A stretch of 64,000 bases of DNA. Source: an uncultured Chloroflexia bacterium (GTDB lineage: Bacteria; Chloroflexota; Limnocylindria; Limnocylindrales; CSP1-4). The notes under the pieces are model-generated. The model was not told the DNA's origin and did no database searches. It saw only the letters and a list, made by a program, of their open reading frames with translations. Both the position numbers and the translations under genes were made by a program. Below are positions 1 to 64,000 of this stretch, one piece after another. The stretch's first letter is position 1, and the number at the start of each line of letters is the position of its first letter. Where the stretch lies: assembly GCA_963790955.1 (NCBI GenBank), contig CAWBQM010000004.1, forward strand, positions 23,643-87,642, in the 5' to 3' direction.

Positions 1-63
1 TCCCATCCGCCGACCCCGCATGCACCGCGCGTCCGGGACTTCTCGCGTCCGCGCGGCGCCGGC

Positions 64-1080
64 GTGGCGATCGAGTGGGACGTCCGGACCCTGTATGACT
101 TCGTCTTCAGCCTGTCGTCCGAGGCCGGCGGGACGGACGATCTGCCGGCCCCGGATCGAGTCTGGCTCGAGGCCGCCAGGGCGACGCTGGCGCGCGAGCA
201 AGGCGATGCCGTGGAGATGTACGCCTCGGACATGTGCGTCGTGCTGGCAGGTCTCGCGGTCGATCGGCCGGCGATCCGCACCGCGGCCGATCTGGTAGCC
301 CTCGTGGCGGACACGAATCCCGGCGCGATGCTCAGGACGATCTTCGCCGACGACCTGCGCAATCCGGACACGAGCGACGTCGCGGCGCGGGCGATCGCGG
401 GTGACGCCCAGGCACAGGCCGCGCTCGTCGACAGCGTCGCGAGGGGTCACGACGAGAGGCGGTCGTCGCTCACGCAGCTCCTGGCCGACCCGACCGCGAT
501 GGCGAATCGGGCACGCGGCGTGCTCGAGACGTGGCTGCCGCGCTTCCAGGAGATCGAGCCTCGGGTCGCGCGGATCATCCGGCGGGACGTGGACGCCCGG
601 GCCGGGGACGCGGCGTCGCTCACCTCGTCGGAGCTCATCGAGCGCACGACCGGTGGCATCCGCTGGCTGTCCGAGCCCGGCATCCGGCGCGTCATCCTCG
701 CCCCGTCCTACTTCTCGCGGCCGTACAACTTCCTGCTCGGCGGGGACGGCTGGCGGCTGTTCGGGTACCCGGTCGCCGATACCGCGCTCGATCCCGCCGA
801 CCCGATGGCGCCGCCGCAGTCCGTCGTGCGCCTGCATCGTGCCCTCGGTGACGAGACGCGCCTGCGCATCCTGCGGCTCCTGCGTGATCGCGACCTGTAC
901 CTGACCGAGATCGCTACGGCCCTCGACCTGTCCAAGCCGACCATCAAGCACCATCTCGCCCAGCTCCGCTCGGCAGGTCTCGTGACCCTGACCGAGGAAG
1001 GTGGCCTGTCCTACTACAGCCTCCGCCGAGTGCGACTCGACGACGCCTCGGTTGAGCTCAAGCGGTTCCTCGTCGACTAG
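64..1080 (+). CDS. ArsR-family transcriptional regulator with N-terminal domain of unknown function
   Basis: The C-terminal ~70 aa carry the classic ArsR/SmtB HTH (LGDETRLRILRLLRDRDLYLTEIATALDLSKPTIKHHLAQLRSAGLV). The 260-aa N-terminus has no motif I recognise. Confidence 0.6.
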   Translation: MAIEWDVRTLYDFVFSLSSEAGGTDDLPAPDRVWLEAARATLAREQGDAVEMYASDMCVVLAGLAVDRPAIRTAADLVALVADTNPGAMLRTIFADDLRNPDTSDVAARAIAGDAQAQAALVDSVARGHDERRSSLTQLLADPTAMANRARGVLETWLPRFQEIEPRVARIIRRDVDARAGDAASLTSSELIERTTGGIRWLSEPGIRRVILAPSYFSRPYNFLLGGDGWRLFGYPVADTALDPADPMAPPQSVVRLHRALGDETRLRILRLLRDRDLYLTEIATALDLSKPTIKHHLAQLRSAGLVTLTEEGGLSYYSLRRVRLDDASVELKRFLVD

Positions 1081-1259
1081 TCCTCGCCCGTCCTCCGGGA
1101 TCATCGACGGCGGCCCGAGCGGCATCGGGTCGTGGCCGATCCTCTCGCAGGACGTCGAGTTAGATGACCTCCTAACAACAGTCAGACAACAACATCCAAG
1201 GAAGCTGTGGTCGCGGCGTCGAAAGCGTCCCGTCGACGTGGAAAGAAGGAGTCGAGCAC

Positions 1260-1472
1260 GTGTTTCCAATCGAGCCTGACGTCCAGGCGCAGCTGATCAG
1301 CGAATCGCAGGCCGAGCGTCGCTGCGAGGCTTGGCTCGAGCAGCAGCTCAATCGGGCGGATCGGGTCCGCTCCGGCATTCGGGCCGTGGTCGGCCGCTCG
1401 CTCATCGCGCTCGGCCGCGTCATCGCGGACGAGCCGGGCGTCAATCGACCGACGGCCGGACGACCTGCCTGA
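1260..1472 (+). CDS. hypothetical small protein (weak)
   Basis: A 70-aa ORF between the ArsR gene and the carB 3' end, in a short lower-GC patch. There is no homology signal. Confidence 0.15.
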   Translation: MFPIEPDVQAQLISESQAERRCEAWLEQQLNRADRVRSGIRAVVGRSLIALGRVIADEPGVNRPTAGRPA

Positions 1473-1531
1473 GCGCCCCGAGACCTGGCGGAGCGCCCCG
1501 AGCTAACGCTGCGCGCCCGAGCCGGCCGATC

Positions 1532-4500
1532 TCAGCCGCTGGTGCGAGCCATGGCCGGCGACGGTTGTCCCATCCCGGTCGGTGGCTCCGCGACGTGCAG
1601 CGCCCGGGCATCCGGGCCGGGCACCCAGTCGCCGAGCGCGGTGACGTCGGACAGTCGCGCCGCGATCTCCGGATCGAGCGCCTCGCCGGCCGCGATCGCC
1701 GTCTCGATCGCGGTCAGGCACAGGATGCCCTCGTTGATCGCCGCCAGACGGATCTCGGCAGCATCGCGCACGGCCCCGGATCGTGGCGTGGGCGTGTTCA
1801 CCACGAGCCGCACCTCGCCCGACGCGATGAGCTCGAGGATCGGCGTCTCGCCGGCGTCGGGCTCGGTTCCGAGCTTGGCCACCGGACGCGCCTCGTGACC
1901 GGCCGCGGCGAGCGCCGCGCGCGTGCCCGGCGTCGCCGCCAGCCGGTAGCCCGCCCGAGCGAGCGCCTCCGCCAGGCGCGGCAGCGCCGACTTGTCGCGA
2001 TCCGCGATCGAGAGCAACGCCAGGGGCGGGTCATCCCCCACCCGCGTCGCCGCCGGAACGAGCGCCGCGCCGAGCAGGGCCTTGGCCATCGCCACCCGAC
2101 CGTCGGTGTGGATGCCGATGACCTCGCCCGTCGACTGCATGAACGGCCCCACGGACGGATCGACACCACGCAGCTTGGCCGTGGAGAACGCCGGTGCCTT
2201 CACCGCGGTGAAGGGCGGCGGCGCAAGCAAGCCGTTGTGCCAGCCGAGCTCCTCGAGCGTCGCGCCGAGGGCGATCCGCACGGCCAGGCGCACCATCGGC
2301 ACGCCGGTCACCTTGGACAGGAACGGCACGGTCCGGCTGGCGCGCGGGTTGACCTCGATCAGATACACGCCGTCCTCGCGCACGATGAACTGGGCGTTCA
2401 CGAGACCGCGGGCGCCGAGCGCACGCACGATGCGCTCCATCGTCGCGACGATCAGGCCCTGGTCCGCCTCGGACACCGAGCGCGGCGGGAAGATGCCGAT
2501 CGAATCACCCGAATGCACGCCGGCGCGCTCGACGTGCTCGAGCAGGCCCGGGATGAGCACCGCCTCGCCGTCGGACACCGCGTCGACGTCGACCTCGACG
2601 CCCTCGAGGTAGCGGTCGATCCGGACCGGCCGGTCGGGATCGACGATCGTGGCCGCGGCCAGCTGCCGGATCAGGTCGTCCGCCGAGTACGCGAAGTCGA
2701 TCGCCAGACCGCCGATGACGAAGCTCGGCCGGACGATGACCGGATAGCCGATGCGGTCGGCCAGGGTCAGCGCCTCCTCGACGCTGTGGGCCATGCCGCC
2801 CTCCGGCTGCGGGATGCCCAGCCGGTCGAGTAGCGCCGCGAAGCGCGTCCGCTCCTCGGCCTGATCGATGGTCTCGAGGTCGCTGCCGAGCAGCTCGACG
2901 CCGTCCTCGGCGAGGGGCGCGGCCAGGTTCAGCGGCGTCTGGCCGCCGAAGGCGACCATCGCCGGTAGCCTCGGCGGCGGGCCCGCGTCGGAGCCGGCGT
3001 CGGCGCCCGTGCCCGGCGCGATCGAGCCCGCGCCGCTCGCGGGCCGGGACTCCGCGTCGATCACGCTGCGCACGCTTTCGGGGTCGAGCGGCTCGAAGTA
3101 CAGCCGCGTCGACGCGTCGAAGTCGGTCGACACGGTCTCCGGGTTCGAGTTGATCATCACCGCCGACCAACCCGCCCGACGCAGCGTGTCGGCAGCCTGC
3201 ACCGCGCAGTAGTCGAACTCGATGCCCTGCCCGATCCGAACCGGCCCGGAGCCGATCACGAGCGCGGCCGGCTGTGCCACGGGCGGCATCTCGGGCGGCG
3301 ACCCGGCACCTGCATAGGTTGCATAGAAATACGGCGTCTCGGCGGCGAACTCGGCCGCACACGTGTCGACCATGGCGTACGCGGGCTCGAGCCCGACGGC
3401 CAGGCGCGCGCGGCGCAGGTCACCTGGCGTCATGCCCGCACCCGCGAGGGCGGCCAGCTCCCGATCCCCGAAGCCGGCCCGCTTGGCCGTGGCGAGGACG
3501 CGCATCGCAGCCGCGTCGTTCGGATCGGCCAGCCGCCCGCCGATCGAGCGCACGTCAGCCTCGAGCGCCACGTTCCAGCCCATCTCCGCGAGGAACCACG
3601 ACGCGATCCCGGTGGCGGCCTGGAGCGTGGCCTGGGGCATGCCCCGGCGCAGGAGGCCGAGGATTCGCCACAGCCGCGAGTCGGACGGCTCGACGAACTG
3701 GCGCAGGACGATCGGCGCCGCCGCGCGCTGGGCGAAGCGCGTCGATTCGCACGCCTGGCCATCGGCGTCGATCCAGCGGATCACGGCGTCCTCGTCCGCG
3801 GCCTCGAGCCCGAGCGCGGATTCGGCGTCGGGCCCGGCCTCGGCATCCGGCGATGCGCCGCGCTCGACGGCGTACACCGCGGCGAGGTAGGCGAACGTGG
3901 CCTGCCAGCTCGGGTCCTCGGCCAGGGGTCCGGCCCCGGCCTGCTCGAGCCCGCGCAGGGCTTTGTTGAGCGCCGAGCCGAATGTTCGGTCGATGGCCAT
4001 GACCTCGCCGGTGGCCTTCATCTGCGAGCCCAGTGTCCGGTCGGCGGCCGGGAACTTGTCGAACGGAAAGCGCGGCAGCTTCACGACGACGTAGTCGAGC
4101 GCCGGCTCGAACGCGGCGACGGTCGTGCCCGTGACCACGTTCGGGATGTCGGCCAGCCGGCGACCGATCGCGATCTGGGCCGCAACCCGGGCGATCGGAT
4201 AGCCCGTCGCCTTGGAGGCCAGGGCCGACGAGCGGCTGAACGCGCGGGTTGACCTCGATGACCGCGTACTCGGTCGAGTCAGGCGACAGCGCGAACTGGA
4301 CGTTGCAGCCGCCCTCGACCCCGAGCGCGCGAATGATCGCGAGCGCCGCAGAGCGCAGTCGCTGATGGACCGCATCGGTCAGGGTCTGGACAGGGGCCAC
4401 CACGATCGAGTCGCCGGTGTGCACGCCCAGCGGATCGACGTTCTCCATCGAGCACACCGCGATGCACGTGTCATCCGCGTCGCGCATGACCTCGTACTCG

Positions 4501-5186
4501 ATCTCCTGCCAGCCGACCAGGCATTGCTCGACCATGACCTGGCCGATGGGGCTCGCACGCAGCCCGCTCCGGACACGCTCGCGGTACGCCGCCTCGGTGC
4601 CGACGATGCCGCCACCCGTGCCGCCCAGCGTGAACGCCGGCCGGACGATGGCCGGCAGCCCGATGTCGTCCAACGCGCGCTGGGTCGAGGCGTCGCGCTC
4701 GGCCGGCGTCGTGCCGCCGACGATCGCGCTCGGTGCGTAGGGCTGGCCGATCCGGTCGAGCAGGTCCCGGAAGCGCTCCCGGTCCTCGGCCATCTCGATC
4801 GCCTCGAGCGGCGTGCCGAGCAGACGCACGTCATGGCGCTCGAGCACGCCGGCGCGGGACAGAGCGACGGCCAGGTTGAGCGCCGTCTGGCCGCCGAGCC
4901 CGGCCAGCAACCCGTCGGGTCGCTCGCGGGCGATCACCGCCTCCACGGCCTCGACCGTGAGCGGCTCGAGGTAGACCGCGTCGGCGACGTCCGGGTCGGT
5001 CATGATCGTGGCCGGGTTCGAGTTGACGAGGATCGTCCGGATGCCCTCCGCCCGCAGCGCGCGACAGGCCTGCGTGCCGGCGTAGTCGAACTCGGCCGCC
5101 TGGCCGATCACGACCGGGCCCGAGCCGAGGATCAGGACCGAGCCCGGTCGCTCGGCGCGGGCCGCAGTCCCTCGCTCGACCGTCAC
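1532..5186 (-). CDS. carB: carbamoyl-phosphate synthase large subunit (apparent single-base frameshift near 4240)
   Basis: Two consecutive minus-strand ORFs in different frames cover CarB. The 3555..5222 ORF is the N-terminal half ([23 protein letters not shown] ... IEVNPRV). The 1532..4375 ORF is the remainder ([16 protein letters not shown] ... second [10 protein letters not shown] ... MGS-like C-terminus). The join lies in cgcgttCagccgc around position 4240. The start is probably the GTG near 5186. Confidence 0.85.
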
Positions 5187-5196
5187 CGTCCCGCCG

Positions 5197-6372
5197 TCAC
5201 GCCTGCCCCGTGGCGGGGACATGCCGCATCGCCGCGATGAACCGGTCGAACACGGCCAGCGCGTCGAGCGGTCCCGGCGCGCCCTCGGGGTGGTACTGCA
5301 CCGTCTCGATCGGCAGCGTCCGGTGGCGCAGGCCCTCGACCGACCGGTCGTTCAGGTTGAGCTGGCTCACGTAGAAGCCGCTCTCGGCGGGCACGGATTC
5401 GCCCACGACCTGGATCTCGTGGTTCTGGGCCGTGACCTGGACGCGGCCCGTGTCGAGATCACGTACGGGATGATTGGCGCCGTGGTGCCCGAACCGCAGG
5501 CGAGCCGTGTCCGCGCCCGCGGCGCGGGCCACGATCTGGTGCCCGAGGCAGATGCCGAGCAGCGGCCGGCCATCCGCGACGACCTGGCTCGCGAGCGCCA
5601 CGGGACCCGCCAGGCGCGCCGGATCGCCCGGTCCCGGTGACAGCACGACGCCGTCGACGTCGGCCGCGAGGACCTCGCTCGCCGAGGCGGTATGGGGCAG
5701 GACGCGGACCCGGGCGCCGCGTCGGCGCAGCGAGCGGATGATGTTGGCCTTGAGGCCGTAGTCGACGATCGCGACGAGTGGGCCGTCCTCATCCGCCGAG
5801 CCGACCTCGAACGGTTGGCCTGGCGACACCCGCGCGACGAAGTCCTGATCCTCCCAGCGAGGAACCTCGCGCGCGCGATCGACGGCGTCCTCGGCGCTCG
5901 TCGCGCCGGGTTCGGTGATGACCGCGCGCATGCAGCCGTGCGTGCGCATGTGTCGCGCGAGCGCCCTCGTGTCGACGCCGGCGATGGCCGGGATGCCATT
6001 GCCGCGCAGGAGGGTCGCGAGCTGCCGGGCGTCATCGAGCACCGCCGCCGTCGCGTAGGCCACGACCAGGCCGTGCAGCCACGGCCGCCCTGACTGGTCC
6101 TCGTCGAGCAACCGGCCGTAGTTGCCGATCAGGGGATACGTCATCACGACGACCTGACCGGCATACGACGGGTCCGTGCACACCTCCTGGTAGCCGGTCT
6201 GGGAGGTGTTGACGACCAGGTCGCCGCCGCCCGCCACGGGGGCGCCGAAGGCGATGCCCTCGAACAGCGTGCCGTCCTCGAGGGCGAGCACCGCCGGCCC
6301 GAGCGCCCCGATCCGGGCATCGACGATCGCGTCGTCGCGGGGCGCGGGCGGGCGTCGGCCGAGAGCCATCGT
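5197..6372 (-). CDS. carA: carbamoyl-phosphate synthase small subunit (glutamine amidotransferase)
   Basis: CarA N-terminal domain ([11 protein letters not shown] ... [14 protein letters not shown]) followed by a class-I GATase domain (LGICLGHQ). It is immediately upstream of carB on the same strand. The start is uncertain (6372 or 6417). Confidence 0.85.
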
Positions 6373-6573
6373 GGACGGCACAGCCGTCGGCGAGCTCGCG
6401 AAGGATCTGGTCATGACATGAAAACGCCACCGGCCACGTCGGCTCGGTGGGCGTGCGCGGACACTCGTTCGGCCTCCTTTCCGGCCTCGCAGGACCGGTA
6501 CGCCGGCCTCTCGGGACCGGCCATCAAGGATGGCCACAGGGTAGCACCCGTCCGACTGCTCGTGCCCGGCGCG

Positions 6574-8922
6574 ATGCTAGGCTCTGGTCTCCGCGTCCCA
6601 CCTGAACCCGTCGTCGAGGCCTCGTCCGCCGTGTCCATCGCGCTCGGCTCCACGCCCGCACCGACGACCGTGCGCATCGCCGCCTGGTCGGCCCGACACC
6701 GCTGGCTCGTGGTGGCCGTGTGGTTCCTTGCGACCGCCGGTGTGTTCGCCGCCAGCCTCGCAGCCGGGGGCACGAACGCGCAGGGGGCGATCGGACGCAA
6801 CGAACGAGCCAAGTTCGAGTCGCTCGAGGCGTACGACCTGTTCGCTGCCTCGGGTGCGCCGACGCCGGTCCAGACCGTGATCGTCGTCGTCGCCGATGAC
6901 CGCGGCCTCGATGGCCCCTCGGCCGCCGCCGCCCTCGACGACGTCGTCACCACCCTCGGCGGCCTGCGCTCGACCGTCGACGGCACGAGCGGGCCGGTGT
7001 TCACCGACGTGGTCGACCCACGGCGGGCGCCGCCGGCCGCGGGCCTCGTATCGGCCGACGGCACGACCGCCCGTCTCGTCGCCCATGCCTCGGGCGAGGG
7101 GCCGACGCTCGACGAGCGCCTGGCGCCGCTGCCCGACGCGCTGGCGCGACTCCAGGCCGCGCACCCGTCGGTCCGCATCCTGGGCATCTCCAACTGGCTC
7201 GCGAACCACGAGATCAGCCATGTCGTCAACGCCGATCTCGACGGCAGCCTCCGGATCACGATCCCGTTGACGTTCGCGATCCTGCTGCTCGCGTTCGGGG
7301 CGGTCATCGCGGCGCTCGTGCCGCTCGTCCTGGCGGTGACCGCGCTCCTCGCGGCGTTCGGCGTGCTGGGCGTCTACAGCCAGGCGATCGACCCGGTCAG
7401 CCCGTACGCGAGCCAGCTGATCGTGCTGATCGGCCTGGCAGTCGCGGTCGACTACTCGCTGTTCGTCATCAGCCGCTTCCGAACCGAGCTGCGCCACGGA
7501 CGGAGCGTGCAGGCCTCGATCCGGACCGCCTCGGGCACGGCCGGGCGGGCCGTGTTCTTCTCGGGGCTGGCGGTCATGATCTCGATCGCGGGCCTGCTCC
7601 TGCTCGACGACCCGCTGTTCAAGTCCATGGCGATCGCGACGATCTCGGTCGTGCTCGTGTCGGTCATCGGGTCGCTGACGTTCCTGCCGGCCGCCCTGGC
7701 GATCCTGGGCAGTGGCGTCAATCGGTTGCGTGTTCCCTACTTCGGGCGCGAGCGCGACGAGGGCACGGGCTTCTGGGCGAGGATCGTGGGCACGGTGATG
7801 CGCCGACCGGTCGTGCTGGGTGGCACCGCCGTCGTGCTGCTTCTCGCCGTCGGCTCGCCGGTCATGCGCTTCCACCTGGGCGCGGTCGATCTGGCGTCGT
7901 TCCCGGACTCGATCGGCTCCGTGCAGGCGTTCCGGCTGCTCAACGACAAATGGCCGCAGGGCACCGAGCTCAGCCTCCAGGTCGCGGTGACCCGGGCCGA
8001 CGAACCCGCGACCCAGGCTGCCATCGGACGCCTCGAGGACGCGCTGACCGCGATCCCGGGTCTCAGCGGACCGGCCACCGTCGACACGTCCAAGGACGGC
8101 AGCGTGGCCATGATCGGCGTGACGATGGCCGGTGGTCAGAACGATCAGGCCAACCGCGACATCGTTAGGCAGGTGCGCGCGGACGTCGTGCCCGCGACGT
8201 TCGGGGCACTGGCCGGTGTGCGCGCGCTCGTCACGGGTGACGCGGCGTACGTCCTCGACCAGGTTGAATTCTACGAGCGGGGCATGCTCGAGGTGTTCGC
8301 CTTCGTCCTGGGCCTGTCGTTCTTGCTCCTGCTGCTCGCGTTCCGCTCGATCGTCATCCCGATCAAGGCCATCCTGCTCAACCTGCTCTCGACCGCCGCC
8401 TCGTACGGCGTGCTCGTGCTCGTGTTCCAGGAGGGCTGGTTCGGGTCGCTCATCGGGGTTCGGACGGGTGGCGTGATCGAGTCGTTCGTGCCCGTGTTCG
8501 TGTTCACGATCCTGTTCGGACTCTCGATGGACTACCACGTGTTCATCCTGACCCGTATCAAGGAGGCCCGCGATCAGGGCGCGTCCTCGTACGACGCGGT
8601 CGAGCGCGGGATCTCGATCACCTCGGGCACGGTCACGAGCGCGGCCGCGATCATGGTCGCCGTCTTCGCGGTGTTCGTGACCCTCCAGCTCGTGATCATC
8701 AAGCAGCTCGGGCTGGGTCTGGCCGTCGCCGTGCTCGTCGACGCGACCGTCATCCGCAGCCTGCTCCTGCCGGCGGGCATGCGCCTGCTCGGTGACTGGA
8801 ACTGGTGGTTGCCACGCTGGCTGGAATGGCTGCCGCGGGTGACGATCGAGCTCGACGACGAGCCGGGCGACGAGCGGCCCACGACGCCTGTCCGGATCGA
8901 GGTCGGCTCCTCCACGACCTGA
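6574..8922 (+). CDS. MMPL-family (RND superfamily) membrane transporter
   Basis: Twelve predicted TM segments with two MMPL-type repeats (SLFVISRFRTEL; YHVFILTRIKEARDQG) and periplasmic domains in between. The ORF track starts at 6418; the ATG at 6574 is more likely. Confidence 0.8.
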   Translation: MLGSGLRVPPEPVVEASSAVSIALGSTPAPTTVRIAAWSARHRWLVVAVWFLATAGVFAASLAAGGTNAQGAIGRNERAKFESLEAYDLFAASGAPTPVQTVIVVVADDRGLDGPSAAAALDDVVTTLGGLRSTVDGTSGPVFTDVVDPRRAPPAAGLVSADGTTARLVAHASGEGPTLDERLAPLPDALARLQAAHPSVRILGISNWLANHEISHVVNADLDGSLRITIPLTFAILLLAFGAVIAALVPLVLAVTALLAAFGVLGVYSQAIDPVSPYASQLIVLIGLAVAVDYSLFVISRFRTELRHGRSVQASIRTASGTAGRAVFFSGLAVMISIAGLLLLDDPLFKSMAIATISVVLVSVIGSLTFLPAALAILGSGVNRLRVPYFGRERDEGTGFWARIVGTVMRRPVVLGGTAVVLLLAVGSPVMRFHLGAVDLASFPDSIGSVQAFRLLNDKWPQGTELSLQVAVTRADEPATQAAIGRLEDALTAIPGLSGPATVDTSKDGSVAMIGVTMAGGQNDQANRDIVRQVRADVVPATFGALAGVRALVTGDAAYVLDQVEFYERGMLEVFAFVLGLSFLLLLLAFRSIVIPIKAILLNLLSTAASYGVLVLVFQEGWFGSLIGVRTGGVIESFVPVFVFTILFGLSMDYHVFILTRIKEARDQGASSYDAVERGISITSGTVTSAAAIMVAVFAVFVTLQLVIIKQLGLGLAVAVLVDATVIRSLLLPAGMRLLGDWNWWLPRWLEWLPRVTIELDDEPGDERPTTPVRIEVGSSTT

Positions 8923-8949
8923 GCGCGGGCGACGGGGCGGGCGCACGAA

Positions 8950-8975
8950 GGCGCCGACCGCTCGTGGTCGGCGCC
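8950..8975. terminator. GC-rich hairpin between convergent genes (putative bidirectional terminator)
   Basis: ggcgccgacc-gctcgt-ggtcggcgcc, a perfect 10-bp stem. It sits between the MMPL stop (8922) and the stop of the minus-strand 210-aa gene (9029). Confidence 0.35.
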
Positions 8976-9028
8976 TCTCGCTCGTGAAGCCTGGTCCGGA
9001 GGTCGGTCCCCTGGTCGTCCGATCGACG

Positions 9029-9661
9029 CTATTCGCGTCCGGCCGGGCGGCTGCCGGGCGCCTCGCCGATCGGGGCCGCCTGGTCGTTCGTCAGCTGCTC
9101 GGCGCGCAGGCCGGGCGCAACCTTGGGGGCCGGCAACGCGACCGTGTCACCGGCGATCTGCTCGGCACGCAGGCCGGGCGCGACCCTGGGCGCCGGCAGG
9201 ACCACGGTGTCGCCCGCGATCTGCTCGGCACGCAGGCCCGGCGCGACCCTCGGCGCCGCCAGCGGTGCCGTGACCGGTGCCGTCGTCGACGTCGTCGATG
9301 TGCCGACCCATGGCTCGGCCACGATGCCGACCGCGCCGATGGCGAGCACGCCGGCGAGGACGCCGGTCGCGATCAGTCGCTGCTCGACCTTGCGCGCGTC
9401 GATGGAGCGTGGGAAGTGCAGCGCGTACGCGTGCGCCTCGGTGTCGTCGCCCAGATCGAGCTCGACGATCAGTGCATCGGCCGACGCGGCGTGGCCGCTC
9501 GTGTCCGCCTCGGCGGTCGCGCGGATCCTGACCGACCGACCGGCGGCGGTCGCCTCGGCGATCTGGCGCAACCGCCCGGCATCCTGTGGGTCGAGGACCT
9601 CGACCTTCGCTCGTGTCCCGTCGTCGAACAGGATGTCGACGGTCGAATCTACCTGCATCAT
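9029..9661 (-). CDS. hypothetical single-pass membrane protein with three 24-aa tandem repeats
   Basis: There is an N-terminal soluble domain, one TM helix (LIATGVLAGVLAIGAVGIVA), and then the unit AAPRVAPGLRAEQIAGDTVVLPAP repeated three times (72-bp DNA repeats, about 9090..9260). The plus-strand alternative is an R-rich, junk-like ORF. Confidence 0.5.
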   Translation of the reverse strand: MMQVDSTVDILFDDGTRAKVEVLDPQDAGRLRQIAEATAAGRSVRIRATAEADTSGHAASADALIVELDLGDDTEAHAYALHFPRSIDARKVEQRLIATGVLAGVLAIGAVGIVAEPWVGTSTTSTTAPVTAPLAAPRVAPGLRAEQIAGDTVVLPAPRVAPGLRAEQIAGDTVALPAPKVAPGLRAEQLTNDQAAPIGEAPGSRPAGRE

Positions 9662-9788
9662 GGCTCGTGCCTCCGGATACTTCTCTCCGATTGCATGCAG
9701 CCTAGGACCGGGCGCGCCCCTGGACCTAGGGCGCGACCGACAGCGGCCTGGTCACATGGGCGACACGTCACAGCCGACGTCGGTGCAG

Positions 9789-10106
9789 TCAGGAGGCCAT
9801 GCTCGGGATCGGATCGCCGATCGCGGCATCGACGCTCCGGGCGATCGTGGCCGTGAGCGCGGTATACCGATAGCGGGTGACCGACGATCCGGTGCCCACC
9901 GTGAGCAGGCGATCGTGCGAGTCGTGAGCCGAACGATTGGCTGACGCCCGCGCCGGAGGCCGGTCGGACCCGGACCAATCGGCCGGCGCGTCCCACTCGA
10001 CACGCTGACCGGGTCGGGTCGTGAGCCGTCCGTCGGCATTGCTGCCATAGGCGGCGCCGGAGCTGTCGCCGAGCGGCCGGTTGGCGTGGTCGTACGTGGT
10101 CGTCAC
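9789..10106 (-). pseudogene. orphan RHS/YD-repeat fragment
   Basis: VTTTYDHANRPLGDSSGAAYGSNADGRLTT ... resembles the YD-repeat region of the upstream rhs gene (TYDRADRITAAG ... AYDQANRITS). The fragment begins abruptly at the 70%-to-55% GC boundary (~10110) and has no core or CT. Confidence 0.45.
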
Positions 10107-10137
10107 GCCCGAGTTTCGCAGGGCACCGGCTATCGAC

Positions 10138-10422
10138 TCACCTCGAAAGCATGCGGAGGAGCGTGGCCCAAATCAACGCGAGGAGGAAGCCCAACATCAA
10201 GATCGGCACCCCTACAAAGAACGGTCCGATGATGGTATCCGGAACGACGCTCGACAACACATCGTCTCCGTTCATAAGGGCGAAAACGGGGCCGAAGGCA
10301 ACTGCACCCAGCCACGTCAGTACGGGCTGTCGCTTGCGACGCAGCTCACCGAATCGAAGAGACGCGAGCCGAGCCGGCGCGCGCCGCGCCTTGTCACCAC
10401 AAATGAAGTAGACGAGAGGCAT
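10138..10422 (-). CDS. small hydrophobic membrane protein (immunity-protein candidate)
   Basis: An approximately 94-aa protein with two predicted TM helices (MPLVYFICGDK ... VGVPILMLGFLLALIWATLLR) in the low-GC cassette. It overlaps the upstream gene by about 28 nt. Confidence 0.4.
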   Translation of the reverse strand: MPLVYFICGDKARRAPARLASLRFGELRRKRQPVLTWLGAVAFGPVFALMNGDDVLSSVVPDTIIGPFFVGVPILMLGFLLALIWATLLRMLSR

Positions 10423-11017
10423 GGTCTCGGTATTTGGCCCGCATGTCTTCGCGGCGATCAAAGAGGGCCCTCCCCTCGGACGCAACTGAGTCATTATCGG
10501 GCCGTTCGCCCGCGAGTATCCGATCAATGATGCCGCGATAGAGAGTCGCATAGTCCTTGACAAGTGCGGCCCATTCATCGTCGGGAGCGATCATGGATTC
10601 AATTCTCTCAATGATCGGAGGCGCCTTGGCAGCTACCGTTCGCTGCCAAGCCTCATAGGCTACGAGCGTCCTTGTTGCCGGATAGGTTGCCAGCAGCCGA
10701 TCCAACTGTTGGATCTGCCGATAGAATGCGCGATCAAACTCCCACTCGCCACTGTGCAAGCCGATCCGGATGCGAGTGCCGATGGAAGCTGGCAACCCTA
10801 CTACGTCGAGAAGCAGTACCGAAGCGGCGACCCCGAGGACGATATCCATGGCAGCGAAACGAACCTGGACAGTCGGCCAATGGACTGACACATCGATGAC
10901 GAAGCCCAACAGGAACACGCCAGCAATGACTGCCAGGACCCTCGACGCGCGTCTTCTAGCATCCCACGCTGCCGAAATGGCCGCGACAATGTAGAAAACA
11001 TCAGCAGGCACTGTCAT
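10394..11017 (-). CDS. membrane protein of unknown function (immunity-protein candidate)
   Basis: A 207-aa protein with three N-terminal TM helices followed by a soluble domain. It lies in the low-GC cassette, same strand and downstream of the rhs CT. Confidence 0.5.
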   Translation of the reverse strand: MTVPADVFYIVAAISAAWDARRRASRVLAVIAGVFLLGFVIDVSVHWPTVQVRFAAMDIVLGVAASVLLLDVVGLPASIGTRIRIGLHSGEWEFDRAFYRQIQQLDRLLATYPATRTLVAYEAWQRTVAAKAPPIIERIESMIAPDDEWAALVKDYATLYRGIIDRILAGERPDNDSVASEGRALFDRREDMRAKYRDHASRLLHLW

Positions 11018-11153
11018 CTGGGTACGGGTCGCAGTTGCGGCCGAAGCACTTGTGATTTTGATACACCCATCTGGGCGAGGTACTCTCGGGCACGTCGGAG
11101 CGCTTCATCGACCTCCGGCTTGGCTGGTTCCCCTAGATCGTCTCACCGGTGGG

Positions 11154-11450
11154 TCAGCGGTTTGGCCACCTCCCGAGCGCGGCCGACAACCCTCCAAGTC
11201 CAATCGCCAGGGTAGGTAACAGGACAACGGCTATCACCGGGATCGGCAGCCCGCGATCGAAGGCAACCGAAACGATGAACAAGGACGAAAAGAGTCCTGT
11301 GACGCCGAGCCCGAGCGCAACGAGCCGCATGAAGCCATGCGTGATCGGCATCCTCCTGGCGGCACGGACAGCGACCACCAGGAGCGCGCCAATCCAGATA
11401 CCCATCACGACCACAAGACCGACGAGGAACAACGCACTAGCTTGGATCAT
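11154..11450 (-). CDS. small polytopic membrane protein (immunity-protein candidate)
   Basis: A 98-aa protein with three predicted TM helices, in the low-GC cassette. Confidence 0.5.
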   Translation of the reverse strand: MIQASALFLVGLVVVMGIWIGALLVVAVRAARRMPITHGFMRLVALGLGVTGLFSSLFIVSVAFDRGLPIPVIAVVLLPTLAIGLGGLSAALGRWPNR

Positions 11451-11648
11451 CGCAGGACTTCCATTAGCCGCTGCGGCGTAGAACCATCAGAACCGAGGCG
11501 CTCTCGCCACTGATCGCGATCAACGCAAGGCTGAGTCCGCTAGACAGCGCGGCGGAGTCAGATCCCCAAACCCTCCGCCCTGCGTCACGGGGTCGACGGC
11601 GTCCGCGCCGAGGATACGCCGACGCTCGGGGCTTGACACTTTCATTCG

Positions 11649-11996
11649 TCAGGTTACGGCCAAGGCAACGATACCTCGCGCCAGCAAGAGCAGACCGCCG
11701 ATGATGCTAACGATGCCTAACCACCGGATGGGAACGCCCGCTACGATGCCCCACTCTGGAACGGTTAGCAACATCCCGGCGAGGAGAATGATCGTCGGGA
11801 CAGCGACCTGCTGGGCGGCTTGACCGGCGACCGTGATAAGGAGAGCAGAAGTTACGATCGCGAGACCACCTAAGGCAAGCGGTAGCTGATGTCCCCAGAT
11901 CAATCTGCCACGACGCCACAATATGAACCACCGCGCAACGATGGCCGTTGGCACAAAGAGGGCGACGAAGGCTGCGGCTGTTTCTGCACTTGTCAT
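11649..11996 (-). CDS. small polytopic membrane protein (first gene after the rhs toxin; immunity candidate)
   Basis: A 115-aa protein with four predicted TM helices. Its ATG overlaps the rhs TGA as ATGA (11993-11996), which suggests translational coupling. Confidence 0.55.
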   Translation of the reverse strand: MTSAETAAAFVALFVPTAIVARWFILWRRGRLIWGHQLPLALGGLAIVTSALLITVAGQAAQQVAVPTIILLAGMLLTVPEWGIVAGVPIRWLGIVSIIGGLLLLARGIVALAVT

Positions 11997-14371
11997 GGCA
12001 CTAGCACGGGTGGCGGGGCGGGGATTGGTGCGATCGGACCGATTGGCGGCACGGGAGGCAACGGGAAGTCAGGCCCGGACGCGTTACTCGCATCGGGCGC
12101 GTTACGGCGGTCCCCAGTGCAATAGAGAATCGACTGCTGCACGTATCCATAATTGTTGATAACCGCGTACCCATTGTAGGCGGCGTTCAGCAACAGCAGG
12201 ACATCGAGACCTGGGACAAGCTCTCCACCAAAGAGGAACGCGCCGAGGGATGCCGCCGCTGATCCAACTGCAACGAACTCAAGCACCACCTGGCCTGCAG
12301 CGTTTAGGCACTTGACCGCGATGGCTGGTGGGCTATCGCCCCCCAGCGCCTGTGACTTCTGTCCTGATGGGTCGATCACTCCCGTTGGATCGTTGACAGC
12401 GTAGGAGTAGCGGTTCAGCGTCTGACAGGCTCGTGGATTACCCGAGAACGTGTCTCTGCTCATGAAGCGTCCCAGGCTCGGATCGTAGTAGCGGGCCCGC
12501 AGGTACACGAGGCCGCTGGCGTCCGTGGGTTCGCCGGTGAAGCCGTACGGCTGGTCGGATGTACCGGTGGTGCTCGTCGGGGTGCCCCAGGCGTCGGTGC
12601 GGTAGGTGGCGGTGACCGCGCCTGAGGCGTCGGTGATCGATCTGGTCGAGCCCAGGCGATCGGTGTGGTAGACCTCGAGGGCTGCGCCCTGTACGGCGTA
12701 GGCGAGGCCCAGGCCGTACACGTACTTGCGCGTGCCGTCGTCGAGCGTGACCGGCAGGCTGCGGTTGGGGTCGGACACGTACGTGATCGTGGGATCGGTG
12801 CCGACCTGGCGGCTGACCCGGAGCCCGTCGCCGGCGTACGCGTATGTTTCGGTGGTGCCGGCCACGGTCGCGCTCGTGATGCGGTTGGCCTGGTCGTAGG
12901 CGAACGTGTCGGCGCCCTTGGCGGTCGTGTTGCCGGCCGCGTCGACGGTGAGGCTCATGGCGCCGGCGGCGGTGATCCGGTCGGCTCGGTCGTACGTGGA
13001 GCTCTGCGTGGTCCCATCGGTCACGCTCACTCGGTTGCCGACCGGATCGTAGCCATAGGTCGGTGCGCCGTCGGGCCCGAGGACCGAGGTCAGCCGGTAC
13101 AGGTGATCGTAGGCGTACGTCGAGGCGTCGAGCCCGGGCCCGCGCACGAAGATGTCGCTCGTGTTGTTCGTGTCGCCCGCGACGAGGTTCGACGCGACCG
13201 ACTGGAAGGCGACCGTGCCCGCGTCGGCGCTCAGCCACGGATCCTGGCTCGTGCCGTTGCCGGGCGTGCCGTCGGTCGCGATCGAGAAGCGGGTGTTGAT
13301 GCCCGACGCCAGATCGCGCACGAACACGTCCGAGCGGTTGTTCGTGTCGCCGGCGATGAGGTTCGTGGCATTGGAGGCGAAGCCGAGCTTCGAGCCGTCG
13401 GAGCTGAGCGATGGGTCGGAGCTGTCCTTGTTGCCCTGGACACCGGCGTCGCTGACCGAGGCCCGGATCGTGACCCCGGTCGCGAGCGTGTGCACGAAGA
13501 CGTCGGTCTTGGCGTTGGTGTCGCCGGTCACGAGGTTCGTGGCCGCCGACTCGAAGGCGAGCGTGCTGCCATCACCGCTGATCGCGCCATCGTCGCTGGC
13601 GCCGTTGGCCTGGCCGCCCGAGCTCGAGACCGAGACCCGCGTCGTCGTGCCCGCCACGCGGTCGTACACGAACATGTCGGTCACGCCGTTCGTGTCGCCG
13701 GCCACCAGGTTGGTCGCATCCGATTCGTACAGCACGTAGCGACCGTCGTCGCTGATCAGGGGCCGGTCGCTCTTGGCGTTCGACTGGCTGCCGTCGGAGG
13801 CGACCGAGACCCGCGTCGTCGTATTCGTCTGACGATCGCGCAGGAAGATGTCGGCCACACCGTTGGTGTCACCGCTGATCAGGTTCGTGGCGTCGGACTT
13901 GAACGCCACCCAGCGCCCGTCGGCCGAGAGGACCGGGTAGTACGACGCGCCGTTGGCCTGGGCGCCCGAGCTACTGACCGAGACCCGCTCCACCGCTCCG
14001 GTCACGAGATCCTTGACGAACGTGTCCCAGGCCGTGCCGTTGGTGTCGTTGGCGACGAGGTTACTGGCCTGGCTGCGGAACGCAGCGTAGCGGCCGTCGG
14101 CACTGATCGAGCCGTCGTCGGCACGCGCGTTGCCGATCGTCCCGTCGGACGCCGAGTCGGCGGCCACGATGCCACCGGTCAGGCGATCCTTGACGAACAC
14201 GTCGTCGCCGTTGTTCGTGTCGTTGGTGACGAGGTTGGACGCGGACGAGCGGAACGTGACGTATCGGCCGTCCGAGCTGATGAACGCCTTGTCCGATACG
14301 CCGTTGCCCTGGCCATGGGTCGAGGACTCGGACACGCGCTCGGTGCCGACCGTGGCGCCACCGGCGCCCAC
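11993..14371 (-). CDS. RHS-repeat polymorphic toxin with N-terminal PD40/TolB-like beta-propeller repeats and variable C-terminal toxin domain
   Basis: There are about nine repeats of the form DGRYVAF.S.ASNLV.GDTNG..D.FV.D (PD40-like), then YD repeats (YAYDHLYRLTSV, YGYDPVGNRVSV, FAYDQANRITS). The RHS core ends at RARYYDPSLGRFMSRDTFSG ... NDPTGVIDPSGQ. A hydrophobic CT of about 138 aa follows, lying in 57% GC DNA. The start is a GTG. The reading frame stays open upstream as far as the permease stop at 14519. Confidence 0.85.
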   Translation of the reverse strand: MGAGGATVGTERVSESSTHGQGNGVSDKAFISSDGRYVTFRSSASNLVTNDTNNGDDVFVKDRLTGGIVAADSASDGTIGNARADDGSISADGRYAAFRSQASNLVANDTNGTAWDTFVKDLVTGAVERVSVSSSGAQANGASYYPVLSADGRWVAFKSDATNLISGDTNGVADIFLRDRQTNTTTRVSVASDGSQSNAKSDRPLISDDGRYVLYESDATNLVAGDTNGVTDMFVYDRVAGTTTRVSVSSSGGQANGASDDGAISGDGSTLAFESAATNLVTGDTNAKTDVFVHTLATGVTIRASVSDAGVQGNKDSSDPSLSSDGSKLGFASNATNLIAGDTNNRSDVFVRDLASGINTRFSIATDGTPGNGTSQDPWLSADAGTVAFQSVASNLVAGDTNNTSDIFVRGPGLDASTYAYDHLYRLTSVLGPDGAPTYGYDPVGNRVSVTDGTTQSSTYDRADRITAAGAMSLTVDAAGNTTAKGADTFAYDQANRITSATVAGTTETYAYAGDGLRVSRQVGTDPTITYVSDPNRSLPVTLDDGTRKYVYGLGLAYAVQGAALEVYHTDRLGSTRSITDASGAVTATYRTDAWGTPTSTTGTSDQPYGFTGEPTDASGLVYLRARYYDPSLGRFMSRDTFSGNPRACQTLNRYSYAVNDPTGVIDPSGQKSQALGGDSPPAIAVKCLNAAGQVVLEFVAVGSAAASLGAFLFGGELVPGLDVLLLLNAAYNGYAVINNYGYVQQSILYCTGDRRNAPDASNASGPDFPLPPVPPIGPIAPIPAPPPVLVP

Positions 14372-14518
14372 CGCGGACAGGACGTTGCCGACCGGGTCGA
14401 GCGTATACGCGTGCTGCTCGAAGACGGTCGAGCCGAGCTTGTGGACGATCGAGGTCAGCCGGGCGTCATTGTCGTAGCCGTACGTGGCCGTCGTCGTTTC
14501 TAGGCCCAGCCACGTTGG

Positions 14519-15490
14519 TTAGGTTGGCCGTCGGCGGTTGACGACGATGGCGGCGCCGACGAGACCGACCAAACCAACCGACCCGAATAGCGCGATGTCG
14601 TACAAGATCCACTGGAGGGCTTCGGACTGCGGAATCCCCAACGCAACGGGCTCGTAGCCGCGGTCCCCCAGCCACTGGTCGCTGCTTTCTTGAGGAGCCA
14701 CGCCGGATGGCACAAGCGCGAGTGCAGCCTCCTCGTTGAGAATGCTTCCATCGGGTGCGCGCCAACCCTGGTTAGTTTGCACTGCAGCGACCAGGTTCGA
14801 GTTCTGGTCGCCGATCACAGTCGCCGGTCGAGTCTGGATCCACGCTTGATGGGCCAGACTGGCTCCATAGTCAAGCGCTAGCACGAGGGCGACCCCGACG
14901 ATGAACGCTGGCAACGTGCGGCCCATGACCGCGCCAAGCAGCAATCCCACACAGAATCCCGCCAACGCTCGTCCGAGGACGATCGGACCATGGAGGGTCA
15001 TGTCATTGACGGCGGTATTGAGCCACGGCTGGCGCGTCGCCTCGAGGCGATCGGCCGCGATCGCCGCGAAGGCCACGGCAAGACCCAGCAGCACGAGCAC
15101 CGGCACCACCTGTCGCGCGAGCCATCGCAGGCGCGAAGGGGCGAGGAACCAGGCGGTCTGCGCGGTCCGCGCTTCGAGCTCGCGGCCCACGAGCGGCACG
15201 CCGCCGAGGAGGCCGACCGCGAACGGCAGGACCGCCATCGCGGCGAAGACCTTGCCGGCCTCGGACTCGTTGATCTGCGCGAACGCGTTGACCGGACCGT
15301 AGCAGTCGCCCGCACTCTGAGGGCCGGCGCTCAGCCACTGCTGGAAGCAGCCGGCCGGGACATGGACCGCGAGCAGCCGCTCGTTGACGAGCAGCGCGGC
15401 CGCCCCCAGGACGAGCGCCGCGAGCGCGGCGGCGCCGACCTCGAAGCGGTGCAGCTTGAGCGTGAGTCGGACCGATCGGAGCCGCATCAC
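14519..15490 (-). CDS. ABC-2 type transporter permease (module 1)
   Basis: A 323-aa protein with six TM helices and a large extracytoplasmic loop. It is a paralog of permeases at 23236..24192, 18926..19873 and 19879..20955, and it overlaps the ATPase stop. Confidence 0.8.
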   Translation of the reverse strand: MMRLRSVRLTLKLHRFEVGAAALAALVLGAAALLVNERLLAVHVPAGCFQQWLSAGPQSAGDCYGPVNAFAQINESEAGKVFAAMAVLPFAVGLLGGVPLVGRELEARTAQTAWFLAPSRLRWLARQVVPVLVLLGLAVAFAAIAADRLEATRQPWLNTAVNDMTLHGPIVLGRALAGFCVGLLLGAVMGRTLPAFIVGVALVLALDYGASLAHQAWIQTRPATVIGDQNSNLVAAVQTNQGWRAPDGSILNEEAALALVPSGVAPQESSDQWLGDRGYEPVALGIPQSEALQWILYDIALFGSVGLVGLVGAAIVVNRRRPT

Positions 15491-16341
15491 GCGGCCTCCT
15501 CCCCCGACCGGCCCGGGCGGCCGCGAGGTACCCGAGCACGACCTCCTCGAGGGTTGCCGGCCGGCCGATCTCGGCGCCGTGCACGAGGGCGAGCGGCTCC
15601 CCGCTCGGGACCGGCGAAGCTGCCGATCGCCGCCCGCCCGTCGAGCGCGGCCGCGTCGACGGTGCGATGCTCGGCGCGGGCCGACGCGACGTCACGGTCG
15701 AGCAGTAGCCGCCCGCCCGAGAGCACGACGAGCCGATCGCACGCCTGCTCGACGTCGGTCACGATGTGCGACGAGAGCAAGACCGTCGAGCCGTTGGCCC
15801 GGACGTCCTCGACGAGCACGGTCAGGAAGTCGCGCCGGGCGAGCGGGTCGAGGTTCGCGAGGGGCTCGTCGAGGAGCAGCACCGGCGCCCGCGTCCCGAG
15901 CGCAAGCGCGAGCGAGACCTGGGCCTGCTCGCCTCCGGACAGATCGCCGATCGGCCGGTTGCCGGAGAGGCCGACGTCGTGGATGCGCGCGAGCGCGTGG
16001 TCGCGGTCGAACGTCGGGCGGCTCACCCGCGCGAGATCGAGATGGTCGTCGATCTTGAGCCCGCGATACAGCGCGACGCCCTGGGGCACGTAGCCGACCG
16101 AGCCCACCGCCCGGGCTCGGTCGCGCTGGGGATCGACGCCGGCGACGAGGACGCGACCCTCGTCCGGACGCTCGAAGCCCAAACATGCCCGAATCAGTGT
16201 CGACTTGCCGGCGCCGTTGGGGCCGACGAGGGCGGTGATCGAGCCGCCTGGCACGGTCAGCGACACGTCCCGGCATGCCCACGGCCGGGAGCGTCGGTAG
16301 CGGCGTCCGAAGTGCTCCGTGACGAGCGGTCGTTCTTCCAC
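15487..16341 (-). CDS. ABC transporter ATP-binding protein (module 1; locally frame-altered C-terminus)
   Basis: Walker A (GPNGAGKST), ABC signature (LSGGEQ), Walker B (LLLDEP). About 90% identical to module 2 except for a roughly 30-aa C-terminal stretch read in another frame (an extra G at ~15610, compensated near ~15510). Confidence 0.8.
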   Translation of the reverse strand: MEERPLVTEHFGRRYRRSRPWACRDVSLTVPGGSITALVGPNGAGKSTLIRACLGFERPDEGRVLVAGVDPQRDRARAVGSVGYVPQGVALYRGLKIDDHLDLARVSRPTFDRDHALARIHDVGLSGNRPIGDLSGGEQAQVSLALALGTRAPVLLLDEPLANLDPLARRDFLTVLVEDVRANGSTVLLSSHIVTDVEQACDRLVVLSGGRLLLDRDVASARAEHRTVDAAALDGRAAIGSFAGPERGAARPRARRRDRPAGNPRGGRARVPRGRPGRSGEEAA

Positions 16342-16544
16342 GAGCCGAGTTCCTAATGCGCCAACGGTCGAGTGCGGGCCGGGCTCGATCGAGAGACCAT
16401 CCTGGCCGGGCGGCCGCTGCCGGCTAGAAGCATTCTGGGTCTGCGAATCCCTGCTATCAGCTCCAGCGCGTGAGGGAGTGAGGTCCTCCGGGCATGCCGC
16501 ATGAGTGCGTGGGGCGTGGCTGCCGTAAGACTACCGCAGCAGGG

Positions 16545-16931
16545 TCACGTACTTGGACCCTGAGGACACGTTGATGTGTATGTCCATTTGAAGGAACTGA
16601 CTGTGTCGTTGTACGAACCGTAGTTGCTGGAGTATGTGTTTCCAGAGGCGCTGTATGGGCTGGGAAGCTGGTTCGAATATCCAGCGTCACGATATTGATG
16701 GATCCAGTAATGACAGTTCGAGTTATACACATGGAAGCTGCTGAAGCAATCGTTGAGATCGTATGGCCAATCCAGCCCCGATCCGGAGCAATGTGGGAAT
16801 GCCACCTGGCTCAAGTCGCTCTCACCATACGGGTAGCAATAGGTAACCGAGTTGCCGCCGTATCCTGTATTCTCCCAGAAGGTCACATATGCCCCGCTGC
16901 AAGAAGCTGCAGCGGAAGGCACAAGAACGAG
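16545..16931 (-). pseudogene. small Cys-rich secreted betagamma-crystallin-like protein, copy 1, 3' (mature-domain) part, separated from its signal peptide by IS256
   Basis: The mature domain is CSGAYVTFWENTGYGGNSVTYCYPYG ... CHYWIHQYRDAGYSNQ ... STCPQGPST (six Cys, Greek-key-like W-x4-Y-x-G motif), in 50% GC DNA. Its native signal peptide lies on the other side of the IS (18372..18458). Confidence 0.6.
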
Positions 16932-18371
16932 TGGCGTCCCCCCGAGTGGTGGGATTTGAGCGAGGCTCCTGACCTGCGCTGACATCGCGCAGCGAGGGGG
17001 CCACCGGTGTGATTCTCAGCGTGTCTCTTAGCCGGAGCACGTGAGGTTCACCGATGGCCCTGTCACAGTCTGCCCTGTCCGAGCTGCTCGACGCGATCCG
17101 CGCGGGCGGCAGCGAGGACGTCCTGCGCGAGGCGATGACACTCGTCCTCCAGGAGCTGATCGAGCTCGAGGCGGCCCAGGCGATCGGCGCCGGCCGGTAC
17201 GAGCGGACCGACGAGCGCTCGACCCACCGCAACGGCAGCCGCAGTCGGCTCCTTTCGACCAAGGCCGGCGACGTCGAGCTGCGCATCCCCAAGCTCCGCC
17301 AGGGCTCGTTCTTCCCGGCGCTCCTGGAGCCGCGGCGGCGGATCGACCGAGCCCTGTGGGCGGTCGTCATGGAGGCCTACGTCCACGGCGTCAGCACGCG
17401 CAAGGTCGACGACCTGGTGACCGCCCTCGGGATCGACGCCGGGATCAGCAAGAGCGAGGTATCCCGGATCTGTGGCGAGCTCGACACGGTCGTGGCGACG
17501 TTCCGTGACCGACCGCTCGGTCACACCCGCTTCCCGTACGTCTTCCTCGACGCGACGTACGTCAAGGCCCACGACGGCGCGTCGGTGGTCAGCAAGGCGA
17601 TCGTCGTCGCGACCGGGGTGACCGCGAAGGGCGATCGTGAGGTCCTCGGGCTCGCGGTCGGCGACAGCGAGGATGGCGCCTTCTGGACCGCGTTCCTGCG
17701 CTCGCTCCGGGCGCGCGGCCTGGCCGGCGTGCGGCTTGTCATCAGCGACGCCCACGAAGGCCTCAAGGCGGCGATCGGGGCCGTCCTCCTGGGTGCCGCG
17801 TGGCAGAGGTGCCGGGTCCACTTCCTGCGCAACGTGCTGACCCGGATCCCCAAGGGCAGCGCCGAGATGGTGCTGGCTGCGATCCGAACCATCTTCGCCC
17901 AGCCCGACGCGGCATCGGTCAGCGAGCAGCTTGACGAGATCGCGGAGCGACTCGAGCCTCGTTTCCCGGTCGTCGCCGCGATGCTCGCCGAGGCCAAGGA
18001 GGACGTCACGGCGTTCACCGCGTTCCCGGTCGGCCACTGGCGCAAGGTCTGGTCGACGAACCCGTTGGAGCGGGTCAACCGCGAGATCAAGCGGCGGACT
18101 GACGTGGTCGGCATCTTTCCGAACGAAGCGGCGATCCTGCGGCTGGCTGGTGCGGTCCTGCTCGAGGTCCACGACGAGTGGGCGATCGCCGACCGGCGCT
18201 ATCTGGCCGAAGGCTCGATGGCGAGGCTTGACCCGCCCGCCGAAGATGGTCAGACCAAGGAGGTGGAGCGAGCGAAGACCGTCCTGCTGGCGTCCTGAGC
18301 GACGCCTTCGACACCGTCGCTGAGCATCACGACGGACCGCTCATTTCCCACCACTCCAGCGGCCACGGCCC
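16932..18371 (+). mobile_element. IS256-family insertion sequence (about 1440 bp) with 8-bp target-site duplication AAGAACGA
   Basis: Imperfect terminal inverted repeats (left gtggcgtccccccGAGTGGTGGGATTTGAGCG; right reverse-complement gggccgtggccgctgGAGTGGTGGGAAATGAGCG). AAGAACGA is duplicated at 16924..16931 and 18372..18379, whereas the intact paralog at 25741 has a single copy. Confidence 0.8.
17054..18298 (+). CDS. IS256-family (Mutator-like) transposase
   Basis: A 414-aa protein with the Transposase_mut signature (FPYVFLDATYVKAH ... VISDAHEGLKAAI ... WQRCRVHFLRN). Confidence 0.9.
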   Translation: MALSQSALSELLDAIRAGGSEDVLREAMTLVLQELIELEAAQAIGAGRYERTDERSTHRNGSRSRLLSTKAGDVELRIPKLRQGSFFPALLEPRRRIDRALWAVVMEAYVHGVSTRKVDDLVTALGIDAGISKSEVSRICGELDTVVATFRDRPLGHTRFPYVFLDATYVKAHDGASVVSKAIVVATGVTAKGDREVLGLAVGDSEDGAFWTAFLRSLRARGLAGVRLVISDAHEGLKAAIGAVLLGAAWQRCRVHFLRNVLTRIPKGSAEMVLAAIRTIFAQPDAASVSEQLDEIAERLEPRFPVVAAMLAEAKEDVTAFTAFPVGHWRKVWSTNPLERVNREIKRRTDVVGIFPNEAAILRLAGAVLLEVHDEWAIADRRYLAEGSMARLDPPAEDGQTKEVERAKTVLLAS

Positions 18372-18458
18372 AAGAACGAATAGCCATGCCGAAAGAAACA
18401 ACGAGCCGACAACCACAACATGCGGACGCCGTCGGCGTCGCTGTGCGAGATTGGACAT
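18372..18458 (-). pseudogene. 5' fragment (signal peptide) of the betagamma-crystallin-like gene, copy 1
   Basis: It encodes MSNLAQRRRRRPHVVVVGSLFLSAWLFVL. This is contiguous in frame with LVPSAAASCSG ... at 16931 if the IS is removed. Confidence 0.5.
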
Positions 18459-18925
18459 CCTCGAGTCCTCCTCCTGTGAAGGTCCACGGTCGTCGCACGC
18501 GAACTCGAGTATACTACGCGTGTCAAGAGTCACTGAACCTGCCAGTACAGTTGCTAACGACCTGTGGCTAGCTCCCCGCCCCCGGAGCTCTCGTCATGTT
18601 GCCACGGGAATCGCCCTTCCGAGATCCACGGACTCAGTTTGTGGCCTCTATACCCTTCTGCCTGACCCATTCATCGACGAGGCAAATGTCAAGGGCTCAG
18701 GTCGCGGACGCACGTGGACTTGAGATGGGAAACTGGTTCGATCGCAGTGTCGACGGCAGCCACTTCAGATCGGCCAGATGATCCCGACAGGCAGACGGAT
18801 CGTCCACCCCTCTCTGCCAGCCGCGATGGGATCAGCGCTCACCGAAGTCGCCACGGCGCGAGGTCAGGATCGGCAAAGCGGCCCTCTCTGGATGTCCGTC
18901 GCACGTCCTTCACGCCAAGTACACC

Positions 18926-19873
18926 TCAGCCTGGTCGGGACCTGCTCAGCCCGACCACCGACGCCACGAGGAGCACGATCGCGCCGCCAGCAAGGCTCGC
19001 GCTCTCACGGAACACCGAGTCCGGATAGCGGCTCGCGTCCCAGCCGGCGTTGAGCTGGCGATAGCCGCGAGCCGAGTACCAGGCGATGAAAACCGCGTCG
19101 TCGTTGACGAGGACACCCTGGGCGTTGAAGCGCGGAAAGCCATTCTCGCGGGCCACATCCTGCGCCAGGTGAAAGGAACCGTCGGGCGCCTCGAGCGCGA
19201 CACTCCACTGGTACGAGCCGGGCGTGACGGCCGCAGGGTTGCCGGGATCAGCCGGATCACCGAGTACCTGCATGGGCATGAGGTAGCCGACGCCACTGGC
19301 CCACTCGAGTCCGTTGTACAGGATCACGACGGCAACCGCGGTGACGAGGAGCGCCGGCAGGATACGGCGCACGAGGACCCCCGCCAGTACCGCGATGCCG
19401 AACGCCGCCAGGCCGCGTGCCACGAGCGGCGCCCCGCGCCATTGATCGCCGTAGAAGTTGAACGTGGGATCGATGCGCTGCCACTCCCACAGGAGCCGGT
19501 TGGCGGCGAGCGCCGCCGGCACGAGCAGCACGACCACGAGCACGAGCGCGGGCACCAGGCGCCAAATGAACCAGCGCAGCCGACTGCCCGACAGTGACCA
19601 GGCCAGGCGACCGGTGCCGGTCTCGAGCTCGCGCGCGAGGAGCGGCGCGCCGAGCAGGCCGCCCACGACGAACGGCAGCGTCGCGAGGAGCGGGTAGAGC
19701 CAGGTATCGAGTGGGTTGCCGATCCGGTAGAAGGCGCTCGTGGTGGGACAGATCGTGTCGACGCAGTTGTCCGCGACCCGGATGTTGCGCAGGAGCATGG
19801 TCACGACGATCGTCGCGCCGGTCACCCCGATCGCCGCCCCGAGCGCGCCCAGGAGCTCCGGCCGGCCGACGCC
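18926..19873 (-). CDS. ABC-2 type transporter permease (module 3, second permease)
   Basis: Paralogous to the module 1 and 2 permeases (LARELETGTGRLAWSLSGSRLRW ...). The N-terminal 160 aa of the 477-aa ORF is R-rich junk; the real start is near MTSGVGRPELL. Confidence 0.7.
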   Translation of the reverse strand, partial: GVGRPELLGALGAAIGVTGATIVVTMLLRNIRVADNCVDTICPTTSAFYRIGNPLDTWLYPLLATLPFVVGGLLGAPLLARELETGTGRLAWSLSGSRLRWFIWRLVPALVLVVVLLVPAALAANRLLWEWQRIDPTFNFYGDQWRGAPLVARGLAAFGIAVLAGVLVRRILPALLVTAVAVVILYNGLEWASGVGYLMPMQVLGDPADPGNPAAVTPGSYQWSVALEAPDGSFHLAQDVARENGFPRFNAQGVLVNDDAVFIAWYSARGYRQLNAGWDASRYPDSVFRESASLAGGAIVLLVASVVGLSRSRPG

Positions 19874-19878
19874 CGAGG

Positions 19879-20955
19879 TCATACGCCAGCCCAGCCAGAC
19901 GCTGCTCCGACGCCAGCCGCCGCGGTTTGGTTCGGCGGCCGTGGCGCCGTAATCGAGCGCCGCGCGTCGAGCTCGAGTCCGATCCCGGGAGCGGGTCGGC
20001 GGCGGCGGACCGCGACGAGCGCGAGGAGGCCGGCCAGGAGCGCGACGCCGCCTGTCGCCGCCGCCTCGCGCGCCTCGACCTCCGGATAGTGGACGCCGCT
20101 GATGCCCAGGAACACCCGGTGCCAGCCGACATGGAACAGCCACAGCGCGTAGCCCGGCGAATCGATGACCTGCGCCTCGGGTGGTCGCAGCGGCGCCGAC
20201 TCGTCGAACGTGAGCTGGGTCCCGTCGGGCAGCTCGAAGCCCTCGCCGAATGCGAGCGGCACGGCCTGGGTCTCCTGGTCGACCTCGGCGCGGTCGACCG
20301 CCTCTCGGGGCAGCCAGTACGGGCGCACATTCGCCGCGAGCGCGAGCCCGACCAGACACAGCCCGCCCGCGAGGAGCAGCGCCGGCAGGGTTCGGCCCAG
20401 CACGACCCCGGCCGCGAGCCCCAGGCCGAACGCGACCAGGCCGCGCACGACGACGAGGATGCCCCGCGAGCCGACGTCGTAGAAGGACTGCGACGGATCG
20501 AACTGGGGATAGATCGCGGCCTCGAGCCGATCGCCCGCGAGCGCCGGGCCGACGAGCAGGAGCACGACCAAGAGGGCCGCCGGCCAGACCCGCCAGGCCA
20601 GCCAGCGCACGCGCGACGCGGTCAGCGACCAGGCCAGTGGTGCGCTCCGGCGCTCGAGCTCGCGGGCCACGAGCGCCGGGCCATAGAGCAGGCCGATGAC
20701 GATCGGGATGAGCGACGCCGCGAACAGGAGCGGCGACCCGAACGACTGCGAGAGGTTGTAGAAGTCGACCACCTCACACGTGCGCAGGCCCGGGCACTGA
20801 CCGGCCCGGATCGCGTCGAGCTGCGCGGCGACCGCGAGCATGCCCAGGGTCAGCGCCGCCGAGAGGCCGATGCCGGCGGCGATCTCGAAGCGCGCGGTCC
20901 GCCAGAACAGCTGCACGCTCCGGGTCATGGCACCGAGAGCCTCAGGCGCCGTCGG
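19879..20955 (-). CDS. ABC-2 type transporter permease (module 3, first permease)
   Basis: Start at MTRSVQLFWRTARFEIAAG. It has six TM helices and a large external loop, and overlaps the ATPase stop by about 14 nt. Confidence 0.7.
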   Translation of the reverse strand, partial: PTAPEALGAMTRSVQLFWRTARFEIAAGIGLSAALTLGMLAVAAQLDAIRAGQCPGLRTCEVVDFYNLSQSFGSPLLFAASLIPIVIGLLYGPALVARELERRSAPLAWSLTASRVRWLAWRVWPAALLVVLLLVGPALAGDRLEAAIYPQFDPSQSFYDVGSRGILVVVRGLVAFGLGLAAGVVLGRTLPALLLAGGLCLVGLALAANVRPYWLPREAVDRAEVDQETQAVPLAFGEGFELPDGTQLTFDESAPLRPPEAQVIDSPGYALWLFHVGWHRVFLGISGVHYPEVEAREAAATGGVALLAGLLALVAVRRRRPAPGIGLELDARRSITAPRPPNQTAAAGVGAASGWAGV

Positions 20956-21847
20956 GGGCCGCGGCCGCCGCCATCGCCGGTGCGGCGAGGTAGCCCAGCA
21001 CGAGCTCCTCGAACGAGGGCTCGCGCCCGATGTCCGTGGCGCGCACGAGGGCGAGCTCGACGTGATCGGCCGGGAAGCGCCCGACCGGGACGAGGTCGGC
21101 GGGCAGGTCGCCGGCCGGCACGACGCGGTGCTCGGCTCGGGCGGTGGCGATCGGGGCATCGAGTCGCACCCGGCCGGCGACGAGCACGACCAGGTCCTCA
21201 CAGGCGTCCTCGATGTCGCGCACGATGTGGGAGCTGATGACGACCGTCGCAGCCGATGCGGCGGCCTCACGCCGGAGCACGTCGAGGAACTCCCGTCGCG
21301 CGAGTGGATCGAGGCTCGCGAGCGGCTCGTCGAGGAGCAGGATGCGCGCCTCCGCGGCGAGCACGAGCGCGAGTCCGAGCTGGGCGCGCTGGCCACCCGA
21401 CAGCTCGTCGGCCCGGCTGCGGCGGGGCAGGCCCAGCTCGTGGACCCGGGCCAGGGCGGCGTCGCGGTCCAATCCCCGGCGCAGGTACGCCGCCAGATCG
21501 ACGTGCTCCTCGACGCTCAGCTCGTCATACAGCGAGGGTTGCTGGGGGATGTACCCGAGCGAGCGGATCGCCTCGCCCCGGCGGCGCCACGGATCGACCC
21601 CGGCCGCCGACACCTGGCCGCGGGTCGCGTGCTCGAAGCCCAGCCAGGTGCGCAGGAGTGTCGACTTGCCGGCGCCGTTGGGTCCGACCAGGGCCACGAT
21701 CCGACCCGGTGCGATCGCGAGGCTGACGTCCTCGAGCGCCCAGTGCCCGCGCCGGTAGCGCTTCCACAGGCCGCTCGCGGCCAGGGCGGGCTGTGCGGCC
21801 AGAGCAGTCGACGTGGGCGCCATCACCGAAGACGGTACCAGCCGCAA
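20942..21847 (-). CDS. ABC transporter ATP-binding protein (module 3)
   Basis: Walker A GPNGAGKST, signature LSGGQRAQ, Walker B LLLDEP. The C-terminal tail FEELVLGYLAA is shared with the module 2 ATPase. Confidence 0.8.
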   Translation of the reverse strand: MRLVPSSVMAPTSTALAAQPALAASGLWKRYRRGHWALEDVSLAIAPGRIVALVGPNGAGKSTLLRTWLGFEHATRGQVSAAGVDPWRRRGEAIRSLGYIPQQPSLYDELSVEEHVDLAAYLRRGLDRDAALARVHELGLPRRSRADELSGGQRAQLGLALVLAAEARILLLDEPLASLDPLARREFLDVLRREAAASAATVVISSHIVRDIEDACEDLVVLVAGRVRLDAPIATARAEHRVVPAGDLPADLVPVGRFPADHVELALVRATDIGREPSFEELVLGYLAAPAMAAAAAPDGA

Positions 21848-22149
21848 AGCCCAGAACTACGTCCCCACTGCGGGCAGAGGCTCGTCGAGTAGATTGAGCT
21901 CACGGTGTTGTCGAACCCCGTCGGCATCGTGTTGCGCGTGGTCGGCCCACACACATTGAACGAGGAGCCAGTCCCAAGCGAGCCTGTCCAGAGTACAAAC
22001 CCGTGCCCAGTGACGTTCGTCGACTTCATGCTTGAGATGTTGTTGTCGTACGGTGACGACAGGGAACCCATGCTCGTCCCGTAGTCCATCAGTAGCTCGG
22101 ATCCGGTCAGGTTCGTTCCGGTCCAGAATTGGCCTTCGTTCGCAGCCAA
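21823..22149 (-). CDS. divergent paralog of the betagamma-crystallin-like small protein (module 3), apparently lacking a signal peptide
   Basis: FVLWTGSLGTGSSFNVCGP and FDNTVSSIY are similar to FWENTGYGGNSVTYCYP and YNDTVSSFKW of the other copies. It sits in 50% GC DNA. Its 5' end abuts the truncated integrase at 22137, and its stop overlaps the probable ATPase start (21823). Confidence 0.4.
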   Translation of the reverse strand: MAANEGQFWTGTNLTGSELLMDYGTSMGSLSSPYDNNISSMKSTNVTGHGFVLWTGSLGTGSSFNVCGPTTRNTMPTGFDNTVSSIYSTSLCPQWGRSSGLCGWYRLR

Positions 22150-22505
22150 CGGAAGAACTGCTGGAGACTGCGGTAGGGGTTCGCCGCGGAGGCAGGACGG
22201 AGACGCGTGAGCTGGTCGGCGATGAAGGCGTCCACGTGCTCACGGCGGATCGCCGCCACGGTCCGGGGCATGCCCTCCTCGGCCAGGAACGCGTCGAAGC
22301 GGCCCACAGCGTCGAAGTAGGCGTGGATTGTGGCCGGCGTCCGGTCGCCCGCGTGGACGTGACGACGAAGGAGGCGCCGTTCGCGGCGAGGTCGTCGACT
22401 GCGGTAGACTCGGCCGCGCCGACCTGGCTGGGCGGCGTCGGATGGTCGTTGATCGAGCGTCTGGGCATCACCCACGTCGATCGACAGTTCGAGCGCCATG
22501 GTCAA
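22137..22505 (-). pseudogene. truncated, frameshifted tyrosine-integrase N-terminal fragment (diverged copy of int at 36232..37191)
   Basis: [30 protein letters not shown] ... followed, in another frame, by [32 protein letters not shown] ... SLQQFFRWL. This is about 85-90% aa identity to int residues 1-109, then it stops. Confidence 0.7.
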
Positions 22506-22554
22506 GCCGGGGAGGCCGGCGCCAGTTAGTGCTCTAACTGAGCGTGAACCTCGT

Positions 22555-22591
22555 GGGCCCGTAGCTCAACGGTAGAGCAAGTGACTCTTAA
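22555..22591 (+). other. partial tRNA-Lys copy (5' half up to the anticodon loop); att-like junction
   Basis: It is identical to nt 1-37 of the tRNA at 37280 (GGGCCCGTAGCTCAACGGTAGAGCAAGTGACTCTTAA). The 89-nt int-proximal spacer is also conserved. Confidence 0.7.
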
Positions 22592-23235
22592 GTCCGTGGC
22601 TCGAAACGCCATGGTCGTCGTTCGTGAGACGCCCGCGAAATCGGCCGAATCATTTGCTCTCCAACGCGTTCATGAGACCAGCGGCCGCGTCGACAACGAG
22701 GGGGCCTGCCGGCTCGCGCCGGCGGAGACTGGGCTCGAGCACGCGGTTATGTCTCGCCGGGGTCGTCCTGACTTGAGGGCCGAGGCGCTGGGCGAGATCG
22801 CTCTAGCTGGCGTGCATGCGCGGCCCGGGTGATCAATTCGCCCGACTGCGGATCGCCAGGACATCGCTGCTCGCGACGAAGCCACCATCGCCAGCCGTCG
22901 ACAACAATCTACGTCGGGTCGACGAAAAGTCCTCCCGCTCGGGCAACCTGCAATTCGCGCCTGCTTATCCGGAACAGGCTGTGGGGCGACCTCGACCGCG
23001 GCACCGATGGGCCGGAATTTGTGTGAGCCGGCCACGGACACCAGCTGCCAGTCGATCGCTGGGGGCGACGGCCGATTGGGCGGACCACTAGAAATTCCCC
23101 ATCTCGGTCCTGATCCAGGTCCGCGTCGCGCTCAATTGGTGCCACTTCCAGACTCTCATGTCCCAGTTGCCGTTGCCTTGCGGGAGGCCAAAGATCAGGA
23201 GCTGTCGGTAGCCGTCTCTGCTAGGCCTATGTACC

Positions 23236-24192
23236 TCAGGTTGGCCGTCGGCGGTTGACGACGATGGCGGCGCCGACGAGACCAACGAAACCAACCGACC
23301 CGAACAGCGCAATGTCGTACAAGATCCATTGGAGGGCTTCGGACTGCGGAATCCCCAACGCAACGAGCTCGTAGCCGCGGTCCCCCAGCCACTGGTCACT
23401 GCTTTCTTGAGGAGCCACGCCGGGTGGCACAAGCGCGAGTGCTGCCTCCTCGTTGAGAATGCTTCCATCGGGTGCGCGCCAGCCCTGGTTAGTTTGTACT
23501 GCAGCGACCAGGTTCGAGTTCTGGTCGCCGATCACAATCGCCGGTCGAGTCTGGATCCACGCTTGATGGGCCAGACTGGCTCCATAGTCAAGCGCGAGCA
23601 CGAGGGCGACCCCGACGATGAACGCTGGCAACGTGCGGCCCATGACTGCGCCAAGCAGCAATCCCACACAGAATCCCGCCAACGCTCGTCCGAGGACGAT
23701 CGGACCATGGAGCGTCATGTCATTGACGGCGGTATTGAGCCAGGGCTGGCGCGTCGCCTCCAGCCGGTCGGCCGCAAGCGCGGCGAACGTCACCACGACG
23801 CCCAGCAGCACCAGCACGGGCGCCACCTGGCGAGCCAGCCAGCGCAAGCGCGAGCCGGACAGGGACCACGCGGTCTGCGCGGTCCGGGCCTCGAGCTCGC
23901 GGCCGACGAGTGGCACGCTGCCGAGCAGCCCGACGAGGAACGGCAGGACGGCCATGGCCGCGAAGACCTTGCCCGCCTCGGACTCGTTGATCGTGGCGAA
24001 CGCGTTGACCGGGCCATAGCAGTCGCCGGCCTGATCGGGCCCGGCGCTGAGCCACTGCTGGAAGCAGCCGGCCGGGACGTGCACCGCGAGCAGGCGCTCG
24101 TTCACGAGCAGCGCGGCCACCCCGAGGACGAGCGCCGCGAGCGCGGCGGCGCCGACCTCGAAGCGATGCAGCTTGAGCGTGAGCCGGATCGA
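23236..24192 (-). CDS. ABC-2 type transporter permease (module 2)
   Basis: It starts at MLRSIRLTLKLHRFEV and is about 90% identical to module 1. The longer ORF 23236..25065 in the track is an alternative-frame artefact across the ATPase. Confidence 0.8.
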   Translation of the reverse strand, partial: SIRLTLKLHRFEVGAAALAALVLGVAALLVNERLLAVHVPAGCFQQWLSAGPDQAGDCYGPVNAFATINESEAGKVFAAMAVLPFLVGLLGSVPLVGRELEARTAQTAWSLSGSRLRWLARQVAPVLVLLGVVVTFAALAADRLEATRQPWLNTAVNDMTLHGPIVLGRALAGFCVGLLLGAVMGRTLPAFIVGVALVLALDYGASLAHQAWIQTRPAIVIGDQNSNLVAAVQTNQGWRAPDGSILNEEAALALVPPGVAPQESSDQWLGDRGYELVALGIPQSEALQWILYDIALFGSVGFVGLVGAAIVVNRRRPT

Positions 24193-24203
24193 GCGCAGCA
24201 TCG

Positions 24204-25157
24204 TCACGCGGTCTCCTCCCGGCGGCCGGTTCGCGCGGCCGCGAGATATCCGAGTACGACCTCCTCGAGCGTGGTCGGGCGGCCGATCGGGCCATCGCGC
24301 ACGAGGGCGAGCGGCTCCCCGCTCGGACCGGCGAAGACACCGATCGCCACCCGCCCGTCGAGCGTGGCCGCGTCGACCGTGCGGTGGTCGGCCCTGGCCG
24401 CCGCCGTGTCGACGTCGAGCAGCACCCGCCCGCCCGAGAGCACGACGAGTCGATCGCAGGCCTGCTCCACGTCGGTCACGATGTGCGACGAGAGGAGCGC
24501 GGTCGAGCCGTTGGCGCGGACGTCCTCGACGAGCACGGTCAGGAAGTCGCGCCGGGCCAGCGGATCGAGGTTCGCGAGCGGCTCGTCGAGCAGCAGCAGC
24601 GGGGCCCGGGTGCCGAGCGCAAGCGCCAGCGAGACCTGGGCCTGCTCGCCGCCCGACAGGTCGCCGATCGGCCGGTTCGCGGTCAGCCCGACCGCTCGGA
24701 TGCGCGCCAGCGCGTGCTGGCGGTCGAACGTCGGGCGGCTGACGCGGGCCAGATCGAGATGGTCGTCGATCGTGAGCCCGCGGTACAGCGCGCCGCCCTG
24801 GGGCACGTAGCCGACCGAGCCCACCGCCCGGGGACGATCGCGCCGGGGATCGATGCCGGTGACGAGCACCCTGCCCTCGTCCGGGCGTTCGAAGCCGAGG
24901 CATGCCCGGATGAGCGTCGACTTGCCGGCGCCGTTGGGGCCCACGAGGGCGGTGATCGAGCCGGCCGGCACGGCCAGCGACACGTCGCGGCACGCCCACG
25001 GCCGGTTGCGTCGGTAGCGGCGCCCGAAGCGCTCGGCGACGAGCGGTGGATCCTGCACGAGCCAAGTTCCTAATGCGCCACGATCCGGAGAGACCATCTC
25101 GGCCGCGGGGCCGCTGTCGGCCAGAAGCATTCTGCGTGTGTGACCGAAGGCCTGCAA
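24204..25157 (-). CDS. ABC transporter ATP-binding protein (module 2)
   Basis: Walker A, signature and Walker B are all intact. The C-terminal approximately 80-aa extension (SGEPLALVRDGPIGRPTTLEEVVLGYLAA) is conserved. Confidence 0.8.
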   Translation of the reverse strand: MQAFGHTRRMLLADSGPAAEMVSPDRGALGTWLVQDPPLVAERFGRRYRRNRPWACRDVSLAVPAGSITALVGPNGAGKSTLIRACLGFERPDEGRVLVTGIDPRRDRPRAVGSVGYVPQGGALYRGLTIDDHLDLARVSRPTFDRQHALARIRAVGLTANRPIGDLSGGEQAQVSLALALGTRAPLLLLDEPLANLDPLARRDFLTVLVEDVRANGSTALLSSHIVTDVEQACDRLVVLSGGRVLLDVDTAAARADHRTVDAATLDGRVAIGVFAGPSGEPLALVRDGPIGRPTTLEEVVLGYLAAARTGRREETA

Positions 25158-25359
25158 TCAGCCCCAGCGTGTCTGAGTGAACTCCCCCGAGGATGCCGCA
25201 TGAGTGCGTAGCGCGGTGGCTGCCGTAAGGGCCTGTAGCCGAATTCCTCCGATCGATCGCGCCGGATCTGGCCCGAGATGCCGCTCTCCGGCATTTGAGC
25301 CGCGCGGTGGATCGTGCTCGGCGAATTCGACCACAGACCCTAAGACTACCGCAGCAGGG

Positions 25360-25825
25360 TTACGTACTTGGACCCTGAGGACACGTTGATGTGTATGTCC
25401 ATTTGAAGGAACTGACTGTGTCGTTGTATGAACCGTAGTTGCTGGAGTATGTGTTTCCAGAGGCGCTGTATGGACTGGGAAGCTGGTTCGAATATCCAGC
25501 ATCACGGTATTGATGGATCCAGTAATGGCAGTTCGAGTTGTAGACATGGAAGCTGCTGAAGCAGTCGTTGAGATCGTATGGCCAATCCAGCCCCGATCCG
25601 GAGCAATGTGGGAATGCAACCTGGCTCAAGTCGCTCTCACCATACGGGTAGCAGTAGGTGACCGAGTTGCCGCCGTATCCTGTATTCTCCCAGAAAGTCA
25701 CAGATGCCCCGCTGCAAGAAGCGGTAGCGGAAGGCACAAGAACGAATAGCCATGCTGGAAAGAAGCAACGACATTACAAGCACAACATACGGACGCCTTC
25801 GGCGTCCTTGTGCGACATTGGCCAT
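25360..25825 (-). pseudogene. betagamma-crystallin-like small secreted protein, copy 2, with +1 frameshift between signal peptide and mature domain
   Basis: The signal peptide MANVAQGRRRRPYVVLVMSLLLSSMAIRS is in one frame (25637..25825). The mature domain VPSATASCSGASVTFWENTGYGG ... (25360..25737) is in the +1 frame. Compared with the copy 1 remnant there is one extra nucleotide (atgcTggaaag versus atgccgaaag). Confidence 0.6.
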
Positions 25826-26374
25826 CCTCGAGTCCTCCTCTTGTGAACGCCGAGGGCCACCATCGTTCCCGCAAACTCGAGTTTAGTACGAGTGTCAATC
25901 GTCAGTGGAGAGGTTGTCTCGATGCTCCGTGAATTAGTCAGGGCCAACTGCTCAGTGAATTTGTCAGTCAGAGAGGGACCTGGCTGCTCGGGACGACTGG
26001 CTCGTCGGCCTCCGGGGCCCACTTGGTCGGAGCACGGGCTCCGGCGCCCAGCGGCGCGACATCGGGGAGGCGCGACGACCGGATGCGCGGGCACTCCCGC
26101 GACCCGGCCGTCCACGTCGGGCCCGTCGCTCGTCGATGCCGAGCCGGCGGAGGCCGGGTGATCCGCTCGCGGTCCCGGGATCACGGGTCGATAGCCGTCG
26201 CCAGCTCATCGGCGATGCGCGCGAGGACCTGATCTCCGAGGACACGTGCGATCCCCACCGGCGCCGTCCGTGGTGCGCCCCAGGTCGATCTGGGCGCCGT
26301 CGACGCGTTCGTCCGCCAGCCCCCGCACCGCCACGCCTTTGGTTTGGGCTGCGCTGCACGCGGGAGCTGTGACG

Positions 26375-26695
26375 ATGACGACACGACGATCACACACCTC
26401 GACGACCCCTCAAAGGCGTCTGACGACCGACGACCCCGAGCGCGCTGAGCGCTCGCTCCGTGGCCGCATCGGGGCGTATCGGCTCCATGCGACCCACGAC
26501 TCGCGCGAGACGTCGCGGCCCGGCCGCCTGGCGTTCCTGGCCTCGTTCGAGCGGCTGGTCGATCCCGACCGGGTCCTGCCCGAGGCCGAGCGCACCAGAC
26601 GGGCGGCCCACGCCCGCTCGGCCCATTTTGCACGTCTGGCCTATCTGTCGGCCCGGGCACGACGGAAACGGGCACGGCGTCGACGCGGACCGTGA
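26375..26695 (+). CDS. hypothetical small basic protein upstream of Replic_Relax (copy A)
   Basis: An approximately 106-aa protein (MTTRRSHT ... LAFLASFERLVDPDRVLPEAERTRRAAHARSAHFARLAYL ...). Its stop overlaps the next gene's start (GTGA). The opposite-strand ORF is a P/R/G-rich artefact. Confidence 0.3.
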   Translation: MTTRRSHTSTTPQRRLTTDDPERAERSLRGRIGAYRLHATHDSRETSRPGRLAFLASFERLVDPDRVLPEAERTRRAAHARSAHFARLAYLSARARRKRARRRRGP

Positions 26696-27515
26696 GGGCA
26701 GTCGCCCGCCGGCCGCTGGTGCGGTCAGGTCCCGGTGTCTCGGCCTGGACCGCCCTGCCCGAGCGCGACCGCCAGCTGCTGCTGTGGCTGATCAGCGGCG
26801 ATGTGGTGACGGCCGAGCTCGCGGCGCTCCTCGCGTACGGTCATCTCCGGGTCGCCCAGCGGCGCCTGGCGCGTCTGGTCGAGTACGGCCTGGTCTCGGG
26901 CTTCTGGGCGGCCAACCGCCAGCGACCTCGTGGCCGCTACGCGTATGCCCTGGCCAAGACCGCCCGGGTCCAGCTCGAGCAGCTCGTGTGGCCGCAGGGC
27001 CGCCCGGGGCTCGCCGGTGGTGGCATCGTGACGGTCTCGCCGGTCATCCACGGGCTCGCCACGCACGACCTGTTCGCGGTGTTCCTGGCGGCCTCGGATC
27101 CAGCCGGTGAGGTGGGGCTCGCGGGCTGGGTGCCCGAGCGCCCGCTCGTGCGGCTCACGAGCTATGGTGACCTGCGGCCCGACGCCTTGGCGGTGGTTCG
27201 CTCGGGCGAGCGCCTGATCGTGCTGTTCATCGAACGTGATCTCGGCACCGAGCGCGGTGGCGTGCTCAGCGACAAGGTGCGCGGCTACGATCGACTGTAC
27301 CGCCAGCGCGTCGCCGCCCATCCGCTCCACGTCGGCTTCGTGGTCGAGAGCCACCGCCGCGCGTACGCGATCCGCCGGGTCCTCGCCCGAGCCGCCGACG
27401 AGACCCGCCTCGGGGTGTGGGTGACGACCGAGGCCGATCTGCGCGCCGATCCCTATGGCTGTCTCTGGGTATCGCCCGCGATCGATCCGGTGGCCACGGC
27501 CGATCTGGCGGCCAA
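26692..27515 (+). pseudogene. replication-relaxation (Replic_Relax) family protein, copy A, 3'-truncated by the IS30-family insertion
   Basis: LPERDRQLLLWLISGDVVTAELAALL ... RVAQRRLARLVEYGLVSGF matches the Replic_Relax N-terminal wHTH. It is identical to copy B up to aa ~274 and then diverges at 27515. Confidence 0.7.
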
Positions 27516-29060
27516 CGCGACGGTCGGGCCGTAGCTGTCGCCCTTGCTCCCGACCGAGCTCACCGCGTCGACCTCGGCGAGCCGCTCGGTGTACCGGATC
27601 GCCAGGTACTGGGCGGATTCCATCGGTCGTCGCAACACCTCGACATGGAGGTGCTGCGATGGGCGTTCGAGAGCGGCGGTTGGCGATCCAGGCAATGCGA
27701 GGCCAGATCTGGTCGCCAGGCAGGCCATCGATCGCGCGGCGTGAAGACCGTGTCCGGTTCTGGAAGGCGATCGCCCGAGGCGTCACCACGGAGGAGGCCG
27801 CTGCCGAGGCGAGGGTCTCACCTTCGGTCGGAGCGCGCTGGTTCAGGCAGGCTGGCGGCATGCCGTCCCTGTCGCTCCTCCCGATCTCCGTTCGCTACCT
27901 GACGTTCGCCGAACGGGAGGAGGTCGCGATCCTGCACGCGCAGCAGCGCGGGGTGCGCGAGATCGGCCGCCGCCTGGGTCGCTCACCCTCGACGATCTCC
28001 CGCGAGCTGCGGCGCAACGCGTCGACCCGCGGCTACCAGGTGTCGTATCGGGCGACGACGGCCCAGTGGCACGCCGAGCGGCGTGCCAGCCGGCCCAAGG
28101 TCGCCAAGCTCGCCGCCAACCCTGCGCTCCGCGACTACGTCCAAGACCGGCTCGCCGGGATGATCAAGCGGCCCGACGGAGTCCACATTGCCGGCCCCAC
28201 CGTGCGCTTCATCGGCCGCCGTCACGGGCGCCGAGCCGACCGACGCTGGGCGAGGGCGTGGAGTCCCGAGCAGATCTCGCACCGGCTGCGCATCGACTTC
28301 CCCGATGATGCATCGATGCGGGTCTCGCCCGAGGCGATCTACCAGGCGCTCTACGTCCAGGGCCGCGGCGCCCTGCGGCGCGAGCTCGTCTCGTGCCTGC
28401 GCACCGGGCGGGCGCTGCGCGTCCCCCGTGCCCGTACCGCGGGGCGCGGCAAGGGCTTCGTGACCCCGGAGCTCCTGATCAGCGAGCGGCCCGCCGAGGT
28501 CGAAGACCGCGCCGTGCCCGGCCACTGGGAGGGCGACCTCATCATCGGCCTCAACGGCTCATCGATCGGGACACTGGTCGAGCGCACCACCCGGTTCACG
28601 CTGCTGCTGCACCTGCCGCCCATGGACGGCCACGGCAGCCAGGTGCGGCTCAAGAACGGTCCGGCTACAGCTGGCCATGGCGCCGAGGCGGTACGGGACG
28701 CGATCGCCGATGCCATCGGCACCATGCCCGACCAGCTCCGGCGGTCGCTGACCTGGGACCAGGGAGCGGAGATGGCCCAGCACGTCCAGCTGCGGATCGA
28801 CACCGGCGTCGAGATCTACTTCTGCGACCCGCACAGCCCCTGGCAGCGCGGCACCAACGAGAACACCAACGGTCTGCTGCGGCAGTACTTCCCGAAGGGC
28901 ACCGACCTTGCCCGGCACTCCCGAGCCGATCTCGACGCCGTCGCCCTCGCGCTCAACACCAGGCCCCGCAAGACGCTGGTCTGGAAGACACCCGCCGAGG
29001 CGCTCGAGGAACTCCTACACTCGGCGTGACAAGGCAGTGTTGCGACGACTGGTTGAGCCC
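27515..29060 (+). mobile_element. IS30-family insertion sequence (boundaries approximate)
   Basis: The left boundary is where identity to copy B of the repeat breaks. The right boundary is about 30 nt past the transposase stop. Confidence 0.55.
27659..29029 (+). CDS. IS30-family transposase
   Basis: An HTH plus a DDE domain with IS30 hallmarks (HWEGDLIIG ... DQGAEM ... YFCDPHSPWQRGTNENTNGLLRQYFPKGTDL). The ORF track begins upstream at 27455; the start is uncertain. Confidence 0.85.
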   Translation: MGVRERRLAIQAMRGQIWSPGRPSIARREDRVRFWKAIARGVTTEEAAAEARVSPSVGARWFRQAGGMPSLSLLPISVRYLTFAEREEVAILHAQQRGVREIGRRLGRSPSTISRELRRNASTRGYQVSYRATTAQWHAERRASRPKVAKLAANPALRDYVQDRLAGMIKRPDGVHIAGPTVRFIGRRHGRRADRRWARAWSPEQISHRLRIDFPDDASMRVSPEAIYQALYVQGRGALRRELVSCLRTGRALRVPRARTAGRGKGFVTPELLISERPAEVEDRAVPGHWEGDLIIGLNGSSIGTLVERTTRFTLLLHLPPMDGHGSQVRLKNGPATAGHGAEAVRDAIADAIGTMPDQLRRSLTWDQGAEMAQHVQLRIDTGVEIYFCDPHSPWQRGTNENTNGLLRQYFPKGTDLARHSRADLDAVALALNTRPRKTLVWKTPAEALEELLHSA

Positions 29061-29172
29061 GCCTTGGACGCCCCGGTCGCAGTGGTGGACAGGCCCGTCG
29101 AGGCCGGGACCGCGGGCTCCAGATCGCCATCTCGAGCGCGTCGAGGGCGAGCTCGGCGCGCAGGCTGCTCGA

Positions 29173-30001
29173 TCACCCGCCAGCCGACGATGGCCTGCTG
29201 AAGGCGTCGATGATGAACGCGGTGTAGGCGAAGCCCGACCAGGTCGAGACGTAGGTGAGATCGGCCACCCACAGGCGGTTCGGGGCAGGGGCGGCGAAGG
29301 TGCGGTTGACGAGATCAGCCGGGCGCTGCTCGACCGTCGCCGGCCTGGTGGTCCGGATCCGCTTGGTGCGCGCCGCACCCTGCAGCCCGACGAGCTTCAT
29401 CGCGCGGGCGGGCGACTGGTCGCGGCCGGCGTCGACGTCTGGCGCCGGAGCGCCTTCCACACCTTGCGGATCCCGTACACGCCATAGTTCGCCCGGTGGA
29501 CCCGGCCGATGACGTCGGCCGAGGGTGGCGTCGGACACCGAGCGGGCCGAGGGCAGGCGGCTCCGGGCGGCGTAGTAGGACGACGGGGCGACCTGCAGCT
29601 CGGCAGATCGGCTCGACCCCGAACGAACGCTTGTGCTGGTCGATGAACGGGATCATCGAGCCGGTGGCGGTCGAGCTCCCCCCCGAAGAAAGCCGCCGCC
29701 GCCTTCAGGATCTCGTTCGACCGGCGGAGCTCACGGTTCTCGCGCTCGAGCTCCTTCATCCGCGCCGCTCCTCGCTCGTGAGCCCGCCCAGCTCGCCGCG
29801 GTCGATGCGCGCCTGGCGGACCCACTGGCGGACCGACTCGGGTCCGATGCCCAGCTGGTGAGCGACCCTCGTGATCGCGCCGTGGCGCTCGCCTTCGGCG
29901 GCTGCCTGGTCGACCAGTCGGACGGCGCGCTCCTTCAGCTCGGGTGGATAGCGACGCGGTGACGGACGGTGCTGACTCTCTCCCATGACTCCATTCTTCA
30001 A
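29173..30001 (-). mobile_element. IS3-family element remnant (OrfA plus 3'-truncated OrfB)
   Basis: OrfA has an HTH (MKNGVMGESQHRPSPRRYPPELKERAVRLV) and a leucine-zipper end (MKELERENRELRRSNEILKAAAAFF). The OrfB N-terminus (DLVNRTFAAPAPNRLWVADLTYVSTWSGFAYTAFIIDAFSR) ends at about 29173 and lacks most of the DDE domain. Confidence 0.7.
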
Positions 30002-30144
30002 GAAATGGAGTCTCCACCGAAGTCAGGACGGTTCAAACGCCTCACGCTTGGCGTAGTCCGGCTGCAGTCCTCGGCGACCCATCGGGGATGGGGTGCCTTC
30101 TCAACCCCATCTTCCCAGTTCGGGTGGGAACCCAATTCGTCGTC

Positions 30145-30510
30145 TCAGCGCCCCCTCCAACGGCACGTCATCCGTGGAGCCGAACTAGGGCACTCAGTGC
30201 CACCGCATCGGACGTCGTTGTCACCGGTCGGGACGGTGGTCGTCAAGACGAGCGTCCCGTCCGGCCCCATCTGGTAGCGCTTCCCGTCGGGGCCACCAGC
30301 GTAATTCTCTCTGCTCTGATCAATGACTGTCGTGGGGGACACCTGATCGGAGACCCCCTGAATGGCAGGCCCACCTGTCATCGGGGCGGCCTGGAGGGCA
30401 TCGACATGTAGGGCGGAGGTCGAGCGCGAGAGCTGTGGATACGCCGCGGCAGCCGCCACTAGTACGGCCAGGCCCAAGGCGCCAATGATCGTGAGAAGGG
30501 CACGTCTCAT
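30145..30510 (-). CDS. small secreted hypothetical protein
   Basis: Signal peptide MRRALLTIIGALGLAVLVAAAAA, then a Gly/Pro/Thr-rich domain of about 95 aa. It is in a 55% GC patch. Confidence 0.35.
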   Translation of the reverse strand: MRRALLTIIGALGLAVLVAAAAAYPQLSRSTSALHVDALQAAPMTGGPAIQGVSDQVSPTTVIDQSRENYAGGPDGKRYQMGPDGTLVLTTTVPTGDNDVRCGGTECPSSAPRMTCRWRGR

Positions 30511-30529
30511 TTTCGGGCTCCCGATATTG

Positions 30530-31453
30530 CTAGTAACTGGAGGTGTAGCTCCACAGCGTTTCCTGATCATCCAGGTGGCCATTGCCGTCAGCGTCGTACA
30601 GCGACTTGACCACGTATTTGTAATGGTCACTTGGGTAGATCCACTGAGTGTTCACGAACGCAGTGTCCTGGGTGGTCCAATACCAAGTGCCTGACCTCAG
30701 GTATTGTGAGCGAAGATCGATATCAGCCGCGCTGTCCGCGTTTCCATTCTGATCGTGAGTGTCGTGTGTCTCCGTGCCCCACCACGCATAGGTTCCATAG
30801 GCGGTGGCCCAGTTACGATCGCGAGTGGTGCAGTCGTAGGCTTCCCCAAGCGTCTTGTCTCGAATGCAATACTCCCACTTGGCAACGCCACTGACCGTAG
30901 TTGCAAAGATCTTCAGGCGGTACTGATCGCCCACCCGGAACGTCCCGCCGTACCAAGTTGCGAGGTAGATCAGACCGCTAGCCAAATCTGAGGCGGTGTA
31001 CCAGAAATGGAGCTTTCCGTCATTTGGAATCCCACCTCCAGAAACCCCGCAACCGCCGGTAACGCTGCATTCTCCGTACCCGATCTGGACGATCTGGTGC
31101 GTGTCAGTCTGGTTGTATTGGATGGTAACCGCAGGCACCAGAGAGACCGAGCCCACTCCGGAGTACTGGGTGCATGGGGTGACGTATCGGAGATCCACAT
31201 CGGCGATTGCGCCGCTGATGCCTGGCGCGGACTTGTAGCGGTCGACGAACGTCCAATCGACATAGTGGCCGCTGGCGGTCGTGGTAGCGCAGTTCTTGTA
31301 GTACGCGGCAGCGACCGTCCCGGCGCTTGTATGGAATGCTCCCACCAGACCCAGAACCACCACGATAACTCGGGCGAGGTTCTTCCCGGCCCGACGATGG
31401 TGAGACGCTCGTGGAGACCGGCTGGTTCCAAATCGCGGTCCCAAATCGGACAT
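30530..31453 (-). CDS. secreted hypothetical protein, Trp/Tyr/Thr-rich, with Ca-binding-like DADGNGHLDDQE motif
   Basis: N-terminal signal/anchor (LARVIVVVLGLVGAFHTSAGTVAAAYY) and 14 Trp. The C-terminal motif is D-x-D-x-N-G-x-x-D. It lies in a low-GC patch inside the island. Confidence 0.55.
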   Translation of the reverse strand: MSDLGPRFGTSRSPRASHHRRAGKNLARVIVVVLGLVGAFHTSAGTVAAAYYKNCATTTASGHYVDWTFVDRYKSAPGISGAIADVDLRYVTPCTQYSGVGSVSLVPAVTIQYNQTDTHQIVQIGYGECSVTGGCGVSGGGIPNDGKLHFWYTASDLASGLIYLATWYGGTFRVGDQYRLKIFATTVSGVAKWEYCIRDKTLGEAYDCTTRDRNWATAYGTYAWWGTETHDTHDQNGNADSAADIDLRSQYLRSGTWYWTTQDTAFVNTQWIYPSDHYKYVVKSLYDADGNGHLDDQETLWSYTSSY

Positions 31454-32325
31454 GGTTCCCTCCCCAGTGCCGGGGTCGGCCGTTAAGCTAGCCAGTCGGC
31501 CCTTCGCCGCAGTCCGTTCGGGCCTCCGAGCAGGCTTGCCGCCGGTACGAGCAGTCTCGCAGTTCTACACCTGCGATCAAGTGGCAATTGGCACATCTCT
31601 GTACCCGGTCCATTTTGGCCAGGCCTTCCTGTCCCGGCGATCTGGCCTGTCGCGCCTCCAGCTCGTAGGTCGAGAAAGAAGGAGCGTCACCCCCAATCCC
31701 CAAGGCGGAGGGCGGCTATCCCACCACCGTCGGCCACGGCCGGGTGGACGAGATCTCTCAGTTCCGGCCCGTCGAGTTTCGCGGTCTCGGCGTTGACCTC
31801 GTGGGTGAGGAGCACCGGGTTTGGTGGGCCGCTCCTCGCACTGTTTGGTCTCCCGGACGTTGGCGCCGACGGTTAGGTTCACGCGCTGCGAGGACCTTGA
31901 ACGACACCGTGCAGTCATGAGCCAAGGCGATCCAGACTGCACGCGGGGGCCGCAGCTGATCGCTTACTGGGATCCTGACGGAGGGTGTTCCTGCATCGTC
32001 GCGACTGACGGAGACGAGCTCGTTCTCGTTCCTCTTGGCGCTGTCGTCGGGCTGCTTGCCCGGGCGTCCTTGGAGCAGCCCGGCTCGTGTGGGGCAGGTG
32101 GGCCGTCGAACCCGAGATAGAGGTCGGAGCACGGGGGCGGCGGCAGAACGACGCTCCGCTCTTCCTCCACGGGGGCGGCGGCCAGGACGACGCTCGCTCT
32201 TCCTCCGCGATCCCCGGCCGGGCGCTCGACCGCCTTGGGGCGAGGCTGATGCAACCTGGGCTCCGGGCGAGCTCGGGGCGAGGCAATTCAGGAGGCGTGG
32301 TCGCGTTCTGATATGGAAGGACTCG

Positions 32326-33408
32326 TCAAGTCGGGGGCTGCGGGGCATGGCCGGGGTCAGGTTCCTGGCGACGGCCGGTCACTCTGACATGCGCGGATCG
32401 ACTGGGGTCGCTGCCGCATGACAGTGAGCCGGACGTCGAGGTGCCTCGAACTAGTGTCCCGAAATCGCTGGTCGCTGGATGCTTGCGGATCGCCTTGGCC
32501 AGGATCTCGTCGGCGGTCTTGACCCAGGCGAACGGGGTCGCGCCGGCGTTCCACTGGTCGGTGAACGCGTCGATCGTCGGCGACAAGCTCCTTGACGCTC
32601 CCGAAGCTGCCCCGGCGGAGCGCCTGGCGGGTCAGGAGGCCGAACCACGTCTCGACCTGGTTCATCCAGGACGCCGAGGTCGGCGTGAAATGGAACGTGA
32701 ACCGCGTGTGCCCGCGCAGCCAGGCCTGGACGTCCGGGGTCTGTGTGGGTGCTGACGTTGTCGAGCACGACGTGGACCTTGCCCTTCGGATAGGTCCGGG
32801 CGACGAGCCGCAGGAAGCCCGAGCGCCTGGATCTGGGTCTTCTCGTCAAGGGAGAGCACAATCGCCCGCTCGGGCGGGGACAAATAGAGCCCGACGACGT
32901 CACGGACCTTGGCCTCGAGCTCGGGGTCGGTGCTCCACTTGAACGTCTCGGTCCGGTGGGGCTGGAGGCCGGCCTCGCTCCAGATCCGCTGGACCGTTCT
33001 CGTGCTCATGCCGACCTCCCGGGCGAGCCGTCGCGAACTCCAGTGGGAGAGGCCGGCGGGCGGCTCGGACAGCGTGAGGGCGATGACCCGATCTCGGTCA
33101 GTCCGCGAGTAGATCCGTTCGCGGCCGGGTCGCGGCGCGTCGCGCAGCCCGGCCAGGCGGTCGCGCTCGAACCGTCGGCGCCAGAGCAGGACCGTCATCG
33201 GCGCAACTCGCAGCTCGGTCGCGATCCGCGTGTTCGGCTGGCCCTCGACCGCCCGCAAGACGATCCGGGCCCGAGTCGCCAGGCGTTGTTCGGTTCGACC
33301 CGCCCGGGAGAGCGACCGGAGCGTCGCCAGCTCAGCCTCATCAACAACCAGCGGAGGAGCAGGATGGTTCGGCATACCCAGCATCGTAGCTGCGATCTGA
33401 CCAAACAT
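32326..33408 (-). pseudogene. IS630-family transposase, multiply frameshifted
   Basis: The N-terminal HTH and LSPPERAIVLSLDEKTQIQAL are at 32662..33408. FLRLVARTYPKGKVHVVLDNVSTH is in a second frame and NQVETWFGLLTRQALRRGSF in a third. The C-terminal region around FIRRWNE (PFAWVKTADEIL) is at 32326..32586. Confidence 0.75.
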
Positions 33409-33714
33409 CTAGCTTTCTCCGCGCCGAGACACTAGGGGCGCGAGTCGGAATCGCATAGAACAGTCGAGGGTTCTCGGCGCTGCTGTCCCGCTCGACCATG
33501 CCCCGCCTCGTGTCCGATCAGGCGGCCGTCGGCGTCAACTGCTGCCCGGCGGCCCAGACGAAGCCGGCCAGCTTCCGCGCGACGACGATGCTCCCACCGC
33601 CCGATGCCGCCAGACGTACACACATTCCATTGCATTCGGCCGGCTCCGGTCGTAGGGTGAGGCCCTGGCCGTCTCGACAGAGGCGGCGGCGAGCCGCGAA
33701 CTTCCGATGTTGGC

Positions 33715-35184
33715 GCCCAGCGGCGCGACATCGGGGAGGCGCGACGACCGGATGCGCGGGCACTCCCGCGACCCGGCCGTCCACGTCGGGCCCGTCGCTC
33801 GTCGATGCCGAGCCGGCGGAGGCCGGGTGATCCGCTCGCGGTCCCGGGATCACGGGTCGATAGCCGTCGCCAGCTCATCGGCGATGCGCGCGAGGACCTG
33901 ATCTCCGAGGACACGTGCGATCCCCACCGGCGCCGTCCGTGGTGCGCCCCAGGTCGATCTGGGCGCCGTCGACGCGTTCGTCCGCCAGCCCCCGCACCGC
34001 CACGCCTTTGGTTTGGGCTGCGCTGCACGCGGGAGCTGTGACGATGACGACACGACGATCACACACCTCGACGACCCCTCAAAGGCGTCTGACGACCGAC
34101 GACCCCGAGCGCGCTGAGCGCTCGCTCCGTGGCCGCATCGGGGCGTATCGGCTCCATGCGACCCACGACTCGCGCGAGACGTCGCGGCCCGGCCGCCTGG
34201 CGTTCCTGGCCTCGTTCGAGCGGCTGGTCGATCCCGACCGGGTCCTGCCCGAGGCCGAGCGCACCAGACGGGCGGCCCACGCCCGCTCGGCCCATTTTGC
34301 ACGTCTGGCCTATCTGTCGGCCCGGGCACGACGGAAACGGGCACGGCGTCGACGCGGACCGTGAGGGCAGTCGCCCGCCGGCCGCTGGTGCGGTCAGGTC
34401 CCGGTGTCTCGGCCTGGACCGCCCTGCCCGAGCGCGACCGCCAGCTGCTGCTGTGGCTGATCAGCGGCGATGTGGTGACGGCCGAGCTCGCGGCGCTCCT
34501 CGCGTACGGTCATCTCCGGGTCGCCCAGCGGCGCCTGGCGCGTCTGGTCGAGTACGGCCTGGTCTCGGGCTTCTGGGCGGCCAACCGCCAGCGACCTCGT
34601 GGCCGCTACGCGTATGCCCTGGCCAAGACCGCCCGGGTCCAGCTCGAGCAGCTCGTGTGGCCGCAGGGCCGCCCGGGGCTCGCCGGTGGTGGCATCGTGA
34701 CGGTCTCGCCGGTCATCCACGGGCTCGCCACGCACGACCTGTTCGCGGTGTTCCTGGCGGCCTCGGATCCAGCCGGTGAGGTGGGGCTCGCGGGCTGGGT
34801 GCCCGAGCGCCCGCTCGTGCGGCTCACGAGCTATGGTGACCTGCGGCCCGACGCCTTGGCGGTGGTTCGCTCGGGCGAGCGCCTGATCGTGCTGTTCATC
34901 GAACGTGATCTCGGCACCGAGCGCGGTGGCGTGCTCAGCGACAAGGTGCGCGGCTACGATCGACTGTACCGCCAGCGCGTCGCCGCCCATCCGCTCCACG
35001 TCGGCTTCGTGGTCGAGAGCCACCGCCGCGCGTACGCGATCCGCCGGGTCCTCGCCCGAGCCGCCGACGAGACCCGCCTCGGGGTGTGGGTGACGACCGA
35101 GGCCGATCTGCGCGCCGATCCCTACGGCTGTCTCTGGGTATCGCCCGCGATCGATCCGGTGGCCACGGCCGATCTGGCGGCCAA
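33715..35184. repeat. 1.47-kb direct repeat copy B (identical to 26046..27515)
   Basis: See copy A. The offset of 7669 nt is constant across all shared ORFs. Confidence 0.8.
34044..34364 (+). CDS. hypothetical small basic protein upstream of Replic_Relax (copy B)
   Basis: Identical to the 26375..26695 ORF. Confidence 0.3.
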   Translation: MTTRRSHTSTTPQRRLTTDDPERAERSLRGRIGAYRLHATHDSRETSRPGRLAFLASFERLVDPDRVLPEAERTRRAAHARSAHFARLAYLSARARRKRARRRRGP

Positions 35185-35317
35185 CGCGCGCGTCGAGCCC
35201 GACGCCTGGCCGCTCCTCGGACCCGGCTGTCTCACGGTGCCCGACGCGCTCGAGCGCCTCGACGAGCGCCTGCTCGACGAGATCGAGCCGCTGTCCTTCT
35301 ACCACCCCCTGATCTGA
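34361..35317 (+). CDS. replication-relaxation (Replic_Relax) family protein, full-length copy
   Basis: A 318-aa protein with the N-terminal wHTH (RDRQLLLWL ... RRLARLVEYGLV) and a C-terminal region that continues beyond the point where copy A is cut. Confidence 0.75.
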   Translation: MRAVARRPLVRSGPGVSAWTALPERDRQLLLWLISGDVVTAELAALLAYGHLRVAQRRLARLVEYGLVSGFWAANRQRPRGRYAYALAKTARVQLEQLVWPQGRPGLAGGGIVTVSPVIHGLATHDLFAVFLAASDPAGEVGLAGWVPERPLVRLTSYGDLRPDALAVVRSGERLIVLFIERDLGTERGGVLSDKVRGYDRLYRQRVAAHPLHVGFVVESHRRAYAIRRVLARAADETRLGVWVTTEADLRADPYGCLWVSPAIDPVATADLAANARVEPDAWPLLGPGCLTVPDALERLDERLLDEIEPLSFYHPLI

Positions 35318-35606
35318 GCCCTGTCGCGATACCGAGCGCATCCCTGGCACCTGCCTGTGCACGAGCCGCGACCAGGTCGCGACCACGACGCGACGTACGA
35401 GACGACACCTTGGGCACGTTCCGCGCGCACGAATCGCCAGACTGGGACATCGCTTACGCGATTCGCGCAAATCGGCGCGCCGGGCCGACCTCATGAAGTC
35501 AGGTTGCCAGGCCGAGCCGGATGACGAGCACTCCCACGGAGGCAGAGTCCTTGGCGCGGAGCCGTACGCGTGCCGCTTGCGCCTCGGACGTATCAGAGCG
35601 CTGGAG

Positions 35607-35888
35607 TCAGCGTACGAGCGACGTCGTGACCCTGAGACCGGCCGCCTCGAAGACCTCCTCCTCTGGCACCCCTAGGAGCGACCAGACGCCGATGTGCTCG
35701 TCGATCTTGGGCCAGACGACGACCATGCCGTCGCTCTGGATCTCGAAGGCCTCACGGTCGGCCTTCGATGCCCGCGACAGGCGCTCCGACCATGCAGTCG
35801 GAGCCGAGAGCTCGCGGCCATCCTCCAGGGCGAACGTGATGAGCTCATCCGACACGCGGACGTCCTTCACGACTGCCGGCTGGATCAT
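35607..35888 (-). CDS. DUF2442-family protein
   Basis: MIQPAVVKDVRVSDELITFALEDGRELSAPTAWSERLSRASKADREAFEI matches the DUF2442 pattern. Its start overlaps the stop of the upstream DUF4160 gene. Confidence 0.6.
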   Translation of the reverse strand: MIQPAVVKDVRVSDELITFALEDGRELSAPTAWSERLSRASKADREAFEIQSDGMVVVWPKIDEHIGVWSLLGVPEEEVFEAAGLRVTTSLVR

Positions 35889-36151
35889 TGTCGCACTGCC
35901 TCCCGTGCCCGCACGCACTCCTCGTCCCATCGAGCGATGAGGAGTGCCTGATTGTCCTCGATCGCTCGACGCATCTTTGCGATGTCGTGCTGAGTGTACC
36001 TACCGGCTGTCACTAGCTCGATCGGGTCGATCCAGAACTTGGCCGCAGCGCGGCGATCTCCGCCTCTCCCAACATGGACGTGCCGAGGCTCGCGACAGTC
36101 GAACATCACCATGTAGAAGACGAACCCGGCAACCTCAATGAGGGTTGGCAT
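35885..36151 (-). CDS. DUF4160-family protein
   Basis: MPTLIEVAGFVFYMVMFDCREPRHVHVGRGGDRRAAAKFWIDPIEL ... LLIARWDE fits the DUF4160 consensus (MPTI ... FYSNEHxPPHVHV ... AKFWL). Confidence 0.7.
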   Translation of the reverse strand: MPTLIEVAGFVFYMVMFDCREPRHVHVGRGGDRRAAAKFWIDPIELVTAGRYTQHDIAKMRRAIEDNQALLIARWDEECVRAREAVRQ

Positions 36152-36231
36152 CTCACTACCGTCCCATGCGGTCGGTCCGTAGGCTCACGGGTTGATCTCG
36201 TATGCAACGGTGTACGCGGCTCGCATCGAAG

Positions 36232-37191
36232 TCAGAGCCGGTCCGCCGGGCTCAGGCGCCGGTGGGCCGCGAGCGCCCGTTCCGTGGCGGCGCTTGCGCC
36301 GTAGCGGCTGAGCATCTGGCGGGAGCGCCAGCCGGCGAGGCGCATGAGATCGCCCTCGGCGCCGCCACCTGCGAGCCATTGATGGGCGAACGTGTGGCGG
36401 AACAGGTGTGGGTGGACCGGGCCGATGCCAGCCTCGACCGCGCGGCGTCGAAGGACCTGGGCGATGCCCGTGCTGCCCAGGCGACCCTTGCGCCCGAGCC
36501 ACAACCACGGCGTCGCTGCGTCGGGGTGCTGGGCCCGCACCCGCACGTAGCGATCGAGCGCCTGGGCGGCCTTGCGACCGAACGCGATGGCGCGCGGTCG
36601 CGCGCCCTTGCCGGTCACCGACAGCGTTTCCGTCTCCCAGTCGACGTCGTCCACCGCAAGGCCGGAGATCTCGCCGAGGCGCATGCCAGTGTCGATCAGA
36701 AGCAGCGCGATCGCCCGATCGCGGCGCTCTTCGAAGCCCTGGCCGGCGCAGGCCGCGATGAGCTTGCGCAGCTCGTCCTCGCGGAGGACCTCGGGCGGCG
36801 CCTCGGGAATCGTGGGCGGACGCATCCGGCTCATCGGCGACTCGCGGATCTCGCCCTCGTCGGTGAGCCAGCGGAAGAACTGCTGGAGGCTGCGGTAGCG
36901 GTTCGCGGCCGAGGCCGGGCGAAGCCGCGTGAGCTGGTCGGCGATGAACGCCTCGACGTGCTCAGGACGGATCGCCGCCACGGTCCGAGGCATGCCTTGC
37001 CCGGCCAAGAATGCGTCGAAGCGCGCCACGGCATCGAGATAGGCGTGGATCGTGGCCGGCGCCCGATTGCCCGCTCGCAGGTGGCGCCGGAACGAGGCGG
37101 CGTTCGCTGCGAGGTCACCGACTGCGGTAGACTCGGCCGCGCCGACCGCGCTGGGCGGCGTCGGATGGTCGTTGGTCGAGCGTCTGGGCAT
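36232..37191 (-). CDS. tyrosine recombinase / phage-type integrase
   Basis: An N-terminal SAM-like domain plus a catalytic domain with R ... HxxR ... Y ([13 protein letters not shown] ... [18 protein letters not shown] ... [17 protein letters not shown]). It is 89 nt from the tRNA-Lys 5' end on the opposite strand. Confidence 0.9.
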
Positions 37192-37279
37192 GTCGCAATC
37201 ATCGACTGTTCGAGCGCCATGGTCAAGCTGGGATGGCCGAAATCGCCAGTTAGTTGCTCTAACTGAGCGTGAATCTCGT

Positions 37280-37354
37280 GGGCCCGTAGCTCAACGGTAG
37301 AGCAAGTGACTCTTAATCACTAGGTTCAGGGTTCGAATCCCTGCGGGCTCACCA
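37280..37354 (+). tRNA. tRNA-Lys (anticodon CTT)
   Basis: The cloverleaf can be folded by hand: acceptor GGGCCCG/CGGGCTC (one G-U pair), D arm GCTC-AACGGTA-GAGC, anticodon arm AGTGA-CTCTTAA-TCACT, variable loop AGGTT, T arm CAGGG-TTCGAAT-CCCTG, discriminator A, and an encoded CCA. Confidence 0.85.
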
Positions 37355-37450
37355 CTCCCCGCTCGTGACCTGCCAGCCTCGTTGGTTGCGCCAGAACCGC
37401 CTGACCAGGATCACTTCGACCGCTTGACATAGCGCCCGAGGATCGAGGGC

Positions 37451-38009
37451 ATGAGCCTGATCAATTCCGCGGCCGTCCCCGCACGGCTCGCACCCTTCCT
37501 CGCCCAGTGGGACTACATCACCGGCGTCCTGTTCGCACGTCTCGAGGGACTCACGGACGACGCCTTGTTGTGGGAGCCAGGACCCGAAGTCTGGACGGTC
37601 CGCCTCGTGGACGGCCGCCCGACTCCCGACGTGGAGTCCTGGCCCCCAGGTGGGTCGCCGGCACCGCCCAGGACGCTGGCATGGACCCTGGGCCACCTCG
37701 GTGCAGCATCTGCCGTGCGAGCCGACTGGCTCGTGGGCAGCCACTCGCTGAGGGATGACGAACTCGTCTGGCCGATGACCGCGACAGGGAGTGTCGCGTT
37801 CGCGCGGCCGGGCTGCAGGCCTGGCGAGATGGACTCGCCCAGATGACCGAGCGGGATCTCGACACGGTGGGTCGAAGCGCCTATCCCGGTGGTCTCGACC
37901 CTGAGCTGCCGTTGATCGAGATCGTGTGGTGGGTAAGCAAGGAGCTCCTCTTTCACGCGGGCGAGGCGTGGCTGGTCCTGGACATCTACGCCGCTCGCGC
38001 CCGCGCCTG
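37451..38009 (+). CDS. DinB/YfiT-like (DinB_2) family protein, apparent frameshift near 37800
   Basis: AWTLGHLG ... in the 37451..37846 ORF. It continues in the next frame (AAGLQAWRDGLAQMTERDLDTVGRSAYPGGLDPELPLIEIVWWVSKELLFHAGEAWLVL) to the stop at 38009. Confidence 0.5.
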
Positions 38010-38021
38010 ATTGCCTCGGCG

Positions 38022-38480
38022 TCAGCCGCGCTGCCAGCCATCCTTGGCCCGGAGGCCGAAGCCGAGGCCACGATCGAGCGCCACGTGGGCCAGCCAGGTG
38101 ATGCCGGCGACATACACGATGAGCGGGACGGCCCGGGCGGCCTCGAACCGGGCGGGTTCGTCATTGAGGAGCCTGGCCATGAGCAGCCCGACCAGGGCGA
38201 GCAGGATCAGGCCGGCTGGGATCAGCAACCGGTGGGCGAGGTTGTAGGCGGGCACCGCCCGAGGCGGAAGCTGGCCAGGTTCATGTGGTTGGCCGAGGCC
38301 GGCGAGGAACGTCAGATCGGGCAGCAGCGCGAACACGACGATCGGCACGGGCCCGAGGTCATGCACCACGACCTCGAAGATCGCGAATACCGCCAGCGCC
38401 GACCCGAGCGCAAGCCACATGAGTCGTCGGAGGCGCCTCCGGGTCGCATCCGACATGGACCTGGGCCCGCTCCTGGGCAT
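38022..38480 (-). CDS. DUF4260-family membrane protein
   Basis: An approximately 150-aa protein with four TM helices. The C-terminal AHVALDRGLGFGLRAKDGW matches the DUF4260 signature (HIGfDRalGYGLK). Confidence 0.55.
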   Translation of the reverse strand: MPRSGPRSMSDATRRRLRRLMWLALGSALAVFAIFEVVVHDLGPVPIVVFALLPDLTFLAGLGQPHEPGQLPPRAVPAYNLAHRLLIPAGLILLALVGLLMARLLNDEPARFEAARAVPLIVYVAGITWLAHVALDRGLGFGLRAKDGWQRG

Positions 38481-38731
38481 GCTCTTGCCGAGCGCCTCCT
38501 TGCCTCACACCGGACCGGCGCTCGTCTCTCGATCGCCAGCGTGATCACGATGCCACACCGTGAGACATTGGACCCGATCGCGGACCGACCCCAGTCTGGT
38601 GGCGCTACCGCCGGAGATCGACGCCTACCGTCGATTGAGGGCGTGTGCTTGCTCCTCCGATGGACCGCTCCGCTACCTGCATGAAGAAGCCGCGGCCTCG
38701 GGACGTATCCCGAGGCCGCGGCCAGACGCGT

Positions 38732-41700
38732 CTACCGAAGTGCGTTGGACAGGCTGAGGAGTACCTGTGCCTGCTCCGGGGTAAGCGCCTTGCCGGTTTG
38801 CGCCTTGACTTGGCTCGCGAATGCATCGAGCGTGTTGTTGCGGACCTTGGCGCTCTTCGCTGCGTTGGCCGCATCGAGCTTGTCGATCAACCCGCTCGTG
38901 ACGTTCGGGTCGGTGCTGAAGTAGGCGACCAGCTGCTCGAGCGACGCGAAGGTCACCGGCGGCCGAGCTGAACTCGAACGTTCCTGCACCGACTCGATAG
39001 ACGTCGTAGTTGCCCGACCGGCGCACGAACGTCGTGCCCGGAGTAAGGGGCAAGCTGATGCTCGAGGATGCGGACGCCAGCGGCACCCAGACCTCGCCGC
39101 CGGTGCCTGCAGGCGCGGCGACCTCGATGTGGAACATGGCCGGTCCCGGCGTCCTGCGCCCACTTGACCTCAACGGCGCCGGAGGCGGTCGGGACCTGGC
39201 CCTCGGCCCACCCGATGTCCACCGGCTGGGGCTTCACCTGCGAACGTTCGTAGCCGGGATCGACGGCGGTCGCGCCGAGCACGGCCTCGGTGAGGACCTG
39301 CGTCGGACCGGCGCCCCACGCGTGGGCGAGGCTGTCGAAGCCCCGATCCGGGAAGCCGTTGGCGAACACGAACTCCCAGAACGTGTTGGTGTAGTAGCGG
39401 GCTGGTCGGGATCCACCTGCATGCCCCACAGCCGCCGCATCAGGTCGAGTGCGCCTGCTGCGTCGTTGCTTTGAAGGCGGGCGAGCATCTCCCAGTAGTT
39501 GTTGAGCGGTTCGATGGTGTGGCCAAACGGGTCGTCATGCTCGGCGACGGCTGCGAGATCTCGCTGCCGTGCTCGACCCACGCTGCACGGAAGTAGTCGA
39601 GGATGTGCTGGACCCGTCAGCCGGCGCGACACCGAGACGGACCGCGTTCATATTCGCGTCGAGCGGGTAGGTTTCCGCGTCGGCTGTCGGTGTGCTGGTA
39701 GAGGCCCAGCGATCGGTGTTGAAGAGGTGCGAGTTGATCGCTGTCCTTGAGCGCTGCCGCGTGGGCCGTGTATTCGGCCGACCTTGTCGGGAGTTCCAAT
39801 CTGGCCCTCGAGCCAGATCATGTCGTGGAGGAGCTCGTAGTAGGCCAGGTTGTACTCGGTGACCTCGCCATTCTGGCGGGTCTGCCAGTAGTCGTTGTCG
39901 TTGGTCACGATGAGCCCGTTCTCGTCGAGCCTGGACGCCGCATAGGCGGTGGCGGCCTCGAGGTTCGGGAGCAGCGCCTGTGATGTATGCCGTGTCGCCG
40001 GTGTAGCGGTAGTACTGGATGGCGATGATCGCCGAGTAGTTCGAGTACGTGACCGCGTAGTCGAAGCCGCCGCAACCGCGGAAGCCGACAGCACTGGTCA
40101 GATGACCGCTGGATGCCTGTAGATCCATGATCGCGTCGATCGAGCCCGTCACGTACGGGGCGGCGTTCGATCCGAGTGAGAGCAGCGCCACCGGGTCGCT
40201 GATCGTGAGATCGCCGGACCAGATGGCGCGGTCGCGCTTGGCTCCGTCGAAGATGACGGGCTTCGTGAAGCAGGACGAAACGCCCGACCGGGCACCATGT
40301 CCATCTGGGCCGTATAGGCACCGGCGTACCACATCCGGTTGAGCTGCTCGTCACTCGAGAGGAACCAGCCCTGGTATGCATCCGGCGTGGCGCGATACGC
40401 CTTGAAGTTCAGACCGGCCCCAGAGAGCTCGATCGTGCCCGGCGTGCGCAGCTCGATCGCTTCGAAGCGGAGGCCACCCCGCAGACCACCGGTGTACGTG
40501 TCCGCGCTGCCGATGTTGTTGAAGTTGATCTGACTGCCGTTGTCATTGGTGTACGTTCCGACACCCGTGACGGTCGCGCCCGCGGCGTGCGAGTCCGACA
40601 GTGCGGGGCCGAACGTGATGCCGGTGCCCGCGCTCGACACGGTCGTGCCGATATCGTGGCCAGCCGTCAATGCCGGGCTGAAGTCGATGCCGCCGCCCGC
40701 GCCGCGGATCGCGGTGCCGGCAGCGTGGTCGTTCGCGAGCGGCGGTGCTAAACGTGATGCCGCTGCCGGGCGAGGCGACCGTGACCAGCGCGTCGTGTGC
40801 GTTCGCCAGGGCCGGCGTGACGTCGATGCCGGTGCCCGGCTTGCTCACATCGAGCACCGGGGCGCCAGGGCTGTGGACGATCGTGAGAGGCGAGTCGACG
40901 ATCAACTGCTGGCTGGAGCCGCTGCCACTCGACGACGAGACTGTCCGGATCTCCTGGTTGGCGCCGGTGTCGATGGAGATCTGGTCGCCGACGGCGAAGT
41001 TCGGTTCGGCTCGACACCCGAAGCGTGGTGGGGCCGGGCGGTCCCTGGACGTTGCTGTTCCAGGGCGAGATCCCGTACGGCCCGGACACGAACATCGCGG
41101 GCCATGCGGAATCGTCGAAGCCGGCGCTGTTCCAGCCGTCGGGCGGCGATGCCGGCGTGCCAGCGAGCGCCTTCCAGCTGGCGTCACTGACGGCGTGGCT
41201 ACCGTCGATATCGAACGCGGCAAGCATGCTGCCCGCGCCGCTGCCGTTCGTCGCCGCGACGGCGATCGACGTTGGTGCCGTCGACGAGGTACGGCTTGAT
41301 ATCGGCGACGCTGAACGTCCGCCAACCGTTGGCGACGTGCAGGGACGACACGAGCGTGCCGTTGACGTAGGTGTCGTGCTCGTCGTCCACCGCGATCCCA
41401 AGAGCCGCTGAGGTCACCGCCGAGGCGTCCGGGACGTTGAAGGTCTTACGCACGTAGATGGTGCCCGACGGCGCGCTGCTCGAGGCGCCGGCGGTGTTCC
41501 AGATCCAGTTCGCGTCGGTGTAATCGGGAACCGGCAGACCGGTCGTCGTATTCGCGACGGAGAACGTGGTATTGACGCCGGCCGTGCCGACGCCCGTGAT
41601 CGTGACGTGGTCCTGGCTGGCGCCGGGCTCGACGTCGATCTCATTGCCCACCGCCAGGCCGCTGACGCTCGTGACCTTGATGTTGGTGTCACCGGCGGTG

Positions 41701-42634
41701 GCGGCGCTGAACAGGCTCGTCGTCGTGGCCGGCGTGCCGACGCTGGCCGCCGTCCGGACCTCCGCGCCGGCGCCGGTGTCGAGGAGCACCTTCTGGCCGG
41801 CGGCGAAGCCCGACACGCTAGCGACCTTGACGTTCGTGTCGCCGGCGCTGGCGGGGTAAACGATCGTCGTCGGCGCGCCCGGCGGCGGTGCCGACCGAAG
41901 TGATCGTGGCGCCTCGTCACCCGATGGTGATCGGACCGCCGGACGGCATAGCCGTCCACGGACGCCACACTGATGTTGGTGTCACCCGCCGAGGCCGGGA
42001 GAACCAAGCGCGGTGTTGGGCGCGGCCGCGGTCCCGACCTCGGTGACGGTGCGGGTTTCCGCCGCATCGCCCGTCGTCGACCGTGATGTCGGTAGCCAGC
42101 GTAGAAGGGGCTGCGCTCGCGACCTTGACGTTCGTCGACCCGGCAGCCGCGTCGCGCGCCAGCGAGGTCGTCTGTGTTCGTATTCAGGAACGGAAGCGCC
42201 TCGCTGGTCGAGATCCGGACGGACGGTGATCCCGAGACGTTTGAGACGTTGAGATACGGCGTCCCACCGACCTCCTGTCCGTAGTCGAGGACGACGACGG
42301 CCTCAGGGCCGCCTTCCTCCATCGTCAGGGTTGCGGAACCGTCGTTACCGAGCAGGCTCTCGGCGTTCGTCACGCCACCATGCGCGCGCGTGATCGCGAC
42401 CGCCTTGACGTCGTCGCTCGAAGGGCCCGGAACGTAGCTCTGCCAGTCGGGATTCGGAGGCCACATCGGCAACGGGTCCGCCCCGCGCACGGGGACTGCC
42501 GACAGCGGTACAAGCACGGCCACTGCCATGGCCACCGTCAGCGCGCGGAGCCTCGTCTTCCGGTAATCGGTCGGCGTGGAGCGCTTGCCGCGTACGCGAG
42601 CTACCCACATAGGGGCCCCTCCTCCTCGGCTCAT
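38732..42634 (-). pseudogene. GH78-like alpha-L-rhamnosidase-family gene with inserted GDTNI-repeat modules, at least 8 frameshifts
   Basis: Successive minus-strand ORF fragments in different frames: signal peptide plus N-terminus (41414..42634); GDTNIKV repeat modules and ANWIWNTAG ... YVRKTFNVP (41199..41816); DASWKALAG ... FDDSAWPA (40748..41401); FLSSDEQLNRMWYAGAYTAQ (40149..40670); DGAKRDRAIWSGDL (39535..40332); LMRRLWG (39234..39632); YTNTFWEFV ... WAEGQVPTASGAVEVKW (38953..39429); and the C-terminal beta-sandwich (38732..39173). Confidence 0.6.
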
Positions 42635-42972
42635 TGAGCCCGGGCGCGCCGGCGTTCACGCAGGCACGAGGAGCGGGCTCGATCTCCCTGGCAAACGGCG
42701 GGGCGGCGGGCTCGGGGAACCGGGTAGTCCCTCCGTGTCGAGCTTCCGCCCGCTGGGAAGATGGCCGTCCGCGACCATTTCGATCAACTTCGCAGGGCTT
42801 CCGAATCCTTTCGGTCGTCAAAGCGGTGCTTCCCGGCACCGACCTACCGCGCATGCCGGCCCACGAGGAGGAACCGGGGGGCCGGTGGCCCCCGGTTCCA
42901 TTTCTGGCTGGAGGGCCGGTCGAGCAACGGGTCGGCCGTCGGCCGCCGACACCATGTCCGCTGGCCCGGGAA

Positions 42973-45900
42973 TCACTTCGGCTGGAAGTGGGTCTGTCCG
43001 GCGCCGACCGCCCAGATCTCGCGACCGTCCTGGATACCGACGAACTCGGCGCCGCCGTTGCCGGAAGCGCGGTATGACCGATTCGTACCCGTCGTGGGGA
43101 GGGACACCATGGCCGTAACGTTGTTGGGCAGCGAGATGTTGAGGCTGACGCCCTTGTCAACATGCCGCCAGGCGCTGGTCACTTTTCCGGCCGGCGTGGA
43201 GTAGCTAGCGCTCACGCTGTCGAGGTCGTCGAAGACGGCAGGCTTGATGAGCAGGTTCTCGTAGCCGATCGAGTCGGCGCCTGCTGATCCCGGCTAGGCC
43301 GTGGACGAACCACGAGTCGACCTCGCCGAGGAAATGGTGATCCTGTGACCCGGTGCCGCTCGAGAGGCTCTCGGCCAGCGTCGTGTGGCCGCTGGTTGAC
43401 CAGGTACGCGTACCCCGGCGAGGCCGGGTTGGTGACCATCCGGTAGATGACGTCATCGCGACCGGCGGCGTGAAGCGTCCGGAACAGCGGGCCGATAGCC
43501 GACCGAGCCCGTGCCGATCCGGTAGCCGAAGTCGGCGACCGCTGCCACGAGGCTGTCCACGACGGCCTGATGGTACTCGTCGGGGACGAGGCCGGCGTCG
43601 AGCGCGACGGCGTTGGACGCCTCGGTGTTGTTCGCGTACCAGGCGTGACCGGCGCCGTCGGTGTGGAGGTACTTGGCGTTGTACTCATCCTTGAGGCTCG
43701 AGGCGAGGGCGCGAGTACGTCGCCGCGTCGGCGGTCCTGCCGAGCAGGTGCGCGATCTTGGCCATCGTGCTCGCGCCCCGGTAGTAGCCGTAGTCGATGA
43801 TCGCCTGGGCGTCGGTACTCTGGGCGGCCGACCAGTCACCGAGACCCTGGATGTTGCCGCCGTTGGTCGGCCTTAGTCGTGGCCTCCCAGTCGAGCCACT
43901 TCACCATGGCGTCGTAGTTGGCGGCCATGGTCTTGGTATCGCCATAGACCTCGTACAGGTTCCACGGGATCATGATCACCGCGCCGCCCCAGTTCGGCTC
44001 GTCGAGGAACCAGGTGTTGCCAAAGCCGAACGGCGGGACGAAGTGATACTCCGGGGCGATGTTGGCGATCATGCCCGGGAACTGGCCATCGAATGGGACA
44101 GGGCGCTGAGCCGTGCGCATGTTGTTGACGAGCTGGCCCTGGTAGGCCTGCATGTCGAACAGCGTCAGCTCGGTGTCGATGTTGTGCAGGTTGTCGCCGG
44201 TGTACGGGCCCTTCTCGCGGTCCGGGCAGTCCGTGAGCACCGACTGCATGTTGGACTCGAGCGCGCGCTTGAGTGATCGCGTAGATCGAGTTGAGCAGGT
44301 CGCTCGAGCTCTCGAACGACGCGGTCTCGCGGCTGGAGTTGTACGTCACCAGCGTCGTGATCGTGTCCGCGGTCGGCGCGCTGGCCAGCCCGCTGACCTG
44401 CAGGTAGCGGAAGCCGTTGTAGGTGAACTGCGAGTGCCAAGTCTCGGTACCGCCGCCTCGCAGCGTGTACTGGTACAGGATCTGGCTGGTCGCCGAGGCG
44501 CCGGTCGAGCCGACGTTGACCGTCCCGTCGGCGTTGATCGTCTCGGCCGGGATCATCTTGACGGTCGTTCCGGCCTCACCGGAGATGGTGATCTTGGGCA
44601 GGCCCGACTGGTTGACACCGAAGTCAAGAACCTATGTCGGCGGCTTGGTGCTGGTGACGGTCGCCCCGAACGAATATGCGGAGGTCAGGGCGGGCGTGAA
44701 GCTGACCCCCTTCCCGGGGTTCACGACCGCTTCGCCGTCCGCGTGATCTGACGTCAGGGGCGCATCGAGGCCTACCCCCGTCCCGGTGGCGCCGGCGGAG
44801 CCAACCGAGGCGACAACCGCGCTCTCGTGGTCGGCGCTCGAGCCGATGATGATCGTGTCGCCGATCTGGAAGTACGGGTTGCGGCGGCCGCCCGTACTCG
44901 CCACCTTGATGTTCGTGTCGCCAGCGGTCGCGGGCGAGGCGAGCGTGGTCGAGTTGGCGTTGCCGACCTCGGTGACCGTGCCGCTCTCGCTGGTGCCGAT
45001 GTTGATCGTGTCGCCAACGGTGAAGTTGCTCGTTGACGCGACGAAGAGGGTGGTATCGCCGGGCTTTGCGTCGGCCACGAGCGTCGAGTCGCCACCGGCC
45101 GGCGTGACGGCGTTGATGGCGACCGGATGCGACTCGCGAGCGACCGTGACCGGCGGTCGCGGATCGGCCACGAGCGGCGTGGTGTCCTGCGGGTACGTGT
45201 CGGGGGTGAGGGTCACCAGGCCCGCGGAGCGCCAGTCGGGACCATCGAGGTTGGCAGCCGAGCTCGTCCAGTTGGGAGCGATCCGCTGCGCGTCGTAGTC
45301 CTCGCCGGCCCACCATGCCGAGAACGTGGTCGGCCCGAGTTCGGTTCGCCAGGATCCATCGCTGGCGATCGTCTCGACCGAGCCGTTGGCGTAGGTGATC
45401 TCGAGCTGGGCGATCACCTTCGGGGTCCCGTACACGGGCTCCGGGTTGTTCTGGAAGAAGTAGCGACCCGGCGTGATGACGCGGTCGTACTCGCCGCTGC
45501 CGGTCTCGATCCCGATGACGTTCGAGCCGCCCTGGAGCAGGCTCGTCACGTCGTAGGTGCGGTAGTTGATCTCAGCGAAGAACGAGGTCTCGCCGGGTTC
45601 GAGGACGGCGTCACCGGCGGGCTGGCCGTTGAGCTTGGCGGCGTACTGTCCGAGACCGGTCATGTACAGGCGCGCCTTGGCGATCGTGCCGTCGACCGTG
45701 AACGCCTTGCCGAAGATCGGCAGCGGGTTGGGCACGCCGTCGGTCTCGTACGTGTAGTCGGGGTTCTCGATCCACTTGGCCGACCAGTCGGCATTGGTGA
45801 GCAGGCCCATCTCCCAGGTCGCGGCTGGGCTCCAGTTGCTCACGTTGCCGTCGCCGTCCCAGACTCGGACATCCCAGACGACGGCCTGACGCGGTCGGAG

Positions 45901-46287
45901 CTGCTCCCCGTCATAGACGATGTTGTTCGAGCCGCCAGATTCGACCCGGCCGGAATCCCACATGTCCGGGTTGCTGAGCTTCGGGACGGACGTCGCCACT
46001 CGGATCTCGTAGGCCGACTGCCGGGATGCGGGGCCGCTGCCCGCGACGCCCGAGACGTGCCAGCTCAGGATCGGCGCCGGATCACCGATGCCGATCGGGT
46101 TGTCGAAGGTATTGACACGGAGCGTGGACACATGAAGGGCGCGCGCCCCAAGCAGCGTGCTCATCGTTCCAGACAGTGGCAGCAACGCCGCGACCAGGGC
46201 GACGGCTGCGACGAGCGAGAGGCTGATCCGGGCGGGTTGGCGTGACCGCCCGGCGCTGGTGGCGTGGCTTGTCCTCTGGAACAACAT
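42973..46287 (-). pseudogene. GH78-like alpha-L-rhamnosidase-family gene (second tandem paralog), at least 5 frameshifts
   Basis: Signal peptide plus LRVNTFDNPIGIGDPAPILSW ... ARLYMTGLGQYAAKLNG and GDTNIKV modules (44632..46338); FTYNGFRYLQVSGL (43873..44556); TDCPDREKGPYTGD (43836..44249); further fragments at 43212..43839; and the C-terminal ASYSTPAGKVTSAW ... VSLPNNVTAMVSLP (42973..43215). One frameshift is mapped to a single extra G in caaGcgcgcgctcgag at about 44262. Confidence 0.6.
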
Positions 46288-46530
46288 CGACCTCTCCAAT
46301 CCGGCCGTCGTCGGGCGCGCCCTCGACCTCACTCCCAATCAGCTGGGCGGGCTCGAGCCGTCGGTCGCTGCGTGCTCGAGCCCAAGACCCAGTGGAAGAC
46401 TCGGCCTCCGTGACCGTTTCGATCAACTTCGCCGGCGTTCTGATTGCTTTCGATCCCGCGCAGATTGCCCCGTCGCTAATACGGGTCGCCCACCGCCCGG
46501 GCTCGCCGGCATCACCGGCCGACGACCTCG

Positions 46531-47364
46531 TCAGGCGTCTCCGGCCGGGTACGCGACCTGGACGGTGACGTGAAGCTGGCGGAGCCGTTCGAGGAATTCG
46601 GGCCGAGCTCCCGAGTCAGTCAGGACCAGACCGATCGAGTCGATCGGGCAAAACGGGGCAATGGCGGCTCGACCCAACTTGGTGTGGTCGACGATAGCTA
46701 CGACGCGGGCGGCGGCCGCGACGAGATCACGTTTCGTGCCCGCCTCGGCGGCCGTGGTCTCGATGAGTCCCGCATCCAGCGTGAGACCGGCCGCGCCGAG
46801 GAAGGCCACGTCGAAGGCCGGCGGTACGCGGCCGAGCTCCGAACGGCCGTCGACCACGGACAGCGTCCCTCCGCGGACCCGGCCACCGAGCATGAGGACC
46901 TCGATCCCGGGCGTTCGAGAGAGCTCGATCGCGAGCGGAATCCCGTTCGTGACGATCCTCAGATGGCGCCAGGCGCGGTGCCCTTTGATCGCGCGCGCGA
47001 CGTGCAGGGCGGTCGTACCGGCGTCGAGGGCGATCACCTGGTCGTCGCCTATCAAGTCGGCGGCGGCCCTGGCGATTGCCTGCTTCTCGCGGAGTTCTCG
47101 GTGGTCGCGAATCTCGAACTGACGCTCGAGCCTGTCCATCGTCGCTGAAACCGCCCCGCCGCGGGTCCGAAGAAGGCGATGTTCACTGGCAAGGATCGCC
47201 AGGTCCTTCCGGATTGTCACCAACGAGACCCCGAACTCGACAGCAAGCGCGTCCACATTGACGCCGCCGCGCTCGTCCACGCGCATCGCGATCCGATCTC
47301 GCCGCTCGGTTGCCGGAATCTCGGGAGCCGCGGTCGCTCGGCCTCGACTCATCAGCCATCGCAT
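46531..47364 (-). CDS. DeoR/GlpR-family transcriptional regulator
   Basis: An N-terminal HTH (VDALAVEFGVSLVTIRKDLAIL) plus a C-terminal DeoR sugar-binding domain (IALDAGTTALHVARAI ... VTNGIPLA ... LGAAGL). Confidence 0.8.
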   Translation of the reverse strand: MRWLMSRGRATAAPEIPATERRDRIAMRVDERGGVNVDALAVEFGVSLVTIRKDLAILASEHRLLRTRGGAVSATMDRLERQFEIRDHRELREKQAIARAAADLIGDDQVIALDAGTTALHVARAIKGHRAWRHLRIVTNGIPLAIELSRTPGIEVLMLGGRVRGGTLSVVDGRSELGRVPPAFDVAFLGAAGLTLDAGLIETTAAEAGTKRDLVAAAARVVAIVDHTKLGRAAIAPFCPIDSIGLVLTDSGARPEFLERLRQLHVTVQVAYPAGDA

Positions 47365-47377
47365 TGGTCAGACCTCG

Positions 47378-50074
47378 TCAGACGACCGCGGCAGCCACGC
47401 CCTCAGCGTCCGACAGACAGATCGATGGCTCGCTGACGATCAGATGATGTCGTCCGGGTGCGAGCTCGATCGAGCGCCCTGCCGTCGGTCTCGTCCCGTC
47501 GACGGCGACCTGCGACCTCGCGGTCGCCGGCGGCACGAATGTCCCCTTCGTCCCGAACGGGAGCTCGATGTCCGCCTCGAAGCGTCCGTTCTCGAGCCGC
47601 CAGTCAATGGACACCGTGCCGTAGGCGGACTCGACCGATCCCCTCGCCCACGTGATGCCCCGGACTGGCTTCGGTGCCAACACCGCGCGCGTGTAGCCAG
47701 GTCGCGAGCGGTCCGGGGCCACGCCCGCCAGGTGACGGTAGACCCAATCGATTACCGCGCCATAGGCGTAGTGATTGAAGGACAGCATGTGACCTTCCGC
47801 GCCGTTGCCGGAGATCGGAGCCATTGTCCCCGGATGGATGGAGCCGTCGGACTGGATCGCGTCCCAGCGCTCCCATACGGTCGTGGCGCCGTGTTCGACC
47901 TGGTACAACCAGGACGGCCGCTCGGTGCGCAGCAACATGCGGTAGGCCTCATCGAAGAGGCCGGCGTCCGCGAGTGCCGGCAGGATCAGTGGGGTTCCGA
48001 GGAATCCGGTGGCGACTCGCCCATCGGAGTCGCTGACCAAGCTGGCGAGCGCGGCTTCGACCGAATTGCGCGCATCAGCGGGTGCGATCCGAAACTGCAG
48101 GGCAATCGCGCAACCGGTCTGCGTGCGCAACGCGTCCGACGACCATCGACTCCACGTCGCTCTCGAGACGCGTTCGGCAAGCGATCGGTAGCGAGCGGCA
48201 GCCGTCGGATCACCGACGACGACGGCTGCATCTGCGAGCAATCCGGCACTGTGCGCGAAGAAGCCGTTGGCGATGAACTCGGCGTTGGTCTTCGCCTCCC
48301 AGGGTCGATGCGAGGGCGCATCCGGGTCGAGCCAGTCGCCAAATTGCCACGAAGGCTCGAGCAGGCCATCCCGTCGTTGGCGCCGAACCAGCGAATCCAC
48401 CCACCGCTTCATGCTGGCGAACTGGCGCCTCAAGACCGCTGGATCGCCGTTCGACTCGTACAGTGCCCACGGCACGATCGTGGCGGCGTCCGCCCAGCCG
48501 GCCCGGCCGAAGCGAGCGTCGCCTGACAGCACGACGTCCGGGACCACGCTCGACACGCCCAGGTCGTCGTCCTGATCGAGATCGAGGTCACGAAGCCAGC
48601 TCTGGAGGAATGCCTCCGAGTCGAACAGGGTGCATGCCGTCGGAGCGAACGCCTGGACGTCTCCGGTCCAACCCAGCCGTTCGTCACGCTGGGGGCAGTC
48701 GGTCGGGATCGACACGAAGTTCGAGCGTTGCGACCAGAGCGCGTTCTCGTGAAGCCGGTTGAGGCGCTCGTCGGAGCACGCGAAGCGGCCCCGGCGAGGA
48801 AGATCGCTGCTCATGGCCACGACCTCGGCCGAGAGCACTTCGGCTGGAGTCTCGACGTCCGCATATCGGAAGCCATGAAACGTGAACGGCGGCTGGAGCA
48901 CCTCCTCTCCCTCGGCGCCGAGCACGTAGTCGTCCGTCGCGCGAGCCGATCGCAGCGCCAGGGTGTGAAGAGTGCCGTCCGGCTCGACGACCTCAGCGTG
49001 TCGGACCGTCACGCGATCGCCGGGCCTGCCCCTGACCCGAAGGCGAACGAAGCCGGCCAGGTTCTGGCCGCTGTCGAGCCGAAGGCGACCGTCCGGGCGG
49101 CGCACTGGCTCAACACGTCTGGTCTGGATCTCGCAGACGGGCGGCGTCATGCGAGCCTCGATCATTCGAGGATCGAACGGAATTGAGATCGGCGGCGACC
49201 AGGTCGTGTCGTCGAATCCGGCTTGATCCCAACCGGCTTGGCGCTCGCGCAGATCGACCGTCGCGCCGTCGTACAGGTCGGCCGCGCGCACCTCTCCGCA
49301 GGACGCCCGCCACGTCTCGTCGGAGACCACGATGGCGGTCTGCCCGTCCACGAGCTCCGTCTCGAGCTGAAGCACGAGGCCCACATCCTGGCCGTAACGG
49401 CACCGGTCGTGGTCCGGTTCCCAGCCCAATCGACCGCGGTACCAACCATCCCCAAGCACGGCGCCAATCGCATTGATGCCCGGTCGCAGCAGTGCCGTCA
49501 CGTCATGCGTATCGGCCAGCAGGCGATTCTGGTAACTGGTCCAGCCCGGCGACAGGAGCTGCCGGCCGATGCGGCTGCCGTTGATGCGTATCTCATGGAC
49601 GCCGAAGGAGGTGACGTACAGACGCGCGCGACGCGGCTCGCTCGCTAACGGGAACTCCCGCCGCAAACAGGGAGCTGGCGCGGATCGTCCGCGTCCAGGG
49701 TCAGCGGCAAGAGTGATCGCTGATGCGCGCCAGTCAGACGCGCGAAACAGGCCGGCTTCGATCCTCAGTGGCGCGCTCCAGTCGCTGTCGCCCTCCTCGG
49801 TGCGGACGCGGACGCGATAGTGCCGAACTTCCCGGCTCTGGAGCGCCGGCCCCGGCGCCGGGATCCCGATTTGTGCGCTGCCGGACACGTCGCCAGTGCT
49901 GGCCAGCGGCTCCTCGAACCCGGGCGATGTCGCCGCCTGGACTTCATACCCCAACTGGCGACCGCCGGCTCGCCCCGATTCCACCCGCCAGGTCAGCCTC
50001 GGGCGTTCGGAACCGAAGGCGAGGACGCCAACCGCGAGCTGCGACCGAAGCGACACGACGCGCGGGCCGCGGCC
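47378..50074 (-). CDS. alpha-L-rhamnosidase (GH78), intact
   Basis: All GH78 domains are in one frame: N-terminus LTWRVESG, ARLYVTSFGVHEIRINGSRIG, FTFHGFRYADVE, TDCPQRDERLGWTGD, GATTVWERWD, and the C-terminal WARGSVESAYGTVSIDWRL. The start is probably MGRGPRVVSL. Confidence 0.85.
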   Translation of the reverse strand, partial: GRGPRVVSLRSQLAVGVLAFGSERPRLTWRVESGRAGGRQLGYEVQAATSPGFEEPLASTGDVSGSAQIGIPAPGPALQSREVRHYRVRVRTEEGDSDWSAPLRIEAGLFRASDWRASAITLAADPGRGRSAPAPCLRREFPLASEPRRARLYVTSFGVHEIRINGSRIGRQLLSPGWTSYQNRLLADTHDVTALLRPGINAIGAVLGDGWYRGRLGWEPDHDRCRYGQDVGLVLQLETELVDGQTAIVVSDETWRASCGEVRAADLYDGATVDLRERQAGWDQAGFDDTTWSPPISIPFDPRMIEARMTPPVCEIQTRRVEPVRRPDGRLRLDSGQNLAGFVRLRVRGRPGDRVTVRHAEVVEPDGTLHTLALRSARATDDYVLGAEGEEVLQPPFTFHGFRYADVETPAEVLSAEVVAMSSDLPRRGRFACSDERLNRLHENALWSQRSNFVSIPTDCPQRDERLGWTGDVQAFAPTACTLFDSEAFLQSWLRDLDLDQDDDLGVSSVVPDVVLSGDARFGRAGWADAATIVPWALYESNGDPAVLRRQFASMKRWVDSLVRRQRRDGLLEPSWQFGDWLDPDAPSHRPWEAKTNAEFIANGFFAHSAGLLADAAVVVGDPTAAARYRSLAERVSRATWSRWSSDALRTQTGCAIALQFRIAPADARNSVEAALASLVSDSDGRVATGFLGTPLILPALADAGLFDEAYRMLLRTERPSWLYQVEHGATTVWERWDAIQSDGSIHPGTMAPISGNGAEGHMLSFNHYAYGAVIDWVYRHLAGVAPDRSRPGYTRAVLAPKPVRGITWARGSVESAYGTVSIDWRLENGRFEADIELPFGTKGTFVPPATARSQVAVDGTRPTAGRSIELAPGRHHLIVSEPSICLSDAEGVAAAVV

Positions 50075-50133
50075 CATCACAACCGGTACTCCTCGCCCAT
50101 TGCGGTACCTCGACGCTCCTCTCGGCTTCGCGC

Positions 50134-50985
50134 CTATCCCTTGATGGCGCCTGCGGTCATGCCGGACACAATCTGTCGTTGGAAGAAGATGAACATGATC
50201 ATCGGCGGAATCGTGATCAGCAGCACGTCCGCAAACAGCAGATTCCACCTCGTGCTGAATTGGCTCTGGTAGTTGAACAGCGTCAGCTGCACCGTTGCGT
50301 TCTCACTCCCGGGCAGGAAGTAGAGTGGGTTCACGAAATCGTTGTAGATCGCGACCGACGCTACGACGATCACGGTTACTATCGCGGGCCGAAGCAACGG
50401 CAGAATGACCCGTACGAACAGCATCGTCGGCGACGCGCCGTCCATGACCGCCGCTTCGTCCAGCTCTCGTGGTATTGCGGATACAAACGTCCTGAAGATG
50501 AGGATCGAGAACGGCATGAGAAACGTGACTTCGACGAGGATGAGACCGATCAACGTCTTGAACAGCCCGATAGATTGGAGGACGTAGATCGTCGGGACGA
50601 TGGCCGGCGGGATAACGAGCCCGGCGAGCATCAGCGCGTTCACAAGCGCACCGGTTCGATCGGTTCTACGCTGGAGGACGTATCCCACCATGGCTGATAG
50701 AACAACGATCAATGCCACCGATGCTACCGTCAACATCAGACTGTTCCGCATTGCAGTGACCATGAGGTTGTCGCGAGTCCCGATCACTTCCTCAAGGTTC
50801 TGAACGAGCTGCCAGGATGAAGGGGCCGAGAACTCGAGATGGGATGCGTCAACGCGATTCTTCGCCGCGGTAAGCACGATGAAGATGAATGGGATTACGA
50901 AGACAATGCTTGCAACTGCCAGCGATATGACCTCGAGCCAGGTCGATCGGACAACTCGCAAGACCCTCACAATTCGATCTCGTGG
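50134..50985 (-). CDS. carbohydrate ABC transporter permease (MalG-like)
   Basis: Six TM helices and an EAA-like loop (DEAAVMDGASPTMLFVRVILPLLRPA). The N-terminal 90 aa of the ORF-track protein is an alternative-frame artefact. Confidence 0.75.
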   Translation of the reverse strand, partial: PRDRIVRVLRVVRSTWLEVISLAVASIVFVIPFIFIVLTAAKNRVDASHLEFSAPSSWQLVQNLEEVIGTRDNLMVTAMRNSLMLTVASVALIVVLSAMVGYVLQRRTDRTGALVNALMLAGLVIPPAIVPTIYVLQSIGLFKTLIGLILVEVTFLMPFSILIFRTFVSAIPRELDEAAVMDGASPTMLFVRVILPLLRPAIVTVIVVASVAIYNDFVNPLYFLPGSENATVQLTLFNYQSQFSTRWNLLFADVLLITIPPMIMFIFFQRQIVSGMTAGAIKG

Positions 50986-51923
50986 CGGTTGAAGAAACGC
51001 AGCATCGGGAAGACGATCAATGTCACTGCGATGAATAGGATCACGTTGCCGGCCGTTGCCAGCCCGTAGAACCCGGCCTGATATTGCTTGTAGATCGTCG
51101 ATGCGATTACGTCGGTGGTGAATCCTGGGCCGCCGCGCGTCATCGTCCAAATGAGGTCGAATGTACGAAGTCCACCGATGAACGAGAGCAGGATCACGGT
51201 GAACGTCGCGTTGCGGCTCAAGGGAAGAATGACGTACCGGAACTTGACCCACGCGCCGCCTTCGAGACGTGCCGCGTCGAAGTACTCTTCAGGTACCGAC
51301 AGGATGCCGGCGATGAAGATGACCAGTGCGATGCCCACGCCCTTCCAGACATCGACGAGGGCGACCGACAGGAGTGCGATGCTCGGGTCGGTCAGCCACG
51401 ACGGCCCGTCGATGCCTAATATTTCGAGCGTCCGATTGATCAGGCCTGTCGACGGGTGCATCAGAACGGCAAACGTGATGCCCACAGCCACGGTGCTCAC
51501 GAGCACGGGGAAGAACACGAGCGAGCGCAGGAGATTGCGCACTCGCAGACGCGAGGTCAGCAGGGTGGCAAGCAACAGGCCGATCACGACCTTGAGTCCA
51601 CTCGTGACCACGGCATAGACGACCGTGTTGCGGGCTCCCATCGTGAGGGAGGGCTCGCGAAAGAATTGCACGAAGTTGTCGAGTCCAACAAAGTCGGCCG
51701 TGAACAGGGTCCAACGCGTCATGCTGTAGTAGAACGACAGGACGGTTGGAACGACGAAGATGACGCCGAAAATTATCCCGGCGGGCAGGTAGAACCAGTG
51801 CGGGTATGAGGCGACCTTGATGTCGCGCAGCGAGTGGGTCGCCTCGTCCGCGTCGAGGACTCGCTGAACGGGCACGACCAGCACCGGGGCCGGGCCACGC
51901 GCTCCGGCCCCCTTGTTGCCCAT
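50967..51923 (-). CDS. carbohydrate ABC transporter permease (MalF-like)
   Basis: Six TM helices and an EAA loop (FDAARLEGGAWVKFRYVILPLSR). Confidence 0.8.
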   Translation of the reverse strand: MGNKGAGARGPAPVLVVPVQRVLDADEATHSLRDIKVASYPHWFYLPAGIIFGVIFVVPTVLSFYYSMTRWTLFTADFVGLDNFVQFFREPSLTMGARNTVVYAVVTSGLKVVIGLLLATLLTSRLRVRNLLRSLVFFPVLVSTVAVGITFAVLMHPSTGLINRTLEILGIDGPSWLTDPSIALLSVALVDVWKGVGIALVIFIAGILSVPEEYFDAARLEGGAWVKFRYVILPLSRNATFTVILLSFIGGLRTFDLIWTMTRGGPGFTTDVIASTIYKQYQAGFYGLATAGNVILFIAVTLIVFPMLRFFNRHEIEL

Positions 51924-51950
51924 CGGCGTCTTGCTCGCCGTCTCGGCCCC

Positions 51951-53333
51951 TTACCAGCCGGGCAGCCCGAGCTGCTTTGCCTGCTTCTCCACGTCCTGGT
52001 CGTAGAGCTTGGCGCCCTCAGCCGCAGTGTTCAACCCGGAGCCAACCGCGACGGTGATCTGCTCGAGTGACGGACCCTTCACGGGCGAGAGGAACTCGAG
52101 CGCAGGCGCAGCGGCATTGTTGTCGATGTACGGCTGGATGTCCTTGACCGCCTGCATCGTGTCGGCAGGCAAAGTCGCCCCCTTCACGACGTATGGACCC
52201 GTCGGCGGAACAGCCTTGGTGAGCGCATCCGCACCGGGCACCGAGGCAATGAAGGCCAGGAACTGTTTTGCGGCATCAATGTGCTTGCTGGTCTTGGCGA
52301 TGTACACGGCTGATGGCATCCAGATCGTGGCGCAGTTCTTGGACGCGTCACTGCCCGGCTGCCCGAAGAACCCGATATCGCCGATGGCCTCCGGATGATT
52401 CGTCTGGATGGTGGCCAGCGCAAACGTGAGCATCGGGTACTGGGCGATCTTGCCTTCGGCCAGGAGGTTGAGCCCGTCATCGAGCTTCGCCGAGCCGAAG
52501 TCCTTCTGCCACCACCCCTTCTTGTATCCTTCCTCGAGGCGCTGGAAGCTCTCGAGGGCCGCCGGGGTATCGGCGTAGTGCGCCTGGTTCGCCGTGTACT
52601 TCTCAACGAAGTCGGGCACCTCGGCGAGCACGTTGCAGTTATTGGCAAGGACGAAGAGTTGTGAGGTCCAAGTGTCACCGAAAGTAGCACCTACTGGCGC
52701 GACTCCGGCCGCCTTGATCTTCTGATTATTCGCCTCGAACTCCGCCCACGACTTTGGAACGGATAGGCCGAGCTGCGTGAATACCTTCTTGTTGTAGAGG
52801 ATGCCGCCGCCCATGGCGGTCTGGCTGGGGACTCCGAAGATCTTTCCTCCCTGGGAGACCGTTGGCAGGAACGAGTCGGCGATGTTCTGGATGAATGGCT
52901 CTCCAGAAAGGTCAACCATCGATTCGGACGGGTTGAGCGCCTGAAGAAGTGACCCGGAGTTGTACCAGAAGACATCGTCCATCTCGCCCGTGGCCAGGCG
53001 GGTCTTGACGATGTTGTCGCCTTCGGTGCCACCCGGAACGGTTTCGAAGTCGAACGTGACGTTGGGATTGAGCGCCGTGTAGGCATCCGCGAGCGCATGA
53101 GCGCTCGTTTGAACCGCTTCGACGTCGCCGACCATGAAACTGAGCTTGACTGGCCCGGCGGCCGGACTCGGGCTCGCCGACGTTGGAGCGCTCGCGGCGC
53201 TCGGGCTTGTCGCGCCCGACGAAACCTCAGGCGTGGGTGACGATCCCCCAAATCCTCCGGAGCACGCCGTCGCGATCAGCATGACCGCGATGCCAAGGAC
53301 ACGCAGTCGGGTCGGTGCCGTAGCCATCATCCT
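51951..53333 (-). CDS. sugar ABC transporter substrate-binding lipoprotein
   Basis: A lipobox (LIATACSGG) followed by an extracellular solute-binding fold of about 430 aa. Confidence 0.8.
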   Translation of the reverse strand, partial: RMMATAPTRLRVLGIAVMLIATACSGGFGGSSPTPEVSSGATSPSAASAPTSASPSPAAGPVKLSFMVGDVEAVQTSAHALADAYTALNPNVTFDFETVPGGTEGDNIVKTRLATGEMDDVFWYNSGSLLQALNPSESMVDLSGEPFIQNIADSFLPTVSQGGKIFGVPSQTAMGGGILYNKKVFTQLGLSVPKSWAEFEANNQKIKAAGVAPVGATFGDTWTSQLFVLANNCNVLAEVPDFVEKYTANQAHYADTPAALESFQRLEEGYKKGWWQKDFGSAKLDDGLNLLAEGKIAQYPMLTFALATIQTNHPEAIGDIGFFGQPGSDASKNCATIWMPSAVYIAKTSKHIDAAKQFLAFIASVPGADALTKAVPPTGPYVVKGATLPADTMQAVKDIQPYIDNNAAAPALEFLSPVKGPSLEQITVAVGSGLNTAAEGAKLYDQDVEKQAKQLGLPGW

Positions 53334-53732
53334 CCTCTCGGCTCCTCGCCCAGGGACCACGGGGCCGGCGCTTGGCGCACGGGGCATGGTCGACACTGAC
53401 TCGGGCTGTGCCTGGCTGCATCCCGCCGACCGACGCAGGACCCGGATCTACGCGTGGCACTCGTGTCGTGCCCCCGCTCCGCTGGCAGACGGGCATTTAC
53501 ACGTTTCAGCACGGAGACGCTACAGTACCCCGTCGGACACTGTCAAGGTGGCGGACAGGACGCCGCTACCGGTCGGCGGAAGGAGCGCGGTTGCACTCTT
53601 CCGGACTGCGTACAATCGAAACCTGGGGGAACAATCGAAACCCCCGGCTCATGACGAGGCGAGTCCCCAGGTTCGCAGCCGTACAGCCAGGACGTGTTTT
53701 ACGGCACACGAACGCCGGCGCATTCGAGGTGA

Positions 53733-54738
53733 GATGAGTCCGAGCCCAAGCGGACGGGTGACCAGCGCCGACGTCGCACGTCGGGCGGGAGTGTCTCGCG
53801 CAACCGTCAGCTACGTCGTCAACGCCGTTGCCGCGGTCCGGATCCCGACAGAGACGCGGCGGCGTGTGCTGGCAGCCGCCGCCGAGCTCGGATACAGTCA
53901 GTATGGTCCCGGGCGAACGCTCAAGAGCGGCCGAAGCGACGTCGTCCTCTTCGTACTAAGCGATTTGCCGGTAGGTCACGCGGTCAACTCGATGCTCGAT
54001 GAACTCGAGGCGAAGCTGGCCGCCAATCATCTCAGCCTCGTCCTGTTCCGTGTAAGCGCACGCGGAAATCCGGTGTCCCGGATCTGGCGCGAGATCGGGC
54101 CCTGCGCGGTGATCGGGATGGACTCGATCGAGCCCAGTCTCGCGCGTGAGATGCGGGCCGCCGGAACGGACGTGTTCCAGCTCGATCTGGCTGCGGGCGA
54201 TGGTCCCGGCGTGCTGACCCAGTCTCAGTCAGAGGTCGGCGAGACCCAGGTGCGTTACCTGGCAGGCCGTGGTCACGCGAGGCTCGGGTATGCCTATCCG
54301 GACGATCCGCGCGTCGAGACGTTTGCGCGCCTGCGCCTGCAGGGCGCCCGACAGGCGATCCGCGAACTCGCGTTGCCCGATCCCGATGTGCGCACGGTTC
54401 CGCTCGAGCCAACACTCGCGGCGACCGCCGTCGAATCCTGGCCTGACGAGCCGACCGGTGTTACCGCCGTGTGCGCCTACAACGACACGGTGGCATTCGC
54501 CGTGCTGGCGGGACTGCGCATGAACGGTATCGCCGTGCCCGCCAGGGTTGCGGTCATCGGCGTCGACAATGATCCTGTGGGCGCTCTGGTCAGCCCGGGC
54601 TTGACGACGATCGACACGCGACATGTCGAGGTCGCCCACGAGCTTGCACGACTCGTGATCGCGGCCCGCGAGCGTGACGGCGGTGGGATTCAGGCGGTCC
54701 CGCAGCAGTCCAGGGTCATCGTCCGCCAGTCTGCGTAA
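53733..54738 (+). CDS. LacI-family transcriptional regulator
   Basis: An N-terminal HTH (VTSADVARRAGVSRATVSYVVN) plus a periplasmic-binding-like sugar domain. The upstream part of the 534-aa ORF is an artefact. Confidence 0.85.
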
Positions 54739-54934
54739 GCCAGCCTCGGGGCATCGCCCCGGGGAACCCGCGGCTTGGGCGCCTCGCCGGCTCTTGACAG
54801 CAGATGACGTGACGTCGTAGCGTGCCGGGGGCCCTGGTTACACGTGTCACTAAAGATACATCTCACGTGACTTGACGCCCTGCTGAGGTGCGCCGCTCCT
54901 GCGGGCCGCCCCCGTGGACATGGACGAAGGGGTT

Positions 54935-57247
54935 CCGATGAAGGCGGCGGAGGACTATCTCGAGGCGCTGACGCTCGAAGAGAAGACGTCGCTGCTGACC
55001 GGCGACACGGCATGGACGACCGTGGCCGTGCCACGCCTGGGCCTGCCGGCCATTCGAATGGCGGACGGGCCGCACGGCGTGCGCAAGACCCGAGAGTCCG
55101 CCTCGATGGCGTTCTCGGCGCACCCGGCGACATGCTTCCCCACTGCCTCGTGCACCTCGGCCACCTGGGATCCCGATCTTCTGAAGACAATGGGTCGCGC
55201 CATCGCCGCGGAGGCCATCGCACTGGGCGTGGACGTCGTCCTCGGTCCCGGCGTCAACATGAAGCGGTCACCGTTGTGCGGCCGCAACTTCGAATACTTC
55301 TCAGAGGACCCATATCTGGCAGGTCGACTGGCGGCGGCCTGGATCGAGGGCGTGCAATCGCTCGGAGTTGGGGCGTCGCTCAAGCATTTCGCGGTGAACA
55401 ATCAGGAAACGCGACGGATGTCGGTCAGCGCAGACGTCGACGAGCGCACCCTTCGAGAGCTATATCTGCCCGCGTTCGAGCGTGCGATCCAGACAGCCCG
55501 GCCATGGACCGTGATGTGCTCGTACAACCGCATCAACGGCGTGTACGCCTCCGAACATCGGGCCCTCCTGACCGACGTCCTTCGCCAGGACTGGGGATTC
55601 GATGGCGTCGTCGTCTCCGACTGGGCGGCGGTCCACGATCGACCCGCCGCGTTGGCCGCAGGACTCGACCTCGAGATGCCCGGCCCCCGTCCGAGGCGCG
55701 TCCAAGCTGTCGTCGACGCCGTGCGGGCCGGGCTTCTGGACGAGGCCACCGTCGACCAGGCCGTCCTGCGGATTCTCCGGCTGATCGTGCGCGCAGCATC
55801 GTCACCCAAGCGTGGATCCTTCAGCCAGGCAGCGCACCACATGCTGGCGCGACGGATCGCCGCCGACGGCATGGTCCTGCTGAAGAACGAGGGCATCCTC
55901 CCGCTCGCACCGGAAGGCAGGCTCGCCGTGATCGGGCGGGCTGCAGTCGTGCCGCGCATACAGGGCGGTGGGAGCTCACAAATCACGCCAACCCGGGTCG
56001 ACGTTCCGCTCGAGGAGATCGCGCGATTGGCGCCTCGCGCGCACATCACGTATGCGCAAGGCTATGACGAACACGGGGCCCGACCCGAGCTCGTCGCCGA
56101 GGCTGTCGAGGTCGCGGCTCGTTGCGAAATCGCCATCCTATTTGTCGCGTTGCCGCCGGCCAAGGAATCGGAGGGCGCCGATCGGCCTGATCTGGACTTG
56201 ACCGATCAACAGGTCGCCCTACTCCGCGCAGTCGCGGACGCGCAACCCCGCACCGTTGTCGTGCTGTTCAGCGGCTCCGCCGTGGCGCTCGAACCATGGA
56301 TCGACGGGGCGGCGGCCGTGCTCGAGGCATGGTATTCGGGCCAATCGACGGGCGGAGCGGTCGCGGACATCCTCTTCGGTGTCGTGAACCCATCGGGGCG
56401 GCTGGCAGAGACGTTCCCGATCCGTGTCGAGGACACCCCGTCCTATTTGAACTTCCCGGGCGACGGCGACCACGTGCGATATGGCGAGGGACTGTTCATC
56501 GGCTACAGGTGGTACGACGCCAAACGCCAAGAGGTTATGTTTCCGTTCGGACACGGTCTGTCCTACACGTCCTTCGCATACGCCAACGCGCGCGCGTCGA
56601 TGACCGCCTTCGACGAGACCGACGGCACGACAGTCTCGGTCGACGTGACAAACACCGGATCGCGCGTCGGGAGCGAGGTCGTCCAGATCTACGTTCGCCA
56701 TCTGAGGCCACCGTTTCCGCGCCCGGACAAGGAGCTTCGGGGCTTCGAGAAAGTCCATCTCGAGCCGGGCGAGACACGGACAGTCGAGATCCACCTGGAG
56801 GGTCGTGCCTTCGCCGGCTGGGATCCAGCCAGCCATGCCTGGACTGCTGCCGAGGGACGGTACGAGGTCCTCGTCGGGTCGTCATCCGCCAGCATCCACG
56901 CCGTGATCCCGGTCGAGCTCGTCTCGGCCTGGTCTCGGCCATCGAGACTGAGCGCGCAATCGCCTGTCCTCGACTGGGTCATCGATCCTGTCGGACGGGG
57001 TGCTGCTCGGGTTCTGCTCCAGGAGCTGGCGCCCATCCTGGGCGAGACGTTCGACGAGGCCGTCGATGACGGTCTCGATGGCGGACCCCATTTCCATAGC
57101 TTCTTCGGGCCGATGCCCGTGGAAGACCTGCTCGAGTTTGCCGCTGCGGCGGGAGGCCCTGATCCCGAGACGCGGCTGCTTGAGTTGATGAGCGCCGTCC
57201 AGGGCGACGCCGGCCAGGACGAACCACTCCGCGATCAGGCGGACTGA
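54935..57247 (+). CDS. GH3-family beta-glucosidase (BglX-like)
   Basis: GH3 N-terminal domain (KHFAVNNQE, SDWAAVHD, GLDLEMPG), an alpha/beta sandwich, and a C-terminal Fn3-like domain. Confidence 0.85.
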   Translation, partial: PMKAAEDYLEALTLEEKTSLLTGDTAWTTVAVPRLGLPAIRMADGPHGVRKTRESASMAFSAHPATCFPTASCTSATWDPDLLKTMGRAIAAEAIALGVDVVLGPGVNMKRSPLCGRNFEYFSEDPYLAGRLAAAWIEGVQSLGVGASLKHFAVNNQETRRMSVSADVDERTLRELYLPAFERAIQTARPWTVMCSYNRINGVYASEHRALLTDVLRQDWGFDGVVVSDWAAVHDRPAALAAGLDLEMPGPRPRRVQAVVDAVRAGLLDEATVDQAVLRILRLIVRAASSPKRGSFSQAAHHMLARRIAADGMVLLKNEGILPLAPEGRLAVIGRAAVVPRIQGGGSSQITPTRVDVPLEEIARLAPRAHITYAQGYDEHGARPELVAEAVEVAARCEIAILFVALPPAKESEGADRPDLDLTDQQVALLRAVADAQPRTVVVLFSGSAVALEPWIDGAAAVLEAWYSGQSTGGAVADILFGVVNPSGRLAETFPIRVEDTPSYLNFPGDGDHVRYGEGLFIGYRWYDAKRQEVMFPFGHGLSYTSFAYANARASMTAFDETDGTTVSVDVTNTGSRVGSEVVQIYVRHLRPPFPRPDKELRGFEKVHLEPGETRTVEIHLEGRAFAGWDPASHAWTAAEGRYEVLVGSSSASIHAVIPVELVSAWSRPSRLSAQSPVLDWVIDPVGRGAARVLLQELAPILGETFDEAVDDGLDGGPHFHSFFGPMPVEDLLEFAAAAGGPDPETRLLELMSAVQGDAGQDEPLRDQAD

Positions 57248-57488
57248 CTCGGCGCAGCTATCTCCCCCAGCCCGCCGGGCCCGCCAATTCCGGTACGTGC
57301 TTGTCGCTCAGATGCGGGCGCTTCGCAACCCTTCGTGACATCTCCTTCGGGTTTGCTGTTCTCCATGAACGCGCGGCAGCACGTGGCGAGCAGCCTGGGG
57401 CCATGGGCGGAGGAGTCCGAAATGGCCTCGATCCTGCATGCGCCGACGCGAGAAGCGAGGTCGCTTCGAGTCGCCGTCGAGGTCCAAG

Positions 57489-57963
57489 GGTGACCTCGCC
57501 GTTCGACGCCGGGCGCCTCGTGCGGCGCTTCGTGCACGAGGACGCCTGCGGGCTGGAGCACGACTTCGACGCCGCCGACTGCCTCGCGGTCGACCGGCCG
57601 GCGGCGGAGCTCCTGGCGCGCCTGCGGGCCGGCGGCATCGGCGTGGTCCCGCTCGAATCGGTCGGCTGGCTCGAGCAGGCATTCGCCGAGCTCGTCGAGA
57701 AGTTGCCCGAGGAGGAGGCCGCGAGCGCCGCCCCGTGGTGGTTCGAGGAGCTCAACCATGGCCAGGTTCGGCTCCGGACGCGCATGGCCGACGGCAGGAT
57801 CGTGCGTGGCGAGCTCGTGCCGCACTACCAGGCGGTCGTCGACCTCGTCGCGCTCAACCGGGATCACCCGCCGGGCAGCGTGTCGGCGATCATCGAGGAC
57901 GAGGCGGACTGGATCAAGGACCTGCTCAATCGCGGGGACAGCGCCGGCGAGGCAGCCGCCTGA
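57489..57963 (+). CDS. hypothetical protein
   Basis: An approximately 158-aa acidic protein from a GTG start. It looks more coding-like than the overlapping minus-strand ORF. No recognisable motif. Confidence 0.3.
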
Positions 57964-57993
57964 GACGCGTTGGCTGCGACCGGCGACGATCCG

Positions 57994-58869
57994 TCAGCTA
58001 CCGCGCCAGCGCCAGTCCATCGTCGCCAGGAGGGGTTCGCCAGGCACAACTACGGTCGGGTCCGTGTTGACCGCGTTCGGCGGCGCGGTCTGGGGCTCCA
58101 CGCACAGCGCGTCGTCTGGCTCCGTGAACACCACCCAGTACTGAGCGCTCGATGCGATCGAGAGCTCGAGCAGGTCGGGCCAGTGCAGGGTCGGCGCAGC
58201 ACGGACGTCGGTGAAGCAATCGTCCCAGGGTCCGGACGTCGGATGGATCAGCTCGCCCGACGGCAGCCCTTCGGCGTCACGCTCGAGCATCCAGCCGGGG
58301 TCGAACGCGAGCTCGAGCGGCAGGTCTTCGCCCGGCCCGGCGTCGACCGAGGGACTCGGTCCCGGTCGTCGCCTGAACCAGGGATGCCAGCCGATGGACG
58401 CCGGCATCGGTTCGCCGGCCTCGAGTCGCAACGTCGCGGCGAGATGGTCGGGCTCGAGCCGGAGCTCCTGGACGACCCGTCCATCGAACGGCCAGCCCGG
58501 GCCGAGGTCGATCGAGAGGACCGCGGACGTTGCGTTCGACGACTCGACCGACCAGGCCCGGTCGAGCACCGTGCCGTGGATCGCGTGCGGCGGCATCCTC
58601 CGCTCGAGCTCGTGGTCGCGGCCCTCGAACGTGAGGCGCCCGTGCCGGATCCGGCCCGCGAACGGCACCATCGGGAAACAGCCCCACCAGATCGGGCCCG
58701 GACCCCGGGTCACGAGCAGCTCGCGGTTCGTGAACCGGAACGATGCCAGGCGACCGCCCTCACCCGGGCTGAGCTCGATCCGGACCGGTCCGGCTTCGAG
58801 CACCAGCCGTCCGTCGGAGGTTGGGCCCGTCGTCGGGCCTGTCGGCCCCGAGGTGTCGTGTGCGGTCAA
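57994..58869 (-). CDS. aldose 1-epimerase-family protein
   Basis: GWHPWF and HGT motifs of the galactose-mutarotase-like fold. Confidence 0.7.
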   Translation of the reverse strand: MTAHDTSGPTGPTTGPTSDGRLVLEAGPVRIELSPGEGGRLASFRFTNRELLVTRGPGPIWWGCFPMVPFAGRIRHGRLTFEGRDHELERRMPPHAIHGTVLDRAWSVESSNATSAVLSIDLGPGWPFDGRVVQELRLEPDHLAATLRLEAGEPMPASIGWHPWFRRRPGPSPSVDAGPGEDLPLELAFDPGWMLERDAEGLPSGELIHPTSGPWDDCFTDVRAAPTLHWPDLLELSIASSAQYWVVFTEPDDALCVEPQTAPPNAVNTDPTVVVPGEPLLATMDWRWRGS

Positions 58870-59144
58870 ATCGTCACCGCCTGGGGTCGGGCGAAGCCTT
58901 CCGGCGTGCGCAAGTGCTTGAAGGTCGTCATCACCTCATTGCCACCTCGGCCGAAGTCGTCGTGGAGCCGCATGCACCCGCGGTACAAGCCGTATGCGCG
59001 CGGACCAATCCTAGCCATGACACGGCGATCCCGGGGCGGCACGCCGGTCCCGGGGCGACCGGCGGATCCCGGGGCGACCGGCCCCAACATCGCCGCCGAG
59101 CGCCGCCGCCCGGCCCGACACGAGCAGATGGAACGTGCGGCTCA

Positions 59145-59696
59145 TCACGTTGGTGTCGATCGGCTTGACGCATGACGCGGCCGAGCGGCCGTCTCGAGCT
59201 GGCGGGCCGGGTCGGCATGCCACGCCAGCAGGCGGTCGACGAACACGCCCTGGGCAGGGTTCAGGCGCCGACGCGCAGCGTCGGGGCTCGACCACGCAAC
59301 GCGGTCGATCTCGGGCACGGTGATTCGCCGGCCCGACCGCGGCGGCCACTCGAGCTCGAAGGTCATGCACTGCAGCGTCTCGGGATCGAAGTCGCCCTCG
59401 GCGGCCCATGCCTCGATGACCTTGCCACCCTTCTGACGGGCCTCGCCAAGCTCGATCCACTCGCCAGTGGGGGCGTCCGAGCCGGTCTCCTCACGGAATT
59501 CGCGCCGGGCCACGTCGATCGGCTCCTCGCCGGGCCCGATCTCGCCCTTGATCACGCTCCAGGCCCCGTCGTCACGATGCGACCATAAGGGGCCGCCGGG
59601 GTGAGCGATGAGCACTTCGACCCAGGGCTCAGACGGCCCGGACGGACCGGACCGCCTTGCATGCCGAAACAGGAGCAGGCCTGCACTGCGCGTCAC
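59145..59696 (-). CDS. NUDIX hydrolase
   Basis: Nudix box GEIGPGEEPIDVARREFREETG. GTG start at 59696. The long N-terminal extension in the ORF track crosses a tandem repeat and is unlikely to be translated. Confidence 0.75.
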   Translation of the reverse strand: MTRSAGLLLFRHARRSGPSGPSEPWVEVLIAHPGGPLWSHRDDGAWSVIKGEIGPGEEPIDVARREFREETGSDAPTGEWIELGEARQKGGKVIEAWAAEGDFDPETLQCMTFELEWPPRSGRRITVPEIDRVAWSSPDAARRRLNPAQGVFVDRLLAWHADPARQLETAARPRHASSRSTPT

Positions 59697-59744
59697 GGGC
59701 TCGATTATCGGGCAGATGGGGCGGCGGCCGAACGCTCGGCGCCC

Positions 59745-59860
59745 CGGGCCTGCGGACCGATCCGGGCCTCCGCACCGATCCCAGGGCCTGGGGCCCTGAT
59801 CACGGGCCTGCGGACCGATCCGGGCCTCCGCACCGATCCCAGGGCCTGGTGCCCTGATCA
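59745..59860. repeat. 58-bp tandem repeat x2 (plus partial third copy), itself built from an 18-bp subunit CGGGCCTSCGSACCGATC
   Basis: cgggcctgcggaccgatccgggcctccgcaccgatcccagggcctgg[g/t]gccctgatca occurs twice in tandem. It lies about 50 nt upstream of the NUDIX start. Confidence 0.8.
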
Positions 59861-60341
59861 CGGGCATGCGTACCCCATCCTCGCCATGCGTGCAACAGGC
59901 GCACGTTCGCCGGCCATTGCCCAGCGCCCACCACCTTCGCCGCCACGCGGCACGCACGCCTACGGGCCATCGATCGGGCGATCGGGTGGCTGTCCCGGGA
60001 ATCACACGTCGAACGTGCACCAGGCGCACACCTGGCAACGTCCGACGGTCGACCCTCCGGATCACGACCCGCCGTGAGGCGCCCGGCCGCCACGCGGCCG
60101 GGCGCCCCCGCCCATCAGCGCCTGCCGCTGGCCGATTTGCTCAGCGAGACCGTGGCCTCCGCATAGGACTCACTCCACAGGTCTGTGTAGCCAAGGCCGA
60201 TCGCGACCGTGGCCAACTTGCCGCCGGCAAACACGCCCGTTGTCGCCCGAGGTGAACGCATCCCAGGTTTGCGACGTGCCGTCGCACGGCGTCTCGATAT
60301 CGTCGGTAGGCGTTTCCAGGTCGTCGGCCGGGCGCCGATCA

Positions 60342-61886
60342 CTAGTTGTCGATCTGCGCCTTCTGGAGTCGGCCGCTGAAGTCGACGTAGATCGACTTCC
60401 ATTCGGTGAACGTGTCGAGCGCCACGTGGCCGGCCTCGCGGTGGCCGTTGCCGGTCTCCTTCCAGCCACCGAACGGCAGGTGCGTCTCGGCGCCGATCGT
60501 GCCCGCGTTCACGTACACGATGCCCGTCTCGAAGTCGCGCATCGCCCGGAAGGCGCGGTTGACGTCGCGCGTGTAGATCGAGCTCGAGAGGCCGTACCGC
60601 GTCTGGTTCAGGGCGGTGACGGCGGCGCTGTAATCGGCGACCGGGATGACCGACAGCACCGGTCCGAAGATCTCCTCCTGGCCGATCCGGTCCATGGGCT
60701 TCACGCCGGCGAAGATCGTCGGCTCGAAGAAGTGGCCGTGCTCGAGCCCCTCACCAGTCGCCCGCCGGCCCCCGAGCACGAGTTCGCCCTCACCCCGTCC
60801 GATCTGGATGAAGCCCTCCACCTTGTCGACCGCGCCGGCGTTGATCAGCGGCCCGACGTCCGTGGCCGCGTCCGATCCGTCGCCCAGCCGGAGCGCGTGG
60901 GCCCGCCGTTCGAGCCGCTCCAGCAGCGGTTCCAAGACCGGCTGCTCAACGATGACTCGCGAGCAGGCCGTGCAACGCTGGCCGGTCGTGCCGAACGCCG
61001 ACCACAGGATGCCGTCCGTGGCGAGATCGAGATCCGCGTCCGCGAGCACGACGATGCCGTTCTTGCCGCCGAGCTCGAGACTCAGGCGCGTGAGCCGCTG
61101 CGCCGCTCGGGCGGCGATCGCCTTGCCCGTCGACGAGTGACCGGTGAACGAGATGACCTGCACGTCGGGGCTCTCGACGATCGCGTCGCCGACCTCCGCG
61201 CCCGAACCCGTCACCAGGTTGACGGTGCCCGCCGGAAACCCGGCCTCGGCCATGAGCTCGACGAGAAACGTCGCGCAGTGCGGTGTGTCACTGGCCGGCT
61301 TGAACACGACGCTGTTGCCGGCCACGAGGGCCGGCATCATCTTCCAGCACGGGATCGCGATCGGGAAGTTCCAGGGCGTGATGATCCCGGCCACGCCGAG
61401 CGGCTGGCGCATCGACATGGCCCATTTGTCGGGCAGCTCGGACGGCACCGTGTCGCCGAACATGCGCCGGCCCTCGCCGGCCATGAGCATCGCGATGTCG
61501 ATGCCCTCCTGGACGTCGCCGCGCGCTTCGGACAGGACCTTGCCCATCTCGCGCGTCATGGCCCTGGCCAGGCGCTCCTTGTGCTCGGCCAAGAGCTGGC
61601 CGAAGCGGAACAGGATCTCGCCCCGCTTGGGGGCCGGCGTTCGGCGCCACAGCGGCCCCGCCGCCTCTGCGGCACGGATCGCCATCCCGACGTCCGCTGC
61701 GGTGCTGCTCTGGAAGCGTCCGACGACGTCGCGAGTGTCGGCCGGATTGTGGCTCTCGAATGTCCGGCCCGACACGGACTCGCACCACTCCCCGGCGATG
61801 AAGTTGCGGAACCTCGGCGGTTCGGCGGCCGCGCCCCGCTCGGCGGCCGCGCCCCGTTCGGCGGCCGCACCGGCTCGCGGTATCAC
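60342..61886 (-). CDS. NAD(P)-dependent aldehyde dehydrogenase
   Basis: ALDH glutamate and cysteine active-site motifs (ELGGKN; FGTTGQRCTA). The N-terminus contains a 15-bp x3 in-frame repeat (AAERGAAAERGAAAE), so the start is uncertain. Confidence 0.85.
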   Translation of the reverse strand: MIPRAGAAAERGAAAERGAAAEPPRFRNFIAGEWCESVSGRTFESHNPADTRDVVGRFQSSTAADVGMAIRAAEAAGPLWRRTPAPKRGEILFRFGQLLAEHKERLARAMTREMGKVLSEARGDVQEGIDIAMLMAGEGRRMFGDTVPSELPDKWAMSMRQPLGVAGIITPWNFPIAIPCWKMMPALVAGNSVVFKPASDTPHCATFLVELMAEAGFPAGTVNLVTGSGAEVGDAIVESPDVQVISFTGHSSTGKAIAARAAQRLTRLSLELGGKNGIVVLADADLDLATDGILWSAFGTTGQRCTACSRVIVEQPVLEPLLERLERRAHALRLGDGSDAATDVGPLINAGAVDKVEGFIQIGRGEGELVLGGRRATGEGLEHGHFFEPTIFAGVKPMDRIGQEEIFGPVLSVIPVADYSAAVTALNQTRYGLSSSIYTRDVNRAFRAMRDFETGIVYVNAGTIGAETHLPFGGWKETGNGHREAGHVALDTFTEWKSIYVDFSGRLQKAQIDN

Positions 61887-62059
61887 GGCACCGAGGCGTC
61901 CAGGCCGAGCTTGCGCAGGATCTGCTGGACCTGGCCGAGCTCCTCGGCCTCCTCCCGCCCGAGGGTCGACTCGAGCAGGCGCAGCGCGGTTCGGATCAGC
62001 GCCAGCTCGTCCTCGCTCAACTCGACCATGGCGGGTGCGGGACGCTCCTTACCGGCGTC
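61883..62059 (-). CDS. small hypothetical helical protein
   Basis: A 58-aa ORF (MTDAGKERPAPAMVELSEDELALIRTALRLLESTLGREEAEELGQVQQILRKLGL) between thiolase and ALDH. Its stop overlaps the ALDH ORF start. Confidence 0.3.
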   Translation of the reverse strand, partial: DAGKERPAPAMVELSEDELALIRTALRLLESTLGREEAEELGQVQQILRKLGLDASVP

Positions 62060-62132
62060 GGTCATCCACGATCTCCCTCGTACCTGCATCTTGGGCCGTC
62101 GGCGCCGATGGGCGCCTGGCATCAGCCCCGGG

Positions 62133-63368
62133 TCATACGCGCTCGAAGGCGGCGGCCACCGATCCCCCACCACCAAGACACAGCGTCGCCAGCCCGTATC
62201 GACCCTGCCGGCGGCGCAGCTCGTGGAGCAGGGTGGCCACGATCCGGGCGCCCGATGCACCGATCGGGTGTCCGAGCGCGATCGCGCCACCGTTGACGTT
62301 GGTCTTTGCCCAGTCGAACCGGAGCGCGCGCCCGTCGGCCAAGGTCTGCGCGGCGAACGCCTCGTTGATCTCGACGAGATCGAACGCCTCGATCGGCAGC
62401 TCGATCCGATCCAGCAGCCGACGCACGCCCTCGATCGGCGCGAGGAACAGCCACTTGGGCTCGACCTCGGCCTGCGCGTAGCCGACGATCCGCGCCAGCG
62501 GCCGCAGGCCGAAGCGCTCGAGCACGCGTTCGGAGACGACCACCGTGGCGGCCGCGCCGTCGGTGATGCCGGGCGCGTTGCCCGCGGTCACGGTGCCCTC
62601 GCTCGCGCCCGCACGATCCTCGTCGCCGGGCAGGTCGAACGCCGGCTTGAGTCGGGCGAGGGCCTCTAGGCTCGTCTCGCGGCGTGGGTTCTCGTCGGTG
62701 TCGACGAGCGTCTCACGGCCACGCGCATCGCGGACGGGCACGGGCACGAGCTCGTCTGCGAAACGGCCGTCGTCGATCGCCGCGATCGCGCGCCGATGGC
62801 TCTCGAGCGCGTACGCGTCCTGATCGGCCCGGCTCACGTGATCCTTGATCGCGACGCGCTCGGCGTGCGTGCCCATGTGGCAGTCCTCGATCGAGCACCA
62901 CAACCCGTCCGCCACCGTGCTGTCCACGAGCGTGCCGTTGCCGAGCCGATACCCGAATCGCGCGTTCGGCACCAGGTACGGCGCACGGTTCATGCTCTCC
63001 ATGCCGCCCGCAACCGCGACCTCGGCGTCCCCGGCCCGGATCTCGGCCGCCGCCAGCATGATCGACTTGAGACCCGAGCCGCACACCCGATTGATCGTCG
63101 TCGCGCTCGCGGTCGACGGTAGGCCCGCCTGGAGCGCCGCCTGACGAGCCGGTGCCTGGCCCGCGCCGGCCTGGAGCACCTGGCCCATGAGGACCTCGTC
63201 GACGGGCGTGCCGTCGGGCAGTCCCGCGCGCTCGACAGCCGCGCGAATGGCGACACCACCCAGCTCGGTCGCGGGCGTTCCTGACAGGGCGCCGGCGAAC
63301 TTCCCGATCGGGGTCCGGGCCGCAGAAACGACGTACACGCCGCCGTTCCGACCGTTCACGTCACCCAT
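62133..63368 (-). CDS. acetyl-CoA C-acetyltransferase (thiolase II)
   Basis: Thiolase signatures (NRVCGSGLKSIMLAA; the active-site Cys region; GGGGS near the C-terminus). Confidence 0.9.
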   Translation of the reverse strand: MGDVNGRNGGVYVVSAARTPIGKFAGALSGTPATELGGVAIRAAVERAGLPDGTPVDEVLMGQVLQAGAGQAPARQAALQAGLPSTASATTINRVCGSGLKSIMLAAAEIRAGDAEVAVAGGMESMNRAPYLVPNARFGYRLGNGTLVDSTVADGLWCSIEDCHMGTHAERVAIKDHVSRADQDAYALESHRRAIAAIDDGRFADELVPVPVRDARGRETLVDTDENPRRETSLEALARLKPAFDLPGDEDRAGASEGTVTAGNAPGITDGAAATVVVSERVLERFGLRPLARIVGYAQAEVEPKWLFLAPIEGVRRLLDRIELPIEAFDLVEINEAFAAQTLADGRALRFDWAKTNVNGGAIALGHPIGASGARIVATLLHELRRRQGRYGLATLCLGGGGSVAAAFERV

Positions 63369-63479
63369 CGTCCGAGTGTACTACCGGGTCTCGGGGGACC
63401 GGCCCGAGGGCGTGGGTATCGTCGGCCCCTCCGCCGCGCCCGGAGCCAGTTGCCCTGGGCGGATGGCGTCGGTCGCTCG

Positions 63480-63650
63480 GGGCGGTCGGTCCGGGCACGT
63501 TTCTTGCCAAGGTGCAGGCACGTTCGTGCCAGCTCGGTCCGGGCACGTTCTTTGCCAGGTCGCTTCGGGCACGCTCCGGAGTGGTCGCTCCGGGCACGTT
63601 CCTTGCCAAAGGTGCAGGGCGCGCACGTTCGCCGACCGTACTCGGCGGTC
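63480..63650. promoter_or_regulatory. array of GGGCACGTTCYTTGCCA / GGCAC-N4-GTGCC inverted-repeat motifs upstream of the thiolase operon
   Basis: ccgggcacgtt(c/t)cttgccaa(a)ggtgcagg occurs three times, with GGCACGTTCGTGCC between two of the copies. Both strands translate to a repetitive low-complexity peptide, so the region is judged non-coding. Confidence 0.45.
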
Positions 63651-64000
63651 GGGGCGGCCCCGGGCACTCGCACAGGCTCAACGGCAGCACGAAACCCCCG
63701 GCCTGCAGGCCTCGTTTCGGGGCACGAAGACGGCCACGTCTCGCTGGTTGCCGTCGAACGTGCGCGGGGCGCCCACATGGCAAGGACGTAGAGCTGGATC
63801 GACGGTGATGGGCGGCGAATGGACGTGCAACGAGAGACGCGCCACGGCGAAGGACCGATGGACCCTGGATCGAGAGCTCGATGGCAGGCTGAACCATATG
63901 GGCGACATCGAGGTCGGGCGATCGCTCCGGGCGGTTCGGCATCGTCGCCGCTTGCGGCAGGTCGACGTTGCTCGGGCTGCGGGAGTCGATCGGACGCTGG

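Follow-up and report, generated by a model that had tools for sequence, protein, structure and literature searches.

An rhs gene followed on the same strand by genes for small membrane proteins raises the question of whether it encodes a deployable polymorphic toxin with its immunity proteins, or only the remains of one. Such an arrangement occupies part of the window, the 64-kb stretch of DNA that we analysed, in which an rhs ORF and four ORFs lying 3' of it (ORF1 to ORF4; 115, 98, 207 and 94-146 aa) are all on the minus strand. A previous sequence-only reading had reported these four ORFs and had taken the whole for a Rhs polymorphic-toxin locus, and both statements are borne out, the latter by PD40 repeats, RHS/YD repeats and a Rhs-associated core in one ORF. 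As argued below, the locus is probably a degraded Rhs toxin-immunity array of the orphan type, and its host is probably a member of the Chloroflexota; as a system it is an ordinary orphan Rhs-CT/immunity array, and its novelty is a CT/immunity family of a well-known kind.

The C-terminal domain and ORF1

The Rhs-associated core (aa 593-671; 12359..12595, minus strand) was matched by TIGR03696 at 73.4 bits (cutoff 32.5), and it has the canonical DPSGQ end that had been claimed for it, DPTGVIDPSGQ, in the context ...RARYYDPSLGRFMSRD...NDPTGVIDPSGQ. The C-terminal (CT) domain beyond DPSGQ (11996..12358, minus strand) comprises 121 aa rather than the 138 aa first given. The statement that it holds no assignable motif stood up to profile searches, which gave no PDB match and, for any member of the family, no Pfam match at E<=1. 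The family is rare, with only 4 representatives found among 1.84 billion proteins by exhaustive HMMER searching, and with further members from the fetched loci the alignment holds about 10 sequences. Conserved throughout are K-C...Q...GG...N...Q..YC...PDAS, including the Cys pair, followed by a Pro-rich tail. The AF2 prediction, of low confidence (pLDDT 55), has helices at residues 10-43 and 49-81, giving a two-helix hairpin that the conserved Cys pair brackets and the tail follows. Of the earlier description as hydrophobic and Pro-tailed, the tail stands, and the hydrophobicity is only moderate (GRAVY 0.45; 0.36-0.48 across the family).

The CT does vary between alleles, as had been supposed; P0028, P0051 and the L007 Rhs are 59-63% identical over the aligned body and carry unrelated CTs. 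The CT studied here is in frame with propeller, YD repeats and core in L085, and terminates a 1314-aa Rhs ORF in P0121. The loci that bear it are mostly fragmented or frameshifted metagenome assemblies (L002, L003, L005), and the case for its ever being deployed from an intact gene depends chiefly on L085 and P0121, which are themselves interrupted by contig ends or by a frameshift further upstream.

ORF1 (11649..11996, minus strand; four TM segments) starts within the ATGA overlap of the rhs stop codon noted in the sequence-only reading, and a homologue lies directly after the CT at six further sites, spread over five unrelated loci, mostly overlapping the CT stop codon. In L003, L005, L017 and L085 the CT is followed by an ORF of 115-120 aa with 3-4 predicted TM segments, and in L002 by a partial copy; in four of these five loci the ORF overlaps the CT stop. 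ORF1 is 45% identical to the ORF in L085 (E 4e-19) and 32% identical to that in L005 (E 1e-7). The equivalents in L003, L017 and L002 agree with it in size, position and topology, and pairwise BLASTP found no significant similarity to the one in L003. Because the ORF1-family HMM, whose listed training set comprises L003, L005, L017 and L085, was trained on both L003 and L017, it is no independent test for those two loci, and homology to their ORFs rests on position, size and topology.

Identity between the immunity candidates falls along with identity between the CTs (CT 64%, immunity 45%; CT 66%, immunity 32%; CT about 40%, no significant match), and alleles with other CTs precede other proteins: in L007 the next ORF is soluble and 180 aa long, in L017 polytopic and 296 aa long. 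ORF1 is likely the cognate immunity protein of the CT. The proposal that the downstream genes encode membrane immunity proteins is supported for ORF1, a conserved partner of the CT and a credible membrane immunity protein, and is unsupported for ORF2 and ORF4, for which no homologues were found.

We infer that the CT may be a small toxin that acts on membranes. It would form an amphipathic hairpin of helices, presumably stapled by a disulfide between the conserved Cys residues, and would insert into the cytoplasmic membrane of the target and dissipate the membrane potential; the 4-TM ORF1 product, translationally coupled to the CT, would neutralise it in the membrane of the producer. It is improbable that the 121 aa are instead a membrane anchor, a linker or a decayed tip, with ORF1 to ORF4 as chance membrane proteins of a low-GC island. 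The lack of an enzymatic motif and of any profile match, the low confidence of the model and a tail rich in Pro, as is typical for linkers, would all fit that reading, but in all characterised Rhs proteins it is the encapsulated toxin that follows the Rhs core, and the unit is conserved with invariant residues across the aligned sequences. Moreover, the ORF1 family is always next in line and co-varies with the CT, which recurs in orphan arrays alongside other CT/immunity pairs.

The low-GC cassette and ORF2 to ORF4

GC content is 0.57-0.63 over approximately 10130-12450 against 0.67-0.71 in the repeat region, and GC3, at 0.91 in the rhs body, is 0.61-0.73 in the CT and ORF1 to ORF4; L005, L007, L017 and L085 show similar drops in GC where their CT/immunity regions lie. 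The GC drop that had been read as the hallmark of a swapped cassette is therefore real, and the CT and downstream genes have a foreign-looking composition, but the figure of 57% GC given for the CT DNA belongs with the downstream ORFs (57-60%), the CT itself measuring 62%. Nor does the exchange fall exactly at DPSGQ. The GC3 change-point (0.91 to about 0.65) is at residue 629 (nt 12484), which precedes DPSGQ by some 40 codons, and identity to alleles with other CTs falls from 85-95% to 35-45% past residue 640. This joint breakpoint in composition and homology (12470..12490, minus strand), at residues ~629-640 between RARYY and DPSLGRFMSRD, lies inside the conserved core and marks the 5' edge of the imported cassette, which would have supplied the end of the core, the 121-aa CT and ORF1.

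The remaining ORFs are a mixed group. The product of ORF3 (10394..11017, minus strand; 207 aa) carries a membrane anchor at its N-terminus and a four-helix domain at its C-terminus (AF2 pLDDT 73-91 over residues 89-206), and is 35% identical to L007:12349-12981 (E 5e-38), with homologues in L005 and L009 too. In L007 and L009 the homologue lies directly 3' of a different CT, of a hydrophobic, Gly/Ala-rich 'DPSGRCV...' type, which suggests that ORF3 here is likely an orphan immunity gene for that CT type. Of the two suggestions made earlier for the row of membrane proteins, immunity paralogs or orphan immunity genes, the first is set aside since the four are not paralogous, and the second fits ORF3. 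ORF2 (11154..11450, minus strand; 98 aa, three hydrophobic segments) has a codon-position GC pattern compatible with a coding hydrophobic ORF, but its status as a gene is unsupported, with no family match and no homologue in the 85 fetched loci, including L005, the closest cassette. ORF4 (10138..10422, or to 10578 from an upstream ATG, minus strand; 94 or 146 aa, two hydrophobic segments) overlaps the end of ORF3, has no homologue in any fetched locus, L005 included, and is a doubtful gene; a 1-nt indel at 10351 between the window and the assembly L001 changes its frame.

A 5'-truncated rhs ORF at a duplication boundary

The rhs ORF (11993..14371, minus strand) runs for 792 aa from its first GTG. 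Its RHS/YD repeats were matched by PF05593 and TIGR01643, and the YD region contains seven PD40/TolB-type beta-propeller repeats (13141..14290, minus strand; PF07676, 47.9 bits), not the "about nine" first counted, each of 58 aa and recognisable as direct-repeat families with 174-nt spacing. At the propeller site, P0121 and L085 have an insert made of another kind of repeat, and L005 and L003 have none.

Full-length relatives are Sec-exported proteins of about 1900 aa that comprise, in order, a signal/TM segment, PA14, DUF6531, about 800 aa of YD shell, a beta-propeller at a fixed site, YD repeats, the Rhs core and a variable CT (in L007, PA14 scores 80.7 bits and DUF6531 53.8 bits). The window ORF matches only residues ~1034-1787 of the 1917-aa L007 Rhs, and residues 1-1033 have no match anywhere in the 64 kb. 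It is a 5'-truncated remnant, the last ~40% of such a gene, without the approximately 1030 residues that hold the signal peptide, PA14, DUF6531 and most of the YD shell, and therefore cannot, in its present form, be delivered as a toxin. Directly upstream of the GTG, translation and alignments reveal a start-less, in-frame YD-repeat coding remnant (14372..14518, minus strand), which is stop-free back to the stop codon of an ABC-2 permease gene and aligns to internal residues of P0028 and P0121 and to the L007 Rhs from residue 1034; similarity to other rhs genes starts at ~14500. That YD coding continues past the GTG in this way contradicts the view of rhs as a whole gene. The GTG itself is in frame, and some translation of the 792-aa fragment is possible.

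As an orphan array, the locus would most likely serve at present to protect, through its immunity genes, and to keep sequence in store for recombination with full-length rhs; no full-length rhs gene lies in the window. We consider it unlikely that the module instead acts as an intracellular toxin-antitoxin-like pair, with a truncated Rhs-CT made from an internal start and checked by ORF1. There is precedent in Salmonella, where RHS elements consisting of a full-length rhs and an adjacent orphan without the delivery part are reported to act as type II TA modules (PMC7043789), and the in-frame GTG and tight CT/ORF1 coupling would suit such a pair; however, no promoter-like signal and, by eye, no Shine-Dalgarno-like sequence precedes the GTG, and the conserved Cys pair suggests folding outside the cytoplasm.

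Less probable still is an intact PD40/YD Rhs toxin, translated from the GTG at 14371 and delivered, with four immunity paralogues downstream. While the ORF is uninterrupted, both core Asp positions are present and ORF1 is translationally coupled, this proposal has to contend with the upstream coding, the missing N-terminal domains of the relatives and the membership of ORF1 to ORF4 in unrelated families; furthermore, about 180 aa of YD repeats are left beside the core, far below what a closed shell needs, given that solved Rhs shells have ~1000 aa or more.

The truncation point coincides with the end of a 2.4-kb segmental duplication, at the ABC-2 permease stop (boundary 14521). Copy 1 (14519..16930, minus strand) comprises the ABC-2 permease gene (14519-15490, minus strand), an ABC ATPase gene (15487-16341, minus strand; ABC_tran Pfam match) and a low-GC upstream gene, and in the self-match 14521-16529 is 87.6% identical to 23238-25229 and 16523-16930 is 95.8% identical to 25338-25745. 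Copy 1 is interrupted by an IS256-family insertion sequence (16944..18356, plus strand; Transposase_mut E 1.6e-139) with 19-nt inverted repeats (16944-16962 and 18338-18356), whose flanks are contiguous in copy 2. The 5' part of rhs would thus have been lost at the edge of the duplicated ABC-transporter segment, beside the IS256 element. That truncation and junction are assembly artefacts, such as a chimeric join in a repeat-rich metagenome-assembled genome, is very improbable, since for all the repeats, duplications and IS elements of the region, the frameshifted carB in the same window and the 1-nt indel separating the two assemblies, the join coincides with a clean edge of the duplication and does not fall within a repeat, and the independent Logan assembly L001 shows this permease/rhs junction as well as the entire cassette, at 99.96% identity. 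L001 may stem from the same sample as the window, and the carB frameshift represents at least one probable indel error in the window assembly.

On the downstream side of the array lies a decayed YD-repeat remnant of another rhs 3' fragment (9790..10106, minus strand), of native GC (~0.70). RHS_repeat scored 16.8 bits against the uncorrected frame, a score that rose to 35.2 bits once two frameshifts had been corrected by hand, and the best local match was to L007 Rhs 1533-1606 (score 80, against 46 +/- 6 for shuffles). This remnant and the start-less upstream frame had both been overlooked.

Relation to known Rhs systems

Orphan rhs-CT/rhsI modules keep variable lengths of upstream rhs, often without initiation signals (PMC3150448). 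As in the enterobacterial examples from Dickeya, Yersinia and Salmonella (PMC3150448, PMC7043789), we find a 3' fragment with upstream rhs coding and no delivery part, in which the core leads into a variable CT and a small immunity gene comes next, and an array with extra fragments, stand-alone immunity genes and foreign CT/immunity composition. Classic orphan modules, however, sit downstream of a full-length rhs, whereas this fragment abuts the duplicated ABC-transporter segment, and at ~750 aa, including the whole propeller, it is unusually long. The host also differs, being a probable monoderm member of the Chloroflexota with Sec-type Rhs relatives and not a T6SS organism.

Bacillus subtilis WapA is a Sec-exported Rhs/YD toxin of a monoderm bacterium. 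The full-length relatives such as L007 resemble the WapA type, to which the WapA of Streptococcus suis belongs (PMC12704120), in signal peptide, YD repeats, polymorphic CT, adjacent immunity gene and absence of a T6SS; they add PA14, DUF6531 and the inserted beta-propeller, and the window copy lacks the whole N-terminal part.

The pore-forming or depolarising action that we propose for the CT is modelled on Tse5 (RhsP1) of Pseudomonas aeruginosa, whose pore-forming Rhs CT is neutralised by the membrane protein Tsi5 (PMC9637101). Both are non-enzymatic Rhs C-terminal domains, helical and partly hydrophobic, next to a gene for a small integral membrane immunity protein (PMC9637101, PMC10684867). 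The two share no sequence similarity: in the PDB sequence library the CT profile did not match Tse5 (8cp6), which is matched by the Rhs core only. The present CT also differs in being 121 aa long and in having the conserved Cys pair and a tail rich in Pro; its candidate immunity protein has 4 TM segments where Tsi5 has 2, and Tse5 is delivered by the T6SS where the relatives here are Sec-exported. RHS-repeat proteins can also end in the pore-forming domain Tox-WTIP (Zhang et al. 2012, PMC3482391), reported from proteobacteria, which resembles the CT in being a non-catalytic toxin domain of membrane type with two helices. Its defining motifs, RxxR and Wx[ST]IP, are absent from the alignment of the CT family, and Pfam matches none of the family members at E<=1.

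The cocoons of TcB/TcC ABC toxins and the teneurins (4igl, 6h6e, 6fb3) also combine a YD shell and a beta-propeller with a Rhs core before an encapsulated C-terminal region, with sequence similarity detectable in the core region only. In contrast to these, the propeller here lies only ~260 aa before the core end and is a swappable insert, of PD40 type, of another repeat type or absent.

Domain content and truncation of the rhs gene

The rhs open reading frame (ORF) lies at positions 11993-14371 and encodes 792 aa from a GTG start, and an ORF survey of the window placed both it and the four small ORFs downstream (ORF1-ORF4) on the minus strand throughout. It contains RHS/YD repeats (PF05593, 27.2 bits, cutoff 22; TIGR01643, 20.8 bits, cutoff 15.8) and, at aa 593-671, the Rhs-associated core (TIGR03696, 73.4 bits, cutoff 32.5). 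These matches bear out the RHS polymorphic-toxin locus recognized in the sequence-only reading, which had also correctly described the four small same-strand ORFs and the ATGA overlap at the rhs stop. The core includes RARYYDPSLGRF and ends ...RARYYDPSLGRFMSRD...NDPTGVIDPSGQ; two core Asp positions are both kept (SRD..., IDPSG), and the core closes with the DPxG motif, followed in the window by Q, where L is usual in relatives. The PD40 repeats (PF07676, 47.9 bits, cutoff 20.9) form seven units, each of 58 aa (174-nt period), where about nine had been claimed; seven is enough for a predicted beta-propeller.

The 5' part of the rhs gene is missing, and the ORF is a remnant. Upstream of the GTG, the frame (14372-14518, minus strand) is stop-free YD-repeat coding sequence (ETTTATYGYDNDARLTSIVHKLGSTVFEQHAYTLDPVGNV...) that runs to the stop codon of an ABC-2 permease gene (14519-15490, minus strand), and its translation aligns with internal regions of the closest relatives, the homologous proteins P0028 and P0121. 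This retained frame has no start codon, the first in-frame start being the GTG at 14371, before which inspection by eye revealed no SD-like sequence; a promoter and terminator scan showed no promoter-like site there and gave no signal beyond shuffle expectation. Such signals are poorly defined in Chloroflexota.

The nearest rhs bodies in a genome scan were 66-71% identical and came from Chloroflexota MAGs, including those of Ca. Limnocylindria and Chloroflexia. Among them, the full-length relative at locus L007 is an intact gene of 1917 aa, in which a signal/TM segment is followed by PA14 (80.7 bits), DUF6531 (53.8 bits), a YD-repeat stretch of about 800 aa, the PD40 propeller, further YD repeats, the core and an unrelated C-terminal domain (CT). 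The window ORF covers only residues 1034-1787 of this protein, and residues 1-1033 have no counterpart anywhere in the 64-kb window, where neither signal peptide, PA14 nor DUF6531 was found; a complete YD shell and an N-terminal trafficking or secretion domain are thus lacking. A tblastn search with the full-length homologue found no second rhs sequence within the 64-kb window.

The gene is cut off where a segmental duplication ends; the coding part of the duplication (14521-16529 and 23238-25229) is 87.6% identical between copies and the low-GC upstream part (16523-16930 and 25338-25745) 95.8% identical. An IS256-family element (16944-18356, plus strand), identified by its transposase match and inverted repeats, splits copy 1. 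The junction and the whole cassette are reproduced in an independent Logan assembly of the region (L001) at 99.96% identity. Downstream of ORF4 lies a decayed YD remnant (~9790-10106, minus strand), recognized by its RHS repeat score (16.8 bits in the raw frame, 35.2 bits after two frameshifts were corrected by hand) and by a match to L007. Its best match, residues 1533-1606, falls in the post-propeller YD segment of the L007 protein; the remnant is therefore another rhs 3' fragment and cannot be the missing N-terminal part. Taken with the truncation at the duplication edge and the IS256 element, this remnant describes a rearranged rhs 'graveyard' that holds no working toxin gene. A seemingly intact toxin gene is in fact a truncated remnant at a site of duplication- and IS-driven rearrangement, and the main value of the analysis is corrective. 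The upstream ABC transporter was ruled out as part of the rhs system, being a separate duplicated unit that is never an rhs neighbour in the fetched loci.

The imported cassette: CT and ORF1

The drop in GC that had been noted for the CT was confirmed, GC being 0.57-0.63 across ~12450-10130 against 0.67-0.71 before it, and GC at third codon positions (GC3) being 0.91 in the rhs body, 0.66 in the CT and 0.64, 0.73, 0.61 and 0.72 in ORF1 to ORF4, respectively. The swap point had been placed at DPSGQ, but a maximum-likelihood change-point in GC3 falls within the core at residue 629 (nt ~12484), between RARYY and DPSLGRF, and alleles that carry other CTs (P0028, P0051, L007) are 85-95% identical at residues 621-640, 35-45% at residues 641-680 and 5-20% in the CT. 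Therefore the imported piece starts about 40 codons upstream of DPSGQ and carries its own core end. Within this core end the signature CQTLNRY accompanies the CT in the homologues P0121 and P0123, and as QTLNRY in locus L017, and is absent from L085. A comparable GC drop occurs at the CT/immunity regions of L005, L007, L017 and L085. Comparison of alleles upheld the swapping of CTs among similar bodies: P0028, P0051 and L007 have bodies that are 59-63% identical over the aligned region, while their CTs and downstream genes are unrelated.

The CT itself spans 121 residues after DPSGQ, not 138 as first counted. An exhaustive HMMER search with these residues against 1.84 billion representative proteins returned only four matches, and a first metagenome scan with the four-sequence CT alignment found no relatives. 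A profile search and metagenome scan added P0132, P0133 (equivalent to L085) and P0134, a second scan, for the close subfamily, yielding only L085; inspection of the loci brought in L017 and, in L003, a second copy. Two members place the window-type CT on longer Rhs proteins: P0121 is a 1314-aa Rhs ORF, and in L085 the CT is in frame with propeller, YD repeats and core. In the alignment, K-C close to the start is invariant, as is a second Cys (Y-C in most members) about 63 residues on; Q, GG and N positions are conserved as well, and the sequences have a PDAS-like motif and a tail rich in Pro, for which P-x-P is a common ending. An AF2 model from a seven-sequence alignment has long helices at 10-43 and 49-81 with low confidence (pLDDT 55), and with the same low confidence the two Cys are predicted to sit at paired ends of this hairpin. 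The low GC and Pro-rich tail of the original description stand; the hydrophobic character is only moderate across the family (GRAVY 0.36-0.48).

No Pfam family matched members of the CT family, and scans of the CT and ORF1-ORF4 against Pfam, NCBIfam and PADLOC found no family at or near threshold. In a search of the PDB sequence library the CT profile matched nothing below E = 1, Tse5 included; the colicin Ib pore domain, at E = 2.7, is a chance-level match and was discounted as a relative. As an Rhs polymorphic toxin whose CT and immunity genes form an orphan array, the system is of a known kind; its CT family and candidate immunity family are previously undescribed.

ORF1 (11649-11996, minus strand, 115 aa) overlaps the rhs stop by ATGA, and an ORF of 115-120 aa with three to four predicted TM segments directly follows the CT in every locus that has post-CT sequence. 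The pair occurs twice in L003, and with overlapping genes in L005, L017 and L085; in L002 the second ORF also overlaps the CT and is cut by the contig end, leaving its first 44 aa. Identity of the following ORF to ORF1 tracks that of the CT: 45% (E = 4e-19) in L085 with a CT ~64% identical to that of the window, 32% (E = 1e-7) in L005 with a CT at ~66%, and not significant pairwise in L003 and L017 with CTs at ~40%, where the ORFs match ORF1 in length and topology. A family HMM trained on five full-length sequences recovered those five and the untrained L002 fragment (E = 0.009), and no further member among the fetched loci or in the window. Alleles whose CT differs have different neighbours: a soluble ORF of 180 aa follows in L007 and, in L017, a polytopic one of 296 aa. 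This linkage is the pattern expected of a cognate immunity gene, and from it we infer an immunity function for ORF1. The toxin-locus idea at the centre of the sequence-only reading thus survives as an Rhs locus with ORF1 as the only supported partner of the CT, and fails in that the gene is a remnant and the swap lies inside the core.

Downstream genes and the propeller insert

A conserved downstream unit had been sought in other genomes, and was found for CT/ORF1 only (L002, L003, L005, L017 and L085). The expectation of small membrane immunity partners accordingly gains support for ORF1, whose pairing with the CT is kept across loci, and is unsupported for ORF2-ORF4 as partners of the window CT; nor do these form the row of immunity paralogs that had been suggested. 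ORF3 (10394-11017, minus strand, 207 aa) belongs to a separate family, also represented in L007 (35% identity, E = 5e-38), L009 and L005. The homologues in L007 and L009 each lie immediately after a CT of another kind, short, hydrophobic and rich in Gly/Ala, which starts DPSGRCV... and in L007 belongs to an orphan core fragment; the homologue in L005 comes after a YD remnant. Given that two of its homologues follow the DPSGRCV... CT, ORF3 is best read as a putative orphan immunity gene belonging to a second family of CTs and not as an ORF1 paralogue. In its AF2 model the C-terminal ~120 aa form a four-helix bundle (pLDDT 73-91), for which Foldseek found only generic helical bundles in the PDB (E > 1).

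ORF2 (11154-11450, minus strand, 98 aa) and ORF4 (10138-10422, minus strand, 94 aa, or 146 aa from an upstream ATG) have a coding-like GC pattern by codon position and no homologue among the 85 loci, the closest cassette, L005, included. The window and L001 differ by a 1-nt indel at 10351, which shifts the ORF4 frame. The possibility that ORF2 is a decayed 'RCV'-type CT was ruled out, there being no sequence similarity and no core remnant upstream.

The PD40 propeller occupies a fixed site between ...LDPVGNV and YxYDxLYRLT.... At this site P0121 and L085 carry a different repeat insert (SBBP-like, 19.3 bits, below threshold) and L005 and L003 carry none. Because the insert varies in this way at a fixed site, the propeller looks like a second swappable module of the Rhs lineage, which hints at modular target recognition.

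Possible roles, known systems and neighbouring features

The window locus resembles the orphan rhs-CT/rhsI module (Poole et al. 2011, PMC3150448) in having a 3' rhs fragment, core end, CT and candidate immunity gene with no 5' delivery region, and in that its CT is also fused to longer rhs genes elsewhere (P0121, L085). It differs in that such modules lie downstream of a full-length rhs gene, of which there is none within the 64-kb window. As in Enterobacteria, the rhs loci of these Chloroflexota genomes decay into orphan arrays and gather immunity genes. The toxin part of the remnant cannot be exported, and the present value of the locus likely lies in immunity and as a recombination reservoir. 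By analogy, the orphan module might instead act inside the cell in a toxin-antitoxin (TA)-like manner, for which Salmonella RHS elements that include an orphan rhs gene are a reported precedent (PMC7043789); we consider this improbable.

For full-length relatives, analogy with characterized systems suggests that the protein would be exported by Sec, that its YD shell would enclose the CT, and that cleavage would occur at the core. The freed small amphipathic hairpin would then enter the cytoplasmic membrane of a neighbour and dissipate the membrane potential, an action that the four-TM ORF1 protein would block in the producer's own membrane.

To our knowledge, interbacterial antagonism in Chloroflexota is essentially unstudied. 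It is possible, if doubtful, that with CT/ORF1 monoderm Chloroflexota have a new Rhs-delivered class of membrane toxin together with its immunity protein, the propeller site being a second polymorphic site. The toxin would be a disulfide-stapled amphipathic helical hairpin of ~65 residues with a Pro-rich tail, hitting the target membrane from outside, and the immunity protein a four-TM protein that blocks it; the swappable beta-propeller cassette (PD40, other repeat or none) could determine which targets are recognized, whatever the toxin tip. If confirmed, this would add one more family to the few non-enzymatic, membrane-targeting Rhs tips, Tse5-CT and Tox-WTIP. The CT has no sequence homology to Tse5-CT (Tse5 residues ~1169-1317), Tse5 being matched via the Rhs core alone. 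Tox-WTIP has a membrane helix 1 with RxxR and a helix 2 with Wx[ST]IP (Zhang et al., PMC3482391); two helices are predicted for the window CT too, but both motifs are missing from the eight-sequence alignment and there is no Pfam match.

At L017:8600-11550, L085:1450-2390, L003:3450-7150 and L007:11900-13900, rhs 3' fragments lie in arrays, and every fragment has a CT and a downstream gene of its own. In these related Chloroflexota arrays several further CTs are hydrophobic too, rich in Gly/Ala and succeeded by membrane proteins; judged from these sequences, membrane-type tips may be common in the Chloroflexota Rhs lineage. Frameshifts split rhs in L002 (2781-4523 and 4520-8464) and both rhs and polA in L003, probably through metagenome assembly errors, so that the split state of these genes is no guide to their intactness. 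In the window, carB (1532-5222, minus strand) is frameshifted near nt ~4230, its N-terminal ORF passing out of frame after CPSase_L_D2; an assembly indel is more likely than a pseudogene, which calls for caution with frameshift calls elsewhere in the window.

The duplication (14521-16930 and 23238-25745; also 18367-18535 and 25733-25907) comprises an ABC ATPase, the ABC-2 permease and an upstream low-GC gene, and there is a third ABC copy, more diverged, at ~20500-21700. Each of the two duplicated ABC operons is immediately preceded by an ORF of low GC (0.52-0.55) that is conserved (~16400-16900 and ~25290-25790, minus strand) and encodes a small Cys-rich, apparently secreted protein (...SCSGASVTFWENTGYGGNSVTYCYPYGESDL...NDTVSSFKWTYTSTCPQGPST); in copy 1 its 5' end is cut by IS256. 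The protein has no Pfam match, presumably resembles beta/gamma-crystallin or killer-toxin-like proteins, and could be an antimicrobial with the ABC transporter as self-protection pump. The IS256/Mutator-family element (16944-18356) looks intact, with a transposase at 17054-18298 (E = 1.6e-139) and 19-nt terminal inverted repeats. Downstream of permease copy 2, part of a tyrosine-recombinase N-terminal SAM-like domain (~22400-22800, minus strand; Phage_int_SAM_4, 25.7 bits, just below cutoff) is a further sign of mobile-element activity. A native-GC ORF at 9029-9661 (minus strand, 210 aa), with no family match, has a single TM segment and three tandem copies of a 63-nt (21-aa) repeat (PRVAPGLRAEQIAGDTVVLPA). 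The window also holds an ALIL pseudoknot (29584-29694, minus strand, 66 bits), the frameshift element of IS3-family transposases, and a tRNA-Lys(CTT) at 37280-37354 (plus strand).

Follow-up and report, generated by a model that had tools for sequence, protein, structure and literature searches.

An N-terminally truncated rhs gene beside a duplicated ABC permease module in an uncultured Chloroflexia bacterium

On the minus strand of the window (the whole stretch of DNA analysed here, 64,000 nucleotides), the stop codon of an ABC permease gene (TAA, 14521-14519) directly abuts an open rhs frame, which raises the question of where this rhs gene begins and whether it is whole. The sequence-only reading of the locus had proposed that the ABC module and rhs were joined here by recombination, with loss of the rhs 5' trafficking region, or else that rhs uses a non-canonical start. 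Coordinates of the features discussed are collected in Table 1.

Table 1. Features of the rhs fragment, the ABC modules and their surroundings (positions in the window).
Feature	Position	Strand	Evidence or remark
115-aa polytopic membrane protein	11649..11996	-	ATG overlaps rhs TGA (ATGA)
Annotated rhs ORF, 792 aa from GTG 14371	11993..14371	-	identical to database protein P0001
Variable C-terminal domain, ~121 aa, hydrophobic, Pro-rich tail	11996..12358	-	hydropathy analysis
RHS repeat-associated core domain, ends ...NDPTGVIDPSG/Q	12359..12595	-	TIGR03696, E = 1.8e-20, residues 642-720
C-terminal YD-repeat shell segment, ~180 aa	12596..13138	-	PF05593, TIGR01643; 50-70% identical to many RHS core proteins
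PD40 beta-propeller block, seven repeats of ~58 aa, 174-nt period	13139..14356	-	PF07676; 174-nt repeat family D6
rhs-homologous codons upstream of annotated start, ~41 (TTATYGYDNDARLTSIVHKLGSTVFEQHAYTLDPVGNVLSA)	14372..14497	-	tblastn and BLASTP to P0013 from 14494; aligns with L017 and with P0387 ~1018-1060
21-nt spacer, PTWLGLE in rhs frame	14498..14518	-	GGCCTAG at 14506-14500; no rhs homology
ABC-2-type permease, module 1, 323 aa	14519..15490	-	C-terminus ...VVNRRRPT, stop TAA 14521-14519
ABC ATPase, module 1, 284 aa	15487..16341	-	PF00005, E = 6e-28
IS256-family insertion in module 1 (transposase 17054-18298)	16931..18370	+	PF00872, E = 1.6e-139; inverted repeats
ABC module 2 (permease 23236-24207, ATPase 24204-25157)	23236..25157	-	paralogous to module 1; stop TGA 23238-23236

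The junction and the duplicated ABC modules

The open frame comprises 841 codons from the codon after the permease TAA to the stop at 11993 and is the same frame as that of the permease. From 14518 to the GTG at 14371 it reads PTWLGLETTTATYGYDNDARLTSIVHKLGSTVFEQHAYTLDPVGNVLSAV-GTG. As stated in the sequence-only reading, no canonical start lies upstream of this GTG: ATG, GTG and TTG are absent from the 49 preceding codons, and CTG occurs three times and ATC once. The same reading had described the frame as open and YD-like right up to the permease stop. Open it is, but homology begins only at about 14497, at residue 9 of the extended ORF by BLASTP or residue 6 by the phmmer envelope (~14497-14494), the first rhs-like residues being TTATYGYD. 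The seven to eight codons before them (14518-14498) matched none of the rhs relatives compared.

The 21-nt spacer probably derives from the 3' flank of the ABC module and has since diverged. Its GGCCTAG motif occurs three times in 128 kb counting both strands, and two of the three copies sit 14 and 10 nt past the paralogous permease stops. Local alignment of the 44 nt after both permease stops scored 12, where the null gave 6.5 ± 1.4, the residual similarity having as its basis about 20 nt (p about 0.003-0.01) together with the rarity of one 7-mer. Taken with the positions of GGCCTAG, this alignment points to module-derived DNA that probably extends to ~14500, and it suggests that the true joint between module and rhs lies at ~14500-14497, some 22 nt beyond the stop; this position is fixed within about 5 nt. 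The junction itself is real: a Logan assembly made independently from run ERR11718636 (L001) spans 10236-14995, agrees with the window there at 99.96% identity and is identical at the junction and the TAA.

The duplication boundary had been placed on the permease stop codon, and this holds for near-identity only, since GGCCTAG and the local alignment extend weak homology past the stop. Modules 1 and 2 are indeed co-linear through GTCAACCGCCGACGGCCAACCT and then diverge (AACC in module 1, GAGG in module 2, giving TAA and TGA stops respectively), and both self-BLAST and alignment begin the repeat at 14521/23238. There are exactly two copies of GTCAACCGCCGACGGCCAACCT (14521-14542 and 23238-23259), against none expected by chance, and the near-identity of the duplication ends at the T of the permease stop. 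The far end of the repeat, at about 18526/25898, is sharp as well. Identity along the two modules is a mosaic, with 97-98% over 14521-15016 and 81-91% over 15017-16400, and the proportion of codons with synonymous-only differences falls from 27% (permease codons 1-150) to 7.5% (codons 151-324). Judging from this pattern, modules 1 and 2 would be old paralogues (about 86% identical) in which a recent gene conversion has evened out the 3' half of the permease gene. The conversion tract most likely stops at the stop codon, where usable homology between the paralogues runs out, hence the sharp boundary there.

The C-terminus of permease 1 recurs unchanged in module 2 and nearly so in a 48%-identical relative, L021 (...VVNRRRPMP followed by a stop), and it is similar in the module 3 permeases; ...VVNRRRPT is the native permease end. 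Permease 1 had no Pfam or NCBIfam match, its multi-TM character being judged by eye, and a module 3 permease paralogue matched ABC2_membrane_2 weakly, below the cutoff (E = 0.0048). Walker and signature motifs of ABC_tran were found in ATPase 1 and in ATPase 3 (PF00005, E = 1.6e-27). ATPase 1 carries a compensated +1/-1 frameshift near its 3' end that scrambles ~36 codons, and it no longer has TLEEVVLGYLAAAR, which module 2 and L021 have conserved. Modules 1 and 2 are each preceded by a small Cys-rich secreted protein of no assigned family. No rhs gene was found downstream of module 2 or of the related permease locus L021.

The rhs fragment and its intact relatives

Most of the parts of an Rhs protein are readily recognised in the annotated ORF. 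YD (RHS) repeats were detected with PF05593 (E = 1.7e-6) and TIGR01643, and the identical database protein carries a precomputed PF25023 TEN_YD-shell assignment. The RHS core scored 73.2 bits for TIGR03696 against a cutoff of 32.5 and ends in a DPxG(L)-type motif (...NDPTGVIDPSGQ). The PD40 block is inserted in the linker between YD repeats, which flank it on both sides; the relatives P0245 and P0243, which have no PD40 block, bridge the same flanking repeats by roughly 20 aa. An AlphaFold model has pLDDT >90 over residues ~60-460, corresponding to this block, and is uninformative in the YD/core part, where pLDDT is <50. The C-terminal domain matched no Pfam or NCBIfam profile and is unrelated to the C-terminal domains of P0013, P0387 and P0047; it is presumed to be a membrane-acting toxin. 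The 115-aa membrane protein, likewise without a match to Pfam or NCBIfam profiles, is a candidate immunity protein. Both assignments, toxin and immunity, are predictions.

What the fragment has lost is evident from its relatives, in which the order is signal peptide, CBM-like domain, DUF6531, a YD shell of ~760 aa, a PD40 propeller in the shell linker, ~180 aa of YD shell, RHS core and variable toxin, followed by an immunity gene. Residues 1016-1732 of P0387 (1879 aa) align with residues 6-722 of the extended ORF in the window at 61% identity (phmmer). Upstream of the window's breakpoint, P0387 continues with a Sec-type signal peptide, DUF6531 (residues 223-298) and ~760 aa of YD shell. Relative to P0387, the window gene is without ~1,018 N-terminal residues and retains roughly the last 45%. 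This supports the proposal of a recombination that brought rhs up against the ABC module and cost it its 5' trafficking region; the truncation stands, and the joint lies beyond the stop codon rather than on it. The related statement that the present protein is without signal peptide or secretion domain was also borne out, both being absent from the ORF and present in the N-terminal part of P0387. The N-terminal secretion region and a complete shell (DUF6531 and ~1,000 aa of YD repeats) are missing from the rhs ORF and from the whole 64-kb window.

Comparison with orthologous rhs loci further showed that relatives do not begin at the GTG, and that L017 and P0013 are continuous across the window's breakpoint. 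L017 has a 1024-aa upstream ORF (DUF6531 and YD shell) followed, in the same frame and across one TAA, by a PD40-Rhs ORF of 1231 aa, and its continuous sequence matches the pre-GTG codons of the window. Identity of these codons with L017 is ~61% (counted by hand from translations), as against 62-63% over the whole alignment, so the amino acids before the GTG are conserved. The refuting condition named in the sequence-only reading, orthologs that share the GTG start with non-conserved sequence upstream, thus fails. P0013 matches from its residue 82 on, beginning at window position 14494, at 62.6% identity. The ~41 rhs codons before the GTG are the stump of the lost YD shell. A search of the 64-kb window for the missing 5' region (tblastn with the N-terminal ORF of L017) found nothing; under a simple deletion model this part need not exist elsewhere.

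Broken rhs genes are common among the relatives. L002 is cut by an IS3-family element, L017 carries a nonsense codon, L018, L020 and L024 are also broken, and L022/L023 is a broken rhs array with an IS110-family element. Three genes, those of the window, L017 and P0013, are broken within ~100 codons of one place. A truncated fragment is thus real but ordinary. The intact P0387 is encoded on a contig that resembles a mobile element in having a resolvase, AAA_25 and numerous small ORFs.

Origin and present state of the fragment

The fragment sits in an island region adjoining tRNA-Lys, in a decaying stack of integrative elements. The IS256-family element is flanked by a 9-bp target duplication, CAAGAACGA, and interrupts the gene of the small Cys-rich protein (16545-16985) in its signal-peptide region; its in-silico excision restores MSNLAQRRRRRPHVVVVGSLFLSAWLFVVLVPSAAASCSG... 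A truncated integrase with a tRNA-Lys fragment lies at 22144-22591, as compared with an intact pair at 36232-37354.

Most probably, the rhs ORF at 11993-14518 is what remains, at the 3' end, of a gene encoding a Sec-secreted Rhs/YD-repeat polymorphic toxin of ~1,900 aa, illegitimately joined to the 3' flank of permease 1 and now a pseudogene or an orphan-like cassette. This joint would lead from ~22 nt beyond the native stop, in that flank, straight into rhs at codon ~1,018. A deletion inside the decaying stack of integrative elements next to tRNA-Lys would be the simplest event to account for it, one that would have taken away signal peptide, DUF6531 and over half of the shell; we infer deletion as the cause. 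No undeleted sister locus was found, the genome not being among the GTDB representatives. The remnant carries no start codon or ribosome-binding site of its own, and no export signal. By what is established of Rhs structures, a shell missing DUF6531 and some 760 aa of YD repeats would be unable to enclose a toxin. Neither a closed Rhs cocoon nor exit from the cell would then be possible, hence pseudogene or orphan-like toxin-immunity cassette, and at most the fragment would still be of use for immunity or as material with which a full-length rhs could recombine.

Initiation signals are absent at the fragment. No Shine-Dalgarno precedes the GTG at 14371 or the upstream CTG codons, in contrast to permease 1 with its GGGGGAGGAGG; this speaks against the proposed alternative of a non-canonical start, the first 7 codons moreover not being rhs-like. 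The GTG is merely the first start available to a gene caller, and weak internal initiation may occur at GTG 14371 or 14335. No promoter-like or terminator-like sites were found between the permease and the fragment and, because no terminator separates them, the fragment is probably transcribed only via read-through from the ABC operon. On balance it is presumably not expressed. The ATGA overlap of the immunity-like gene with the rhs stop would as a rule mean that its translation is coupled to that of rhs, and counts against the pseudogene view, and the fully open 841-codon frame, with pre-GTG codons as conserved as the rest, implies that the truncation is recent or that the frame is under selection. 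Several real genes in the window are also without a clear Shine-Dalgarno.

Alternative explanations differ in how much of this evidence they accommodate. The fragment could be a silent orphan cassette, retained as a reservoir and reactivated when a full-length rhs, resident in the genome or arriving on a mobile element, recombines with it, much as in the orphan rhs-CT of Salmonella; its immunity gene would meanwhile protect against kin armed with this toxin. This is unlikely, though not far-fetched: no part of the frame, core, C-terminal domain or overlapping membrane-protein gene is damaged, recombination could draw on more than 2.4 kb of rhs-homologous sequence, the intact relative P0387 is on a mobile-element-like contig and the window fragment in an island by tRNA-Lys, and the reactivation mechanism has been demonstrated in Salmonella (PMC3967940), yet the 64-kb window holds neither a full-length rhs nor N-terminal rhs sequence, the main rhs is not upstream although that layout defines orphan modules, and the neighbouring genes are visibly decaying. 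It seems improbable that we are looking at a recombination-ready cassette (PD40, shell end, core, toxin, immunity) of a mobile-element-borne, Sec-secreted Rhs family, or at an intracellular PD40-Rhs protein with a new role gained via ABC read-through. If the cassette version were true, an incoming full-length copy (for example that on the L025 contig) could recombine anywhere along the 2.4 kb, swapping toxins, and the break zone shared by the window, L017 and P0013 would be a preferred module boundary and not a matter of ascertainment.

There is little chance that the 792-aa protein from GTG 14371 is a functional short protein (PD40 propeller, partial shell and toxin), maybe co-expressed with or exported by the ABC transporter. 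Despite a long intact ORF with host-like GC3 (0.87), the lack of a terminator after the ABC operon and a protein call in public annotation (P0001), homology runs 41 codons upstream of the GTG and then ~1,018 more residues in P0387, Shine-Dalgarno and signal peptide are both absent, ABC module 1 is itself damaged, module 2 and L021 are without a downstream rhs, and an incomplete shell would not, on established Rhs structures, enclose the toxin. The sharp repeat ends, and near-identity that ceases exactly on the stop codon, would suit a duplicative insertion of the ABC module, copied from 23238-25898 into an intact rhs, with the stop boundary as insertion end and the rhs 5' half on the far side. 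We find this improbable, since what lies on the other side of module 1 (above 18526) is not rhs but the place where ABC module 3 ends, no rhs 5' sequence lies anywhere in the 64-kb window, and weak homology appears to run past the stop; the modules, 9-19% diverged mid-length with high synonymous divergence, resemble old paralogues with converted ends and not a fresh copy. Hardly credible is an assembly or sequencing artefact, or an erroneous TAA behind which rhs would be longer or fused to the permease. There are several frameshifts of the indel type nearby and the two genes share a frame, but such sharing is a 1-in-3 chance, the Logan assembly has the junction and TAA base for base, the permeases of module 2 and L021 end on that residue or very close to it, and the codons after the stop match neither partner.

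Comparison with known systems

The ABC modules resemble ABC-2-type exporter modules (an ATPase and a 6-TM permease) duplicated in genomic islands, with an ABC_tran ATPase and a translationally coupled permease; the window holds three paralogous copies, with gene-conversion mosaicism between two. Unlike known ABC-2 exporters, this permease family has no Pfam model. At the locus there is no evidence of a functional link between the ABC modules and rhs.

In the TcB-TcC (BC) cocoon and other Rhs cages, a YD-repeat shell is reportedly interrupted by a beta-propeller, and a DPxG-type autoproteolysis site at the core end is said to free the encapsulated C-terminal toxin. The window rhs likewise has a beta-propeller within its YD shell (pLDDT >90), a likeness of architecture. 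In contrast to TcB-TcC, no TcA-like partner gene was seen in the window and, in contrast to these cages generally, the shell is incomplete, such that the encapsulation mechanism could not operate.

Among the closest systems are the metagenomic full-length PD40-Rhs proteins (P0387 and the L017 pair of 1024 + 1231 aa), with ~61% identity over the retained region and a common order of YD, PD40 propeller, YD, RHS core and C-terminal domain. The window copy differs from them in the loss of its first ~1,018 residues (signal peptide, CBM-like domain, DUF6531 and most of the shell) and in the identity of its C-terminal domain and immunity-type gene.

Rhs pseudogenes truncated at the N-terminus, and orphan modules, are both well-recognised categories (PMC3967940; bioRxiv 10.1101/2025.05.08.652813); in Enterobacteriaceae they stand beside each other as truncated pseudogenes and orphan rhs-CT/rhsI modules (Koskiniemi et al. 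2014, PMC3967940), with length classes given in bioRxiv 10.1101/2025.05.08.652813. Like the Enterobacteriaceae orphans and pseudogenes, the window fragment keeps a partial shell, core, variable C-terminal domain and downstream immunity-type gene. Like orphan rhs-CT (Koskiniemi et al. 2014), it is 5'-truncated, without initiation or export signals, and linked to a candidate immunity gene; its upstream neighbour, however, is an ABC permease and not a full-length main rhs. It is also far larger than typical orphans (~830 codons, including the whole PD40 propeller), appears to have been made by a joint to unrelated DNA and not by C-terminal displacement, and belongs to a host of 68% G+C, with a parent protein that would have been Sec-secreted and not T6SS-linked.

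An open rhs frame behind permease 1 and its relatives

The ABC and rhs genes concerned all lie on the minus strand of the window (68% G+C), and their features are collected in the table below. An 841-codon frame, in frame with permease 1, is open from the codon right after the permease TAA to a stop at 11993. P0001, its publicly annotated 792-aa product, is called from the GTG at 14371, the first ATG, GTG or TTG of the frame; near-cognate codons among the preceding 49 are three CTG and one ATC. No Shine-Dalgarno sequence was found before this GTG, in contrast to permease 1, which has GGGGGAGGAGG. Between permease 1 and the rhs fragment neither promoter-like nor terminator-like sites were found, and a search for a hairpin or terminator at the junction itself gave a fold z-score of -0.98. 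AlphaFold modeled the propeller of the fragment confidently, while the YD, core and C-terminal part (pLDDT <50) was uninformative on any residual shell. The 115-aa membrane protein following the fragment occupies the position expected of an immunity gene and is a candidate immunity protein. Downstream of it, a 98-aa polytopic membrane protein (11154-11450) might provide further immunity or represent an orphan immunity gene.

Coordinates of the ABC module tracts, rhs parts and island features in the window
Feature	Position	Strand	Details
ABC ATPase 1	15487-16341	-	PF00005, E=6e-28; translationally coupled to permease 1
Permease 1	14519-15490	-	multi-pass, 323 aa; C-terminus ...AAIVVNRRRPT, TAA 14521-14519
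PD40 repeats in rhs ORF		-	n=7; PF07676; DNA period 174 nt
YD repeats in rhs ORF		-	~180 aa; PF05593, TIGR01643
RHS-associated core		-	TIGR03696, 73 bits vs cutoff 32.5; ends NDPTGVIDPSG
C-terminal domain of rhs ORF		-	~121 aa, hydrophobic; matches no family
Polytopic membrane protein	11649-11996	-	115 aa; ATG overlaps rhs TGA
Tract pair 1 (self-BLAST)	module 1 14521-16529 / module 2 23238-25229		88% identity
Tract pair 2 (self-BLAST)	module 1 16523-16930 / module 2 25338-25745		96% identity
Tract pair 3 (self-BLAST)	module 1 18367-18526 / module 2 25733-25898		81% identity
tRNA-Lys(CTT)	37280-37354		intact
Tyrosine integrase	36232-37191		adjoins tRNA-Lys
Degraded second integrase	22144-22591		5' end (86% identical) plus first 37 nt of tRNA, up to anticodon loop
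Direct repeat	26043-27530 and 33712-35199		1,489 bp, 99.7% identity; with Replic_Relax (PF13814) gene
IS30-like transposase	27455-29029		HTH_38 + rve; abuts first Replic_Relax repeat copy

An exhaustive HMMER search recovered P0387, an intact 1879-aa Rhs relative, whose residues 1016-1732 align to query residues 6-722 at 61% identity. Before that stretch P0387 carries a Sec-type signal peptide (MIPRRHVVAALLAVFTFQTGAVVQPPRASASA), DUF6531 at 223-298 and YD repeats as far as the point where the window fragment starts, and the window gene is therefore missing ~1,018 N-terminal residues. Other relatives align in the same way. P0013, of 942 aa, aligns from its residue 82 onward to the window from 14494 (62.6% identity), and on contig L017 a 1024-aa ORF with DUF6531 and YD shell ends in ...TVATYGYDNATRLTAIVN-TAA, past which the same frame runs LGSSIIDQRLYGLDPAGNVLSVGGG... 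into the PD40-Rhs ORF P0047, colinear with TTATYGYDNDARLTSIVHKLGSTVFEQHAYTLDPVGNVLSAVGAGG of the window. By hand count of the translations, 41 rhs-like codons preceding the GTG are ~61% identical to L017, no different from the remainder of the gene. Rather than starting at this GTG behind unconserved sequence, the relatives start elsewhere and the upstream region is conserved as protein. The sequence-only reading had proposed that rhs was joined to ABC DNA by recombination with loss of its 5' trafficking region, which the upstream extension of P0387 and L017 and the conserved pre-GTG protein support; it had also taken the frame as YD-like up to the permease stop, which holds for the 41 codons and not for the first seven or eight after the stop, where no rhs is matched.

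Searching the 64-kb window for the missing 5' region (tblastn with the 1024-aa N-terminal ORF of L017) returned only cross-hits to the retained YD repeats. Among GTDB representative genomes, in which the genome of the window is unrepresented, no close orthologue was found; the best match, from a Chloroflexota MAG, was confined to the core (56% identity). When the N-terminal YD region was queried against word-indexed proteins, only proteins of at most 621 aa came back; even L017's own ORF was missed, and the result is no guide to intact relatives.

Probable gene conversion between ABC modules and the position of the joint

Modules 1 and 2 are mosaic in their similarity, with 97-98% identity at 14521-15016, 81-91% at 15017-16400 and 96% at 16523-16930. 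In the permease, the share of codons with synonymous differences only is 27% over codons 1-150 and 7.5% over codons 151-324, a drop that would be expected of recent gene conversion and not of protein-level constraint. The sequence GTCAACCGCCGACGGCCAACCT occurs exactly twice in the window. As had been noticed earlier, near-identity of the modules ends at the permease stop; it includes the T of the stop and then gives way to T-AACCAACG (TAA) in module 1 vs T-GAGGTACA (TGA) in module 2. This stop is also the native end of the permease family: a 48%-identical relative ends in ...VVNRRRPMP and one module 3 permease in ...LSRSRPG, each followed by its stop. Scanning metagenomes with the permease yielded a single 1.2-kb contig, which confirmed the native C-terminus and was uninformative on downstream context. 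A conversion tract between old paralogues would reach only as far as alignable homology does; since the flanks have diverged, that limit is the end of the coding sequence, and a special event at the stop would then be unnecessary.

Past the stop, neither protein nor DNA alignments pair the residues PTWLGLE (14518-14498) with any rhs relative. Within this stretch lies GGCCTAG, which occurs only three times across the two strands of the window, two of them at 14 and 10 nt after the paralogous permease stops. Local alignment of the 44 nt past each paralogous stop scored 12 vs ~6.5 +/- 1.4 for shuffles or random window segments (p ~0.003-0.01), and a diverged module-derived 3' flank probably runs on to ~14500. 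On this basis we concluded that the module/rhs joint would lie at ~14500-14497, perhaps at a short GACGGC microhomology. The placement of both boundary and joint on the stop codon thus stood for the end of near-identity, and the joint of the rearrangement moved ~22 nt further, near but not on the stop. Gene conversion between old paralogues can accordingly yield a repeat boundary seemingly on a stop codon when the true joint is ~20 nt off.

Two other candidates for the joint were rejected. The 10-mer CGCCGACGGC (14533-14524; 8 occurrences in 128 kb) ends the permease coding region, and in the rhs relatives of L025, L002 and L017, where it reads F-A-D-G, it lies 42 nt before the first shared YD codons, the distance in the window being 44 nt. 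As a microhomology it was dismissed since the stretch in between shows just ~43% identity to rhs by hand count and module 2 shares the bases following the 10-mer; the likeness in spacing is probably due to chance. The IS256-family element in module 1 was likewise discarded as the cause, as it lies 2.4 kb away and represents a simple insertion flanked by a 9-bp target duplication.

A variable island at tRNA-Lys and the decay of module 1

The locus belongs to a variable island from ~9 kb to 37.3 kb adjoining tRNA-Lys and flanked by housekeeping DNA, with CarB and MMPL on the left and sugar-utilisation genes on the right. From the intact and degraded integrases, it looks like two integrative elements in tandem at tRNA-Lys, the older integrase having been cut off at 22144. 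Module 2 is part of the newer element, and modules 1 and 3, like the rhs fragment, are located past the truncated integrase. The island is reminiscent of an actinomycete-type integrative conjugative element. Module 3 (18926-21847) has an ATPase ~72% identical at the DNA level and two tandem permease paralogues (19879-20946 and 18926-19876), vs one each in modules 1 and 2. Elsewhere in the window, a 568-aa ORF (44632-46338) matches alpha-L-rhamnosidase in the N-terminal Ig and N domains alone and adjoins a complete 956-aa paralogue (47378-50248); it may be another truncated duplicate. Short tandem repeats were also seen, one of 63 nt in three copies (9095-9283) and one of ~58 nt (59745-59874).

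Modules 1 and 2 are each preceded by a gene for a small Cys-rich, Tyr/Asn/Ser-rich secreted protein (16545-16985 and 25360-25800, 96% identical) containing ...CSGAYVTFWENTGYGGNSVTYCYPYGESDLS... and matching no entry in Pfam or PDB. Its signal-peptide region is split in module 1 by the IS256-family element (transposase PF00872, E=1.6e-139; target duplication CAAGAACGA) and carries a +1 frameshift in module 2. Barring a sequencing error behind the indel, both copies look inactivated. In ATPase 1 (15490-15620), a +1 insertion and a compensating -1 deletion ~105 nt apart shift the reading frame over ~36 codons and abolish the C-terminal motif TLEEVVLGYLAAAR, which module 2 and the metagenomic relative L021 both conserve. 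With IS256 in its first gene and a frameshifted ATPase, module 1 is decaying.

Disrupted relatives, origin and present state of the fragment

Relatives of the rhs gene have repeatedly met the same fate. An IS3-family element interrupts P0013 (L002 250-4380) 81 codons upstream of the window's breakpoint, and in the L017 gene (898-7806) one in-frame TAA breaks the frame 17 codons downstream of that point. Among the other metagenomic loci, L018 and L020 hold small rhs remnants, L022/L023 an rhs array with an IS110-family element and L024 an isolated 454-aa fragment, and the intact P0387 (L025 8001-13640) sits on a mobile-element-like contig with resolvase, AAA_25 and many small ORFs. Three independent disruptions (window, L017 and P0013) fall within ~100 codons just before the PD40 insertion, a clustering that may reflect ascertainment bias or a preferred module boundary.

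The PD40 propeller itself is an insertion in a short linker between two YD repeats: the PD40-less relatives P0245 and P0243 read ...YTLDxVGNRTxV, a ~20-aa linker and TYGYDRLYRLT. Proteins matching the C-terminal 261 aa most closely (shell end and core; P0121-P0240, L022-L024) are overwhelmingly 300-450 aa long and start at ...TYGYDRLYRLT, the linker that holds the PD40 block in the window rhs. This suggests that swappable or orphan cassettes of this largely Chloroflexota-annotated Rhs subfamily usually have their 5' boundary here. A full-text literature search found no papers combining 'PD40' and 'RHS repeat'. The subfamily, whose shell has a PD40 propeller inserted and which is borne on mobile elements of uncultured high-GC soil-type bacteria, is uncharacterised and might repay structural study, an interest that belongs to the intact relatives and not to the window locus.

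A single deletion spanning from shortly beyond permease 1 to within an adjacent rhs would be the simplest origin of the fragment. Duplicative insertion of the ABC module into rhs is unlikely: both the DNA at the far side of module 1 and the age of the paralogues contradict it. That the junction is an artefact of assembly is hardly credible: an independent Logan assembly of run ERR11718636 contradicts it, covering 10236-14995, junction included, at 99.96% identity with both differences outside the junction.

In Rhs and BC toxins, a complete YD shell, sealed at the N-terminal end, surrounds the toxin, and export requires an N-terminal trafficking region. Structural work on these toxins was reportedly published by Busby in 2013 and Jurenas in 2021. 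The fragment presumably cannot be exported or form a cage, because the signal peptide, DUF6531 and ~760 aa of shell are gone. That it is a functional short protein is very unlikely; its retention as a recombination reservoir is compatible with the data and would be a tentative possibility. P0001 is a pseudogene truncated by the gene caller, unfit as a complete Rhs toxin or for defining an N-terminus. The fragment matches the class of N-terminally truncated rhs pseudogenes (10.1101/2025.05.08.652813), and the locus is a truncated rhs, a well-known kind of object.

Follow-up and report, generated by a model that had tools for sequence, protein, structure and literature searches.

Displacement of the 5′ fragment of a tRNA gene, also termed 'reversed target orientation', is attributed to Zhao and Williams (2002) where cited in PMC6563490 and PMC1635311, and in the Islander collection 159 of 3,919 islands displace a 5′ tRNA fragment (PMC4383910). 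Tandem arrays are likewise documented already, 125 in number. As set out in the Islander account of it, the anticodon-loop ('A') sublocation class of Williams (2002) comprises 2,083 islands with an anticodon-centred attP (PMC4383910). Further systems bearing on the present locus are the tycheposons of Prochlorococcus (bioRxiv 10.1101/2020.12.28.424599) and the Brujita-type 'simple, arm-less' integrases of actinobacteriophages (Lunt and Hatfull 2016, as summarised in PMC8138268).

Here, we analysed a 64-kb stretch of DNA, hereafter the window. With a probability of roughly 85%, positions 22592–37316 (14.7 kb) represent a mobile element that is integrated in a tRNA-Lys gene, the front half of which comes from the element itself. 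The best explanation, held with the same confidence, is an element of a tRNA-targeting family of Chloroflexota and Actinomycetota that integrated beside the stump of an older related element.

Results

ARAGORN detects a single tRNA gene in the window, tRNA-Lys(CTT), on the + strand at 37280–37354. The first-pass annotation had placed an intact integrase gene (36232–37191) beside this intact tRNA gene, which Pfam and ARAGORN confirm; the spacer that separates them is present as described, although it measures 88 nt (37192–37279) rather than 89 nt. Integrase codons 1 to ~113, the spacer and tRNA nt 1–37 recur 14.7 kb to the left of the intact int/tRNA pair. This direct repeat had been given as 455 bp starting at 22137; the repeat itself stands, but its extent is revised to 22144–22591 versus 36866–37316 (86.5% identity, 453 aligned positions, E = 1.8e-149), and weak similarity may extend its leftward limit to 22122. 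The left integrase copy is frameshifted and truncated, as noted before, but reaches to codon ~113 instead of 109. As also claimed previously, identity ends at the anticodon loop: the exact alignment stops right after CTCTTAA (22591/37316), that is at the last base of the 7-nt loop (37310–37316; 22585–22591 on the + strand of the displaced half). The displaced 5′ half (22555–22591, + strand), which forms the left junction attL, matches 37280–37316 exactly, i.e. both copies of tRNA nt 1–37 are 100% identical. Two copies of the 5′ half are found in the window with 0 expected by chance, and the 3′ half is present once. The intact tRNA-Lys(CTT) forms the right junction attR, as delimited by ARAGORN and the repeat limits in relatives, and is a composite, nt 1–37 being contributed by the element and nt 38–75 by the chromosome. 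Its anticodon loop probably corresponds to the 7-nt overlap region of the crossover.

The integrase gene (− strand) encodes a Xer-like tyrosine integrase of 319 aa with core-binding and catalytic domains and without an arm-binding domain (Phage_integrase 9.8e-27 plus SAM-like N-terminal domains in Pfam), and the catalytic residues R, K, H-x-x-R, W and Y are all visible in its translation. The best solved relative is XerA (5hxy), Brujita gp33 (5vfz) is also among the PDB sequence matches (E = 4e-7), and the nearest annotated relatives are actinophage integrases with 35–39% identity. Scores in comparison to NCBIfam XerC/XerD/XerA are far under the cutoffs (149 vs 335 bits, i.e. less than half), and the family is present in several copies per genome, each beside a different tRNA. 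On these two grounds, identity with the host XerC/XerD was rejected. Since tRNA-half repeats delimit these multiple tRNA-side copies, the enzyme serves element integration rather than dif resolution. This Xer-like integrase family of Chloroflexota and Actinomycetota is undescribed. The sole further contig on which exactly this integrase was found is a fragment of 1.9 kb.

Related integrase loci were evaluated when enough upstream sequence was available, which left 66 loci. In 55 of them, a tRNA gene is located 65–370 bp upstream of int; these tRNAs are of many different kinds, and their orientation is divergent from int in 30 cases and co-directional in 25. Among the loci with a second tRNA piece inside the fetched flank, this piece is the 5′ half (nt 1 to 37–43), 3–11 kb beyond int, in 8 of 8 divergent cases and the 3′ half (from nt 31–33) in 4 of 4 co-directional ones; opposite-strand tRNA matches were only 13-nt chance matches. 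The relative orientation of int and tRNA predicts which half is repeated. Because the 5′ repeats stop at the last base of the 7-nt anticodon loop and the 3′ repeats begin at its first, the loop is all that the two kinds of repeat have in common. Closely related integrases devoid of an arm domain thus go with either half of the tRNA while the arrangement of the arms with respect to int stays the same, which is modestly novel. Ten independent junctions in other genomes map to the loop end or 2–4 nt past it. An empty tRNA-Lys site, for which the first-pass annotation had proposed to search related genomes, was found in a metagenome pair: L085 and L088 are the occupied and the empty form of a tRNA-Lys(CTT) site. 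These are 98.6% identical over 281 nt and diverge 3 nt past the loop, the junction reading CTCTTAA|G as in the window. At another locus (L081), a tRNA 100% identical to that of the window is preceded by a native, non-element upstream region.

The relatives' repeats, the L085/L088 pair and the motifs that follow from 22592 onwards support the earlier proposal that the 5′ half of the tRNA is part of attP and that crossover takes place in the anticodon loop. The int-proximal attP arm (P; 37192–37279) contains the int promoter, a sigma-70-like element on the − strand (TTGACC 37226–37221, GATGAT 37203–37198; one found versus 0.0 expected), the motif GCGCCATGGTC at 37214–37224 and two ~25-nt units (~37196–37227 and 37248–37275), the second of which includes TGCTCTAACTGAGC at 37255–37268. 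The Lys(CTT), Lys(TTT) and His clades share the P-arm blocks in conserved form. The tRNA promoter should also sit in 37192–37279, and the promoter scan found no sigma-70-type promoter on the tRNA strand of this spacer. The distal arm of the resident element (P′; 22592–22665, + strand) exhibits motifs at the same offsets as in the far arms of relatives: ACGCCATGGTC lies 14 nt past the crossover at 22606–22616, and the arm unit recurs for the third time, as GAATCATTTGCTCT, at 22647–22660. The ACGCCATGGTC motif recurs at the identical +14 offset in L050, L015 and L053 and as variants in L025, L079, L022, L008 and L085, and the 11-mer has just two occurrences in the window. The arm motifs hold fixed offsets on either side of the crossover, and 3′-type elements show the mirrored layout. 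Three conserved-unit copies suggest that control is more elaborate than at a minimal, directionless site, provided that the repeated ~25-nt units do serve such a role.

Profile searches recovered the cargo that had been listed for the island, namely the ATPase and permease of an ABC transporter, two Replic_Relax genes, an IS30-type transposase, IS3-like and IS630-like HTH remnants, and the DUF4160/DUF2442 pair. ABC transporter module 2 (23236–25157, − strand; permease-like 23236–24207, ATPase 24204–25157; ABC_tran 3.7e-28) is a paralogue of 14521–16341 outside of the island, with 87.6% nucleotide identity to 14521–16529 over 2018 nt and 94% amino acid identity of the permeases. A small basic protein with a core of ~90 aa (33915–34364, + strand) has homologues in 7 of 13 repeat-delimited elements, in both orientations, with 22 invariant columns in the alignment; it has no match in Pfam or NCBIfam and may act as a DNA-binding or excision factor. 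The adjacent gene (34361–35317, + strand; PF13814 1.2e-17) encodes a Replic_Relax (replication-relaxation family) protein with homologues in the L015, L050 and L053 elements. This is the original copy of an internal duplication, in which 26043–27530 and 33712–35199 are 99.66% identical over 1488 nt, and homology to L050 crosses the duplication boundary only here. In the secondary small-protein and Replic_Relax module (26043–27530, + strand; Replic_Relax 1e-17), the Replic_Relax ORF (26692–27534) is cut short beside an IS30-family transposase ORF (27455–29029, + strand; HTH_38 3e-18; rve 4.1e-06, 27.4 bits, under the Pfam cutoff of 32.6 bits), whose real start is probably internal to the ORF. 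The IS3-like remnant (29397–30017, − strand) shows a weak HTH_21 match alone (3.5e-05, 24.4 bits, under the Pfam cutoff of 28.1 bits), and the IS630-like remnant (32662–33408, − strand) retains HTH domains only (HTH_32 1.1e-13, HTH_23 2.5e-12) without a catalytic domain. Downstream of int, DUF2442 (35607–35930) and DUF4160 (35885–36151) form a pair on the − strand (35607–36151; PF10387 1.5e-10 and PF13711 4e-14), and an independent Logan contig (L080) likewise has int, DUF4160 and DUF2442 side by side. No FtsK/Tra domain was found in the island ORFs scanned. The 14.7 kb is an IS-reworked mosaic and not a clean cargo set.

The island may represent a fixed, decaying remnant, part of whose content is not original cargo. 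That the element is real and integrated as described, but is now an immobile fossil whose integrase was kept by chance or for another role, is a serious contender to which we give somewhat less than even odds. The three types of IS sequences, the truncated second Replic_Relax gene and the 1488-nt duplication are in agreement with such a fate, as is a length exceeding the 3–11 kb of delimited relatives. The locus is also rearranged in comparison to five relatives, the tRNA being inverted and 30 kb from carAB, so that two clean integrations do not suffice to describe its history. An excised circle or post-excision junction was not seen, including in 14 metagenome loci with the tRNA half, all of which lack the window's spacer; neither attP nor an empty-site junction was recovered. 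However, the integrase ORF is full length and keeps every catalytic residue, the right int promoter boxes fit the family consensus whereas the −10 box of the left copy has decayed, the 37-nt tRNA half is perfect at both junctions, the P′ arm motifs are intact, and one intact copy of the conserved small-protein and Replic_Relax module remains. The element may still be mobile today.

The older integrase remnant (22144–22468, − strand), as delimited by tblastn and pairwise alignment, comprises aa 1–34 (88% identity) and aa 37–109 (85%) in different frames, the frameshift resulting from a 1-nt deletion at nt 98. Alignments of the older spacer copy (22469–22554) reveal that both conserved ~25-nt units are kept and that the −10 box of the int promoter is mutated; identity to the right spacer is 90–98% and maximal in the 25 nt adjoining the tRNA. 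In single-occupancy relatives the repeat is 42–51 nt, i.e. the tRNA half alone, versus 453 in the window, and L050 has an independent repeat of 248 nt that takes in spacer and int start. The two integrase copies of the window differ at 9/9/29 sites in codon positions 1/2/3; until its truncation, the left copy must therefore have been evolving under selection, as a functional integrase in its own right. The long repeat, L050 and this codon-position bias corroborate the earlier suggestion of an older related element that was then mostly lost. Thus, the left stump derives from a distinct, once-functional element. What is left of it in the window is a ~450-nt stump only, body and own displaced tRNA fragment being absent; searches of the window to the left of the stump found neither another fragment of a tRNA nor a piece of integrase nor a cargo gene of the family. 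An in-place duplicate of the same element, generated by tandem duplication or integration of identical copies and decayed on site, is an unlikely source. It would account for the 86.5% identity of the left copy to the window's own integrase, as compared to 70–74% to relatives, and for the near identity of the tRNA half and the adjoining 25 nt, but the codon-position bias and the excess of synonymous over nonsynonymous codon changes (21 versus 16) are unexpected for a drifting pseudogene, and the recent true duplicate of the island shows with its 99.66% identity how in-place copies look here.

An ordinary segmental duplication or rearrangement of the chromosomal int-tRNA region, with unrelated DNA in between and without site-specific integration, is very improbable. 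Although the region is rearranged and IS-rich and the window has other large paralogous segments, the boundary coincides exactly with the end of the anticodon loop, close to which the ten independent junctions also fall, and family-specific arm motifs start directly behind it; moreover, the integrase family is linked to many different tRNAs and an empty/occupied pair is known. An assembly artefact, that is a collapsed or chimeric repeat, has the least chance of all: the sequence probably stems from the assembly of a metagenome, and contigs built from short reads end at the repeat, but the left copy is not an assembly duplication, the caveat raised in the first-pass annotation, because it is only 86.5% identical and has indels, the differences (~13% of positions) are codon-structured, and L050 has the same architecture independently.

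Discussion

Taken together, our data argue for a tRNA-targeting element that integrated beside the stump of an older relative. In the mechanism we propose, a small Xer-like tyrosine recombinase consisting of core-binding and catalytic domains would join the attP of the element with the tRNA-Lys(CTT) gene. Strand exchange would take place within the 7-nt anticodon loop, at cleavage positions that we infer, with the anticodon stem serving as core binding site. In the clade of the window, attP would include the tRNA 5′ half (nt 1–37), preceded by an 88-nt arm that comprises the int promoter and two ~25-nt units. Following integration, the tRNA gene would be composed of the 5′ half of the element and the 3′ half of the chromosome, and its transcription would therefore have to start from element DNA. 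The former supplier of the 5′ half would be displaced to the far end of the element. Here, the displaced DNA would come from an earlier element, related but ~13% diverged, and comprise its int start, its spacer and its 5′ half; the present element would therefore have entered an already occupied site. The older element would have been mostly deleted afterwards, and insertions of the IS30, IS3 and IS630 types, together with a recent internal duplication of 1.5 kb, would since have enlarged and disordered the resident one.

The chromosome-dimer resolvases XerC/XerD/XerA share the two-domain architecture and catalytic residues with the integrase and provide its best profile and structure matches, but the scores below the family cutoffs and the several tRNA-side copies per genome described above set the integrase apart from them. 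The Brujita-type integrases, as portrayed in the summary of them, also possess core-binding and catalytic domains without an arm-binding domain and yet drive element integration. However, similarity to gp33 is only distant, the element that carries the present integrase is no phage, and the attP arms contain three conserved-unit copies; no partial tRNA was detected next to the phage int genes examined. Integrative elements of actinomycetes, for example pSAM2 and SLP1, resemble the present element in their high-GC Gram-positive-type hosts, tRNA-gene integration and small, plasmid-like nature with a replication gene, but it is the 3′ part of the tRNA that they carry, their integrase is larger and accompanied by an excisionase, and they have a transfer gene of the FtsK type. 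The tycheposons likewise employ Xer-like, tRNA-specific tyrosine recombinases and carry variable cargo, and repeated integration at one tRNA drives older elements inward, leaving fragmented integrases and partial tRNAs behind. They reside in other phyla and use another integrase lineage, as set apart by description rather than by sequence, and helicase/primase modules are listed for them in place of Replic_Relax and the small basic protein.

With the 'A' sublocation class, the element shares a crossover whose centre is the anticodon loop and a 7-nt overlap that lies between the symmetric arms of the anticodon stem; most of the members described carry the tRNA 3′ part, whereas either half is used here. 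Islands displacing the 5′ fragment are alike in having a tyrosine integrase gene inside the island, an intact tRNA at one end and, upstream at the other end, a displaced 5′ fragment that points the same way, and in restoring the 5′ part of the gene. Thus, the 5′-half-displacing geometry, although rare, and tandem arrays are already known; here they are carried by a small, Xer-like integrase of an undescribed Chloroflexota/Actinomycetota family, in which the 5′ geometry is common rather than exceptional: it accounts for 30 of the 55 loci linked to a tRNA and for 8 of the 12 elements that could be delimited.

A direct repeat delimits an element at the tRNA-Lys(CTT) gene

ARAGORN detected a single tRNA gene in the window, tRNA-Lys(CTT), located on the + strand at positions 37280–37354. 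The neighbouring integrase gene (int; 36232–37191, - strand, 319 aa) is transcribed away from the tRNA. The adjacency of both genes noted in the first-pass annotation is correct, while the distance between the int start and the tRNA 5' end is 88 nt and not 89 nt. Repeat search, pairwise alignment and self-BLAST agree on a direct repeat (22144–22591 and 36866–37316; 86.5% identity over 453 aligned positions, E = 1.8e-149), which bears out the earlier claim that integrase sequence, spacer and tRNA 5' half are repeated at this tRNA gene. The repeat spans the first ~113 integrase codons, the spacer and tRNA nucleotides 1–37. As had been proposed, the left copy corresponds to a frameshifted integrase N-terminus: a 1-nt deletion splits it between two frames, and it terminates near codon 113. 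Its tRNA fragment (22555–22591, nucleotides 1–37) resides on the same strand as the intact tRNA and precedes the 5' end of the latter by 14.7 kb. Both copies of this 37-nt piece are identical and the piece is absent elsewhere in the window, in which the tRNA 3' half occurs only once. Alignment of the repeat copies places the end of identity exactly after CTCTTAA, that is tRNA positions 31–37 (37310–37316 and 22585–22591), and hence in the anticodon loop, as the first-pass annotation had noted. Neither pattern searches of the window (37-nt and 38-nt patterns, up to 3 mismatches) nor motif scans revealed a third tRNA fragment or an older junction, and blastn-short with tRNA plus spacer, or with the distal attP arm (P'; 22592–22665), returned nothing past the two known copies.

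This configuration shows the features by which Islander recognizes islands (PMC4383910): a tyrosine integrase gene within the interval, an intact tDNA bordering it on one side and, on the other, a cognate fragment in the same orientation that reaches the tDNA end, with the 5' fragment upstream of the intact tDNA. The limits of the mobile element are defined to the base pair as 22592–37316. Element DNA starts at 22592, because the arm layout is kept across the delimited elements, including the motif at 22606–22616 in the window. The window's only tRNA-Lys(CTT) gene is half element-derived, and its expression would depend on element DNA.

Related elements repeat either tRNA half and share the anticodon loop

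A scan for related integrases, using one genome per species, yielded 79 loci, mostly from Chloroflexota and Actinomycetota MAGs. A tRNA gene is present 65–370 bp upstream of the int start in 55 of the 66 loci with sufficient upstream sequence. Many different tRNAs are involved. The tRNA is divergent from int in 30 of these loci, as in the window, and co-directional with it in 25. Within the 10-kb flanks searched, 12 loci carry a second, partial tRNA copy on the int side. Here, the 5' half (nucleotides 1 to 37–43) is repeated in all eight divergent loci, and the 3' half (nucleotides 31–33 to the end) in all four co-directional loci. The 5' repeats stop at the last loop base or 2–4 nt beyond, whereas the 3' repeats start at the first loop base. 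The repeat limits in the window and in the relatives therefore place the crossover within or around the loop, and since the 7-nt anticodon loop is the sole segment shared by 5' and 3' repeats, we take it to be the putative overlap region for strand exchange.

Scanning metagenomes with the 37-nt tRNA half retrieved 14 loci. Over 281 nt that comprise a native upstream region and the 5' half, two of the metagenomic loci, L085 and L088, are 98.6% identical; they part 3 nt past the loop. Past the junction, L088 continues with an intact tRNA and L085 with foreign DNA, and the junction CTCTTAA/G is identical to that in the window. Both loci represent an occupied/empty pair for an event like the one in the window, albeit from another organism; the first-pass annotation had suggested a search for an empty tRNA-Lys site in related genomes. 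The tRNA of a further locus, L081, is identical to that of the window and is preceded by unrelated sequence. In single-occupancy relatives, the sequence upstream of the displaced tRNA copy is likewise unrelated, which indicates that the element supplies the 5' part. Reconstruction of the ancestral site by synteny with relatives yielded no junctions, as the locus is rearranged in the window and the stretch from the tRNA to carA is not conserved among the relatives.

Repeat limits, the occupied/empty pair and the conserved arms concur with the earlier proposal of an attP that carries the tRNA 5' half and recombines in the anticodon loop. In the mechanism that we propose, the integrase would bind the anticodon stem arms and exchange strands within the loop. 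The attP would bring tRNA nucleotides 1–37 plus upstream DNA, and integration would rebuild a working tRNA gene, pushing the former 5' part away. As the element provides the 5' part of the regenerated gene, it would also have to supply the tRNA promoter.

We consider it highly probable (about 0.85) that the window contains an integrated element supplying the tRNA 5' half, located beside the stump of an earlier one. The main rival explanation accepts the element as real and regards it as a fossil that is immobile by now, for which we see slightly less than even odds. An excised circle or repaired site was not found in public metagenomes, where none of the 14 loci has the window's spacer. Look-up of the exact integrase protein returned one 1.9-kb Logan contig only, broken at the repeat, and the DUF4260 neighbour gave no record; sequencing run ERR11718636 contains this integrase. 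Annotated plasmids and phages contained no free attP (best matches 31% and 35–39% identity, respectively), and Rfam detected no partial tRNA next to the matching phage int genes. The integrase itself retains all catalytic residues (R, K, H-x-x-R, W, Y).

At two further loci, elements appear to flank one tRNA gene on both sides. In L031, the family integrase is located on the tRNA 3' side and a displaced 5' half is found 6.3 kb upstream (3481–3542 and 9829–9904), while L067 represents the converse case, its displaced 3' half lying at a distance of 8.2 kb (1548–1606 and 9842–9915). Since a second integrase of the window's family is absent from the opposite side of the tRNA in both loci, a different recombinase may be involved there.

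The left repeat copy as the probable remnant of an older element

The repeat at the far end measures 42–51 nt in six relatives with single occupancy and consists of the tRNA half alone, whereas it is of intermediate length in L015 (82 nt, 44 nt of it spacer). At L050, another tRNA-Lys(CTT) locus, a 248-nt repeat covers the spacer plus ~24 codons from the int start with 93.5% identity to the locus' own copy, which makes this locus an independent case of the window's pattern. The two integrase copies of the window exhibit 9, 9 and 29 differences at codon positions 1, 2 and 3, respectively, amounting to 21 synonymous and 16 nonsynonymous codon changes. The excess at third positions and the preponderance of synonymous changes indicate purifying selection on the left copy, under which most of the divergence built up. 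The left copy accordingly derives from a related element, in which it was a functional integrase in its own right; in-place decay of a duplicate would not be expected to give this codon structure. An assembly duplication, an objection considered in the first-pass annotation, is impossible because ~13% of the positions differ between the copies, which are also distinguished by indels. Thus, codon-structured divergence of the stump and the parallel provided by L050 substantiate the previous assumption that an older related element occupied the site, and explain the truncated integrase as the scar of this occupant.

An incoming element inserts between the resident tRNA half and the chromosomal 3' half, and therefore the right-hand element is the newer one. 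The tRNA half of the old copy and the adjoining 25 nt are 98–100% identical to the new copy (the spacer base is T at 37274 in the right copy and C at 22549 in the left), and we infer that the old stump would have to serve as 5' part and upstream region of the gene whenever the newer element excises. As to the body of the older element, homologues of the integrase, Replic_Relax or the small basic protein were not found left of 22137 or elsewhere outside the island. A tandem array requires an integrase gene and a tDNA fragment for the second member as well. Here, a ~113-codon stump and a tRNA half are all that is present, and the site is the remnant of such an array rather than an intact one. 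A small tRNA-Val element (L028) carries a second integrase C-terminal fragment downstream of its intact integrase (12406–12614 versus 10671–10881, 75% identity), which likewise points to serial occupancy, or else to rearrangement within elements of the family.

A simple integrase with fixed attP arms

The integrase matches Phage_integrase (9.8e-27) and SAM-like N-terminal domains, with Pfam coverage of residues 33–113 and 135–302 and low-complexity sequence at residues ~1–30. It consists of core-binding and catalytic domains only and lacks an arm-binding domain; residing on a mobile element, it shows the traits of the simple tyrosine recombinases described in PMC8138268. The nearest solved structure is XerA (aligned residues 43–290), and Brujita gp33 is also among the matches. 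The closest annotated relatives are actinophage integrases with 35–39% identity. Altogether, the protein represents a two-domain Xer-like tyrosine recombinase. A role as XerC/XerD dimer-resolution recombinase was rejected: the top profile matches XerC, XerD and XerA each score less than half of the cutoff (148.9 and 139.3 bits for XerC and XerD versus cutoffs of 335 and 330), and the genomes of relatives contain multiple tRNA-linked copies rather than a single housekeeping copy.

The int-proximal attP arm (P; 37192–37279) contains a block, GAGCGCYRTGGTCAAG, ~103 nt from the crossover, which shares sequence with a sigma-70-like promoter of int located on the strand of that gene (TTGACC-17-GATGAT, 37226–37198 in the window). 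Given this position, the int mRNA would be leaderless or nearly so. The same arm has two direct ~25-nt units (GAATCAYnTGCTsTAA...GAGC), the second of which abuts the tRNA. In the distal arm, ACGCYRTGGTC is located 14 nt past the crossover (22606–22616). This 11-mer occurs just twice in the 64-kb window, is present at the identical offset in three relatives (L050, L015, L053) and has recognizable variants at five more junctions; a third copy of the repeated unit follows at 22647–22660. In two elements carrying the tRNA 3' half (L030 and L061), the arm layout relative to int is unchanged, while the polarity of the tRNA segment is reversed. The element family therefore seems to fix the arms while taking either tRNA half.

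For the tRNA strand of the spacer, a consensus scan returned no sigma-70-like promoter (the int promoter on the other strand being the only hit), and alignment of the spacers by eye no convincing -10/-35 pair. TAnnnT boxes seen by eye in the native tRNA upstream regions of relatives are absent from the element spacers, in which conservation is highest over the 25 nt preceding the tRNA. The unit adjoining the tRNA (37255–37268 and 22530–22543) includes a small dyad, GCTC-TAACT-GAGC, which in Lys(TTT) elements is a perfect 7-bp inverted repeat (CGTGCTC...GAGCACG), suggestive of a site for a dimeric DNA-binding protein or of a pre-tRNA leader hairpin. The idea that the unit duplicates the core half-site, or that it represents a decayed tRNA 3' half, fits the Lys elements and fails for the Val, Ala and Arg elements.

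A rough neighbour-joining tree, its sample limited by the 10-kb flanks, suggests that tRNA polarity switched repeatedly among related integrases; tRNA-Arg(TCT), for instance, appears to be used both ways in one clade. We tentatively propose, as rather less than an even bet, that Chloroflexota and Actinomycetota harbour an undescribed family of Xer-like integrases without an arm domain, in which the attP arms are fixed and the captured tRNA segment is of either polarity. The same tentative proposal includes an attP in which the int promoter overlaps a repeated unit ~100 nt from the crossover and a second motif lies 14 nt on the other side, and envisages that about half of the family replaces the 5' half of the target tRNA, taking over transcription of that gene. 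If true, the near-palindromic anticodon stem-loop would act as an orientation-neutral core, and promoter supply, not the recombinase mechanism, would account for the 3' bias commonly seen in tRNA islands.

Content of the island

From left to right, the island comprises the P' arm; an ABC permease/ATPase pair; a secondary module of small basic protein and Replic_Relax, the end of which adjoins the gene for an IS30-type transposase; remnants of IS3-like and IS630-like elements, along with two unassigned ORFs; and the original module (small basic protein, 33915–34364; Replic_Relax, 34361–35317), followed by DUF2442, DUF4160 and int. The cargo named in the first-pass annotation (ABC module, Replic_Relax, IS remnants, DUF4160/DUF2442) was thus found again. 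The two modules form a 1,488-bp direct duplication (26043–27530 and 33712–35199) with 99.66% identity, and the left copy is secondary, since only the homology of the right copy to L050 passes the duplication boundary. The ABC pair has a paralogue outside the island (87.6% nucleotide identity; permease 94% aa). The doubled stretch includes its upstream region (14521–16930 and 18367–18535 outside versus 23238–25907 inside, 87.6–95.8% nucleotide identity), which in the outside copy is broken by an intact IS256/Mutator-family transposase gene (17054–18298, 1.6e-139). A third, more diverged ABC module (18926–21847) adjoins the integrase stump.

Recurrent genes among the delimited relatives are limited to int, Replic_Relax (4 of 13 elements) and the gene for the small basic protein, which was found in 7 of the 13 elements and with both polarities. 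The small basic protein, a candidate DNA-binding or excision factor, has no Pfam or NCBIfam match. The rest of the island represents variable cargo or later additions. An FtsK-type or other transfer domain was not found in the 20 island ORFs scanned. By gene content, the element resembles a small plasmid-like unit, integrative and perhaps mobilizable, that has been inflated by insertion sequences.

The surrounding locus

In five relatives (L081, L087, L088, L050 and L002; three native and two occupied sites), tRNA-Lys(CTT) is located 0.6–3.2 kb upstream of carA-carB in the same reading direction. In the window, carB/carA (1532–6537) reside 30 kb away and inverted relative to the tRNA, and therefore the tRNA-Lys locus must have been rearranged. 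Self-comparison of the window revealed no large inverted repeats able to explain the inversion. A homologue of ORF 59145–60065 (-) is found in L091 (599–1009, 66% aa), 1.1 kb upstream of the tRNA-Lys of that locus. This single locus, together with the carAB linkage, hints that ~6.5–59 kb of the window may be accessory or rearranged DNA gathered at the tRNA locus.

Within this region, a stretch of reduced GC content (10001–12000; 0.60–0.61 versus about 0.70–0.72 nearby) with short ORFs only and no Pfam match separates the core genes from the gene for a 792-aa protein (11993–14371, -) with PD40 and RHS-repeat matches and ~174-nt internal tandem repeats between 13141 and 14281. Separate ORFs at 38953–46338 match different pieces of alpha-L-rhamnosidases (N-terminal, 6-hairpin and C-terminal domains), probably reflecting one or two disrupted genes; they adjoin an intact 956-aa rhamnosidase (47378–50248) and a DeoR regulator.

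Comparison with known systems

Displacement of 5' fragments at tRNA genes is already documented and uncommon: Islander (PMC4383910) lists 159 islands with a 5' fragment versus 3,760 with a 3' fragment; the site is anticodon-centred in 2,083 of its islands, and tandem arrays number 125. Recombination at the 5'-distal side is called 'considerably less frequent' in a passage of PMC6563490, after Zhao & Williams 2002. The window provides a clear case of this 5'-replacing geometry, which accounts for about 4% of Islander's mapped islands, from a poorly studied phylum. What may be new is the frequency of the 5' geometry in one integrase family and the constant attP arm layout with differing tRNA polarity. 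The family would be a good system for studying how a simple Xer-like enzyme integrates at tRNA sites and what makes the 3' half the choice of most elements. Island finders that assume a 3' fragment or drop Xer-like recombinases would overlook such elements.

AICEs carry an FtsK/SpoIIIE-type transfer protein and Rep beside int and xis, whereas of transfer and replication proteins the 20 scanned island ORFs contain Replic_Relax only, unlike this class. Simple, arm-less integrases on mobile elements are a recognized minority, with Brujita as an example (PMC8138268). Tycheposons likewise employ Xer-like recombinases and integrate serially, leaving fragmented integrases and partial tRNAs behind (bioRxiv 10.1101/2020.12.28.424599); set side by side by description, the window element resembles them in behaviour only.
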